Source: Chiloscyllium plagiosum (Eukaryota). From it: a DNA stretch of 58,043 bases. Shown in pieces: positions 1 through 58,043 of the stretch; the first letter of the stretch is position 1, and each line of letters opens with the position of its first letter. A program made the translations under genes and the position numbers. Below the pieces are notes generated by a model. It did no database searches. It was not told the origin of the DNA and worked only from the letters and a program-made list of their open reading frames with translations. Where the stretch lies: positions 40,103,600-40,161,642 of the forward strand of contig NC_057735.1 of NCBI RefSeq assembly GCF_004010195.1, read 5' to 3'.

Positions 1-289
1 TTTTTAATCACAAAGAATGACATATAATGGATTTCATACTTCTCATCTACATGTTGCCCCTAACATCCATAAGAATGGTATTAATTGTCATATGTATATT
101 GAAGGCACATAGACTACTCACTGATATCCCTCTTGACTCTTCCACAGTCCCTAAAGACTGCTTTGCCAGCATCCAGTACCAGATAAGCAAAAACTTGCAA
201 CCAAATATTGAGAAGACTTATCATCTTTGGTTCCCACTACAAATCCCAGTTTTTAAAAATTCATAAATGCATCCTTGTTGCATTGAGAA

Positions 290-2215
290 GGTGATGAACC
301 GCCTAATTGAATTGGTGTAGTCTGTTTGGTGCAGATACATCTGCATTGCTGTTAGGGAGGAGCTCCAGGATTTTGACCCATCAACACTGAAGAAATGGTA
401 TTGTCTTTCCAAGTCTATATGGTGCGTGGCTTAGAAGGGAATATACGGTGCTAGTCCCATGTATTTGCTACCCTTGACCTTCTAGATTTCATAGTCATGG
501 GTTTGGAAGATGTTGTTGAAGGAGTCTTGGTGAATTTCTGCAGTGCATCTTATAGATGATGTATGCATGTTGCTGCTATTGTACGTTGGTGGCGGAGGGA
601 GTGAATGATTGTGGAGATGATGCCAATCAAGTGGTCTACTTTGACTGGATGGTGTCAAACCTCTTGAGTGATGCACCCATCTGGGTGAGTAGTTGCACTC
701 CTGACTTGTGTCTTAGAGATGGTGGTCAGGCTTTGGACAGTCAGGAGGTAAGTTACTTGCTGCAGGATTCATAGCCTCTGATCTCTTCTTGGAGCCATTG
801 CATTGAAATGACTAGTTAAATTCAGTTTCTGGTTAATGGTAACTCTCAAGATGTTGATAGACTGTTAAGGGGCAGTGGTTAGATTCGCTCTCACTGGAAA
901 TGCTCATTGTTTGCCTCTTGGGTGGAATGAATTTTACTTGCCACTTCACAGCCCAAACCTGGACATGGACTGTTTCAGTGTCTGAGGAATGTGAGAGGAG
1001 AAAGATATTAAAAAAAAGGCAATGTTTTTCAACAAAGAGTGGTTCATATATGGAATGAGGAAGTAGTGGATGCAGGTAAAGTTTCATCATTTTAAAAAGA
1101 TTTGGATAAGTACATGAATAGGAAAGTTTTGCATGGATATGGGTCAAACACAGACAGGTGGGACTAGTTTGGTTTGAGAACATGGTTGGTGTGGACTAGT
1201 TGGACCAAAGGGTCTGTTTTCATGCTGGACGATTCTATGACTTTATGAGTTGCGAATGATGCCGAACATTGTGTGATCATCAGTGAACATCCTCACCTCT
1301 GTCCATATGATGAGTGAAAGGTCAATGATGGAGCAGCTTAAGATGGTTAGGCCTAGACACCACCCTGAAGAACTCTTGCAGGGATGGCTTGGAGCTGAGA
1401 TGATTGACCTTTTTATCAACTGCAGCCATCTTCTTTTGTGCTAGGTATGACTATAGGGATTTCCTCTGATTCTTATTGACTCTAGTTTTTCTAGGGCTCC
1501 TTGATGCCTCGCTATTTCAAAGGTGACCTTGATGTCAAGGACCTCTCAATGTCCCTTTGGAGTTCATCTCCTTTGTCCAGTTTTAGAACAAGGCTAATAA
1601 GGTCAGGAGCTGAGAGGCTATGGCTGAACCTAAACTGAATGTCAGTTAACAAGTTATTGCTAAGCAAGTGCTATTTGATTCCGGTGTTCTTGACCGATTC
1701 TTACACATAACTAATGATCGAGGGTAGACTCACTGGGACAATAATTGGCCAGTTTGGATTTAGCCTGATTTTTGTTTATGGTTCATAAGCTGGGCAATTT
1801 TCTATATTGTCAAGGAGATGTCGATGTACTGGAACAGCTTGGCTAGGGGTAATGGCATGTTCTGAAGAGTACATTTTCAGCAATGTCCCCTCTAAGCTGC
1901 ATGGCTATATGAGTGCACAGTTGCTCTGATGTTCTGCATACAGTGATCGGCTTGTCCAAAAGGATTGCAGCATTGACTTCTGGTTCCAGACATTATTGTT
2001 GCTGATGGACCTCTTACGTCCATACAGAAGAGAAAGAAATTAGAAGGAACACTGATCTACAGTACTATTGCCAAAAAGTTGTCGGGGCCCATAGCCTTTG
2101 TAGTATCTGGTGCCTTGAATTAACTTGGCTGAAGACTGGCACCTGTGATGCTAGGATCTCTGGAGGAGGCCAAGATGGATCATCCATTTAGCATTTCTGG
2201 CTGTAGATTGTTGAA
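290..2215 (-). mobile_element. Decayed L2/CR1-clade LINE, interrupted by a CR1 3' fragment
   Basis: Broken RT-like sequence on the minus strand; similar segments recur at 28180-28520 and 32400-32580. Confidence 0.6.
985..1245 (+). mobile_element. CR1-type LINE 3' end nested in the LINE above
   Basis: FFxxRVV..WN-type ORF2 end, followed by gggtctgttt...gattctatgactttatga tail. Confidence 0.7.
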
Positions 2216-2237
2216 AATGTTTTATCTTTTGCCCTGA

Positions 2238-2620
2238 TCATAAAACCACAAGACCAATAGAAATCGTAACAGGAATAGGCCATTCTTAAGCCTGCTCCGC
2301 CATTCAATAGGGTCACAGCTGATCCGACATTCCTCATAACCACTTTCCTGTATTTTCCCATAACTCTTGATCCCCCTACTGATCAAGAACATATCTATCC
2401 CAGCCTTAAATATACACAAGGACTCTGCCCCCTTAGCTCTCTGTGGCAAGGAGTTCCAAAGACTGTCACACTTTGAGTGAATAAATTCCTCTTCATCTCA
2501 GTGTTAAATTAGCACCCTTTATTCTGAGATTATGGTCTCTGGTTCTAGACTGTCCCATGATGGGAAATATTGTCTCAGCATTTACTCTGTTAAGCCCCTT
2601 AAGAATTCTATAGCTTCAAT
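2238..2620 (-). mobile_element. CR1 LINE 3' fragment
   Basis: Minus ORF LPQRAKGAESLCIFKAGIDMFL with CR1 3' UTR; similar to 23280-23500. Confidence 0.75.
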
Positions 2621-2699
2621 GAGGACAGGGATATATATGTACACATACATACAGATATTCTTTTTCATATCTGATAGTGTCAGTCTGCTTTTAGAATCA

Positions 2700-3330
2700 A
2701 TGTCACATTTGACCCTGACATCAGTTTCTGACCATCACTAAGTCTACCCATTGCCACTTCATTAGCTTCACTCAGTCCTGCTCATACCCAGCTCATCCGC
2801 TGCTGAAATCCTTATCCATGCTTTTCCTATGTCCAGATTTGTCTATTGTAACAATTGCTTGGCTGCTCTCAAATTTTACCACACGTAAAATTGAGGTGAT
2901 TAAAAAAACTACTGCCCATGTCCTAAGTCACACCAGGTCCCATTTACCCATTGCTCCTCTGCTCACTGACCTACTCTGTTAAGCAATGTCTTAATTCTCA
3001 TTCTTGTTTTCAAATATCTCCTCATGCCATGGCCCTTCAGTCATCTAAATCGCTCTGACTCTCCAGGATATCTATTCTCCAATTCTGGTCTGTTGAGCAT
3101 CGCTGCTTTTAATAACTCTAGCATTGGTTGTTGGGGTCCTCCTATGTCGATCGTAAGCTCAGGAATTCCCCCATTTAACTTCTCACCATCTGGATCTGTC
3201 TTTCCCTCTTTAAGATGCTTCATAAAATGTATCTTAACTGCCCGAATATCTTCTCAAGTAGCTTGGTGTCAAATGCTGTTTGATAATGCTCCTTGAAGTA
3301 ACTTAGGATGCTTTACTATGGTATATGAAT
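2700..3330 (+). mobile_element. L2-like LINE 3' fragment
   Basis: Degenerate AEILIHAF..SRFxYCN motif; related copy at about 26200-26920. Confidence 0.55.
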
Positions 3331-4035
3331 TATGGTAATGTCCGAATCCTTGGTGAGGTTTCCCAAGGTCCAGTTGTCAAATTCCTGGGTGAGGAGAAGT
3401 TAGAAGAATAAAGATGGTGGTGGTGGTGGTGGAGTAGCAGCCCCCAGGCCCAGGGAATGGTGAGGCCGAGTAAACGTTGAAGGAGAAGGCGTTTGGCAGC
3501 AGCAACGCCAGGGCGAGGTGGACATGACATCATTCCAACCTGGGGTCTCCGGCGAATGAAGAACATGTACTAGGTTTAATCTCCCATTCCAGATTCAGTT
3601 TGAACTGAGGCTGCAGTCCACAGCTAGGCCTGGGCACCTGATGGCGGAGTTGACAACAGCAGTGAGTTTAGTCCCAGTGCAGCATCCTGCGGCTGCATCA
3701 GTGAAGTTGGACAGAGAATGGGGACATTTTGTTCCAGTAGTGGCAGGGTGAAGAAGTGCCATCGGTTTAACAACAGGGACTTGAAGTCCTGGAGTGGGGG
3801 AGTCTGGATCCAGGCCCATGGCTGAGCTAGAAGTGGGAGCTGTTCCATAGACCACCTGACTTTATTGAGATAAAGCTATAAGATGCACTTTGTAATTTAT
3901 TTTGGATGTATATTATGTGCTTTGATTTGTTTACTTTCTGTGTTTGAAGATGGCGCCAGAGAGTGGTTCACTCAATAACACTTTTCACTGTATTTGTACT
4001 AAGTACACATGACAATAAGTAAATCAAATCAAACC
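3330..4035 (+). mobile_element. Probable non-autonomous retroelement with LINE-like tail
   Basis: GC-rich body ending ttttcactgta...tacacatgacaataag(taaatc)n; the same tail type occurs at 41060-41150. Confidence 0.4.
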
Positions 4036-4986
4036 AAGCTAGATGAATTAGCTTACTTCTTTATACACCTGGCCTCTAGCCTCGGTTGGTTGCAGCAAGG
4101 TTACTTTACAAAGGACTCTTTCCTTTGTGGATGACCTTTCTCCCAGACCAAATGAAGTTATGTTTTAAAATTGCCAACTTAATCAGGCCTTTTAGGGCTA
4201 ACAAAGTGAGAGTTTATTCATTACAAAATGTGAGAAAAACTAATAATGCAACAGGTATACATGCTGATAAATAATGAGCAGTGAGACCAAGAAACACTGA
4301 AAGTTAACAGATACACTGGTCAAGCTAATAGTTAATTTGGGAATCTTGGCTTTGTATTTTGGTTCACAGTTCCTCTTGTTTCCTTTTGATGGTAGCTAGC
4401 TGGCAGCACTCAAAATGAGACAGTACATCTTTTGTCCAGTTTCCATTTGATTGGTCTGCTGGCTGGCTGGTTTCTAGCACTCAGACTAATCGAAGGTCTT
4501 TTCCTGTAAAGCAGGGGTGACTCGCGGATTGTTTTTCAAGCATGACCTTCACAACACACTAGAGCTTGAACACAGATTAATACCCAAGAGTATCTGAACT
4601 CACTGGCACATCTTCTTCCACTAGTGTACACAGATTGAGGTTCAAATGGCTTTTGACATTTGTCATTCTGCATTCCTGAAAGGGAAGGCATAGATCATAT
4701 TTCTCACCCAGTTTGCTGTCTTGTTGTCCATCATTTTCAGACTCTAAGAGAATTCCCATGAGATTTTCATGTGAATTTTGATACTAAGCATGTGAGGCAA
4801 TTTTTCAGGAAACTATGTCAAAACCGAGCTGAACCCTGTTCATAGCTAATGATAACACACTCAAGCATTCAGCGGTGGTCAATAACTAGTGACCTGAAGC
4901 AGAAATCTTGGCTTCAGAAATCCCTATATTTTGGTACTTTCAAGGCTTTATGAGGGAGTTTGTGACATGCTGGTACTTTCACTGGA

Positions 4987-5342
4987 AGATTCTGGATCAG
5001 TGGTGCTGGAAGAGCACAGCAATTCAGGCAGCATCCGACGAGCAGCAAAATCGACGTTTCGGGCAAAAGCCCTTCATCAGGAATAAAGGCAGAGAGCCTG
5101 AAGCGTGGAGAGATAAGCTAGAGGAGGGTGGGGGTGGGGAGAGATGCTACTCTCTCCCCACCCCCACCCTCCTCTAGCTTATCTCTCCACGCTTCAGGCT
5201 CTCTGCCTTTATTCCTGATGAAGGGCTTTTGCCCGAAACGTCGATTTTACTGCTCGTCGGATGCTGCCTGAATTGCTGTGCTCTTCCAGCACCACTGATC
5301 CAGAATCTGGTTTCCAGCATCTGCAGTCATTGTTTTTTACCT
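4987..5342. mobile_element. Penelope-like palindromic element with two hammerhead motifs
   Basis: 158-bp inverted arms 4987-5144/5151-5308 (1 mismatch, 6-nt loop); TSD CTTTCACTGGAAGA at 4976-4989 and 5343-5356. Confidence 0.85.
5209..5248 (+). ncRNA. Minimal type-I hammerhead ribozyme motif
   Basis: CUGAUGA (5215-5221), A, GGGC-UUUU-GCCC, GAAA (5235-5238), C, GUC (putative cleavage after 5242); mirror copy on the minus strand at about 5047-5086. Confidence 0.7.
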
Positions 5343-5404
5343 CTTTCACTGGAAGAGTCATCCCAAAAAGTCAGACCAATAATCTAGAGACAAAGATTCA
5401 AATC

Positions 5405-5910
5405 CTACCATGGCATCTGGTAAAATTGAAAGCTGGTTTTAGTGATGGTGCCTGTGAAACTACCATTAAAAACCTTACCAGTTCAGTAATGCTCGTCAGA
5501 ATAGGAAATCCGGTTGCTGGTCTGTCTGTGACTCCAGATCTGTAATGATGTGGTTGAATCTTAACTCTGCTTTTAAATGGTCTAGCACACCAATCAGGAG
5601 AAAGTGAGAACTGCAGATGCTGGAGATCAGAGTCGAGAGTGTGGTGCTGGAAAATCACAGCAGGTCAGGCAGTATCTGAGGAGCAGGAGAATCGATGTTT
5701 CGGGCATAAGCCCTACATCAAGAATCATTCCTAATGAAGGGCTTATGCTCGAAACATTGATTCTTCTGCTCCGCGAATGCTGCCTGATCTGCTGTCCTTT
5801 TCTAGCACCACACTCTCAACTCGAGCACACCAATCAGTTCAAGTGTCATTAGGGGATGTGCACATTAGCTGGCTTTGCAAGTGGCACCCAAATCGGATGT
5901 AAGAATAAAG
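5405..5910 (+). mobile_element. tRNA-derived SINE (same family as 13320-13650), split by a Penelope-like insertion
   Basis: Matches the body of 13320-13650 (tgtgactccag..aatgtggttga..ttaactgc; attagggatg) on both sides of 5598-5823. Confidence 0.65.
5598..5823. mobile_element. Penelope-like palindromic element, decayed hammerheads
   Basis: Inverted arms; TSD AGCACACCAATCAG at 5584-5597 and 5824-5837; mutated core CTAATGA...GAAAC. Confidence 0.8.
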
Positions 5911-6529
5911 GAAAAAACAGCTTTTTCATGTAATAGACCAGTTTTATGACTGGCCTAGATCATAAACCTGTGACAATAGCATTATGAAATCATTATTGTG
6001 TTGTTTGTGCCATCACTCATTATACCTTATTGTTAATAATAGCATATGTTAATGCAATCAGTCATCCAAGTTAATTAAAGTAGTTAGTCGCATAGTGACT
6101 TTTTGAATTGAGCTCATTTACATTCTTTTTGCATAGTGTCATGTAGATCATGTCACTGTCAATGATCATAATTCAGAACCGGTACAGCCAGTTTATCTGG
6201 GTCCAGTGATTCAGCTAAACATGAAGGAATGTTCAAGCAGTAAACAGAGACCGACTGGAACAGCAGCGTGGTATTCCTAGCTGCCACTTTTTAGAGGTAG
6301 AGTTCTGAACTCTCGATGGGTGTATACCTAGAGGTTTTATTCCTTGATCTTTGCCTCCAACTGCACAACCATTTAAATAACCCCTTTATTTGTGCCTAGA
6401 ATTTTAAAAAATAAACCATAGAAAATGAAAACAAAAACACGTTAATGCCTGCACATTTAATTTTCCTCACTGGTTGCACATTGCAGTATATAAGGATATC
6501 AAATTCTGCAAATTTCAGGACATTCCTAT

Positions 6530-6568
6530 TTAGATTAGATTAGATTAGATTAGATTACAGTGTGGAAA
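6530..6568 (-). repeat. (TTAGA)n microsatellite, probably an isolated SINE/LINE tail
   Basis: (ttaga)5 followed by ttacagtgtggaaa, closely matching the SINE tail at 33190-33217. Confidence 0.7.
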
Positions 6569-8589
6569 GTTACAATGGTAATCAGGGTGGCTGGATACTC
6601 AAAAGAAATATGACAACAGAAAAGTGAACTTTACCATAAGTATGGCAGTGCTTTCGAGCATTTCTTATTGGGTGATACATTTCTGTGTTACAATGAATTT
6701 AAATCAATTTTACAGCCCAGAAACAGACCATTCAGCTCACAGGTTTTTTGCCAGTTTTTATACTTCACGTGAGCCTTCTCCCACCTTACATCATCAAACC
6801 CTATAAGCAAATATTTCAATTTTTTTTGTTTCCTTAATTAGATTTCCAGTAAATATTTCCATTAATTATTTCAAGCACTCCATTTGAAAGGGACTAACAC
6901 TGCTCATGATAGGGAGTTCCACATTCCATCTACTATCTGGGTAAATAATTTCCTGAATTACCTATAGGATTTATTACTGATTAACTTATATTTATGATCT
7001 TGATATTAACAAGTGTGGACACCTCTATATTTAACCTCCAAACCATGTCAGAATTTCAAAGATCTCTATCAGGTGACCGTTCAGTCTTTTATTTTTTACA
7101 GAAAACAGCCTGAGCCTGCATTGCCTTTCCTAAATGCTGTACCCTCTCAAAGCTGGTAACATGCTTGTAAATCATTTTTACACCTTCTCCAAAAAGAAAA
7201 TTTGGGCCTGAGCTTTTCCATCAGTTTTCCTTCAGAGATCAGGATTGTTTCCAGTTTGGGAATACAGACATGGACTGGTTGGGACTTCTGGTTTGATCTT
7301 CTGGTAGGTTAAAAGGGGAAAAAGAAAGTAAAACTGATCAGAGACATACTGCTCTTGTATTCTTTATAATGGTGAATCAATATGACCAATACATTTATTT
7401 TCAAGTATTAATATCTTCTAACTTTTCTTTCCTTCCAATGAATAGCTCACATCCAAGATCACTACTGGGGATGATGAACAGTCTCCGATTACAGCTGTCT
7501 TGCCATACCATTCAACACAGACACAAAGTCAAGAGCTTGTTGATTTGCCACTTCAGTGTCATCAGTTGTATTTTTTTCAGGGGTTTGTTGTTTTACAAGT
7601 CTGAGCCTGAACACATTGCAGCTCTCGGCAATGCCAGTCTCTGAGCATGGTTGTCATAGCTGCCAGCGTGTCTCAGTGAAATCAATTGGGACAGTCTTTG
7701 CTCAGGAGTTGCTGACACAATAAGTCAAAGGCAGCATCCAAAGCTAGTCCAGGCCTTGCTTGAGGTATTCAGAGTCAGGATCCTCTGTTCATAAAGGGTA
7801 ATGAGCCAAATTACAGGCAGTACACTACCTTTCTGCTATTGCGGCATGAACTAAGAGAGAGGCAAGTCTTACAGGGGATGAAAGTAGTTGGCTCAGCTAA
7901 AACTTTCGTGTACATGGTGAGAAAGTGAGTAGGCAGCACAGTGGGCATGTGTGGTGAGTATTGTCAGGTGTTGGCGAAGGGGACAGCATGTGAGGACAAT
8001 GTTGCAGACAATAGTGAGAGTGGTAGAGCATGAGACTTGGTTTGAGATGGATACAGTAGTGGTGATAGTGAGTGTGAGGTCTCAGAGAGAGAAGGTGGTG
8101 ACATCTACACTGGTGTAGTGGAAAAGAACACTGTGCATTCTTCCAGCTGGCTTCATCTGCTTTAACCTAGCTGGCACTCTCAGCCAGACTGGCACGTGAC
8201 TTCCACAGCTGGTGCTGAAAGAGGAGGGTGTATTGTGTGGCACAGCCCAGTCCTTCCCTGCAAAGTGGTGTGCTGATTTCCCCCATGCCTGCAGATAATG
8301 TCAGGAATTGTGCAGGCCAGTACTGGACTGACTGTGCTTGTTTAGATGCACAACGAGTTTTAAAGATCGTACAGGACCAAGTGATGCCAGTGAATTCTGA
8401 CATATCTGATGGTTAACAAGTTGTGAATGATAAGGTGGACCCAGAATTGGATGTTAGGCATACCGAAGGAGTGTGATAGGTCATTAATGAGGCAGGTTTT
8501 GCAACGTAAGGCCAAAAAACATGATGTAACTCGCACTTAGTCAAACAAAATGCAAGATTCAGCCCATAAAGTATTATATCATGGAAAGA

Positions 8590-11500
8590 AGGCCTGCAGC
8601 CAATCATATATGTGTTATTCATCAAGGACAAGTTGACTGTAACCCTCTTTTCCAGCACTTGCCCCATAGCCTCGAATGCTATGGACTTCAAATGATTATT
8701 TAAACGGTTCTTAAATGTTGTGATGGTTCCTACCTCTATCACTCTTTTGTGCAGGGAGTTCCAGATACCGACTGGGTGAAAAACTGTTTTTGTATTCCCC
8801 TCTAAACCTCTTGCTCTTTACTTGAAATCTATGGCCCCTGATTATTACTAAGAGGAAACGTCTCTTCCTATTTTTCCTATCTATGTGCTACATAATTTTG
8901 CATACCTCAATCCGGTCCCCCCTCATCCTTCTCTGCTCTAAGGAGAACAACTCCTGCTTATTGAATCTCACTTCACAAATGAATTGCTGCAGCTCAGGCA
9001 ACATCCTGGTGAATTTCCTCTGTACCCTCTCTATTGCATTCACATCCTTCCTACAGTGTGGTGACCAGAACTGCATACAGTATAGCTATGGCCTAATTAA
9101 TCTTATGCACAGCTTCATCATAACCTCCCTGCTCTTGCATTCAGTACCTCGAATAATAAAGGTAAGTATTGCTGGCCTTCTAAACCACCTTATCCACTTG
9201 TTCTTCGATGATCTGACAACAAGCACATCAAGGTCCCTCTGATTCTCCGTAAGTCTTAGAGTGTTTTCATTCATCATGTACTCCATTGCCTTGTTAGTCC
9301 TCTCAAAATGCATGACTGCATACTTCTCAGGATTAAATTTCACCTGCCATTATTCTGCCCGACTGGCCTATCCTTCTCTATTGTCCTGTAGTCTATTATT
9401 AGTCTCTAATTATTTGCCACACCACCAGTTTTTGTGTCATCTGTGAATTTACTGATCAGACATCCCATGTTCATATCTAGTTCATTACTGTACATTACAA
9501 AGAAGGAGGAATCCAATGCCCACCCTGTTTTTCAACATAGAACACAAGCTTCCAGTTACAAAAATAACCTTCAATCATCACACTCTGCTTCCTGCTAGTA
9601 AGTCTGTTTTGGATTCATGGGCTTTTACCTTGACCAATATCTCATGTGACCCCTCACCAAAGCCTTACCACAGTCAATGTAGACTCCATCTGCTACACAA
9701 CCTTCATTCATGCCTCCAGTCACCTCCTCAGAAAATACAACTGAATCTGTCCGATATGGTCACCCCCTCATAAATTATCCTGATTATCCTTGATTAATTC
9801 TTGCCTTTTCAACTGGAGATTAATTCTGTCCCTCAGAATTATTTCCAAAAATTTCCCAATCAATGAGGCTTGACTCATTGGTCTACAGTCCCTGCTTTTT
9901 CCCTAACAACCCTTTTTGAATTATGATCCCACATATAGTGTCCTCCAGTCCTCTGGCACATCTTCTGAGTCCAGAGAGGATTTGAAAATTAATGTTAGCA
10001 CTTCAGCAATCACATCCCTTGCCTTCCACAAGGATACATCTCATTTGAGCCTGGGCATTTATCCAATTTTAAGCCTGCTTAAATCATTCATATCTCCTTC
10101 CTCTCAATTACAATTTGTTTAATTTTATCACAGTTATCTTCCCATTTTTCTTTGCCTGCATTGTTCTTCGCTGTTGTCAAAGTACTCATTTAAAACATCG
10201 CCTATGTCTTCCTGCTGCCACTGTTTGCCACTTAGCTCCCTAATGGGCCTAACTCTTTCCCTGGTTATCCTCCTGCCCCTAGTGTACTTACAAAATACCT
10301 TAGGATTTTCCTTTACTTTTCAAGCTAGTGTTTTTTCATGCTGCCTCTTTGCTTGCCCAATTTCTTTTTTAAGTAACTTCCTGCACTTTCTATATGCCTC
10401 TAGGGCTTCTGATGTTCTGAGCTCCTGGTATCAACCATAAATTTCCCTTTCCTTCCTTATCCAATCCTGTACATTTCTCAATATCCTGATTTCTTTGGCA
10501 TTTTTGTTCCCACTCTTTACCTTTAAAGGAACATGTTGGCTCATTTTTGAAAGACTCTCACTGCTCCAATATAAATTTTCCAACAAGTGGTTGTTCCCAG
10601 TCCAGTTTGGCCAGATCCTGTCATATCATATTAAAGTTAGCCTTCCCCCAACTCAAAACCTTTTTTTCTTGTCTATCTTTGGCCTTTTCCACAATTAAAT
10701 TTTACTGAATTATGGTCACTTCCACCGAGACAAACATTTACTGTGCATAGAGGACCATCAAACCAGTGAAAGATGCTCTTTGATCTGCTTGAAACTTGTT
10801 GGTCTTCCAGAGCAAGGAGATTCAGTCACCTGAGCCATCTTTCATTTCATCTGGAAGCCTATGATAGACTGAGTCTGCAGGAACTCCATGTACGCAACTC
10901 TAGATAAAGTGGGAAGAACATACCCAACTTTGCCCTTATTCTGGTGGCCACCTTTGTGTGCGGCTGCATCAAGCTGTGCGTAGATCCTCGATACACAAAG
11001 TGTCACCACGTTCTGAGGTTTTATCTACCCCCAGTGTTGCGAAGGATGGGACTGGCCTTGCTGCCATGGTGCGGTCCTTCATCAAGAAATTTGCAAAGAA
11101 AACCATCTTTGACGACCAATCCATTAGGAAGTGGTCAGCACACAGCATCCTTGAAACCCTGAGGGAAAAGGAGATATGGGTCCTGTCGTGTGGTTCCCTG
11201 AGCAGACTGTCAAAGTCATTTAGCAGAATGCCGCATCACCAGAACTTTCTAACAAACACCAAGACATCGCTTGACTGGTGGTGAGCAGGGCACTACCTGT
11301 GAGATGCTTTATGTACCGCTGGTCGGTCTGTGCCACCACTCATTCCCTCAAAGTCACACATCTCCTTCTGGAATGTGCCATTGTAAAGGAAGTCTGGAGG
11401 AAGATGCAGCGGTTTGTGTTGAGGTTCATCCTGAGTAGCTCTGTGATACAGGACTCGGTGCTGTGCAGTCTGTTCCCTAGAGCGCAAACTGAGACAAGCA

Positions 11501-13170
11501 CCAGTTGTGCCTGGAGGACAATGAACTCAGTGAAAGATGCTCCCTGGTCCGCTAGAAACTTGTTGGACTTCCAAAGAAAGGAGTTGGCCCCAACCGAATG
11601 TTGCAGACTGGGACATTCCAAGGTCCAGGACTACATGCTGAGAAATGCACTAAATCTTGGGGCAGCTGCTGCCAAAGCTGAGGTCTTCCTGCTGAAGGTA
11701 AATAGGGGTCCATTCAGTTATCAGATCCTCCTAGTGTCTCAAATACATGCAAATATTTGTATTGTATGTGTAAGAGAAGTATTTGGTTTTTTGGATAGAG
11801 TCAAAGTCCAATGTTTTGTTTATTGACTTGATATGCAACTGTACAGAACCGAACTGCTTTTATGACAATGTATAAATACAAAGAGATCTTTTATAAATAA
11901 AGTATATTTTTGAAATAGTAAAAAACAAGTTGACTTCGACTGAGTGTTCCACACTGGAACGTTCCAAGGTCCAGGGTTATGCATTAAGGTATGCACTGAA
12001 GCTTGAGGCAGCTGCTGCCAAGGCTCAGTTGGAAAACGCCACCATTTGAGGTCTTTCTGCTGAAGTTAAATTGGAGACTGTTCAGCTATCGAAACTCCTG
12101 ATGCCTCAAATGTATGAAATTATAGTATGTACAAGTAAGAAATGCCTTGGGCCTATTTGTTCACCAGATGTGAAGACTACTGCTATCGTGACTATATATG
12201 TATATAAAGGTATTTTTTGAATAAAGTATTTTTTTAATTAAAAAACCTTCTAATTAAAAAGATGAATTTAAAAGATCTCCCAGGTACATTTTAAGAATTT
12301 CACCACGTTTAAGCTTTTCATACTTTGTCTGTCCCAGTTAATATTGGGGAAATTGAAATCCCTGACAATGATTGCCCTATTATTTTTACTTTTCTCTGTA
12401 AATTGCCTACATGTGCGCCCTTCTATCTCTCTCAGACTGTCTGGGGGTCTACAGCACACTATCAACAATTTTAAGTTCTGCCGAAATAGCTTCATCCCTC
12501 CTTATTGCAGTAGTTGGCTCCTGGATCAATATTGAGTTGCCAGTCATTTCCTTGTGTTTTAACTTGACTTTATTTGCTCTGTCTTCCAGGCTCTCCATTT
12601 GTCTGTGAATCACTTACTAGTGTATCTCTACTTTTGATTCATTCCCCTGCCAAATTAATTTAAACCCTTGCCAACGGCATTAACAACCCCCACCCCTGGA
12701 AGGATGTCGGACCTTTTGTGGTTCAGGTGCAACCTGTCAGATTTGTATAGGTCCCACCTTCTGCAGAAACAGCCCCAGTGTTCCAGGAATCCAAGCCCAC
12801 TTTCCTACCTCGATTCATTGCCACATATTCATCTGTTGCATCGTCTATTCCTATATTGATTAACACCAGGAGTTATCCAGACAGAACAATCTGATGCCCT
12901 GCTTTTCAACCTGCTGCCTAGCTCCTTAAAATCTTGTTGTAGGGCCTGTTCCTCTTTCCACCTACACCACTGGCACCAATGTGGGCTATGACCTCTGACT
13001 GTTCACCCTCCCCCTTCAGAATGCTGTGCAGCTGTTCTGTGACATTCTAGACCCTGGACTTAGGGAGGTAACGCACCATTCTGGAGTCACATCTATGGCC
13101 AGGGAGAAACCTGTCTGTACCCCCTCACTATTGTATCTCCTACCAAGACAGCTTTTCATCTCTCTGTGCT
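8590..13170 (-). mobile_element. Long decayed CR1 LINE (ORF1 esterase-like, EN, RT), interrupted at 10722-12245
   Basis: Minus-strand fragments QFWSPHCRKDVNAIERVQRKFTRMLPEL and IVRDFNFPNINW; SDHNSV at the 10700-10720 junction. Confidence 0.8.
10722..12245 (+). mobile_element. L1/Tx1-clade LINE 3' fragments, two nested copies
   Basis: ORF 11278-11826 has a C-terminal zinc-knuckle-like VTHLLLEC..VKEVW; two AATAAA plus A-rich ends (about 11896-11925 and 12219-12245). Confidence 0.7.
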
Positions 13171-13319
13171 TACCCCCCTTGCCCCTCCTTGCGTAGTTGG
13201 ATTCTGACAACAGGCCCCAGAGAAACTGTCAGTCTGGGGTGAATGAACTCATGTCAGACAGGGTGACAGTGAATTCTTGAACAGTTCACAAAGAGCCTTG
13301 ATGCAGTAACATGTGGATT

Positions 13320-13655
13320 TGGGAGGATTGGCCTAGTGGCATTATTGCTGGACTGTTAATCCAGAGACCGGAACAAGGGACCGGGGTTTGAGTCCCACCG
13401 CGATAAATGGTGGAATTTGAATTCAGTAAAAAAAGGAATCTGGAAGTAAGAGTCTAATGATAACTACAAATCCATTGCCAATTGTTGGAAATACCCATTT
13501 GGTTACACTAATGCCTTTAGGGAAGGAAATCTGCCGTCCTTACCTGGTCTGGCCTACATGTGACTCCAAACCCACAGCAATGTGGTTGACTTCTAACTGC
13601 CATCTGTGCAATTAGGGATGGGCAATAAATGCTGATCTAGCCAGTGAATGAATGA
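13320..13655 (+). mobile_element. tRNA-derived SINE with L2-type tail
   Basis: A box TGGCCTAGTGG, B box GGTTTGAGTCC, tail gggcaataaatgctg...(gaat)n. Confidence 0.75.
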
Positions 13656-15193
13656 TAAAACAAACAAGAGGACTAGAGGGTCTGTAGGGACAGATTCTGA
13701 ACTTGAAGGAAGTTGAAAAAATAGAAAAAGAATGAATGAATGAGCAAACTTGTATTTTGAACTGTCTCCTATAATAACATTTTGTACCCATTACTCATTT
13801 GTTCCATTATTCAACCACAATCGGATAATCAAGTGTTACAATAGATTGCATAACTAAAGACAACCCTTTTTTGTCCCCGATATTTTAAGCTTTTGAATCA
13901 TTGTAACAACATGGTTTACGTTTTGCATTCCCAGCTCAGATTTAGCATCTATTTGTTTGGCTGTACATTTGTGGGAAGGGAGAGATCTAGCTTTTACACA
14001 GTATTATTGGCAATAAACCAGAATGGTCACCTGCCTTGAATGTTCAATCTTAGCATGACGTTTTCAAATTTCAGTCTAATGTTCCCTCTAAGCTGTGTAG
14101 ATGTATTGCCACACAGCAAGTCTTAATGTATTATGCCTAGAACAAGCATGCTTCACACGACAGGTTAGTTTCTGGAGGAGTGGCAATCTTAGCTCCTTTT
14201 TTACACAACACAAGAGCTCTGTATTGCAGACAGTAGTTTCTAGTCAGGGCACCTTCAGAAATGCAGAACTATATTTCCATTCTGACAGGGCCTTTGTATT
14301 GTAGAACAGCTGGAAAAAGCAAACCACTCATTCCTTTTCACAGCAATTAGCTGCCATATTCTATAATTTAAGGGCTCATATTTACAGTCAGCTGCTCTTT
14401 GTTCGCCTAATTTCTAAGTACGTAAGGTAAGTGTGAGGTTAGGGTGCCAGGTAAATATGGTGCCAAGTAAGGTGCAGGATATGTAGGCTGCCAGGACAAG
14501 GTGGCAAGGAGGCTAGGTAATTGGCGGAGTGTTTAGTGGAGGTCAGGATGGGTGGGAAACATTGGACCCCCAGCAGGGAGGCTGGATGTCAGATCTACAG
14601 CTGGGAGGTGAGCTCCAGTGGCAATTGTAAAGTGGGGTTGGATAGAGTCGAGAGTGAGGGGGGGGGGAGGCTGCAGGGTGGGCACTTGGGTCCAGGGCCA
14701 GGAGGAGATATAGCGTTTGAGTGGATTGTAGCATTGTGACCCAGCCATGGAGGGGCAACAAACACAAAAGATTTCATTAACATTGTGCAGACTGATTATG
14801 ACCATAAAATCTGGTTAAGGAGAGTGAATGCTGTCTTCCCAGGATGCAATGCTTTCAGTGAATTACCAAGACTTCTGCAGGATTTCTGCTAACACAATGA
14901 AAAGTTTGAGATTGATATTTAAGAAACCAGAGAATTTCACCTCTTGGACCCTTTTCGATGAGCATGCAAGTAAAGAGAACTATGCAAGTGGGGAAGTCCA
15001 TGCACACGCCATAAACATTACTGACACACAATTTTGGTCCTTAGCGAGTTCTTTAAGGTAACCAGGAATCTAGAATCAAGAGGACAAGGAGTCAAACAGA
15101 TTTCTACTGACAGGTGACTAGAGCCAAATGCCATGCTGTCATTTACACAAGACTCCTAAAACGTCTGTCAACTGCTTGCATGTTCAATGAAAT

Positions 15194-16831
15194 TGCAAAT
15201 CTAACTTCCTCAACATTAATCTTTGCATTAACTCAAGCAACATGGATCCCATTCCTTTTATCAACTGAGACCTTTTTCTTCAAGAATACTCTCTGGATTG
15301 AATTGAAACACAAACCATTGATATTTAATTTTCTAAACATTTTTCACCAATGGCAAAAAAAGTAGACAAATTGAATACTAATCTTTAATGATAAACTTAA
15401 ACTTTAGCCCTTAAAATTTTCATATGTATACAAACTGATACACAAATAGACAGGACTAGATACAGATGTTGTGGGTGGGGAAAGGGTAAAAAATAAGACA
15501 GAGCAGCAGAGATTTGATACCAATCTGGATCATGGATGTTGATTCTTTCCTACTCTTTGCTAATGACTTGAGGTTATGGAAACACTGATTCTCAGTCTTC
15601 TCCACACAAATTTGGGGTTTGCCCTTTCAGTATCTCTGAAGATGGTCTTCCCTTTCTCACTCTTAACAGGTGAATTGCAGAGCGAGCAGCTTACAGGGGA
15701 AAGTTGAGCTTCTCTTTTACTTCTGCACACAGAAGGGACAGAGAGCGCGATGGATGTTCTCTCTTTGCAGAGTGGATATTTCTACTGCATTGTTAACACA
15801 AAAGGCTGTAGCCACCTGCCCAGGAGTCAATCAAGAGGGTGTTACTATGCTGAGCCCTCCTCAGCCCATAATAACTGGTGCCAATTGGAAAGCCAATCAA
15901 AAGACCCTTTCTGCAACATTACCCTGAAGATGTGGGTAGTGCTATTTTGTATTTTCACTGCTCCAATAAGGCAACATTGTGTATACAACTCACAAAATGG
16001 TCCAGTTTTAAAACTACAAACATCTTCTTCCACAAATTCATTGATTTAAAGCACAATTTCTTCACATTTTTAGTTTGCAGTCCAAGCAAAATAAAAATGG
16101 TTTTTGCAAGGCAAAGAGGGAATGGGTGACCACCTGACTACTTAGGCGTACCAGATAAGAAATGATGGAGGTCCCTGAATTTGTCTTGCTCACTAAGTGG
16201 TTTTATGCCTTGGGATAATGGTGAGGGCACTTGTCTGTCAGAGGAGTACAGTACCAAGCAATATCATAGCACCACAGCTCACTCCGCTGCACAGGTTGAG
16301 GGAAAGAAGCATGGAAGGGCAGTAGTAAAAGTTTCAATAGTTAGGGAACAATCAGGCATTTCTATAATGTTTAGATGTGACTCCTGGAAAATACGTTGCC
16401 TTCCTGGTGCTAGGGTCAGGGATGTCACTGAGCAGCTAAAGGACATTTATTTGGGGGAAGGGTGAATAGTCAGTGGTCATTGTCACCAGTTACAAACGGC
16501 TCAATTTGATTTGATACCATGTGGTATTGAGAAATGGCTGAAGACATTGGTTATTGCTAAGGTTGTGGGCCCTGGCAACATTCTAGTAGTATGCATATGC
16601 TGCAAGACCTGGATATGATCCAAATTCAGGTTGATAAGTGGTAAGTAATATATACTTTACAAAGTGCAAATCTAACTTCCTCATCATTGATCTTTGCATT
16701 AACTCAAGCAACATGGATCCCATTCCTTTTATCAACTGAGACCTTTTTCTTCAAGAATACTCTCTGGATTGAATTGAAACACAAACCATTGATATTTAAT
16801 TTTCTAAACATTTTTAACCAATGGCAAAAAA
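15194..16831 (+). repeat. 167-bp direct duplication (15194-15360 and 16665-16831)
   Basis: 3 mismatches counted; near-identical ORF-track peptides IFALTQATWIPFLLSTETFFFK. Confidence 0.9.
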
Positions 16832-18781
16832 TGTCAATGATCATCTCCAACAAGAGACAATCTAACCACTATGCCTTGACAGGCCCTCTTTATATCCCAT
16901 TGAGGCAGCAGTGTTAACCATATTATAAAGAATATGATAACATACTTAGAAAACAAAGATCTGATTGGATAGCTTCAACATGGATTTATGAAAGGGAAAT
17001 CACATTTGACAAATCTGTTGTGGCATTTTGACGATGTTACTAGCAGAGTAGATAAGGGGATAGGGTGCATTTGAATTTTCAGAAGGCTCTTAATAATGTC
17101 CCATGCAAGATGTTTTATGAACAAAATTAGAGTACATAGGATGTAAGGTGATATGTTATCATATCATAGTATCATAGTAATCCTACATTTTGGAAGCAGG
17201 TCATTAAGCCCATCGAATCCACACAGCCCTTCAGAAGAGGATCCCACCCAGACCCACCCCCTCATCCCTGTAACCTTGTTGGCATGGATTGAGTATAGTT
17301 ACAATCTGGTCATTGTTTGGGAAAATCTATTAAACGTTACTGCTTTCCATTAACAAAAAGGGAAATCTGACTAAGTTCAAAAAAAGCTAAAAACATGATT
17401 GCGACAAATCACTTGACTATACTCTGCCAAATGATTTATAGAGAACTATCCTGACATGTGGAAACTCTCATCCAGGTGTTAACAAAATTCCTTGTTTTGG
17501 GAATGTAAATTAGTCATGGGCCAGAACAAGAATGAAGAATCACAGATGGAGGGGTGAACTATCTCAGAAATACTGATGCCTTAGATGGAAAATGACTTGG
17601 TCCTTTTTGGAGGTTACCTGATAATTATAAACATTTTAGCTTGAGTAAGATCTGCTGTAAAATGACTGGGTGGTTAAAAGTGCCACACCTGCAGAACCAG
17701 AAACTTGGAATCTTATTTCTGTAACAAAATCTGTTGTCCTGAGGAACCTTCTTGTTTATGGAAACAGCGCCTATTCAATTATAGAAATCATTGTAGCTAC
17801 TTAATCTGATTTCAAGCAGCAAGAATTCAAGCAACAGGCCGGATTAGTATCCCATATACACTTTTTGGATTTCCTTCTTAAAGTATTCTGATGCCTTATC
17901 TGTCTAGTTTTATTAGTGCCTATAATTTCTTGTTAATAACATTATTTCTTCACCCATAAGGGACCTTTAACAATACTTTGTAATAAAATAATCTAAATTT
18001 AACCTAAGTAAAGGTTTGACTGCCATTCTGCTTTAACTTAAATCATTACAAATTAAAAGGGGACAAGGTGATTTATAGTAATCCATAGCTCATAGATCAT
18101 GCTTTTTTTTAATAATTGTGACTCCTGATTTAAAATTATTTGCATCAAGAGTATCTGTTAACCAGTTTTTCGCAATTTGAGCCAGAGGGAGCTAGACTCC
18201 AGGAGACATAATGGTCCATAAAAGTTCAAGCAGTATTCCATCCACCAGTCAAGACTGTTACTTCCTTCCCGTTGGGCTAAAATAAAATATTTAAAAAATG
18301 TAGTTTGGGCGTTATACAAAAACAATAAATTGCATATCTAGACATCCTGAAAATAAAACTAATTCTTATTTCTATGAGAGGATCTAAACTTGATCCTCTG
18401 CTTAATATAAACACAAGATTTTAAAACATCGAAGATCAAAGTCATTTACCTTGATCTCTGAGAGTGTGAAAGTGTTTAGATTTAGTATGGACCTGAAATG
18501 GTTACCAATGAATCCCTTAATTAATGTAATCATTTAGATTGGGGTATTTATGTTTTTGTGTTGTATAGTGAAAAGGTGACGTGCAAGATGGTCATTCAAT
18601 CAATAATAGACCATCCCTAATCATTATTCCGTATTTGGTCCCATATTTGGTCATTATTCCTGTTTGGTCATGGTACTGCATCAAGTAAGATAATAAGAAT
18701 TGAGGCCTAACATTTCTTTATCAGATTGTGGTTTTACTTAGCTGAACTTGCATTGTACTTCTCATGCTAGTTGTCATCTCA

Positions 18782-18869
18782 GGTAGACAAGCAGGAGGCG
18801 AGAAAAACATAGCAAGCCAGGCAGCATCAGGAGGTGAAGAAGTCAACATTTCAGGTGTAACCCTTCTTC
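18782..18869 (-). mobile_element. Short Penelope-like terminal fragment
   Basis: TSD AGTTGTCATCTCA at 18769-18781 and 18870-18882; degenerate hammerhead CUGAAGA-A-GGG..CCU-GAAA on the minus strand. Confidence 0.65.
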
Positions 18870-19179
18870 AGTTGTCATCTCAAGCATCCCCAGAACAGTG
18901 TTTTTAAAGTGCGTTCAATCTTTCTCAGCTCTTCTACATTGTTGTGAAGGGAGTTCACCATTTTATGCCTGGTTATTTTTGTCCTTGGAAGAGTGCAGCT
19001 TGCTATAGGTTTTACTAAAAAGAAAAAGATTAATTTCTTTTATCTATCCCATATGTTTTAGCCCCTATTCCTACACAGTTGGTCATGATAATTAGTTAAT
19101 GATAAAAAAACTGAGGATAGGAATAATGCATCTTTCCTCATTTGGCAAGCTGTTCCTTGTAGTTTAGTTTATTACGACT

Positions 19180-19890
19180 TTAAACCTGGCTGTTCACAAT
19201 CTAAGTCAATAACTTGAATGTGGCAACTAAATGTAATATTTCCAAGTTTTTGGATGACACAAATCTCGATGGAAATGTGAATTGTGAGAGGGATGGAAAC
19301 AGCCTTCAAGTGGATTTGAATATACTGAATGAGTAGGCACAGAAATGGCAGATGGAATATAATGTGGGTAAGTGTGCAGTTTTGTTTCCCATACACAAGA
19401 AAGGCTATATTTGTTCTAGAAGAATTTCAGTGGGGGTTCACCAAACTAATCTATCAGATAACAGGACTGCCATGAGAGGAGAGATTGAGGCCACTGGTGT
19501 GCAAGTTTTCTCTGGGGTTTGGAGGAACAAAAAGTGATTTCATTATAACTTAAAAGATTCTTAAATGGCTAGAAGGATGTATTTAGGATGTTATCCGTGG
19601 AGTGGAGATTGGATTCCTGGGGAGGTGGCTAGAAGCTTCAGAGTGGCAAGCCATTTTAAGAGATAAAATGAGGAAGGACTTATTCACTCAGAGGATAATG
19701 AACCTGTGGACCTTGCCCAAGAGAAACTTAGTTATTGAGTATATTGAAGGCAGAAGTAAGTCAATTTCTAGGACCTCAGGGAACTTAGTGTGGAAATATA
19801 GTACGTGGAAAATGGCATTGAGGTGGATGATCAGCTATGGTTGAGATTGGCAAAGCAGGTTTGAGGGGCCAAATAGCCTTTTTCTGTTCG
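19180..19890 (+). mobile_element. Old CR1 LINE 3' fragment
   Basis: Degenerate FxDDT, WQMEYNVGKC and LFTQRIMNLW motifs. Confidence 0.6.
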
Positions 19891-20203
19891 TACCTTTACT
19901 GGCAACTGACTGAACTGGAATCTCACATTGGCCTGTTGAAAAATAATGTCCAAATATGAAACTTTAAAAGATGGTCAGATTTTAATATGTTCCCTTTGAT
20001 GTTAAGGTTAAAAAGGTAATTTTGGAATGAGGAATGGTGAAGTCATATGGAACTCTGCCTGGAGACAAGCCCATGTGATTTAACCTATGGATGACTTTCC
20101 TTCTGCTAATTGCTACTCCTACCAGTAGTCCCAGTATGTCATATTTATTTGTCTTGTGCCGTCCTCATACATCCAACTGTAGCTCACCTGAAACACCTCT
20201 GTG

Positions 20204-20674
20204 GCAAAATCAGAGTCTCAATTAGAGTGGTGCTGGAAAAGCACAGCAGGTCAGGCAGCATCCGAGGAGCAGGAAAATCGACGTTTCGGGCAAAAAGCCC
20301 TTCATCAGGACTGAAGGCAGGGAGCCTCCAGGGTGGAGAGACAAATGGGAGGGGGGTGGGAGTGGGGAGAAGGTAGCAAAGGGTACAGTAGGTGGATGGG
20401 GGTGGGGATGAATGTGATAGGTCAGAGAGGAGGGTGGAGTGGATAGGTGGAAAGGAAGATTGGCAGGTAGGACAGGTCATGAGGATGGTGCTGAGCTGAA
20501 AGGTTGGAACTGGGATAAGGTGGGTGGAGAGGAAATGAGGAAACTGGTGAAGTCCACCCTGGAGGCCCCTTGCGTTCAGTCTTGATGAAGGACTTTTGCC
20601 CGAAACATCAATTTTCCTGCTCGTCGGATGCTGCCTGACCTGCTGTGCTTTTCCAGCACCACTCTAACCTAGAC
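20204..20674 (-). mobile_element. Penelope-like element with inverted termini
   Basis: Arms about 20222-20315/20575-20667; TSD CCTGAAACACCTCTGTG at 20187-20203 and 20675-20691; intact hammerhead core on the minus strand at about 20276-20310; ORF-end remnant VDFTSF. Confidence 0.8.
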
Positions 20675-21089
20675 CCTGAAACACCTCTGTGACATCCATC
20701 ATTCAACTAAGTTCAGGTTGACCTCTCTTTCTGCTGCCCTCCATTTTGTCATCTTGAAAGTATCAGTAGTTTTTTCAACTCTGATCAAATGGCTAAAGTA
20801 TGGTTTGGAATACACTACTCTATGAAAGAGATCTGGTTAGAGTCCAAGAATTTTTCAATGAAGTTCATTATTTATATTATACTAGTTTAATACATTCTAG
20901 TTACACATGAGGTGAAGGCTGTTCCTGGTGTCTTTAGAGTCTCTACCATTATGTGGTCATGACGTAATAACTGACATAGCTTCCTATGTATATGTTCATG
21001 AGTAAGCCAATTACTTTACATCTCCCCTCCAAACTTTGTCTCTATTTAATCCAAATCATATATTGTACCCCCAAAGTTTCTGCTTTTAC

Positions 21090-23515
21090 AGAATTTGTTG
21101 AGGAGGAATGCATTGAGTGTATCCATGGTAGTTTTCTTGAGCAGTATGTCATGGAACCGATGAGGGAGCACGCTATCCTAGATCTGGTCCTGTGTAATGA
21201 GACAGGAATAATTAATGACCTCATAGTTAGGGATCCTCTTGGAAGGAGCAATCACAGTGTGGGTGAATTTAGAATACAGATGAAGAGTGTGAAGATAAAA
21301 TCCAATACCCGGGTCTTGTTCTTAAACAAGGGAGACTACAATAGGTTGAGGGAGGACTTGGCTAAAGTAGACTGGACACAAAGATTTCATGGTAGGACTG
21401 TTGACAAGCTGTGGAGGACTTTCAAAATTTTTTTATAGTGCTCAGCAAAAATATATTAAAGTGAAAAGGAAGGACTGTAAGAAAAGGGGTAATCTGCCAC
21501 GGGTGTTTAAGGAAATGAGGGAGGCTATCAAATTGAAACAGAAGGCATACAAAGTGGCCAAGATCAGTGGGAACTTAGAAGATTGGGAAAACTTTAAAGA
21601 TCAACAGAAAGCCACAAAAAAAGCTACAAAGAAACGTAGGATAGAACATGAGAAAAAACTAGCACAGAATATAAAGACAGATACCAAAAGTTTCTACAAA
21701 TTTATGAAATGAAAAAGAGTGGCTAAAGTAAATGTTGGTCCTTTAGAGGATGAGAAGAACATTTAGTTATGGGATATGATGAAATGGCTGAGGTATTTTG
21801 TGTCAGTGTTCACAGTGGAAGACACTAATAACATCCAGTAAGTGACAAAGAAGCAAAAGTAGGTGAGGACCTGGAAACAATCATTATTACAGAAGATGTA
21901 GTGTTGGAAGACCTAATGGAGCTAAGGATAGACAAGTCTCCTGGCCTTGATGTAATGCATCCCAGGGAACTAAAAGAGATGGAGGGAGAAATAGCAAGTA
22001 CACTTGTGGGAATTTTCCAAAATTCCCTGGACTCTGGGGCAGTTCCAGCAGATTGGAAAACAGCAAATGTGACGCCACTGTTTAAAAGGCGAGATAGACA
22101 AAAATGGGAAATTATAGACCAGTTAGTGTAACTTCTCTAGTGGGGAAGATACTTAATTTTGTTATCAAGGAAGAAACAGCAAGGCATCTACATAGAAATT
22201 TTCTCATTGGACAGACGCAGCATGGGTTCACGGAAGGCAGGTCATGCTTAACAAATCTTTTGGAATTCCATGAAGACATTACGAGAAAGGTAGACAATGG
22301 GGACCCAGTAAATGAGGTGTACCTAGATTTCCAAAAGGCCTTTGACAAGGTGCCGCACAAGAGGTTGCTGCGTAAGATAAAGATGCATGGCGTTATGGGT
22401 AAAGTATTAACGTGGATAGAGGATTGGTTGACTAACAGGAAGTAAAGAGTGGGGATAAATGAGTGCTACTCTGGTTGGCAATCAGTAACTAGTGGTGTGC
22501 CTCAGGGATCAGTGTTGGGACTGCGATTATTCAAAATTTATATAGATGATTTGAAGTTGAAGACCACATGTAAGATGTCAAAGTTTGCAGATAACACTAA
22601 GATGAGTGGCAGAGCAAAGTGTGCAGAGAACTGTGAAACTTTGCAGAGGAACATAAATACTTGAAGTGAGTGGGCAAAGATCTGGCAAATGGAATACAAT
22701 GTTGGTAAATGTGGGAATTTATCCACTTTGATAGGAGTAACAGTAAAAAGGATTATTACTTGAATGGTAAAAGGTTGCAGCATGCTTCTACGCAGAGGGA
22801 CTGGAGTGACCTTGTGCATGAATTGCAGAGGGTTGGTCTGCAGTTACAACAGGTCATTAAGAAGGCAAATGGAATTTTGTCCTTCATTGTTAAAGGGATT
22901 GAGTTTAAAAGCAGGGAGGTTATGTTGCAGCTGAACAGGGTGCTGGTGAGGCCATGCCTGGAGTACTGGTTTTGGTCTCCTTACTTGAGAAGGGGTGTAC
23001 TGGCACTAGAGAGGTGCAGAGGAGGTTCACTAGGTTGGTTCCAGAGTTGAGGGGGTTTGTTAATGAGGAAAGACTGAGTAGACTGGGATTATATTCATTG
23101 GAATTTAGAAGAATGAGGGGGGAATCTTATAGAAACATAAACTTATGAAGGGAATAGATAAGATGGAAGCAGAGAGGATATTTCCACTGGCAGATGAAAC
23201 TAGGACAAGAGGGCATAGCCTCAAAATTAGGGGGAGCAGATTAAGAATTGAAATGAGAAGGAACTTCTTCAACCAGAGGGTTGTAAATCTATGGAATTCC
23301 CTGCCCAGTGAAATAGTTGACGCTACTTCAGTAAATATTTTTAAAGCTAAGGTCGACTTTTGTTTGAACAATAAAAGCATTAAGGGATACAGTGAGAGGG
23401 TGGATAAGTGGAGCTGATTTCACGAAAAGATCAGCCATAATCTTATTGAATGGTGGAGCAGGCTCGAAGGGTCAGATGGCCTACTCCTGCTCCTAGTTCT
23501 TAATTTCTTATGTGA
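21090..23515 (+). mobile_element. 5'-truncated CR1 LINE, ORF2 (EN end plus RT) with frameshifts
   Basis: Motifs ILDLVLCNE, NYRPVSVTS, YLDFQKAFDKVPH, GVPQGSVLG, KFADNTK, FFNQRVVNLWNSLP, followed by a 3' UTR. Confidence 0.93.
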
Positions 23516-24141
23516 TAACCTTTCCAATAATTTCACTATCTTTCCAATGTCATATGAAAGTCTCTGAGATTGTTGAGGATCTGCATTCTCCAAATTCACA
23601 CTTATACGCTGAAAGCTAGTCATTGTTTCATTCTCTCCTTGACCTTTTTCTTCCTGTCTCCTCCCCCTACAGTGGAAAGCTGTTTTTTAAGTTGTTTCAA
23701 CTTTTATCTGTGGTCTTGCCTTTGTCGGCATATTGACTTCTGTGGCTTTTGTCTTTAACTCTGTTCCTACTTAGCCACTTTTCAACAGATTCAGAAGTGT
23801 CAAATTATCATTCACCTAAGAGCTCTTCAAATCTTAGTAATAATTGTTGTACAAGTTAACGATTCTAACAGTATTAATGTTGGAGACTGCAATAAGCTCT
23901 ACCAATCTGATGATATCATACAGCCTAATGTGGGGAGAAGCCGAGTCTAGTTCAAGATCTCAATGGGGACAGATCTGTTATCAGTGTCTCCGAGCTAAAT
24001 GTGAGGTCTCAGCTGTTATTCTTCTCTTCAGATGTTAATGTTAATTTTAATTTTCATGTTTAATTAGCAAATGAAACTTGTACCTATTGACATCACCCAA
24101 CAATCTGCACCTTGTTAAGACAAGTGCGTTTCCTGATTAAG

Positions 24142-24916
24142 GAGAAAGTGCGGTCTGCAGACGCTGGAGATCAAAGCTGAAACTTTATTGCTGGAACAGC
24201 ACAGCAGGTCAGGCAGCATCTAGGGAACAGAAGATTCGACGTTTCGGGCACATGCCCTTCCTCAGGAATGAGCAGAGAGTGTTCAGCAGGAGAAGATAAA
24301 AGGTAGGGAGGAGGGACTTGGAGGAGGGGCGTTGGAAATGTGATAGGTGGAAAGAGGTCAAGGTGAGGGTGATAGGTCGGAGTAGGGTGGAGGCGGAGAG
24401 GTCAAGAAGAAGACTACAGGTCAGGAAGGCAGTGCCGGGCTGGAGGGATTCGGCTGAGACAAGGTGGGGGGAGGGGGGATGAAGAAACTGGTGAAGTCCA
24501 AGTTCATCCCCTGCGGTTGGAGGGATCCCAGTCGGAAGATAAGACGCTCCTCCTCCGACCGTCGCGTTGTTGTGGTTTGGCGGTGGATGAGTCCAATGAC
24601 CTGCATATCCTCGGTGGAGTGGGAGGGGGAGTTGAAATGCTGTGCTACAGGGTGATTGGGTTGGCCTTCCTGACCTGCAGTCTTCTTCTTGACCTCTCCG
24701 CCTCCATCCTACTCCGACCTATCACCCTCACCTTGACCTCTTTCCACCTATCACATTTCCAACGCCCCTCCTCCAAGTCCCTCCTCCCTACCTTTTATCT
24801 TCTCCTGCTGAACACTCTCTGCTCATTCCTGAGGAAGGGCATGTGCCCGAAACGTCGAATCTTCTGTTCCCTAGATGCTGCCTGACCTGCTGTGCTGTTC
24901 CAGCAATAAAGTTTCA
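24142..24916 (-). mobile_element. 5'-truncated Penelope-like retroelement: GIY-YIG C-terminus between inverted pLTR copies
   Basis: 255-bp arms 24176-24430/24664-24918 (2 mismatches); spacer ORF RRSEEERLIFRLGSLQPQGMNLDFTSF; TSD GCGTTTCCTGATTAAG at 24126-24141 and 24917-24932. Confidence 0.88.
24825..24860 (+). ncRNA. Minimal hammerhead ribozyme motif
   Basis: Stem I AUUC/GAAU, CUGAGGA, stem II GGGC-AUGU-GCCC, GAAAC, GUC (cleavage after 24856); mirror on the minus strand at 24234-24269. Confidence 0.75.
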
Positions 24917-27900
24917 GCGTTTCCTGATTAAGACTCACTGCATGTTTATTCTATACCACTGTTAAGCAAGTAGGTTGCAATTCCCATGTCACAAAATCCC
25001 TAAAAGACAATCAATATGTTTGCACTGTAAACATTTGTTTTTTGTAAACTCAAGTGCTTAGAACTTAGCTAAGTCCGAAGGATTTCACACTCCTTAGCAC
25101 GTTTGCTTCTTTCTTTCTTTTCTTGTCTCCGTTCCCTATGGCCTTCTTTAATTAATTCCTGCACCATTTAGTCGCTTCTCTATCTTAGACCATTCTTTTG
25201 TGCCTTTTCCCTTTCATACCTTGATAAAATACAATTCTGTTTCTAACTTCTCTCAGTTCTGATGAATGGTCATTTGAGCTGAAACATTTCTCTCTAAAGA
25301 CGTGACTGGACTTGCTGAGTATTTCCAGTATTGTTTGACTTTTATAGAGAAATCTTACTTTAAAACAATGATAAACCCACTGAAGATTCTCTGGCCTTTT
25401 GAACTGCAAATCTCATTCAAGGACGTCAGAATAAATTCTATATTCTGCTTCTTATGGAGAATATGACAGGTTAGATTCCACACAGCAACATATCTGCACA
25501 CAACTGCAGTCAAATGTGCAGTTCCCACACATAACAATCAACATTCCTGAAAAGGTATTGCCAAACTGGAAGTATTACATGTAAGCTGCACGTAGACCCT
25601 AAAGTGCATTAAGTCATGCATCAATGTAAACTGATCTGTCTCACGTCAGAAAGCAAATAGAATAGAAACTTCAGCATCGATTTGACCTTGACATTATAAA
25701 GTTGATGATGAGCCCAACTTTAGGTCTCATCACAACTGATTGAGAAAATTTAGAGCAAGAACCAGATTAGAAATTGCGTTGACAGGCAATTACCAAATGA
25801 ATTAGAATGAGAAAGATATTTTATGCCGACAATTGATTAAATACTTAACTAACGTTGATTTCAATGCAGGCTACTAATATGTTGGGTTTGGATATCCTTG
25901 AGTGCTTTCCACTCACAATGGACTTTTTCAATGCAAGAGGGTCAAAGTTGGAGACAACTAAGCAGCTAAGGCATTGGTACATGATTCATTTTGCACTGTG
26001 TGGAATTCAGGGCACATGAAATATCAGTACTCAGAGTCACGTATGTCCTGCTGCTTTCTCTGTCTTGGTTTCCTTCTTCATACATGGTACATCACAGTGA
26101 CATATTTGCTGACATGAGGTTGTCACATACATATAGCCTGGTGACATCCATTTCTACCACTCCACCACTTCTCCTCGCCCAATCGCATCTGTTTACTCAC
26201 AGATCTGATATCCAGTGTTATGTTTCTCCTGGTTGTACCTTGGGAAGACTTATCTTTGATACTTGCTTAAACTTTGTACTATTGCCAAATATTTCACTTG
26301 GCTGAACTCAATTGCTTCTGATCTCACTATGATATTCAACACCGATCTGAACTTTGAATTCCATACTCTCTTCATGACTAAGACTGTTGACATGTGCCTC
26401 TGTAAACTGTCCACGAAAACCCTCATCCATGTCTTGGTCACCTCCAGACTCAAACTGTCTCCTCCTGTCCACCATCCTCTGCTAACTTTAGTTTGCTCAA
26501 ACCTCCTATTCGGATTCCTATTCCTCGCTATGTTCCCTTCCCTCATCATCATTGTCCTCATCGATCCCTATCATGTGGTCCATCTTAGTTCCACCACACC
26601 TCCAAATAAAAATGCTCAATCAGCTTTTCACATTTTCACTTGCTTTGGCCCTCTATATTCTGATATATTCTCTATGCCCCAGGCCTTCCAATTCCACCTG
26701 AATTGTGCCTATGCTTTCAGCCATGCAATATTCATGCTTTGGAATCTACTCTAACTCTTCCAACAAATTCTCCATTCCAAGAGCTCACCTTTTGTCGCCC
26801 CAACCAATATCACCTCTTTTTAAATTTGTGTTCTTTTCCCCTTTTCAATTTTTCTTATTCCTCTTTGAAGCACATTGATATTTCTTCAATGTTAAAGATG
26901 CTGTTAAGTCAAAGTTGGTGTTGATTTCTTAACATTGCTGCCGTTGCACAAGAGGACCTTACCAATCAGTTGGAATCAATAATGAGCACCAAATGTATTT
27001 TGGGCTGAGGATAGAGTTGCCAACTTGGGCTGATCATAGATGCTATCCTCAACCCTGGTCCCTACACTCTTGTTTTGCCATCCTCCATGTCCATTCTGCA
27101 CCCCACTGCTTTCCATAACAATTGGAAAACTAACAGACTTGTCTTCTCCAGTTGGATAATCCTTGACCATCAGTCAAACAACCTTTTACTTTCCTTTCGA
27201 TCTCTGATTGTTTAATGCCTTCTCCTCTGAGTTTGTTCCTGGAGTGTCTGCTGTTGTATCTAGCAAAGTAATCTCCAATTCATAGAGATTCCTGGCCAAT
27301 CTAGGAGGTTTGGCAACTCTAATCAACAACAGCAAGCTTTGGAAAGAAGATTATCTGACGCTGTCAGTTGCTCTGAGAGATCAATTTTCATCTTATCCTT
27401 TGGTGGTGAGTCTCACTTATGGCCAAGACTGTGTATGCTTGCTGTTAGTGGACATTGGGACTGAGGGGCCATTCCTGGCTGGAGTGGCTGCAAATACTTT
27501 CAAGGAGTTGCTGGCCATACATCATGCCCTGGCCTCTCTCAGTTCAACTGGTGCCGAAGAGCCAGTAGAATTGGATCCTGATCCCCCCATAGCCTCCCTT
27601 GCCACTACGCCATCAGAAAGCCACCCCAAAAGAGTTAGCAATTTGACTTTTGGTTATAAGTCATGTAAGGGTTAACTGAAACCTTGATGAAGTGACATTT
27701 GTGAACTCTGTCAATCACTCTTAGTTGACAGGTAGCTGAACTGTGCCCTTTAAAGCCATTTTTCCCTTGAGTTTAAATTAGTTTCCAAATAAATGTAGAT
27801 TTAAGATTCAGAGGTTACCTGGATTTCCAAGTTTCAACTTTCCCTTTTCTTTTGCAATAAAAATAAAACTAGAATCTTAGAATTATAGATTTGTACAGGT

Positions 27901-30029
27901 CAGCCAATCCCAGCTATTATAAAGAATAAAACAGTTGGTCTCACCACCAAACCCACCCCACCATCCCCCTCCCCCCACCCTCCTCCCCTTTACTGAAATC
28001 CTGGCAGTTTTATTCCATCAAGTATTTATCTGATTCCCTTTTTGAAGGCTATTATCAATTTTAAGTAACTGAGGAAAAGAAACCTGGCTTTATTCATCCT
28101 TAAAACAATACATAATAATGGAGCTTGTTCTTATATTCCAGATGAGATTTTATCCAAAACAGTTTGCAGTATGATCAATTATCCTTGATAATGACCATCT
28201 CTAACAAGACAGATCTAACCATCTCCAGTTGATATTCAACTGCATTACTGAATTCCCCACCTTCAACAGTATCCTGAGTTTACCACTGACCACAAACTTA
28301 GCTGGACATTTTCTTTTGGTTACTGGAACAGACCAGAACCTGAGAATTCTATGAAGCACAGTTCACTTCTGGGATTCCTCAACTCCACCATTTACAAGAC
28401 CCGAGGATTGTGACTGAATACTCCCCACTTGGATGAGTGCAGTTTCAAAGACATTCAAGAAGCTCAACACCATCTGGACAAAGTCATTCTCTTGATTGGT
28501 ATCCCATTCATTACTGAACCATTGCCTCACTCCAAGCTTCAGAGACATAAAGCCCTGGTTGCAACACAGCCGGAGGCACCAGAAGTAGGTTCTAGGTACA
28601 ACACCTCAGCATGAAGGTGCTGGACCTTGGAGGAAGTGTGTTGTGAATTCACCAATGACATCTGGACTGCAAGGTTTAAACTAGCAGGAGTAATAACACC
28701 AACTAAGGTTCTAACCCCTAAAACTGAGGAAATGAAGATGCATTTTGATGACATTTTTTTCAAGATATTAAGGAGAACAATTAGGGTCAATAGAGCATTT
28801 CCAAGCGTGTCTCTAGGACTAGGGGCCAGAGTCTAAAATTTAAGACAAAGGATGAAATTTAAAAACACAAAAAGGTGGTTAGAATTTGGAAACAGCAACT
28901 GGTGTTAGACCAGTCATTCATTTAAAACCTGGGATTGAAACTGATTTCTTTGCTGAAGTTCGGCGGGGCGGTGTGGACTTGTTGGGCCGAAGGGCCTGTT
29001 TCCACACTGTAAGTAATCTAATCTACTCAAATATGAAGGGATATGGAGCCTGGGCAAGTCTATGGAGTTTGTCCACTGAGCGTGTTGAATGGCAGAACAG
29101 GCTCGAGGGACTGAATGGCCTCCTGATCCTCTGCTTCTTTTAGAATCTTTGTGTCTAATTGTGGCAGATACTGGGGATCAAACATTAGGATTGTGGATCA
29201 ACTGTGATTCTACTGGGACAAAGGAGAGGAGGAATTTCTTCTGTCAGAGGGTAGTGAATCTGCGGAATTCTTTACCAGAGAGACCGTGGAGGTTGGATCA
29301 TTTGATATATTCAGGGTTAAGATAGAGAGATTGGGAAAAGACGAGAAAGTGGACTTGAGAATGATCAGATTAACCATGATCTCTTTGAATGGTGGAGGGA
29401 CTGAAATGGCCTCCTTCTGCTCCTATGAATTAAGGTCTTATGAACATTGGCAGAAGTGTACATCTATAATATTCACTGCAATGACAATTTAAGGTTCTTC
29501 AGGTAGCATATTCTGAACCCATGACCTTTACCACCTAGAACGTCAAGGGCAATAGACATCTGGGAATACCACAACCTGCCACTCACTCTCCAAGTGACAC
29601 ACCGTCCTGACTTGGAAACCTATTGTGAATGCTTCATCATTACTGGGTCAAATACCTAGAACTTCCTTCTGAACAGGAGGATGTACATAAAACTCATGGA
29701 CTGCATTGGTTTTGAAAGGCAGCTCATTGCCACCTTCACAAGGACTATCTTAACAATCATCTGTGAGAGTTTTATCTGTTTGTTTGGCCACATCACAAAA
29801 ATAGGTTTGATGCAGTTGCTACAATCTGACTGATGAGGGATGTGGATTTAAACCTGAACATGGAGTGCCAGAAGAGGAGAGGAGAACTGTAGGGCACAAA
29901 GAAAATACAGGTGTGGTTTAGAATCATTGGTACCATGTTTAACTAAAATAATCCATTAGTTTATTATATTTTGTCTGAATCAGTTTTCTAAATAAGTTGT
30001 TTTATGCAACATCAAGCAACTCTGTGGGT

Positions 30030-30525
30030 TACCTGCTATGGGAGGGATATTATTAAATTGGAGAGGATGCAGAAAAGATTTACCAGGATGTTATCAGGAC
30101 TGGAGAGTTTGAGTCATAGGGATAGATTGGATAAGCTGGGATGATTTTCACTGGAGCATAGGAAATTGAGGGGTGACCTTATACAGGTTTATATAATCAT
30201 GAGGGGCTTCGATAAAGTGGATAGCAAAGGCCTTTTTCTTAGGGTTGGGAAGTTCAAAACTAAAAGGCATAATTTTAAGGTGAGAGGAGAAAGACTTAAA
30301 GAGACTTGAGGACCACCTTTTTCATGCAGAGCATAGTTTGTATATGGAATGAATTGCAAGAGGAAGTGGTAGTTGCAGGTACAATTACAACATTTTTCAT
30401 AGGTACATGAGTGGGAAAGGTTTAGGAAACACAGACAAATGGGACTAGTTTATTTGGGAAACTTGGTCAACATGGACTAGTTAGATTGAAGGGTCTGTTT
30501 CTGTCCTGTATGACCTATATGACAA
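30030..30525 (+). mobile_element. CR1 LINE 3' fragment
   Basis: Motifs LERMQKRFTRMLSGLE and LEHRKLRGDLIQVY; 3' tail. Confidence 0.75.
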
Positions 30526-32629
30526 TTAGGGATTACAATAAATACTGGTCTTTGTTGTTGATGATATTCTCATTCCTGAATAAGAAATTACACAGTTGGT
30601 GGGGATTGATCTTTGTAATGCTGAGAGGGTATCAGCTGTTATATGTCCTGCTGTCTATTGGAGTGGGTGAAATTGGTTATCAGGAGAGATGCCAAGTGTG
30701 GTAAGGAGGTGATCCAATACTTTCCAAGCACAACTATAGCAACCAAACTTCTATTCATCAAGCGTAGGAATGTTGATGTTAATGATCAGTCTTCATGGTC
30801 AAATCCACTTCTCATATGTTTGTGTGGTGCCGGTTATCTCGTGTTTGTGAGGGGTGAATTTTAAGCTGAATTGTACACTGAAAATCAAACCGGAAATGTG
30901 TAATTACTCTAAATGGCGCCTCTGTAGCAACCACATTCCAATTGTATAGGGGTGGGGATGAATTCAACAGCACTGAGCAATTCTCCTGCAAGTATATGGT
31001 AAGATTGTTTTTCCATAGATATTCAGATTTATCTGGTAATCCGATTTGGCAGGAGGCATAAGTGATGTTAAATAATGATAATAAAGGTTCGTTTCTGAAC
31101 CTGAAATAGTGTTTTTTTGTGTGTGAAATGCTAACCTGCCTTGACTTCAGTCAGAAAACACTGTCTTGCTGAAGTTTCCATTACCCAGATGAACACAACG
31201 ACAGAAACAGGTTTTCCTTCATTCCAGTCTAATTCTTAATTAAACATTGTGTAGCTGCCAACCTCAACACCTTAATAAGAAAGACTAATAAACAAAATGA
31301 TGATAGAAATTGAAAAAATTCAACAACGTCACTATTCTTAAGATCACGATTTCCCATAAATTCAGTATGTTGTTGTGTAAAATATTATACAAGGGACCTG
31401 TTAGGATTCTTTTGAATGTCTAGAGACAGTGGCAGCTGGAAATTCCCACTCCATATCTGTGTACTCATTCTTGATTGCTCTTTAGCTTCAGTTGTATAGT
31501 CAGGCAAAACTCAAGGTCTGGGTGTGGGCTGGGGGTGTCTGGGGTTAGAGGGGAATGGAATTTCCACAGTGCTGTAAATCTATCATCTATCCCCAAACAA
31601 TAGTTAACCAAACATTGCTTCTTGTGGTGACTAATCTGTCCTTTTCTGCACCAGGTTTGATCTATTTGATCTTTCTCCTGACAAATGAACGCCTATTTAT
31701 AAGTCTTGTAGCATTTTTACTTTTTTTCCCCTTCTTGTTATACTGATTTCTTTTTTGTTCTTTTACAGAAAAGCTAAAGTCACAGAGTGCACAGGCCCGT
31801 AATGTAGGCAGAAGTGAGTGTCTAAAGGTCTAACCAGTTCTTAGGTTTCGGGGCTCTTCACAGGATCCTTGTTGTGATATTCTGCCACAGCGCTAACTAG
31901 GCCAGCTTCTTTTTACTCAACTCTAATTACTCTTGCAAAGGTGATATTGAGCTGCAGCCCACCTGGTGTAGATGCACCCTCAATGCTCTTAGGAAAGGAG
32001 ATGCAGGATTTTGACTCAGTATCAGTGAAGGAATAGGACCCAGAGTCACAGCCACAGGGTGAAGGAACAACCCATTATAACTAAGATGAGGAGGACTTTC
32101 TTCAGCCAGAGGGTAGTAACTCTATGAAACTCACTGCTGCAGTGGGCTGCAGAGGCCAAGGCGTTGACTGTATTTAAGACAGAGGTAGAGATGTTTTTGA
32201 TTAGTAAAGGGCTCAAGGATTACAGGGAGAAAGCAGGAGAGAGGGGTTGAGATACATGATCAGCCATGATCAAATGGTAGAGAAGACTCAATGGGCTAGT
32301 TCTACTTCTGTATCTTATGGAATAACAATATAACTCCAAATTGGGATGCTGTATCACTTTGGGGGGAATTACAGACACAGTGGTAAATTCAGTAAATGTA
32401 ATGCTGTTGAATGTTAGGATGGTTAGATTCTTTATTGTTGAAGATGGTCATTGGTGAGCACTTTCATTACTTGTCATTTGTTTAATGCTTGTTGCATATG
32501 AACCCAGGCTCCTTCGATCACTGAGGAGTTGTGAACAGTGCTGAACATTGTCCCATCATCAGTAAACATCTCCACTTTTAATCTGATATTAGAGATGCCA
32601 TTTATTTGAATGATATGTTCGATTGATAC

Positions 32630-32800
32630 CTGATCTTTCTGCTCAGGTAGGTTTAAAACATCCCATGGCACTCTTTTGAGGAGGAAGAAGGGAGTTATCC
32701 CTGATCTCCTGTCTAACATTTACTCTTAAATATAGTACAGCACATGAATTAGCTGCCATATTTCCTGTATTATAACAATGAGAATACTTCAAAGGTACCT
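32630..32800 (+). mobile_element. DeuSINE-like fragment
   Basis: aaaacatcccatggcactcttttgaggagg..ggagttatccctg resembles the Deu domain; related copies at about 43810-44010 (-) and 44790-45040 (+). Confidence 0.55.
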
Positions 32801-33184
32801 TAAACAAGAGTCATGATGCTGAAATGTTTCATCTTGAATTTACCAGAAACAATGGAAGATTGTCAAATTTCAAAAGACTACAACCATTTAAACTACAGGA
32901 GAAAGTGTTGCTGATCTATTGACAGGTCAGCTCTGATTGGTTGAAGATTTATGGACTCCCCAAGCTTCAGGGTAATTCAAGAATGTGCAAAACTTGAATG
33001 TTTTCCTTTTGTTTTCAGGGAATGAGTTCCTGTGTATGAGTGGATGTTGCTTTTAGCAAACATAAATAAACTACGTTATGAACTCAACTGATCACCTTTA
33101 ATTGGTTGTTAGCTATGAGCACACTCAGGATTATTCAGCAAGGGACATCCAATCACTAAAACACATTAGAGTTTTGCAAGTTAG

Positions 33185-33380
33185 ATTTTTAGATTAGATT
33201 ACATTACAGTGTGGAAACAGGCCCTTCGGCCCAACAAGTCCACACCGACCCGCCGAAGCGCAACCCACCCATACCCCTACATTTATCCCTTACTTAACAC
33301 TACGGGCAATTTAGCATGGCCAATTCACCTAACCTGCACATCTTTGGACTGTGGGAGGAAACCGGAGCACCCGGAGGAAA
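33185..33380 (-). mobile_element. HE1/V-SINE-like element, 3' part, runs into the gap
   Basis: Conserved core ttagcatggccaattcacctaacctgcacatctttggactgtgggagg and (TAATC)n tail. Confidence 0.8.
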
Positions 33381-33675
33381 NNNNNNNNNNNNNNNNNNNN
33401 NNNNNNNNNNNNNNNNNNNNNNNNNNNNNNNNNNNNNNNNNNNNNNNNNNNNNNNNNNNNNNNNNNNNNNNNNNNNNNNNNNNNNNNNNNNNNNNNNNNN
33501 NNNNNNNNNNNNNNNNNNNNNNNNNNNNNNNNNNNNNNNNNNNNNNNNNNNNNNNNNNNNNNNNNNNNNNNNNNNNNNNNNNNNNNNNNNNNNNNNNNNN
33601 NNNNNNNNNNNNNNNNNNNNNNNNNNNNNNNNNNNNNNNNNNNNNNNNNNNNNNNNNNNNNNNNNNNNNNNNNNN
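33381..33675. other. Assembly gap
   Basis: Run of N. Confidence 1.
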
Positions 33676-34649
33676 AGTTTAATTGGGAGATTCTTTGCCC
33701 TGCAGATGGTCTCATTGGCTTCCTTGAATAGGAAGGGTTTGGAGGGTGTTGGCAGGTGGGACTAGATTGGGTTGGGATGTCTGGTTGGCATGGATGGGTT
33801 GGACCGAAGGGTCTGTTTCCTTGCTGGACATGTCTATGACTCTATGACTGTACTGTCTGATCATCTGGTATTGTGCAAGATCACTTGGATATTTCTACAG
33901 CATATCTTTAAATATACGCTTTCTTTTCCTTTTGGGAAATATTGGGGGGATTTGCAGCCTTTCTAGCAGCTCACTGAACCATCTCATCAACACTCCTTTT
34001 GTGGCCAAAAGTCCTGACAGGAATCGGAGGTTCTTGTTGAAAGGTTAAGATGTTACCTTACATTGCAGCACAGGCTTTCATATGTGGAAGTGAAAATGTG
34101 TCAGGGAGCTGACCTGATGCACCTTCTTCAGATTTTACACTCATTTGGCCTCCAGCCTCCTTCCATGGGGCTGGGAAGATTCCAACCATTCAGGTCCTTC
34201 CTCCTCTCAGAGCTACGATTTAAATCAGATCTTCTTCCTTACCTGTCTTTACTTGTCTTCACTGAGGTAAGCACTCCTCACCTAAAACCACCAATTTAAA
34301 TTCTGTACGTTGGTGCTTCAATACCACCATGGCCTCACCTCTCCCTACCTCTGTAACATCTCCTAACAATAGAATTACCCTCCTTTCCCCTTCGCAATGA
34401 ATTGTTCCCCTAAATGTGTCCTTTCATGCACTATGTCATATTCAACTCAAAGGTATATTCCAAGTTAAACTAATGAATTTTGCAAGTGCCCTTTTCTAGC
34501 AAAGTGCTGTTTACTACGTTTATCCAATTTCAAGATTATTGTGTATGCATGATTCGGAGATGCCGGTGTTGGACTGGGGTGTACAAAGTTAAAAATCACA
34601 CAACACCAGGTTATAGTCCAACAGGTTTAATTGGAAGCACACTAGCTTT

Positions 34650-34779
34650 NNNNNNNNNNNNNNNNNNNNNNNNNNNNNNNNNNNNNNNNNNNNNNNNNNN
34701 NNNNNNNNNNNNNNNNNNNNNNNNNNNNNNNNNNNNNNNNNNNNNNNNNNNNNNNNNNNNNNNNNNNNNNNNNNNNNNN
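34650..34779. other. Assembly gap
   Basis: Run of N. Confidence 1.
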
Positions 34780-34938
34780 TTTGGACTGTGGGAGGAAACC
34801 GGAGCACCCGGAGGAAACCCACGCAGACACGGGGAGAACGTGCAAACTCCACACAGTCAGTCGCCTAAGTCGGGAATTGAACCCGGGTCTCTGGTGCTGC
34901 GAGGCAGCAGTGCTAACCACTGTGCCACCGTGCCGCCC
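34780..34938 (-). mobile_element. Young HE1/V-SINE-like element, 5' part
   Basis: Minus strand GGGCGGCACGGTGGCACAGTGGTTAGC (A box)...GGTTCAATTCC (B box). Confidence 0.85.
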
Positions 34939-35819
34939 AATTGCTTCCAATTAAACCTGTTGGACTATAACCCGGTGTTGTGTGATCTTTAGCATTGTGT
35001 ATGCAGATTGATTCCCTTTATTTACAATTGGAGAAGTGATTACTTTTTGTTGAAAGAAAGTGTCTGTATTTCTTTAACTCCTTCTAAAACCTTAGGATAT
35101 CCCAGAGCTGTTAACTTCTAATGAAGTTCTTTTGAGGTATAGTCATGTAATTGAGCCAATTTACAAACAGTAATATCTGACAAATAGGAATACTGTAATG
35201 ACCAAACCATCAGTTTTAACAATGGCAGTTGAGACTGGATTTTTTAAAAATGCATTTTAAAAGGGAAAACATGTCTCTTGTCAGAAATGTGTAGTTACTT
35301 TATATATTTTGTAAATAAAACTGCAGAAGACAGATTCCTGTTTTGGTAAAAGGTTGCCGAGCAAGATAACATTCCTTTCTAACCATAAGCCTGAAGGAAT
35401 GAGAGCCATTCAAGTTAATGGTTGAGACAAGTCAAAAAGTTAATTACTTTAGTCAAACAACAATGGATGGCGCCAAGCTCTAGACTTGGGCTAACCAAAT
35501 ACCTCATATGAAGTATGATATGACAATTTGGAATGGCAGCCATTTTGAAATTTTAAGGGGTACAATAAGCTGATTATGAACAATTGTTTTGTGCACAGAT
35601 CTTAGGAGAAGACAGCACCAGCCACGACCTTCAGATAAACCACGTGGGTTTCCGGTGGATGCCCCAGTATCCTTCCACAGTTCAACGATGTGCATTTTGG
35701 CCATGGTAAATGCGGGGTTGCTGAGATACGGTAGGGGGCTGAATCTCAATGGGATGCTCTTCAGAAGTTTGGTGTAGATTCAATGACCCAAATGGCCTGT
35801 TTCTACACCGTAGGGATTC

Positions 35820-36055
35820 TGAAATAACTCCACAAAGGCCGGTATCCTATCACCAAATCACCCTTTGTTTAAATGTGCATAGTACTTGACACTGGTCTGG
35901 CTTCCTCAGAGTCAGCTCTCAGAATGAGCAGAACCTCTGACACCGCTGTTTTTATCTGTCAGTCAGGGTTCCCTGATTGGACCATGTTAACAGCTCCAGT
36001 CAGGGAACTCATATTCAATGAGGTCCACCTGGCTGACTTCATTATAATCTCTATA
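35820..36055 (-). mobile_element. Probable solo LTR inserted in a SINE tail
   Basis: 236 bp; TG at 35820 with the other end TA instead of CA; 5-bp GATTC flanks at 35815-35819 and 36056-36060. Confidence 0.55.
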
Positions 36056-38699
36056 GATTCTATGATTCTAAACTAACTGGTAACAGCATGTGAGAGTTGA
36101 GTTTTTTCTCTGTTACCAGGAATTACCCAGGAAAGTTCTCCTTGTTCTGCTGAAAAGGAATCCAGGTAATATAAATATGTCATGCTGATAGAGTCAGTGA
36201 GGAAAAAGGGCCTTCACTCGCTCACTGAAGACATTGTTCTTACTGAGGTCACTTACAAAGGAAATCTCTAACCACACAACTACCAAAGCCATTGCAGCTG
36301 TTGAAGCAGACTTCAAATTTCAATCTAAGTAAAATCCTAAAGCACGCTAGATGTGCAATGATTGTAGGGAATTATCTAATTTTTAATCCTTACTTTAAAT
36401 CTTTTGTGCCTGTATTTTAGCAAATACTTTTCCACCTTTTACTTCATGGAACTTTCAACAATTATTATGTAATAAGCCAACATTTGATCTCATTTCAAAC
36501 ATAAAGCTGGTTATTTTTAGATTGAAACGCATGAAAGCTAAAAGGGAGCTGCGTCTGAGCCTATACAAATGTTTGGATCACGGACCACTGTGAAGACATA
36601 GTTAGTGTGTGGCAACGGCATTTTTACATCTCGTCCCAGATCATAGGTTTATATTTTGGGTAGCTGAGGGTGAGGTGACAGGGTTAGACATTAGAACATT
36701 GGGAAAAGGTAGCAATAGGTAATTAGCATTCGTTTTGGATTAGTTTACAAATTAAATAGTAAAAAACATCCATTTGAAAAGGTGGCTGGGAGTTAGTTAT
36801 GTTGTGAACACTTGAGGACAGGGAGGTGACACAAGTAAACAGAATTTCAAAGCGGAGTAGGGGGAAACACTGTCTTTCCCCCACTTCCCGACTATAAAAT
36901 GCAAAGGAGTGTTCACTGTTTCACAACATCATTATAATGTATAATGAGCAGTGACCCATGAGTGGATGAACTGGTTCCACTCAGTCTATTGTGCATGGAA
37001 TGAATAGGCATACATGCATGTGGATTTCTCATTCCCTCAGTCTCTTGTGCCTCTGTGTTATCTCTTGTTCACTTTTCCTTTTCTCTTTCTGTCTTTCCTT
37101 CCTGTCTCCTGGTTGATGAATTTTTATCACCAAGATCCTGCAAACAAAGAAGCTGCATTTCCACTCTTCAGGCTTGTAGACTTTCTGTTTGGAATCTGCG
37201 TGAAATTATTTACCTTTGGTAAACTCCCACATGAGACAAAGTTCATGAGGCAGCATCGTGTTTTAAAACTTTCAACGCAACAAGCCACATTGTCCTATCT
37301 ACATCTACATAAAGACTTGTCATAAATCAGCTCCATTAGTGGAACTTTGAGATCATGTGCCTAAATTACAGACAGGAGTAAGCAGCTCTGACAGATGTCA
37401 AGACAATAGACTCTTTGAAATTGCCTGACCAGATGTCCAGTGATCTGATCCAAATCTTCAGACTTTGAATAGAGTTTGAATCAGAGAAATCGACGATTTT
37501 TTAAACATATGAAAAAATCACTGGATTTTTATTGTAATACTCAAATACAGTGTCTAGGTAATCCATTTAATATTAAGTTCTCAATATGTTTAGAAGAGGA
37601 TTTTATGCATTGGATAAAGTACTCTAAAGCACGTGAACATTCACTCAGTGTTGGTCAATTTAATAGTCGCATCCCTTAAAGACAGAGGTCAATGAACAAG
37701 CACTACATTGGACACATACATAATTAATCAAACACCATTATTTGAAGTGCCAAGACCTTTTTGACTTGCTTGTCAAAGGTCCTCATCAAGAGTGGGTACA
37801 GGGCATCATGAAATGAGACAGTAAACAGACAGAAGTCATTGTCCATATTGGCACAAATGACGAGGTGAGAAGAGTGATGACAATTCAGGGACTTAGGTAG
37901 GAAACTAAAAAACAGAGACAGAGTAAAATTGAACACATCGCTAAAGACCTGGTGTAAGGGGGTGGCTTTAGATATGTGGATCATTGGGATACCTTCCAGG
38001 GAATGTGGGACCTGTACAAGACAGATGGGTTGTACCTAATCTGGAGGAGCAACAATATCTTGGCAGGGAGGTTTAAGAGTGGGAGCATTTAAACTAGTGT
38101 GGTGGGGGATTGGGAACTGGAGCAGCAAGTCATTGGTATAGAGATTGGGTAAAATCTTGCATCTAAGGCCAAAGTGTATAAGTGCTGCCCTGATTTTCCT
38201 TTCTAAAATGCAACACCACACACTTATCAAAATTGAACTCCATCTGCCATTCCTAAGCCCATTGGTCCATCTGATCAAGAACCAATTTTACTCTGAGGTA
38301 ACCTATTCGCTGTTCACTACACTTCCAATTTTGGTGTCATCTGCAAGCTTACTAACTATATCTCCTATGTTCACATCTAAATCATTGATATAAATCATCG
38401 CACTCATTCACTCACACATACACACAATCATACTCAGAAACACCTATATATAACATAGATACACACACTGCCACACTCACACTAACGGATATATTCAGTT
38501 GCTCACAATTATGCCCTCTAGCTTCCCATAGTCACCACACATCACTTCATCTTCACTATTACTCTCTTCAGACTTGCATTTGCAGCTTTCTTTAAAACAC
38601 TGAATTAATATTTTGGAGAAATTTGAGTTGATGTTCTCTGGATTATAAACCAAGTGGCATAACCACAAGTCTAAAGAAGTGCAGCATGTACATAAGTTA

Positions 38700-40350
38700 T
38701 CATGAGACCATAAAAAGACCATAAGATATAGGTGCACAGTTAGGCCACTCGGCCTATCAAATCTGCTCCACCATTCGATTATGGCTGAGATATTTCTCAA
38801 CCCCATTCTCCTGCCTTCTCCTGGTAACCCTTGACCTCCTACTAATAAAGGACCTATCTATCTCTGTCTTAAATGCACTTAATAACTTGGCCTCCACAGC
38901 CCTCTGCAGCAATGACTTCCACAGATTCCCCACCCTCTGGCTGAAGAAATTCCCCCTCATATCAGTTTTGAAGCATCATCTCTTTACTTTGAGGCTGAGC
39001 CTTCGTGTCCCAGTCTCTCCTGCTCATAGAAATATCTTCGCTATGCCCACTCAGTATTCTGTAAGTTTCAATCAAATCCCCCACAATTTCATCCTTCTAG
39101 GTACAGACCTAGAGACCTCAATCGCTCCCTATGACAAGCCCGTCATCCCTGGGGTTATACTTGTAGTCCTCCTCTGAACCCCCTGCAATGCCAGCACATT
39201 CTACCTTACATACAGAGCCCAAAACCGCTCACAATATTCCAACTGCAGTCTGACCAGACCCTAATACAGTCTCAGCAGTATATCCATGCTCTCGTATTCT
39301 AGCCTTCTTGAAATGATAGCTAACATTGTATTTGCCTTCCTAACTGCCAACTGAACCTGCATGTTAACCTTAAGAGAATCCCGAACTAGGACTCCTAAAT
39401 CCCTTCAGATTTCTGAAGTCTTGCCCCATTGAGAAAATAGTCTATACCTCTATTCTTCCCACCAAAGTGTATAACCTCACACTTTCCTAATTTTATTCCA
39501 TCTGCCACTTTTTGCTCACTCTCCTAACCTTTCCTGGTCCTTCCCCAGCCTCCCTGCCTGCTCAAAACTACCTTTGTGCCATTTGAAAGGTTAACAACAT
39601 GGCCCTCAGTTCCCTTGTCTCTATCATTAATGTATTATGTGAATAGTTGTGGTCCAAGCACTGACCCCTGGTGAGCTCCACTAGTCACTGGCTACCATTC
39701 TGAAAAAAGTTCCTTTATCCCTACTCTCTGCCTTCTGCCAGTCATCCAATCCTCTATCCATGCCAGTATATTGCATGGGTTTTCCCTTATTTAGCAGCCT
39801 CCTGCATAGCACCTTGTCGAAGACCTTCTGGAAATCCAAATAGATCATGTCCACTGGCACTCCTTTGTCTAACTAACTCATGACCTCTTCAAAGAATTCT
39901 AACAGATTTGTCAGGCATTACCTCCTCTTGATGAGACCATGCTGACAATGTTTTACCATACACTTCCAAATACTCCATAATTTCATTCTTAATAGACTCT
40001 AAAACCTTACCAATGACTGAGGTCAGATTAACTGGCCTATAATTGCCAGTCTTCTGCCTTTTCCTCCTCCTTGAACGGGTGTTACATTAGCCATTTCTAA
40101 TTTGTTTGGACTTTTTCTGACTCCAGTGATTCCTGAAAGATCACCACCAATGCCTCACCAATCTCCTTCAGAACTCTGGGGTGTAGTCCATCTGGTCCAG
40201 GTGATTTATCCACCTTCAGACCTTTTCAGTTTCCCAGAACCTTCTCCTTAACGATAGCCATTATACTCACTTCCCCCTTCCCTGACTCTCATGAAATTCT
40301 GGTATGCTGGTGATATGTTCACAATAAAGACTATTCAGTTCCTCTGCCAT
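38700..40350 (-). mobile_element. 5'-truncated CR1 LINE
   Basis: Minus ORF RGNFFSQRVGNLWKSL; YLDFQKVFDKV near 39810-39845; (cataaga)-type tail at 38700-38730. Confidence 0.85.
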
Positions 40351-41244
40351 TTCCTACTTCCTATTTGCTGACCTCCTGGTAATGCTTTCACTCTCACCTG
40401 CAATGGCCTCATTTTCTCCTTGTCTTCAGTCGATCTGTGAGATGTGATCTGGGGCTCAGTATTATTATTATTATTCTGTTACTTTTTAACCCATATTAAT
40501 AATTCTTAAAATTTTACTTATTTTTTATCTCCATTGTTTTGGTGTTAAATATTTTATCCTTTTTGGCACAGATGTGCTGATAATATGCAGTACAACCTAT
40601 TCAAATATTTTGGGAGGAGTGCAGCCTAACTCGGTGGACCCTTTTGGGGCTGTGCTGTGAGCAAACACACAAGCCACACTCTAATCCCCACATTAAATAT
40701 CAGAAGTAAACAGACAGAAAGCTTTCTCTGTGATTAAACTAATGCTGCAAAATGATCCCTACAACCTTGTGCATTAGTTGGGCACTAATGGAACAAATCC
40801 CCCACCACAACACTTGGCCGCAGTATAGACTCAAGCTCCCAGCGCCAGCATGGGCTCTACTCCTGACTTCCAGCCTCAGCATGGACTCAGACGTCTGGCC
40901 TCAATATGGACTTGACTCCAAACTCCCAGCCTCGAGGTGAACGTCTGGATTGAAAAGACTGCTATTCTGAACTCTTACTTCTTTAATTTTCTAATTTATT
41001 ACTGGACTTTTTTTTCTAAAATCTTTCCCCCCAAGAATTTGTACTTAACAATCTGTAATTAGGCACCTTGGTACTTAAGATGGCACTGTAAGTGGCAACT
41101 TGTGAACTTTCCACTGTACTCATGTGAGTACATGACAATAAAGCTAATTCGTCTTGTGTTTTTGTATTTCTTGCACACCATACACAAGGTCCTGCGGGTG
41201 GTGAATGTTCAAGCATGTTCCAACTGACAGAATCTCTCCTGGAG

Positions 41245-41452
41245 CAACAAAAACAGAAATTGCTGGAAAAAATCAGTAGGTCTGGCAGCATCTGTGGAGA
41301 GAAATCATTTAATTTTTCTGGATCAGTGACCCTTCCTCAGACCCAAAATATTAACTCTGATTTCTCTCCACAGTTGCTGCCAGGCTTGCTGAGCTTTTCC
41401 CGCAATTTCTGATTTTTTTGCTGATTTCCAGCATCTGCAGTTCTTTTGGTTC
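41245..41452. mobile_element. Older Penelope-like palindromic element
   Basis: Imperfect inverted arms, the same ttccagcatctgcag terminus, and a CUGAGGA remnant on the minus strand. Confidence 0.6.
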
Positions 41453-43454
41453 TCATAGTCTATAGAATTGTCTAGTACTGAACAAGGCCATTTGGTCCCT
41501 TTGTACCTGTGCTGGCCCCTGAGCTGTCCAATTAATCTCACTCCCCTTTTCTTTCCCCCTTAGCTCTACAAAGTTTACGTTTCAACGTTTTTGTAACAAG
41601 GCCTTTGGTGACAGAATTGCATCAAGTGCTAGTTTCTTGGCTGTATGAAGGAAGTGAGGGCTGTTTAGAGGTTGCAGAGGAGATTTACTTGAACAGTCCC
41701 TTGGATGAAAGCTTTTAGCTCCAAGGTCAGATTGGATTGTTTTCCTTGGTGAAAAGGAGATTGAGGGAAGATTCGATATAAGTGTACATGATGATTTAGA
41801 TAAGGAAACACTGTTGCCATGAGCTGATCGTACCAGAGTTAGGAGACTCATTTAAGGTTTGGGAAGGGGATGTCAAGGAGGACCCCTTAACATAATGAGT
41901 GGTAACAACCTAGAATCTGTTGCCCATGAGAGTAGTTGAAGCAGAGATAAGCAATGATTTAAAAAATATATTAAGTCACACTTGTGGAAAGTTAGTTTGC
42001 AGAGCTACAGGGATAGAAAGGTGGAATGGAGCTGACTGGATTGCTCTACGCGTACTCAGCATGAGCTAAATGGACTGAATGGCCTTTCCTGTGCCATAAT
42101 ACCTCTAAGACTCTGCAAGTGCAATTCCCTTTACAAAAATACTATTAAATCTCCTTCAAACACCTTTTCAGACATTGCATTCCAGATCACTACAACTGAT
42201 GTGTGTAAAAATAATTTCTCCTCATTTTGCCAATTATCTTAATTCTGTGAAAACTGGTTACAAACACCCCTCCCAATGGAAACAAACACTATTTACCAAC
42301 TCCATCTAAAACCTTCATGATTTTGAACACCTATTAAACTTACAATGTTCTTTGCTTTAAGGAGAACAATCTCAGTTTCTATAGGGTTATTGGAGAAAAT
42401 TTGCATTTTCCCCAATTCTCACTTGGATGTAGTTTAGTTTTGTATGTTACCAGGCTCTGGATGTGCTGGAATTGTATGTTAACAGCGACCAGAGTCATGT
42501 GAACACTAATGCTTCGAAAGGGCACTGTGTCCATCTATTTGTTGTTTTAAAAACAAACAAGACAGATCTGATAAGTTGGTCACACCTAGATCATCAAAAC
42601 TCATCTTGTCTCTTTGCAAATGATAACTAAGAGCACTTTCTGTTTTTATTTCAAACAATGTAAATATTATTTCGCCTTTTTAATGAATCACGATTTTCAG
42701 AATTTCGGGCATTTGAGTTGCAACAACAATGCATTCACATCTCATGAAGAAAAACTCACAGTTCAATGTTTGTGAATGATATTTATTTAACAAATCTGTA
42801 GTACGTAAATGACATGATGCAAGCTCTATTAAAATATAAGCAAGATTCCTTCATTCTTTACAATACTTTGAAGTATATTTTACAGGGGCGCTGTCTTCAA
42901 CCTTTGTTGACTGGCAAGTACAAAATCTTTATGATGTATAAGTCATGATGGCAGTGATTATTTTAGTTCTTCATTCATTTATAAAGAAAAATATTTTGAT
43001 AAGCTTGTAATTTCAAATGAGTCCTTTCTTTAAAGATCACAGCACTGCTAAATGGTTGGCTTTAATGCAAGAAATAAATGTTTTATTGATTTTTATCGTT
43101 GTCTGCTTACCAAAGTTCACCATGCCATAGTTAATAGTTGTTTAGTGAGGTATGAGTAGATAACAAGTATGAGTACAAATGAGAGGGAAGCCGGCCAACA
43201 GATAAATGTGGTTGGAGAAAATTATGTTCAGTCTGCTTGTTTTGCTTTCTTTTATTGTTGTTTAAAACAGTCTGATGATATACTTATCAAGGAAAGTACC
43301 TTAGAGGTAAAATCCTTTGAGACACAATACTCAGACAGAAGTAAGTATACCTGCCTCAGAACTGTTCCTGTTACAACATAAAGGAACTGAACGCTTGCAC
43401 TCACTCTATCATAAAAGTACTGGCAAAACATACAACCCATTCCAACCACACTGT

Positions 43455-43795
43455 GGGTGGCATGGTGGCTCAGTGGTTAGCACTGCTGTCTCACAGTGCC
43501 AAGGACTCAGGTTTGATTCCAGCTTTGGGAACTTCTGTGTGGAGTTTGCACATTCCCACTGTGTCTGCATGGGTTTCCTCTGGGTGCTCCAGTTTCCTCT
43601 CACAATCAAAAGATGTGCAGGTTAGTTGGATTGGCCATGCTAAATTGCCCATAGTGTTCAGGAATGTGTAGGTTAGGTGCATTAGTCAGGGGTAAATGCA
43701 GAGTGATAACGTAGGGGAATGGGTCGGAGTCGGTCACTCTTTGGAGGTTCAGTGTGGACTTGTTGAGCCTCTTTCTACTCTGAAGGGATTCTATG
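43455..43795 (+). mobile_element. Full-length HE1/V-SINE-like element
   Basis: A box 43466-43476, B box 43510-43520, core gtggagtttgcacattc..gggtttcctc, gattctatga tail. Confidence 0.85.
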
Positions 43796-44014
43796 AAGAA
43801 CTGCACATGTTCCAGAGGTGCCCCCCCTAGTGTTGCAGTACAAGTAAACATAGCCAGGTTGAACTTCCATCCTGCGCTTCAAAATTGTGCAACAGGATTT
43901 TTTACATCCACCTGAGAAGGAAGGTGTGGATTGGCTTAGAGTCTCATCTGAAAGATAGCTTCTCTGATGGCACAGCACCAAGTTTGCACAGCACAACAGC
44001 TTCAGCTGTTAATT

Positions 44015-44278
44015 TATAGCTTTAAATTAAGGGGGGGTAGGTATAGGACAGATGTTAGGGGTAGGTTCTTTACTCAGCGAGTCGTGAGTTCATGGAATGC
44101 CCTGCCAGTAGCAGTGGTGGACTCTCCCTCATTATGGGCATTTAAGCGGGCATTGGATAGGCATATGGAGGATAGTGGGTTAGTGTAGGTTAGGTGGGCT
44201 TGGATCGGCGCAACATCGAGGGCTGAAGGGCCTGTACTGCGCTGTATTCTTCTATGTTCTATGTTCTATGTTCTATGT
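44015..44278 (+). mobile_element. Young CR1 LINE 3' end
   Basis: RGRFFTQRVVSSWNALP..FKRALDRHM followed by a (TTCTATG)n tail; CpGs retained. Confidence 0.85.
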
Positions 44279-44639
44279 CTCTGGAATGGCCTAACTTAAC
44301 CTTCTGATTCAGAGGCATATGCTCTTCTAACCTAACAACTGACACCTAATCTAAACATCAACTATTTTTCTTCTTAATGACCAGCCTGACATGTGTATTT
44401 GTAGGGTTTTTTTGTGCTTTTTGTTATCATTCCATCTGGAAGAGTTACACAGAAACCACGGAACAACACAGATATCAAAGCCTTGTTGCATATTGTAGCA
44501 TAATTATCTTGCTTGCTTCTTTTAAATACTTAGTCAACATAACTCATAATGAAACAGCTTCATGGACAACCTTGGGCTGAAATGTAAATGTTTCTATTTT
44601 TAAGTTTCAAGGTAAGTTGATAATAATTGAGAGGATTGA

Positions 44640-44720
44640 TTGTTTACGTTGACCTGTACATGTGAGCAAGCAAATAGCCGTCCCTGCTGAGCAAACAGGT
44701 CAAAAGTTCAGGAAGTTCCA
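44640..44720 (+). promoter_or_regulatory. Candidate ELF3 upstream enhancer (FOX, DR2 nuclear-receptor element, ETS)
   Basis: TGTTTAC 44641, GCAAATA about 44670, GCAAACA 44691, AGGTCA-AA-AGTTCA 44697-44710, CAGGAAGT 44709-44716. Confidence 0.45.
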
Positions 44721-45049
44721 CCTTAATTGTTTTTCCAGTTGGTAATAGTTGTCGTGTCAAATGACACTTCTCAAAATGCTCTATGTTTCTAGGTGCCAGT
44801 GTAGCTCAGTGGTAGTGCCCCACTCCAGATACTGGAGAACATAATCTGTACTAACACTTTAGTGTAGGGGAGGGAGTGAGCAGAGTGAGAAGGGATGTCC
44901 TTTATCTGAGCTGTTAATCTGCAGCCACATTGCCCTTTCAGGTGTCTGTGAAAAATCCTATTCTACTATTTTAAAGATGATCTGAGAAGTTCTAGGAATA
45001 TCCTAGGCAATATTTATTGCTTATTTAGCATAACTAAGTATAGATTTAT

Positions 45050-45310
45050 TCCTTCACAGGACAAGGGTGTCACAGGCTAGGTAGCATTTATTGCCGATCC
45101 CTAATTGCCCGGAGGGTAGTTTAAAAATCAGCCATGTTACTGTGGGTCTGGAGCCACATATAGACCAGACCAGGTAAGGATGGAAGTTTCCTTCCCTAAA
45201 GGACATTAGTGAACCAGATGGGTTTTTCCAATAATCACCAATTGATTCAGGGTCATCATCAGACTCTTAATTCTAGATACTTACTGAATTCAAATTCCAC
45301 CATCTTACCA
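45050..45310 (-). mobile_element. tRNA-derived SINE (13320 family)
   Basis: Reverse complement matches the 13400-13640 body. Confidence 0.7.
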
Positions 45311-46104
45311 GGTCCCAGGATTGAGGGACAGTCTGATTGTGGTGTATCGAGTGTTTGATTGGATAGATTTGAAGAAAATATTTTCTCAGATAAGGACTCA
45401 AGAACAATCTTAAAACTACAGCCAGGCCATTTAGGAGTGAAATTAGGAAATGGGTTTTCACATGAATGATAGTGGAACTCTGAAATTCTCTTAGGTGTAG
45501 GTACAAAATCTGTAGGTGCAGGTGAGGTCTTCAATACAGGGGTTTTCTTTACAAAGCAAGGCGGCTAAATGAGGGTGAGGTACAGATCAATGATTTCATG
45601 ATTATGCAGAGCATCAGCCAACTCTTGCCTCAAATCGAACAGCACCAGCAGTCAGCACAGAGGCGCTTCTTCCACAGAGATCAGACGGGGGCAGCAGAAA
45701 ACAACTTGTAGCAGCATCCACCTGTTCGCCGGTACTGCAGCAGGTGTAACCTCAACTTGGCTCCGTTGCAAAATAAAAAAAAACGTGTGCGCTGAGTCAG
45801 AGTCTCCACACACACACACGCACACACACCGGAGCCAAGAAGCTGTACTAGTGGGAGCGGGGCGACTCCCACACTGAACTTGCCCTCACGGCTCTGCAGT
45901 GTTTACCATTTTGCAAGCTTCCAGTTCGAAAGAATTGGAAAACAAACCCGACTCGCGCTTTAATCGCAACCCTGCAACTTTCCCCGCGATAAAGCCTTAA
46001 TATTTGGCACATTATCTGAAATCATTACAAAACCTGTGGGTTAGAGTTTGCTGGCAATGATTAATGGGAGGGATCTGGTTTCCCGGCAGTAGCTTGGCGA
46101 GTTG

Positions 46105-46262
46105 GCCAACTTCCAGGTGTATAATGTAATGCGTTTTCTCCATCTCCCTCCTCACCTTCTTTATGCAAATCTGTCCTCGGTGACCGTGGCCCTGGCTCAG
46201 GTAGGAATTCCCCTGAAGGTGGAGTTTCTGCCTGAAGAAATTCCAAGCGATTTCTATATAAA
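46105..46262 (+). promoter_or_regulatory. ELF3 core/proximal promoter
   Basis: TATATAAA 46255-46262; NF-kB site GGAATTCCCC 46204-46213; octamer ATGCAAAT 46163-46170; ETS core ACTTCC and E-box CAGGTG about 46109-46119; locally CpG-enriched. Confidence 0.75.
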
Positions 46263-46284
46263 GTGGCAACCAGGTAGCAGTTCG

Positions 46285-46412
46285 GGTAAACGGCAGGTGT
46301 AGGTGTGGATGTGAGAATCTTCAATCAATCAGGGCGCAGACATATAAAACAAACACCCCCAGCTCTTCTGAAGGTGCGGATTACAACTCCTGCTTTTGAG
46401 CGGATCTTCAAG
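46285..46412 (+). other. ELF3: Inferred non-coding exon 1 of ELF3 (TSS approximate)
   Basis: Starts about 30 nt after the TATA box; donor CAAG|gtaggt at 46412/46413 pairs with the acceptor at 46578. Mammalian ELF3 also has a non-coding first exon. Confidence 0.6.
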
Positions 46413-46583
46413 GTAGGTATGACCGTGCAGGGGGAGTGCAAAAGCAGGCTGCGGCTATGAAACCGATTAAAATTCACTCAATTTCAGCATGCGTTAAGTT
46501 TTCTCTCTCGCTTTCTCTCTGAGTGATGTTTGAGGTCTACACATGGTCCGGATTTTAATACACCTTCCCTGTCTTCAGGAGTT

Positions 46584-46722
46584 ATGATGGCTTCAACCTA
46601 TGGGATTGGGAATATTCTGACGGATGTGATGCGCTCCATGTATCAAACAGAAGAGAATCAGCTTCTCTCCACGGGAGTTAAGGAACAGTTTCCCAGCCCA
46701 ATGTTACCAACAGACCTGCTCG
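46584..46722 (+). CDS. ELF3: ELF3 coding exon 1 (gene exon 2, starts 46579)
   Basis: Acceptor cttccctgtcttcag|GAGTT, then ATG ATG GCT; donor CTC G|gtaaga. Confidence 0.9.
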
Positions 46723-49700
46723 GTAAGAGAGAGAGAGAGGCAACTGAGTGAAAGAAATACAGCTTGAAATATTATATTTTAGATAAATTACTGTCTTTTT
46801 TAAAATATATGTATATATGTCTTGGTATACAGCGTGAGATAAATCAGACCAACGGTTCCCGAGTGCTCAGGATAATCCCCCTCACTTTCTGCGATTTGTT
46901 TGTTCAGCTGTTTCCAAGATTTAACTAAAACCGATCGCTAATTTCAAAACTGGGACGATTTTGATAGTAATTGCGCGCCACCCACCGGAGTTACCTCGGG
47001 CGGTATTAGTTTCTGTGAAATCAACAAAGAGCCGCTTTTGCTGGGGATCTGAAACAAAAGCAGAGCTTGCTGGTGAACCTCAGCATGTCCGGCAGTGTCT
47101 CGAGAAAGAAGATCAAGAGTCATAGGCTCACCCGACTCGAAAAGAAGACTCTTGCTTCCTCTCTCTCGACCAAGATGCCCTAGATCTGCTGAATTTCTCC
47201 AGCAATTTCAGGCTTTTTTTTTCAAATTTTCCTGCCGATTTGCAAGTTTGTGACATAGCACCCAACCGAAAATGACCTGCCCACGGCTTCGTGGAAAGCC
47301 ATCATTGACCAGATGTTGGCTTTCAGGAAATAAAATGTTCAAAGTACATGTTTGTTTAGAATGGGATGTTGATGTAAGTATGAGCGATGTTTGCTAGTTA
47401 CTCCCAGCTTGACTCTGGAGAAAGGTTTTCCAAGGCTACACACCTGTTGAGCTGTGGGTTAGCCACTGGGTATTCTTTTTTTTTAATTTTTAAAAATTAA
47501 TATCTAGATTCCACCTCTTGGTTTCAACTGGATCCTCTGTTGTGGAGCAAGCAGCATGTCTTGGAGTGGATCAGTTACCATGTTGAGAAGCACAAGTATG
47601 ATGCCAATAATATCGACCTGTCCTTCTGTGATATGGATGGAAGCACTCTTCGGATACTATCCAAGAGCCAGTTGGTAGCTATCTTTGGTCCACTGGGCGA
47701 AGAACTGTACAAAAGCCATCAAGATTTAAGCAAAAACAGTAAGTAAAGCAACAATTGTATGATGACCATCTGCGAGGGAAAGTGTCTGTTTATCCGTGGG
47801 CATAGTCTCTGACCTTGTGGGGAAATGCCCAGTGTAAACACTGAACGGGACTGGGCGAGGGGAGGACAGTCATAACTAAGAAGCAACTGGTAGACTTCAC
47901 TCAGTGACTAGTGTGAGCTTGCCATCTGAGAGATATGGGGAGCCCGCAGTTGATTATTTTTGATCTAGAATGACTGTGGCGCTAGTGCTCAATGACTGTA
48001 TTGCCTTGTAAATAAACTGGAAACAAAAAGGAGTGGCTTTAGTGAGCGACTTCAAAAGTTAATTACCAACTCGCATGAACATTTTGGTTATTGAAATTTT
48101 ATTTAAAATTTATGAACTAAATAGCTGTGGTAAGGTTTTTTTTAAGGTGTCTGTTCTTCTGACCTAACAGTCTTGCAACTTATTTTTGATGTACAGTTTC
48201 CAAGATTAAAATATAGATTAACTTTCCTTTTCTGTTGGTGCCAGGTTTTGATTTAATGCTGCCTGATGACTTCAATGACATCCTTTTGCCCAGCATCCTG
48301 CCAGAAGACAGTAGCGACTACAAGTTTCTGGACCCTGCAATTTGTAAGTTAATTTTAAAGCCTTTGTTTTTAAAGGATTCTCCCAACTGAATTCCCAGCC
48401 TCCATTGTCTTCAGTTCAGTGTTGCATGAGTATTACTGGCTGCACTTGAGCTCTGAGCTAATGTAAATGGGAACATTTTATCCTGGGACTTCATGGTTTG
48501 GTGCCAGCTTTTTGTATACAGGAGAGACCAAGCCCCTTGGTCACTTAAAGAAAGGAACATAATGTGAGGTTCTTGTAGAACAAAGGTTCATGGTGCGGGA
48601 GGAAATGTGAGCTGAGTAAGAGATGGAGCTTATAGTTCCTAACTATTACACAAACAAAATAATGTGTATAAGCCTGGGAGCCCATTGGACACACTGGCTT
48701 TTTTTCTCTTTTGCTAACATTAGTGAGCAGAAGCGAAATCTACATACCATGGGCAAGTGTAGCAAATCTTGAGTTTTAAAAGCTCAGTGAAGTTTGGGAG
48801 GTTTCGAGGGTGCAGATTTGAAGCTTAAATCCTGCCAGTTTCTCATAAAAAGTGTGCTAGGAAGCACAGTCACAGAATTGCTGACTTCAATATACATTGA
48901 CCAAGTCAAATTCATTTGCATTGGATTGCCAGCAGGAGACAGATTTAGGAATGAGTGGCACCTTTGCTAGAGATTTGCTTATCTCTGGCAATAAAAATTA
49001 AATTAACCACCATTTGAGATGAGAGCAAATGATATTTGACCCCTCTCTTATCTGCCAACTGCTGTGTCCTTGGCTGAATGACTGTCGGGGAATTTCCACA
49101 CTCGCTTCTTAATCTTGAGGTGATGACTATATTTTACTTTTTTGGATAGGTGACTTTTACTCTGCTGTTTGTGTAAGCAACTCTTTGTATTTTTGCTCTT
49201 AGCCTGGAATGAATTAGAGTCACCAGACCATTGGAAAACCTTGCCTGGTTTCCCACCCAGTGACCCTGGCTATGAATCTGCACCCACCTCTCCATACAGT
49301 GTTGATGACTCCAATCCAGGTGAGTATTCTGTGACAGAGTTCCAACACAAGTATATGGTAATCTGAGCCTCCTATAAACACTAAGGTGCTCATGGTTGAT
49401 CGATGGGCAAATGACTGATAACTCAATATTAAAATTAAAATCTGTACATTCTTTGAAAGCATTTTGGAGTACAACAATCTCACCAGTTAGTTAAAAAGCC
49501 ACCAATTTTACTGAAGTTCTTTAATTTACAATAAACTGCCAAAAGCCATTGCGTCATATACTAAATTTCTTTTTAAATGAATTGAGTATGTTTACCTGTA
49601 TGAATCAATATAGGAGCTGAAAAGTGTGGCACTCGAATAGCACAGTCGGTCAGGCAGCATCCGAGGAGGAGGAGAATCAACATTTCCTGCTGTGCTTTTC

Positions 49701-52700
49701 CAGTTCCACACTTTTCGACTCTGATCTCCAGCATCTGCAGTCCCCACTTTCTCCTGAATCAATATAGCAGTTAACTTTGACTTGTTTAATTGCTTTTTTT
49801 TTGAAAAGGCACACCTATCCCCTCAGTGGAAATGGGGGGAAGTTGGCAAGAAGAGTGAATAACTAGGAAAATTCTCCCAGGGAACTTTCTGATCACTTAA
49901 GCAATTAACTGCTGAATGCGAAAGTCCATGGATAACCTTTGATCTCTTCAGTGTGCCTACAGTTTGAGTCCCTATGAATTAGCATATATTTGAGGGCCTC
50001 AACTCACCTTGACCTGATATACCTGCTGCCTTATCACAAGAGAAGTGGTTGCTTCCCAACTGGGAAACCTAGGCAACTTGTCTTTTGGTCTGGAGAGTGG
50101 AGGTCTCCATTTCTCCCAATCAAGGGCAGGAATGGAGTGGCAAATGGGTGGTTTCTGAAAGTCACCCTCTTCTTTTTACTTGGGAGATCTGAAAGAAAGG
50201 AGGCTTTTTGCCACTTCACACCCTAAATCCTGGATGTCTAGGCCCCAGCCATGATCTAGCCAGCAGCTTCTAGTGGGGTGGGTCTTCGGTAACTTGATTC
50301 CATTTGACACCAGTCAGCTTTAAAGTGGCTGAATTTGGATTATCTCACCGGTCCGGGTAGAGGGTCACCTGACTCTGAAGATTTCCAGTCTCTACTCTTG
50401 GTGCATGGAGCACTAAATCCTAGTGCTAGCCTTGAGTTCACGCATTGCACTACATGACCAGAATTCATCTCCCAGTCTGGATTGTTTGTTTATTGTGACC
50501 ATTATCAGTCCTGGTGTTTGATTAACCAAGATGGTATCTGCAGTTAATCTAAAAATTGTTAGGAGATCATTATGTGCTTGCAATGGAACACTTCCATACC
50601 CCACATGTTAATCTGTTTACCAGCTTCCACCTTCTCTCTCAGGCAACTGAATGGGGTGCTCAGTTGAATTGTTGCTGTATTTGGGGGTAGGAAGAGTGAT
50701 TTTTAGGAAGAGTTTAAAAGCTCAGTCATTTCCACAATGCCTTTCTTCAGTGGTTGTAATGTTACAAAACAGAATTGGATCTTTGGAGATTTCAAATCAT
50801 TTAATTGAAAATAGTTCATCACACTTCACTTTAAAAGCTTTTTTATCTCTTAGCTAATAAATGTTGCACAGTTTAACACTAATGTGTTATGTTGTTGGTG
50901 TTTTGCAGGATCCCAAGCTCCTAACTCTCCAGACTCCGGTGGAAGTGAATCAGATTTTGATCCCTCCATAACACATACTCAATACGCAACTCAAAATGGT
51001 AAACATTTCTGCTGTTTGCTTTCAGGACAATAAGTGAATACAGCTATTTTTGCATTTACAGTTCACTTTATGATCTTTGGGTAGAGGGGTAGAGTTGAGG
51101 GATTTGAAAACAATATATACTTTGTTCAATTGACTATTCAAACTGCTTTTCTTTCTGATGTAGGCCGTCAGCCATAGTAGGAATGGTCTGACAATAGTCT
51201 GTTTAAATACCCACCCTCTGTGACTTGCAGGGTATTTGCTCTTTCAAAACTATCATTTTTGTTACAATTACTGTAAGGTATCCTCTCAGGTTAGTGACAG
51301 CCAAAGGATTGTGACTATGTTCATCAATGAGTTGGTGTTTAGTTTTGCTGATATGAAGCTCTACTAATATGAAGCCAACTTTCATCAGCTATTCTAAGTT
51401 AGCCCTGAATCCAGATCCTAGAAGACTCTGTACTAACCCACTGCCCCAATAAATGTTTATTAATGTAAATTTATGTCACATTCATTGCTTAAATAGTCCT
51501 GACAAAAATGTTATACTGCTTAAGTGTTTGAGTAGTTGGCCAATATCCTTGACAGAATCTTTATTTTTCTTATTAATGCATCATTTGCTCGAGATTGAGA
51601 ACTATTTAATTATTTTGATAATTAATATGAAATGATCCTTTCACTACTACTTGTAAAGCCACTATCCAAGCAATTCTAACATGTATTTCAGTTTGACCAG
51701 AAGATAATCCAGAGCTGATTTTTCTTATTCTTTTCACTTTTATTACTTCAGAAGGATTTCCTAAAATTTTAAACGGTGATTCCAATCCTCCGAAACGAGG
51801 CAGAGGAAGACCAAGAAAATTTGGCAGAGAAGAAAAGAACTTTGTAGAAACCAAGAAAAACAAACACTGTAAGCGATTCTAAACTCAAAAATCTATTTAA
51901 TCAAATGTGAGGCCTTTGAAAGAGAGGTCATAGAGTCATACAACACAGAAATAGACCCTTCGGTCCAACTAGTCCATGGCAAAACTGATCCCAAGCTAAA
52001 CCAGTTTTGCCTGCTCTTGGCCCATAACCCTCCAAACCTTTCCTATTCATGTACTTATCCAAATGTCTTTTTAAATGTAGATGATTGTCTGTCTTTAAGA
52101 GAGTAAATTTTTCAAAACTATGGAGAAAGGTTGGGAGAATGAGTGCACTGACTGACAATGTCACAGCCAAATGATTACTTTGTACTCAAGCCAATCTCTG
52201 AAATAGAAACATATTAAATATCCTCATTCAAAAGGCAACCATTTTAAAATGGGATCTTCCATCAGTTTCTCTTCAAATGAGAGAAATGTAGTTTCCTGAA
52301 TATTGATTTATTTCAACCTGTTGGACTCCAACCTAAGCAGCTGTTTACCTCTATCAAAGCTGTACCTTAATTATTAACCACACAGACACTGTCCCTTCTG
52401 TTTGTTTTTTTCTGATTTGCATCACATTTGTTCCGATCATTGTCTTACTTCATTGTCACCCATAAACTAGATGAACTGGTTATTCTGTTTGCGTGAAACA
52501 GCCAATGCAGAAGGGCATATGTCTAATTGCAACCAATGTCCTTCAAAATAATTCAGTGCAAATAGTGACGTTTTAGTTTTTGGAGCAGAAAATTTGTTAT
52601 TTTGGTTAAGCTGATAGGACTTGAATCCTGTTCAAAAGCAAAACACTTCTGGATGAGATAAATCCAGACACTGTAAGATTTACTTAGTATTTCCAACATT

Positions 52701-53820
52701 ATCTGTGAAGAGAAAAATATTGTTGTTTGAGGTCAATGACCTTCAGTCTGACTTTGAGACTCTGTACTAAAGTATTCCAAATTGGAGGTGCTGTAATAAG
52801 ATTTTATGTGACGATGGAGTTTTATTTTGATGAAATTACTTGCATTTTGTTTTTGTCCATTGGTGACTAGATCAGACTGTTAGATATTCAATCTTTATTC
52901 TTAAAACCCTCATTTCAGGAGTTGTTGTGGATTTGTTGTGCCTGTATATTTAACTGCTTTCAACCTTCAACTCTCTGTATTGTGTTTTACAGCCCCACGT
53001 GGCACTCACCTCTGGGAGTTCATTAGGGATATCCTCCTTCATCCAGAGATCAACAATGGCCTTTTGAAATGGGAAGACCGGTCAGAAGGAATCTTTAAGT
53101 TTCTAAAGTCTGAGGCTGTCGCACAACTTTGGGGTGAAAAGAAAAAGAACAGCAGCATGACCTATGAAAAGCTCAGCAGAGCCATGAGGTAAGCACATCT
53201 TCCCAGTTTAGCTTTGAACTTGGTGTCACTGGGACCTATTGCATAGCCTTAGCTTCCTATTCCATAACCTTAGTTTATCTCAAGCATAGTTGTCACCTTG
53301 AAACACTTTACTTCATATGAAGAAGGCACTCTTGCAGTGTTATCAAATAGAGGTTTAGTCTTTTCCTCAGTAGCCTTGACAAAATGGTGAATATGTATCC
53401 AATACCTGCATTATGCTACTTGGAGGGACTGTGACATCTCTCCTACTGCTTGCACCAGTGCAATCACTATCTGCCATCTTGGTTGATGAATGATTTTGAG
53501 GAGTGAGATTTTGCAATGGAATCCAATCCGTATAGATCCGTGACAAGAGAGCATTCACTTTGATGGTAATTATATGGTATACAATTTAATTATTATCCAT
53601 TTTGGTTTGACAGAAGATTTAAGGGCTAGTCAAACACTCTGTTGCTGAGCAACTTCCTTAATAGCCATGAATAGAAATGCAGGAATGTAATTCACTCAAC
53701 TTGTTCCCATTCTCTTACAGGTACTATTACAAACGCGAAATCCTGGAGCGAGTGGATGGGAGGAGGCTGGTCTACAAATTTGGAAAGAATTCGAGTGGTT
53801 GGAGAATTGGAGATGCATGA
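46584..53820 (+). CDS. ELF3: ETS-related transcription factor ELF3 (ESE-1/ESX); spliced CDS join(46584..46722,47508..47738,48245..48343,49203..49319,50909..50998,51752..51868,52993..53188,53721..53820), 362 aa
   Basis: All introns are GT-AG and exon phases join without stops (139+231+99+117+90+117+196+100=1089 nt). N-terminus [24 protein letters not shown] resembles human MAATCEISNIFSNYFSAMYSSED. Also present: PNT domain, DSGGS SAR region, AT-hook and ESE-type ETS domain. The AT-hook distinguishes ELF3 from EHF/ELF5. Confidence 0.95.
47508..47738 (+). CDS. ELF3: ELF3 exon, Pointed/SAM domain
   Basis: Encodes [45 protein letters not shown]...FGPLGEELY; tatctag| acceptor, A|gtaagt donor. Confidence 0.95.
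48245..48343 (+). CDS. ELF3: ELF3 exon, acidic transactivation region
   Basis: Pyrimidine tract then ccag|GT; encodes [33 protein letters not shown]; T|gtaagt donor; 99 nt, phase 1-1. Confidence 0.85.
49203..49319 (+). CDS. ELF3: ELF3 exon, Ser/Pro-rich linker
   Basis: tttttgctcttag|CC acceptor; encodes [39 protein letters not shown]; G|gtgagt donor. Confidence 0.85.
49614..49754. mobile_element. Internally deleted Penelope-like element in an ELF3 intron
   Basis: TSD TGAATCAATATAG at 49601-49613 and 49755-49767; same termini as the 55886 element. Confidence 0.75.
50909..50998 (+). CDS. ELF3: ELF3 exon, SAR region
   Basis: ttttgcag|GA acceptor; [19 protein letters not shown] resembles human SDSGGSDVDLDP; G|gtaaac donor. 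Confidence 0.9.
51752..51868 (+). CDS. ELF3: ELF3 exon, AT-hook/NLS
   Basis: ttcag|AA acceptor; encodes [39 protein letters not shown]; T|gtaagc donor. Confidence 0.92.
52993..53188 (+). CDS. ELF3: ELF3 exon, ETS domain N-part
   Basis: Encodes [65 protein letters not shown]; AG|gtaagc donor. Confidence 0.97.
53721..53820 (+). CDS. ELF3: ELF3 last coding exon, ETS domain C-part
   Basis: tctcttacag|G acceptor; encodes [32 protein letters not shown] then TGA. Confidence 0.97.
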
Positions 53821-54584
53821 TCAGATTTTCTTTCTTCTAATATTAAAATACATTTGCTAAAAGTACAGATGTTTGCTGGCAAACAAATTCCATCAGTTGG
53901 AGTGAGATGATCAAGCCTGCAATGGACTTCTAACTTGCTCCATTTTGGAGATGTGCTCCATGGGCATTAAGTAATGAATTTTTGAGGAGGTGGAAGCATT
54001 TTTTTCATTTTTAATTCTATACATTTTATCAGACTCCAGCCTTTCAAGGCCAGAAGTGTGTGTCATAAAGGTGGCACTTGAAATAGTAAGCCTATATTTG
54101 GGCCAAAGTAGGTTATTAAACCAATTTATACTGTTATGGATAATGCTACAAGCTATTTGATTGAAACTCACTGAGTGTACAGCAAATATTTCAGATGCAG
54201 TGGGTGAATATGAACCGCTCCAAGAAGCAATCTCTTTGTTCAATACTTCAATGGTGTGTACATATGGACAATGTGGCTGCATTGCAGGACTTGTTTTCTT
54301 GCTTATGCATGGAGGTGTGTTTGCAATAAGGCTATCAATCTCTAAGTCTGAGTATAAATGTCTATTGATGTTCCTTCACGGCCATTTGAAATGTTGGAAA
54401 CTTATTCAGCTGGACTGGTGCAATTTCCACGGGAATGTGACTGTACATATGAGTTACGAAGACACAAGGGTGAAATGCCCTAAATAGATTGAATGGATTT
54501 TGTAAGAAATTTTAAGTCTCTAAACATTATAATTATGGATCTGTATGTACTATATTTTCCTATGGAATACATTGATATTTTGCA

Positions 54585-54590
54585 AATAAA
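54585..54590 (+). terminator. Candidate ELF3 polyadenylation signal
   Basis: AATAAA about 765 nt after the stop codon, in AT-rich UTR-like sequence with upstream TGTA motifs. Confidence 0.55.
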
Positions 54591-55885
54591 AACAAATTTT
54601 AAAATCCCAACCTTTCTGAATGGTCAACATGAGTGATAATTAGGTCAACATTGTATCGTGAGAGTGTACATTAATACTTCTGCACTCAGCAATATTTCTA
54701 CTTGGAATGGGAATTCTGTCAGTGTTGCAAGTACTTTGGCTTTATGCCCTGTGTGTCCCAAGTTACCCACTTAAGAAATAGCCATGTTGGAGGAAGAGAA
54801 AAGCCAAATTTCCGATGATTTCTTAAATCGCCATCTCTCAAATGTAATGGGTTAACAAGATTGATTATGGATGACATTTTTTTCAAATACAACTTTTTAA
54901 AACAAGTTTATTTTGAAAAGCTTGTGTTCACCAACACATTCTTGTTGTAGAAATCAGTGTAGAAGCAAATGTGATAGGGATTGAAGAGGGCAGTAATGTG
55001 CATCACATTATTTTGTGGAAAATAAGTGTTGGCAGTGGATCTAGGGCAACACCTCTTTAGAATGATTTGGTTGCGCTCTTCCGTCATAAGTAAAGTGAAT
55101 AATGAGTATCAGCAGAGTTTTGACAGCTCAAACTAACCCAAGATAGTTGATACGTCTAACATCATGTCAATTTTGAGTTTAATATTGAAGTAGACCCATG
55201 GAGACACTGTTGTAACTGAAAGGGTACAAAGACAATAAGTAATGCGATTCCACTTTGAGTACAATAGGTGCACCAGATTTCTTATCTGGTAATAACATGC
55301 ATGCACATATTACTATGAGACTAATGAATACTTGTGAGAGGTTGCTAGGTTAAAAATCTCCTCCAGGGAGTCAGGTAATATAAGCCAGGAGAAAGAAGCA
55401 TAAATTGTTTACAACTGTCATCTTAAACTCCTCAATGTGGTTAGCCTTTGGACTGCCAGCAAATCTCGGCATGTTCCAAACTCCTTGGTTTGTGATGGAA
55501 CAATAGCAATGTTATAGCACAATGAAGCCACGAAGATATCAGCCTTACCTTTATTCCTGAAATATTTACACCATTTCATGAAGGACTCTCCTCAGCTTCT
55601 CCTTTCACCTGAGATGTGGTAACCCTTAGGTTAAATCACGACCAGTCATCTCACCTTAATGATAAAACAGCCCTATAGTCTGGGAGGACAATGGTGACTT
55701 TACCTTTATGATTTATTTAATTTTGCTATTTATATAATAAAAAGTAATAAAATTGGTGGCTTCTCCAGCTTTTCCATTTTTTTTGTATCATTTTAATTTT
55801 GCTTTTTTTTCTATCGTCCATGTTTGAAGGATCATTTATGTCTCTTCCTCTATCTCCTGGGATTCATTGTCCTCTGTAAAATTGT

Positions 55886-56094
55886 AAATGTGTTGCTGGA
55901 AAAGCGCAGCAGGTCAGGCAGCATCCAAGGAGCAGGAGAATCGACGTTTCGGGCATGAGCCCTTCTTCATTCCTGAAGAAGGGTTCATGCCCGAAAGGTC
56001 GATTCTCCTGCTCCTTGGATGCTGCCTGACCTGCTGCGCTTTTCCAGCAACACATTTTCAGCTCTGATCTCCAGCATCTGCAGTCCTCACTTTC
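55886..56094. mobile_element. Penelope-like palindromic element
   Basis: 84-bp arms 55886-55969/55974-56057; TSD TCCTCTGTAAA(A/G)TTGT at 55870-55885 and 56095-56110; the fold-back centre lies in the hammerhead core. Confidence 0.82.
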
Positions 56095-56604
56095 TCCTCT
56101 GTAAAGTTGTGTCAACCAAAAGTAAAAATCCTAGGTTTGGCTTTCTCTCTAGATTCAGTTGCCTATAGTTTGACACAGTTTAAATTTCAGACATGGCCAA
56201 GTCCTAGCTAGTTCTAAATATCAAGTGGACCAAGGACACCACCTTCACCTGATTTCAGGAAGTGCAGGAACTTGGCATTAGTGCAGTAAAGGCAAAAGAC
56301 TACTTAAATCAGAGAGTCTATTACATGAAATACATTTTACCAGAATGATGCTAATGATAAAGGATTCTGTTATGGTGACCGATGAGAGAAGATTATTCTC
56401 TTGAGAGAATAGAGAAGGAAGAGAGTCAGTAAACAGAGGAGTAAACATAGCCAAACAATCCAAAAAATTAGATGAGGAGAGGTTACCTTTTATACAGTAT
56501 GTTCTTATGATTCAAACTGCACTGCCTTGTGGTAGCAAATTCAATTGTAATTTGCAAAAATGAAATTGGATAAATACGTAAAACAGAGGAATTTAAGGAT
56601 AGTA

Positions 56605-56880
56605 CCTGAATCCGGGTTTGATTCTAACCTTGAGTGACTATCTGTGTGGAGTTCGCATTTTCTTCCATGTATGCATGGGTTTCTGTTGGGTGCTATGGTT
56701 TTCTCCCACGGCCCAAAGATGTGCAGGTTAGGTGGATTGGCCAAGCTAAATTGTCCTATAGTGTCCATGGATTTGAAAGCTAGATGGGATAATGGTAAAT
56801 GTAAGGTTACAAGGATAAGGTGGGGTGTTCTTTGAAGGGTTGGTGCAGACACATAGGTTCCACATTACAGGACTCAATGA
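56605..56880 (+). mobile_element. HE1/V-SINE-like element, 5'-truncated, within a CR1 3' remnant
   Basis: B box remnant plus core gatgtgcaggttaggtggattggcc. Confidence 0.7.
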
Positions 56881-57554
56881 ATTTGAAGAGTTTTCGGGAA
56901 AGATCAGGGACTGGGACAAATTTTAAAAATTATTTCATAGAACAAGCATGGACAGAAAGATCCAAATCACCTCCTCCTGTGCTAATTGCTCTATGATTCT
57001 CTGTAGGTAATTGTATAAGTGGCTAAATTCAGTTTTGGATCTGTAATTTGTCTCTCACATCACCCTAAAACATTTGAGATCTACAGCAGTTGATCATCGA
57101 TGACCGTTGTAGGAGGAATACTTACAATGTAACTACTGTCCAGTTATTAAATCATTGCCAAAACTTGATTATGGGAAATAACATTGTCAGCAGTGATTAT
57201 ATTTTAATGAGATTGAAATAAAAGTTAATGAATAGATAAGGAATGGTAAAAACCATTCAATAATTAAAATCTGTAAATGGAAGCAATTTGAAACAAAAGC
57301 AGAAAATATCATATTGGTCAGAATCTGTAAAGAGGGAAGGTAATGGTAATATTTTATATGGAGTCCTTCTTTGGAAATGAAAGTTGATTTTGATCAAATG
57401 GGTCAATGAGTTGAAAATGGCAGATGTAGTTCAATAGAGTCATAGAGTCAAAGAGATGTACAACATGGAAACAGACCCTTCGATCCAACCCATCCATGCC
57501 GACCAGATAGCCCAACCCAATCTACAAAGGAAGCACATGGTGAGGACAGTGCAG

Positions 57555-57580
57555 GAGAGAGAGAGAGAGAGAGAGAGAGA
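57555..57580. repeat. (GA)n microsatellite
   Basis: About 12 GA units. Confidence 0.9.
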
Positions 57581-58043
57581 ACCTGCACAGTTACTGCCTT
57601 TACTGTTTTTGAATTCATGTATCGCTGGACATCGGAGTGCATCTGGGAAAATGAATAAACAGTGAATTTCACAACTGATCTTGGAGGAACCTGTCTGGGC
57701 GAAGTTCACAACACAGAATCAGATAAGTTAATTGTTGTTTTAAGTCTGTCCAAGAGAAAGGCTGCAGTAGTGAGTACAGTGAGTTCTTTCTTGATTATAT
57801 GTTTTTGGAGATAAGTCTCTTGATTAAACTTAAAATATAAGCCATAGCTATTAATTTAACCTGGGGCAGTGTTTGTAGAGGAATAAGACGGTGTTATTTT
57901 CTGGGTCTGTAGATTGTGAAGGAGCAAAAATGACCTTTGCAGTGATACGTACTTCTTGTCAGATGTGGGAGTTTAAAGAAAGTTTAAGGGGTACAGTGGA
58001 TTATATCTGCCATAAATGCTGTTGGATGCAAATCTTATCAGAT

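Follow-up and report, generated by a model that had tools for sequence, protein, structure and literature searches.

A 58,043-nucleotide stretch of the Chiloscyllium plagiosum genome (contig NC_057735.1; the whole analysed stretch is called the window below) contains dispersed inverted repeats with hammerhead ribozyme motifs on both strands, which raises the question of what these units are, how their mirror arms arise and whether the motifs are active in the inserted copies. An earlier note, made from the sequence alone, had read them as a population of Penelope-like ribozyme hairpins. Our analysis indicates that the loci are very probably 5'-truncated insertions of an endonuclease-bearing (EN+) Penelope-like element (PLE), likely of the Neptune clade. 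The mirror arm was likely made at each insertion, the copies are likely inactive, and the motif is predicted to be sequestered by base pairing. The fold-back pattern is real but ordinary.

The window holds ten insertions of one element family

All of the roughly ten related insertions proposed before were located. They comprise 18 arms of one PLE family at 10 loci and account for 4.8% of the window. A profile derived from the arms recovered all 18 at E ≤ 8e-7, with no further match below E 0.2 in the window, and the reversed window gave a single match (E 7.5); as the profile was made from the same arms, this result speaks for completeness and not for significance. Eight of the ten loci are head-to-head fold-backs, in agreement with the inverted pseudo-LTR (pLTR) arrangement claimed for most of them, and the loci at 18782 and 25255 are single arms. 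Target site duplications (TSDs) of 13-17 nt, each different in sequence, bound seven of the ten loci, so that the length range given earlier stands and the count rises from six to seven. Six of them are exact (14, 14, 13, 17, 16 and 13 nt), and the seventh, at 55886, has 16 nt with one mismatch. In a random-placement control, an exact repeat of at least 13 nt occurred in 2 of 1938 cases.

Fold-back 4987 (4976..5356; TSDs 4976-4989 and 5343-5356, 14 nt) has a 6-nt centre between an arm at 4987-5144, with the element sense on the minus strand, and an arm at 5146-5342, with the sense on the plus strand and a 34-37-nt tail. Fold-back 24142 (24126..24932; TSDs 24126-24141 and 24917-24932, 16 nt) consists of a left arm at 24142-24663 (sense on the minus strand, tail of 34-38 nt) and a tailless right arm from 24664. 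At fold-back 20204 (20187..20691; TSDs 20187-20203 and 20675-20691, 17 nt), the left arm of about 357 nt, which bears the tail, reaches up to the last ORF codons, and the right arm starts at 20553. The remaining TSD-bounded loci are fold-back 5598 (5584..5837; TSDs 5584-5597 and 5824-5837, 14 nt; tail on the left arm), fold-back 49614 within an intron of an ELF3-like gene (49601..49767; TSDs 49601-49613 and 49755-49767, 13 nt; right-arm tail of 33 nt), fold-back 55886 (55870..56110; TSDs 55870-55885 and 56095-56110; right-arm tail of 37-41 nt) and the tailless single arm 18782 of a divergent subfamily (18769..18882, minus strand; TSDs 18769-18781 and 18870-18882, 13 nt). No TSD was found at the old single arm 25255 (25252..25354, plus strand), the old fold-back 41245 (41242..41455, tail on the right arm) or the very old fold-back 47040 (47035..47233).

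Arms of the same locus are far closer to each other (157/158 identical positions at 4987, 255/258 at 24142, and a further value of 82/84) than are tail arms taken from separate young loci, which agree at 78-88%. The near-identity at 4987 and 24142 bears out the view that the population is partly young.

A GIY-YIG remnant points to an endonuclease-bearing PLE

The left arm of 24142 encodes 62 residues (24478..24663, minus strand) that correspond to the C-terminal part of a GIY-YIG endonuclease and match the C-terminus of shark proteins with reverse transcriptase (RT) and GIY-YIG, which now backs the Penelope-like identity with protein evidence. The best matches are Chiloscyllium and Rhincodon proteins (identities of 79, 73 and 62%, with E values from 7e-18 to 4e-15), and a wide profile search returned 480 proteins at E ≤ 0.001. 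A Pfam search with the remnant itself gave no match below E 0.25. Its homologues have RT and GIY-YIG matches, with GIY-YIG passing the Pfam threshold in one protein out of 12 and falling short of it in five more. The close homologues P0004 and P0005, rather than the window itself, carry a CX4CXXC linker, which is partial in P0003; a CX2-5CXXC zinc-finger-like linker between RT and endonuclease is a feature of Neptune, common also to Nematis (PMC8557442). An RT domain is absent from the window, and contigs from the sequencing data, which extend beyond the arm end towards the ORF side (85 and 102 over the stretch ends), contain no full element, so that RT and clade are deduced from the homologues. 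Taken together, the element is very probably an endonuclease-bearing PLE, and likely of the Neptune clade as judged by the homologues' linker. The features expected of EN+ PLEs are an ORF with RT and C-terminal GIY-YIG, present here through the homologues with the last 62 residues in the window, a 5'-truncated copy with an adjacent inverted copy (8/10 loci), and a TSD of variable length around the whole unit (7/10).

Inverted repeats flanked by TSDs could also be MITEs of a DNA transposon whose long TIRs contain a hammerhead-like word by chance, and a MITE with a fixed short TSD was the outcome that the earlier note had set against its own reading. The TSDs observed here vary from 13 to 17 nt, the ends are asymmetric, the centres differ and one arm runs into the GIY-YIG ORF remnant. 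The remnant and the variable TSDs refute a MITE identity, which we regard as practically out of the question.

The hammerhead motif decays in inserted copies and is predicted to be paired away

Five of the 18 arms contain a motif that agrees with the minimal type I hammerhead consensus of PLEs as given in the supplement of PMC4209133 (CUGANGAH...GAAAN-palindrome-NUH, G10.1-C11.1, an unpaired base before helix II); none occurred in any of 100 shuffles. The intact motifs lie at 5053..5080 (minus strand) and 5215..5242 (plus strand), both with loop UUUU, at 20280..20308 (minus strand; loop UUUUU), and at 24238..24265 (minus strand; predicted cut after 24238) and 24829..24856 (plus strand), both with loop AUGU. 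Hence, only 4987 and 24142 among the eight fold-backs have an intact motif on both strands. In eight arms the motif is decayed or clipped, and in five it is mostly or wholly missing. The core is mutated in the right arm of 20204 and in both arms of 5598 and decayed in 18782, the motif is decayed in 25255 and the left arm of 41245, and no hammerhead was recognisable at 47040; 49614 lacks the CUGA box in both arms, and at 55886 C3 is absent in the left arm and C15.2 changed in the right. All five stem-II loops listed before (UUUU, UUUUU, AUGU, UUAU and UCAU) are present. The proposed minimal pLTR hammerhead with an ACGU stem III likewise gains support: shared with the published PLE motif are CUGANGAH, the extra base before helix II, G10.1-C11.1, GAAA-C-G-U-C, the palindromic ACGU and a weak helix I, whereas helix II is here at the short end, with 4 bp (PMC4209133). 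Hammerheads paired on opposite strands at distances of about 100-700 bp have already been reported, as have solo motifs of truncated PLEs, also for Neptune PLEs of fish. The portion of the published alignment examined has no row for a shark, and the word does not occur in supplementary file 2 (PMC4209133).

An Rfam scan of the window yielded no hammerhead at E ≤ 1, and all 27 matches it returned were below the gathering score. Among these sub-threshold matches are miRNA families at 5095-5200 (locus 4987), which reflect the perfect hairpin there. Regarding covariation, 86% of 51 cells in helices I and II are paired compared to 9-58% when the helices are slid, and two pairs have changed on both sides, but among 500 shuffles 198-238 equal these values (8 loci in the window). 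Between the arms of a locus, seven core differences arose after insertion compared to 3.7 expected in a stratified count, which omits four terminal mismatches at 20204 and one at 24142 as boundary effects. A Fisher test that compared core and flank over all loci together (7/69 versus 26/638, P 0.03) was set aside, as the loci are of unequal age and length. The core is thus not spared from decay in inserted copies. Where subfamilies differ from one another, the changes avoid the core, a pattern in keeping with selection that acts on source elements. The proposed selection on RNA structure is partly supported in this way, but the covariation stays within its shuffle control and the inserted copies decay through the core.

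For each of the five intact motifs, the predicted pairing probability of helix II is 0.77-0.99 when the motif is folded by itself and 0.00 when the complete fold-back is folded. In read-through RNA, the motif is predicted to be locked in a long hairpin, fully paired to the antisense arm. The second hammerhead is the mirror image of the first, and with each predicted to pair with its antisense arm, the idea of ribozyme hairpins as functional units loses its footing. Most likely, the motif works only in RNA made from a full-length source element, with help of the element protein or as a dimer. RNA reads map to both strands, and 89% of them continue into unlike sequence. No pile-up of RNA ends was seen in one fragmented poly(A) single-cell run, a data type that is weak for ends and no test of cleavage. 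RNA editing of the hairpins showed no excess: A>G plus T>C make up 39 of 99 places in the RNA run, compared to 26 of 68 in a DNA run.

The earlier note had also considered retrozyme-like mobilisation, in which the fold-backs would be non-autonomous elements that undergo dimer cleavage and spread through circular RNA. The two youngest fold-backs do hold intact motifs, and retrozymes derive from PLE pLTRs and are present in the single chondrichthyan sampled (bioRxiv 10.64898/2026.07.22.740005). Like animal non-LTR retrozymes, the units are short, non-coding, hammerhead-bearing and PLE-related; in contrast, those retrozymes form tandem direct repeats with typically canonical type I hammerheads and are expressed as circles (PMC7229834; bioRxiv 10.64898/2026.07.22.740005), whereas the units here are single or inverted, with minimal motifs and TSDs. 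None of the four tandem arrays in the window lies in these loci, and the centres differ in all seven loci read, which argues against a unit copied as a whole with the same boundaries. As the two motifs of a fold-back lie on opposite strands, they cannot pair as a dimer in cis. Moreover, helix II is predicted to be lost in the fold-back, the best co-folds reach -31.8 and -24.6 kcal/mol compared to -17.7 and -18.9 kcal/mol for the dimeric hammerhead fold (helix I being left out of the forced fold), and the motif is not intact in 13 of the 18 arms. With a different centre at every locus read and no tandem units, nothing supports a mobile retrozyme-like hairpin, and we consider this origin highly improbable.

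Tails and junctions bear on how the mirror arm is made

In five of the six TSD-bounded fold-backs, one arm bears an additional tail of 32-41 nt; at 20204 the tail has merely 9-11 nt. The sequence ccagcatctgcag, previously taken for a terminus common to most insertions, occurs exactly at five of the ten loci and with one mismatch at 24142, and as it is confined to one arm and sits about 15 nt in from the end, it belongs to the tail and is not a shared terminus. Tail ends overlap the TSD by 2, 2, 1, 4 and 0 nt (P 0.002-0.03), and tailless ends overlap it at chance level (5 nt in six ends). At the inversion points, the arms overlap by 5 (20204), 3 (55886, centre TTCC at 55970-55973), 1, 1, 1, 1-2 and 0 nt, a sum of 12-13 compared to 5.2 expected (P ~0.01-0.02). 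The overlap counts come from 5-7 sites and in part from upstream sequence deduced by comparison with other copies. The sequencing-run data showed no read or contig across a fold-back centre.

These observations suggest the following order of events. The GIY-YIG endonuclease would cut both target strands 13-17 nt apart, as the TSDs imply, and reverse transcription would start on uncleaved element RNA from the tail end, aided by a target match of 1-4 nt. Copying evidently stops early, at a place specific to the locus. The 3' end of the cDNA may then fold back on a few matching bases and extend on itself, with the second arm resolved about 34 nt short, leaving a one-sided tail. The hammerhead comes with the pLTR and decays once the copy is inserted; in read-through RNA it would follow its own antisense copy. 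Within this scheme we lean slightly towards self-priming by snap-back with a short-resolved second arm. Plain snap-back of a tail-primed cDNA fits four of seven loci, since at 49614, 41245 and 5598 the tailless arm extends further 5' than the tail arm (by about 41, 14 and 1 nt) and a later deletion at the centre would be needed.

The main alternative for this step is a second cDNA primed at the opposite nick: a dimeric protein of the same element would use tail and tailless initiation sites at two staggered nicks, and the two cDNAs would be joined head to head. The anole PLE protein, a predicted dimer, does cut and extend both strands, from two start sites bracketing the tail (PMC11167929). 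Two cDNAs would also explain 49614, 41245 and 5598, as well as the arms of 20204, which differ in loop length (5 versus 4 U) and at a position where 4987 agrees with one of the two. However, target overlap at the tailless ends is not in excess, and the young arms share locus-specific variants almost perfectly, so that both cDNAs would need one source. The overlaps of 5 and 3 nt are those predicted by self-priming, although microhomology end-joining would also give them. On balance, we consider two separately primed cDNAs rather unlikely.

Arm starts cluster near the hammerhead core

At four of the ten loci the arms start between -7 and +2 of C3, namely at 5598 (both arms, the centre near 5726 lying 5 nt upstream of the core), 18782 (5' end at CUGA), 41245 (left arm, beginning at CUGA) and 55886 (both arms); none of the arms examined starts at the cut site. 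This clustering is not predicted by random truncation. A possible, if unlikely, explanation is that short copies derive from a pLTR-only transcript that starts just upstream of the core and spreads in trans in the manner of a SINE, with insertion still producing the fold-back. Read depth falls from 343 to 86 across 24233-24301, with a loose end at 24269 (115 reads), as such a start would produce; yet the loose letters resemble what lies upstream in the 4987/20204 subfamily, and subfamily divergence therefore confounds the signal. Furthermore, 4987, 20204 and 24142 extend 65-400 nt further upstream, two of them into the ORF, and a predicted hairpin at the spot where arms start could stop or fold back RT without any short transcript. 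It is likewise doubtful that the hammerhead region sets the 5' boundary of the copied RNA instead of a cut site, with a short pLTR-only RNA, begun a few bases ahead of the CUGA box, retroposed in trans and a small hairpin at this boundary allowing the cDNA to prime its mirror arm. If true, the thousands of young fold-backs would be a natural record of PLE priming and second-strand synthesis, with the tail end target-primed and the tailless end not.

Discussion

Every structural feature of these loci is already in print for PLEs. Insertion units of EN+ PLEs consist of a 5'-truncated copy and an adjacent inverted copy, and one end of the unit bears a tail of 30-40 bp (Craig et al. 2021, PMC8557442; Arkhipova et al. 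2013, PMC3846280). Head-to-head truncated arms, the one-sided tail, a TSD around the unit, the C-terminal GIY-YIG and palindromic junctions, there read as self-priming, are common to both. The TSDs of 13-17 nt differ from the 8-10 nt of Adineta, most units here are without ORF, and the local density is high. In Poseidon_Ac of Anolis carolinensis, uncleaved RNA is the substrate, the ribozyme needs protein, and the ORF begins inside the hammerhead (Frangieh et al. 2024, PMC11167929). The pLTR hammerhead, two 3' ends bracketing the tail, an uncleaved motif kept in the copies and a lack of RNA ends at the cut site recur here; that element belongs to the Poseidon clade, whereas the homologues found here have the zinc-finger linker. 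The whale shark genome contains Penelope (PMC8455134). A literature search returned no paper joining Penelope retrotransposon, Neptune and shark, or Penelope, elasmobranch and hammerhead ribozyme; the family may already be catalogued in Dfam or Repbase.

As found, the loci matter little, as their features are known and, in these copies, the mirror arm is predicted to silence the ribozyme. For annotation they are a hazard, since fold-back units can be mistaken for MITEs or, as the sub-threshold matches at 4987 illustrate, for miRNA hairpins. How PLEs make their inverted arms and tails is still open in the published work (PMC8557442, PMC11167929), and where young fold-backs bounded by TSDs are very numerous in one genome, counting them could separate self-priming from two-primer models.

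A family of Penelope-like fold-backs in the window

All ten insertions named in the earlier note (4987, 5598, 18782, 20204, 24142, 25255, 41245, 47040, 49614 and 55886, after their approximate start positions) were found in the window sequence. Jointly they account for 4.8% of the window (2778 nt) and comprise 18 arms, i.e. truncated copies of a Penelope-like element (PLE); a profile built from these arms yielded no further copy below E 0.2 in the window. Eight of the ten loci are head-to-head fold-backs, and 18782 and 25255 are single arms. Target-site duplications (TSDs) have the previously stated length of 13-17 nt, although they occur at seven of the ten loci (six exact, one with a single mismatch) and not at six. 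As a chance control, an exact repeat of that length occurred in 2 of 1938 random placements. The 13-mer ccagcatctgcag, proposed as the common terminus, is exact at five of the ten loci but is present in one arm only, about 15 nt internal to the arm end.

The Penelope-like identity was borne out by locus 24142, whose long arm encodes 62 residues on the minus strand. The best of 12 protein matches were two proteins of Chiloscyllium punctatum, at 79 and 73% identity, and one of Rhincodon typus at 62%; these matches also point to a carpet shark as the host. The matched shark proteins hold a reverse transcriptase (RT) region, a CX4CXXC linker and a GIY-YIG domain, the latter scoring above the Pfam cut-off in one of the 12 proteins and below it in five more. 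The remnant represents the end of the endonuclease, and the last codons of the open reading frame (ORF) are also kept at 20204. Since a CX4CXXC-type linker is given as a mark of Neptune and Nematis in PMC8557442, and the vertebrate PLEs named in a bioRxiv survey are Neptune and Poseidon, the family likely belongs to Neptune. A MITE was ruled out by the variable TSD length, the asymmetric ends and the ORF remnant.

Contigs matching one arm together with its flank numbered 16,748 and 19,134 in two sequencing runs; these figures do not represent copy numbers, but the family is abundant in the genome. In each of these runs, one contig bridges the left flank of 24142 and its tail. All features of this kind of element have been described before; the literature searched, which left out Dfam, Repbase and most subscription journals, contained no paper on the shark family.

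Neighboring features

The 49614 insertion lies inside an intron of an ELF3-like ETS gene on the plus strand, between the exon encoding the PNT domain (about 47501-47743 or 47520-47741) and that encoding the ETS domain (about 52905-53189 or 52993-53190), both with best PDB matches to ELF3. Locus 47040 precedes the PNT exon by about 290 nt. A decayed LINE, presumably of the CR1/L2 type, occupies 20980-23420; its stretch 22098-22442 matches an RT (Pfam RVT_1, E 8e-14). Related LINE 3' ends recur at several places across the window (direct repeat families D6, D8 and D13). A direct repeat of 174 nt occurs at 15190-15363 and, 1471 nt away, at 16661-16834; the two copies are 97% identical and may be the termini of another element. 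At 10724-12028, direct repeats nested in one another (D9, D10) surround disrupted reading frames, an arrangement that resembles a partially tandem, decayed end of a retroelement. Runs of N at 33381-33675 (295 nt) and 34650-34779 (130 nt) interrupt SINE-like repeats that have relatives at 43562-43650 and 56668-56756.

One-sided tails, inversion points and possible snap-back self-priming

In five of the six TSD-bounded fold-backs, one arm outreaches its partner at the outer end by 32-41 nt; in the sixth, 20204, the excess is 9-11 nt. This one-sided piece corresponds to the 30-40 bp tail that, according to PMC8557442 and PMC3846280, PLE insertions with an inverted truncated copy carry at one end; PMC11167929 links this tail to two sites at which reverse transcription starts. 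The fold-back centres, the inversion points between the arms, were all different at the seven loci read. Within young loci the arms are nearly identical (157/158, 255/258 and 82/84), whereas tail arms compared between the five younger loci show 78-88% similarity. Therefore, the mirror arm and its partner were copied from one source, most simply at insertion.

The TSDs imply that the target would be cut in a staggered fashion, 13-17 nt apart. Tail ends have 2, 2, 1, 4 and 0 nt in common with the TSD (P 0.002-0.03), while tailless ends share 5 nt over six sites, which is chance level. This excess at the tail ends suggests that the tail end was primed on the target. A loose end at 24140, observed in 70 reads, supports the 3' end of the family. 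At the inversion points of seven loci, the overlaps total 12-13 nt compared to 5.2 expected (P 0.01-0.02; these and the end counts are small numbers, and some upstream bases were inferred from other copies). The overlap at 20204 is 5 nt, and the centre of 55886 is the element's own TCA-N4-TGA hairpin. The overlaps favour formation of the mirror arm by snap-back self-priming, which was raised earlier for palindromic junctions, there on an antisense template (PMC3846280). However, the tailless arm extends further upstream at 49614 and 41245, and by about one base at 5598. These three loci speak against plain snap-back; they call for either a subsequent deletion or a second cDNA with a priming event of its own. 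The two arms of 20204-20674 have stem-II loops of different length and also disagree at one site, where the right arm is like the 4987 subfamily; all three core and stem changes are in that arm. This could be ordinary decay or the result of two templates.

The fold-back arrangement is predicted to disfavor hammerhead cleavage

The motif, a minimal hammerhead (min-HHR), consists of CUGANGA, an additional A, a 4-bp helix II with G-C closing, GAAA and C-G-U-C; it has no helix III loop, and helix I comprises 3-4 pairs. It matches the metazoan min-HHR consensus as given in PMC4209133. As previously stated, most arms carry the motif or a decayed version (five of 18 intact, eight decayed or clipped), but it is largely absent from five. 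An Rfam scan did not detect it. At four of the ten loci, arms start between -7 and +2 of C3, the C of the CUGA box, and none of the arms starts at the hammerhead cut site. The clustered starts may arise from transcription beginning there, from RT halting at a local hairpin, or because the loci were picked by the motif.

In a head-to-head unit, the antisense copy is always transcribed ahead of the sense motif. The predicted pairing probability of helix II is 0.77-0.99 in the isolated motif versus 0.00 in the whole unit for all five intact motifs. As the two motifs lie on opposite strands, they do not provide the tandem dimer that min-HHRs need, and even two free copies are predicted to prefer other co-folds. 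PMC4209133 describes no activity for single min-HHRs and low activity for dimers; in PMC11167929, cleavage occurred with protein only and was dispensable for insertion. The proposal that some fold-backs move as retrozyme-like units fails, being contradicted by the lack of tandem units at the loci, by boundaries that are not in common and centres that differ, and by the folding results.

In the RNA sequencing run X21, matched to the 24142 arm and its flank, 1273 reads fell on the arm in both orientations, and 89% of them continue into unlike sequence. No place with many RNA ends was seen on the arm in this run, which is weak evidence because the run sampled fragmented poly(A) RNA from single cells. 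In the sense orientation of the element (window minus), the 24142 subfamily has an AATAAA at 24189-24184, in one of seven arms checked, and 65 RNA reads stop at 24178 with T-rich loose letters following (agreement 0.56). This may mean that the element is polyadenylated at its tailless end; alternatively, A-rich genomic DNA may have served for priming.

Selection on the motif

Among the 40 best-supported of 100 variable places, three fall into the 28-nt motif (two in loop II, one at position 7) and 13 into the 96 nt downstream, in reads matched at 86% likeness, which favours conserved stretches. The between-subfamily changes in the motif sit at tolerated positions, in line with the selection on RNA structure previously put forward; helix II has C-G as its fourth pair in young copies and U-A in divergent ones. 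However, formal covariation of the motif gave no excess over shuffles, and arm-to-arm differences in the core amounted to 7 versus 3.7 expected (sd 1.7; five terminal mismatches omitted). The core is thus unprotected after insertion. The evidence on selection therefore points two ways and fits selection on the source elements together with neutral decay of their copies.
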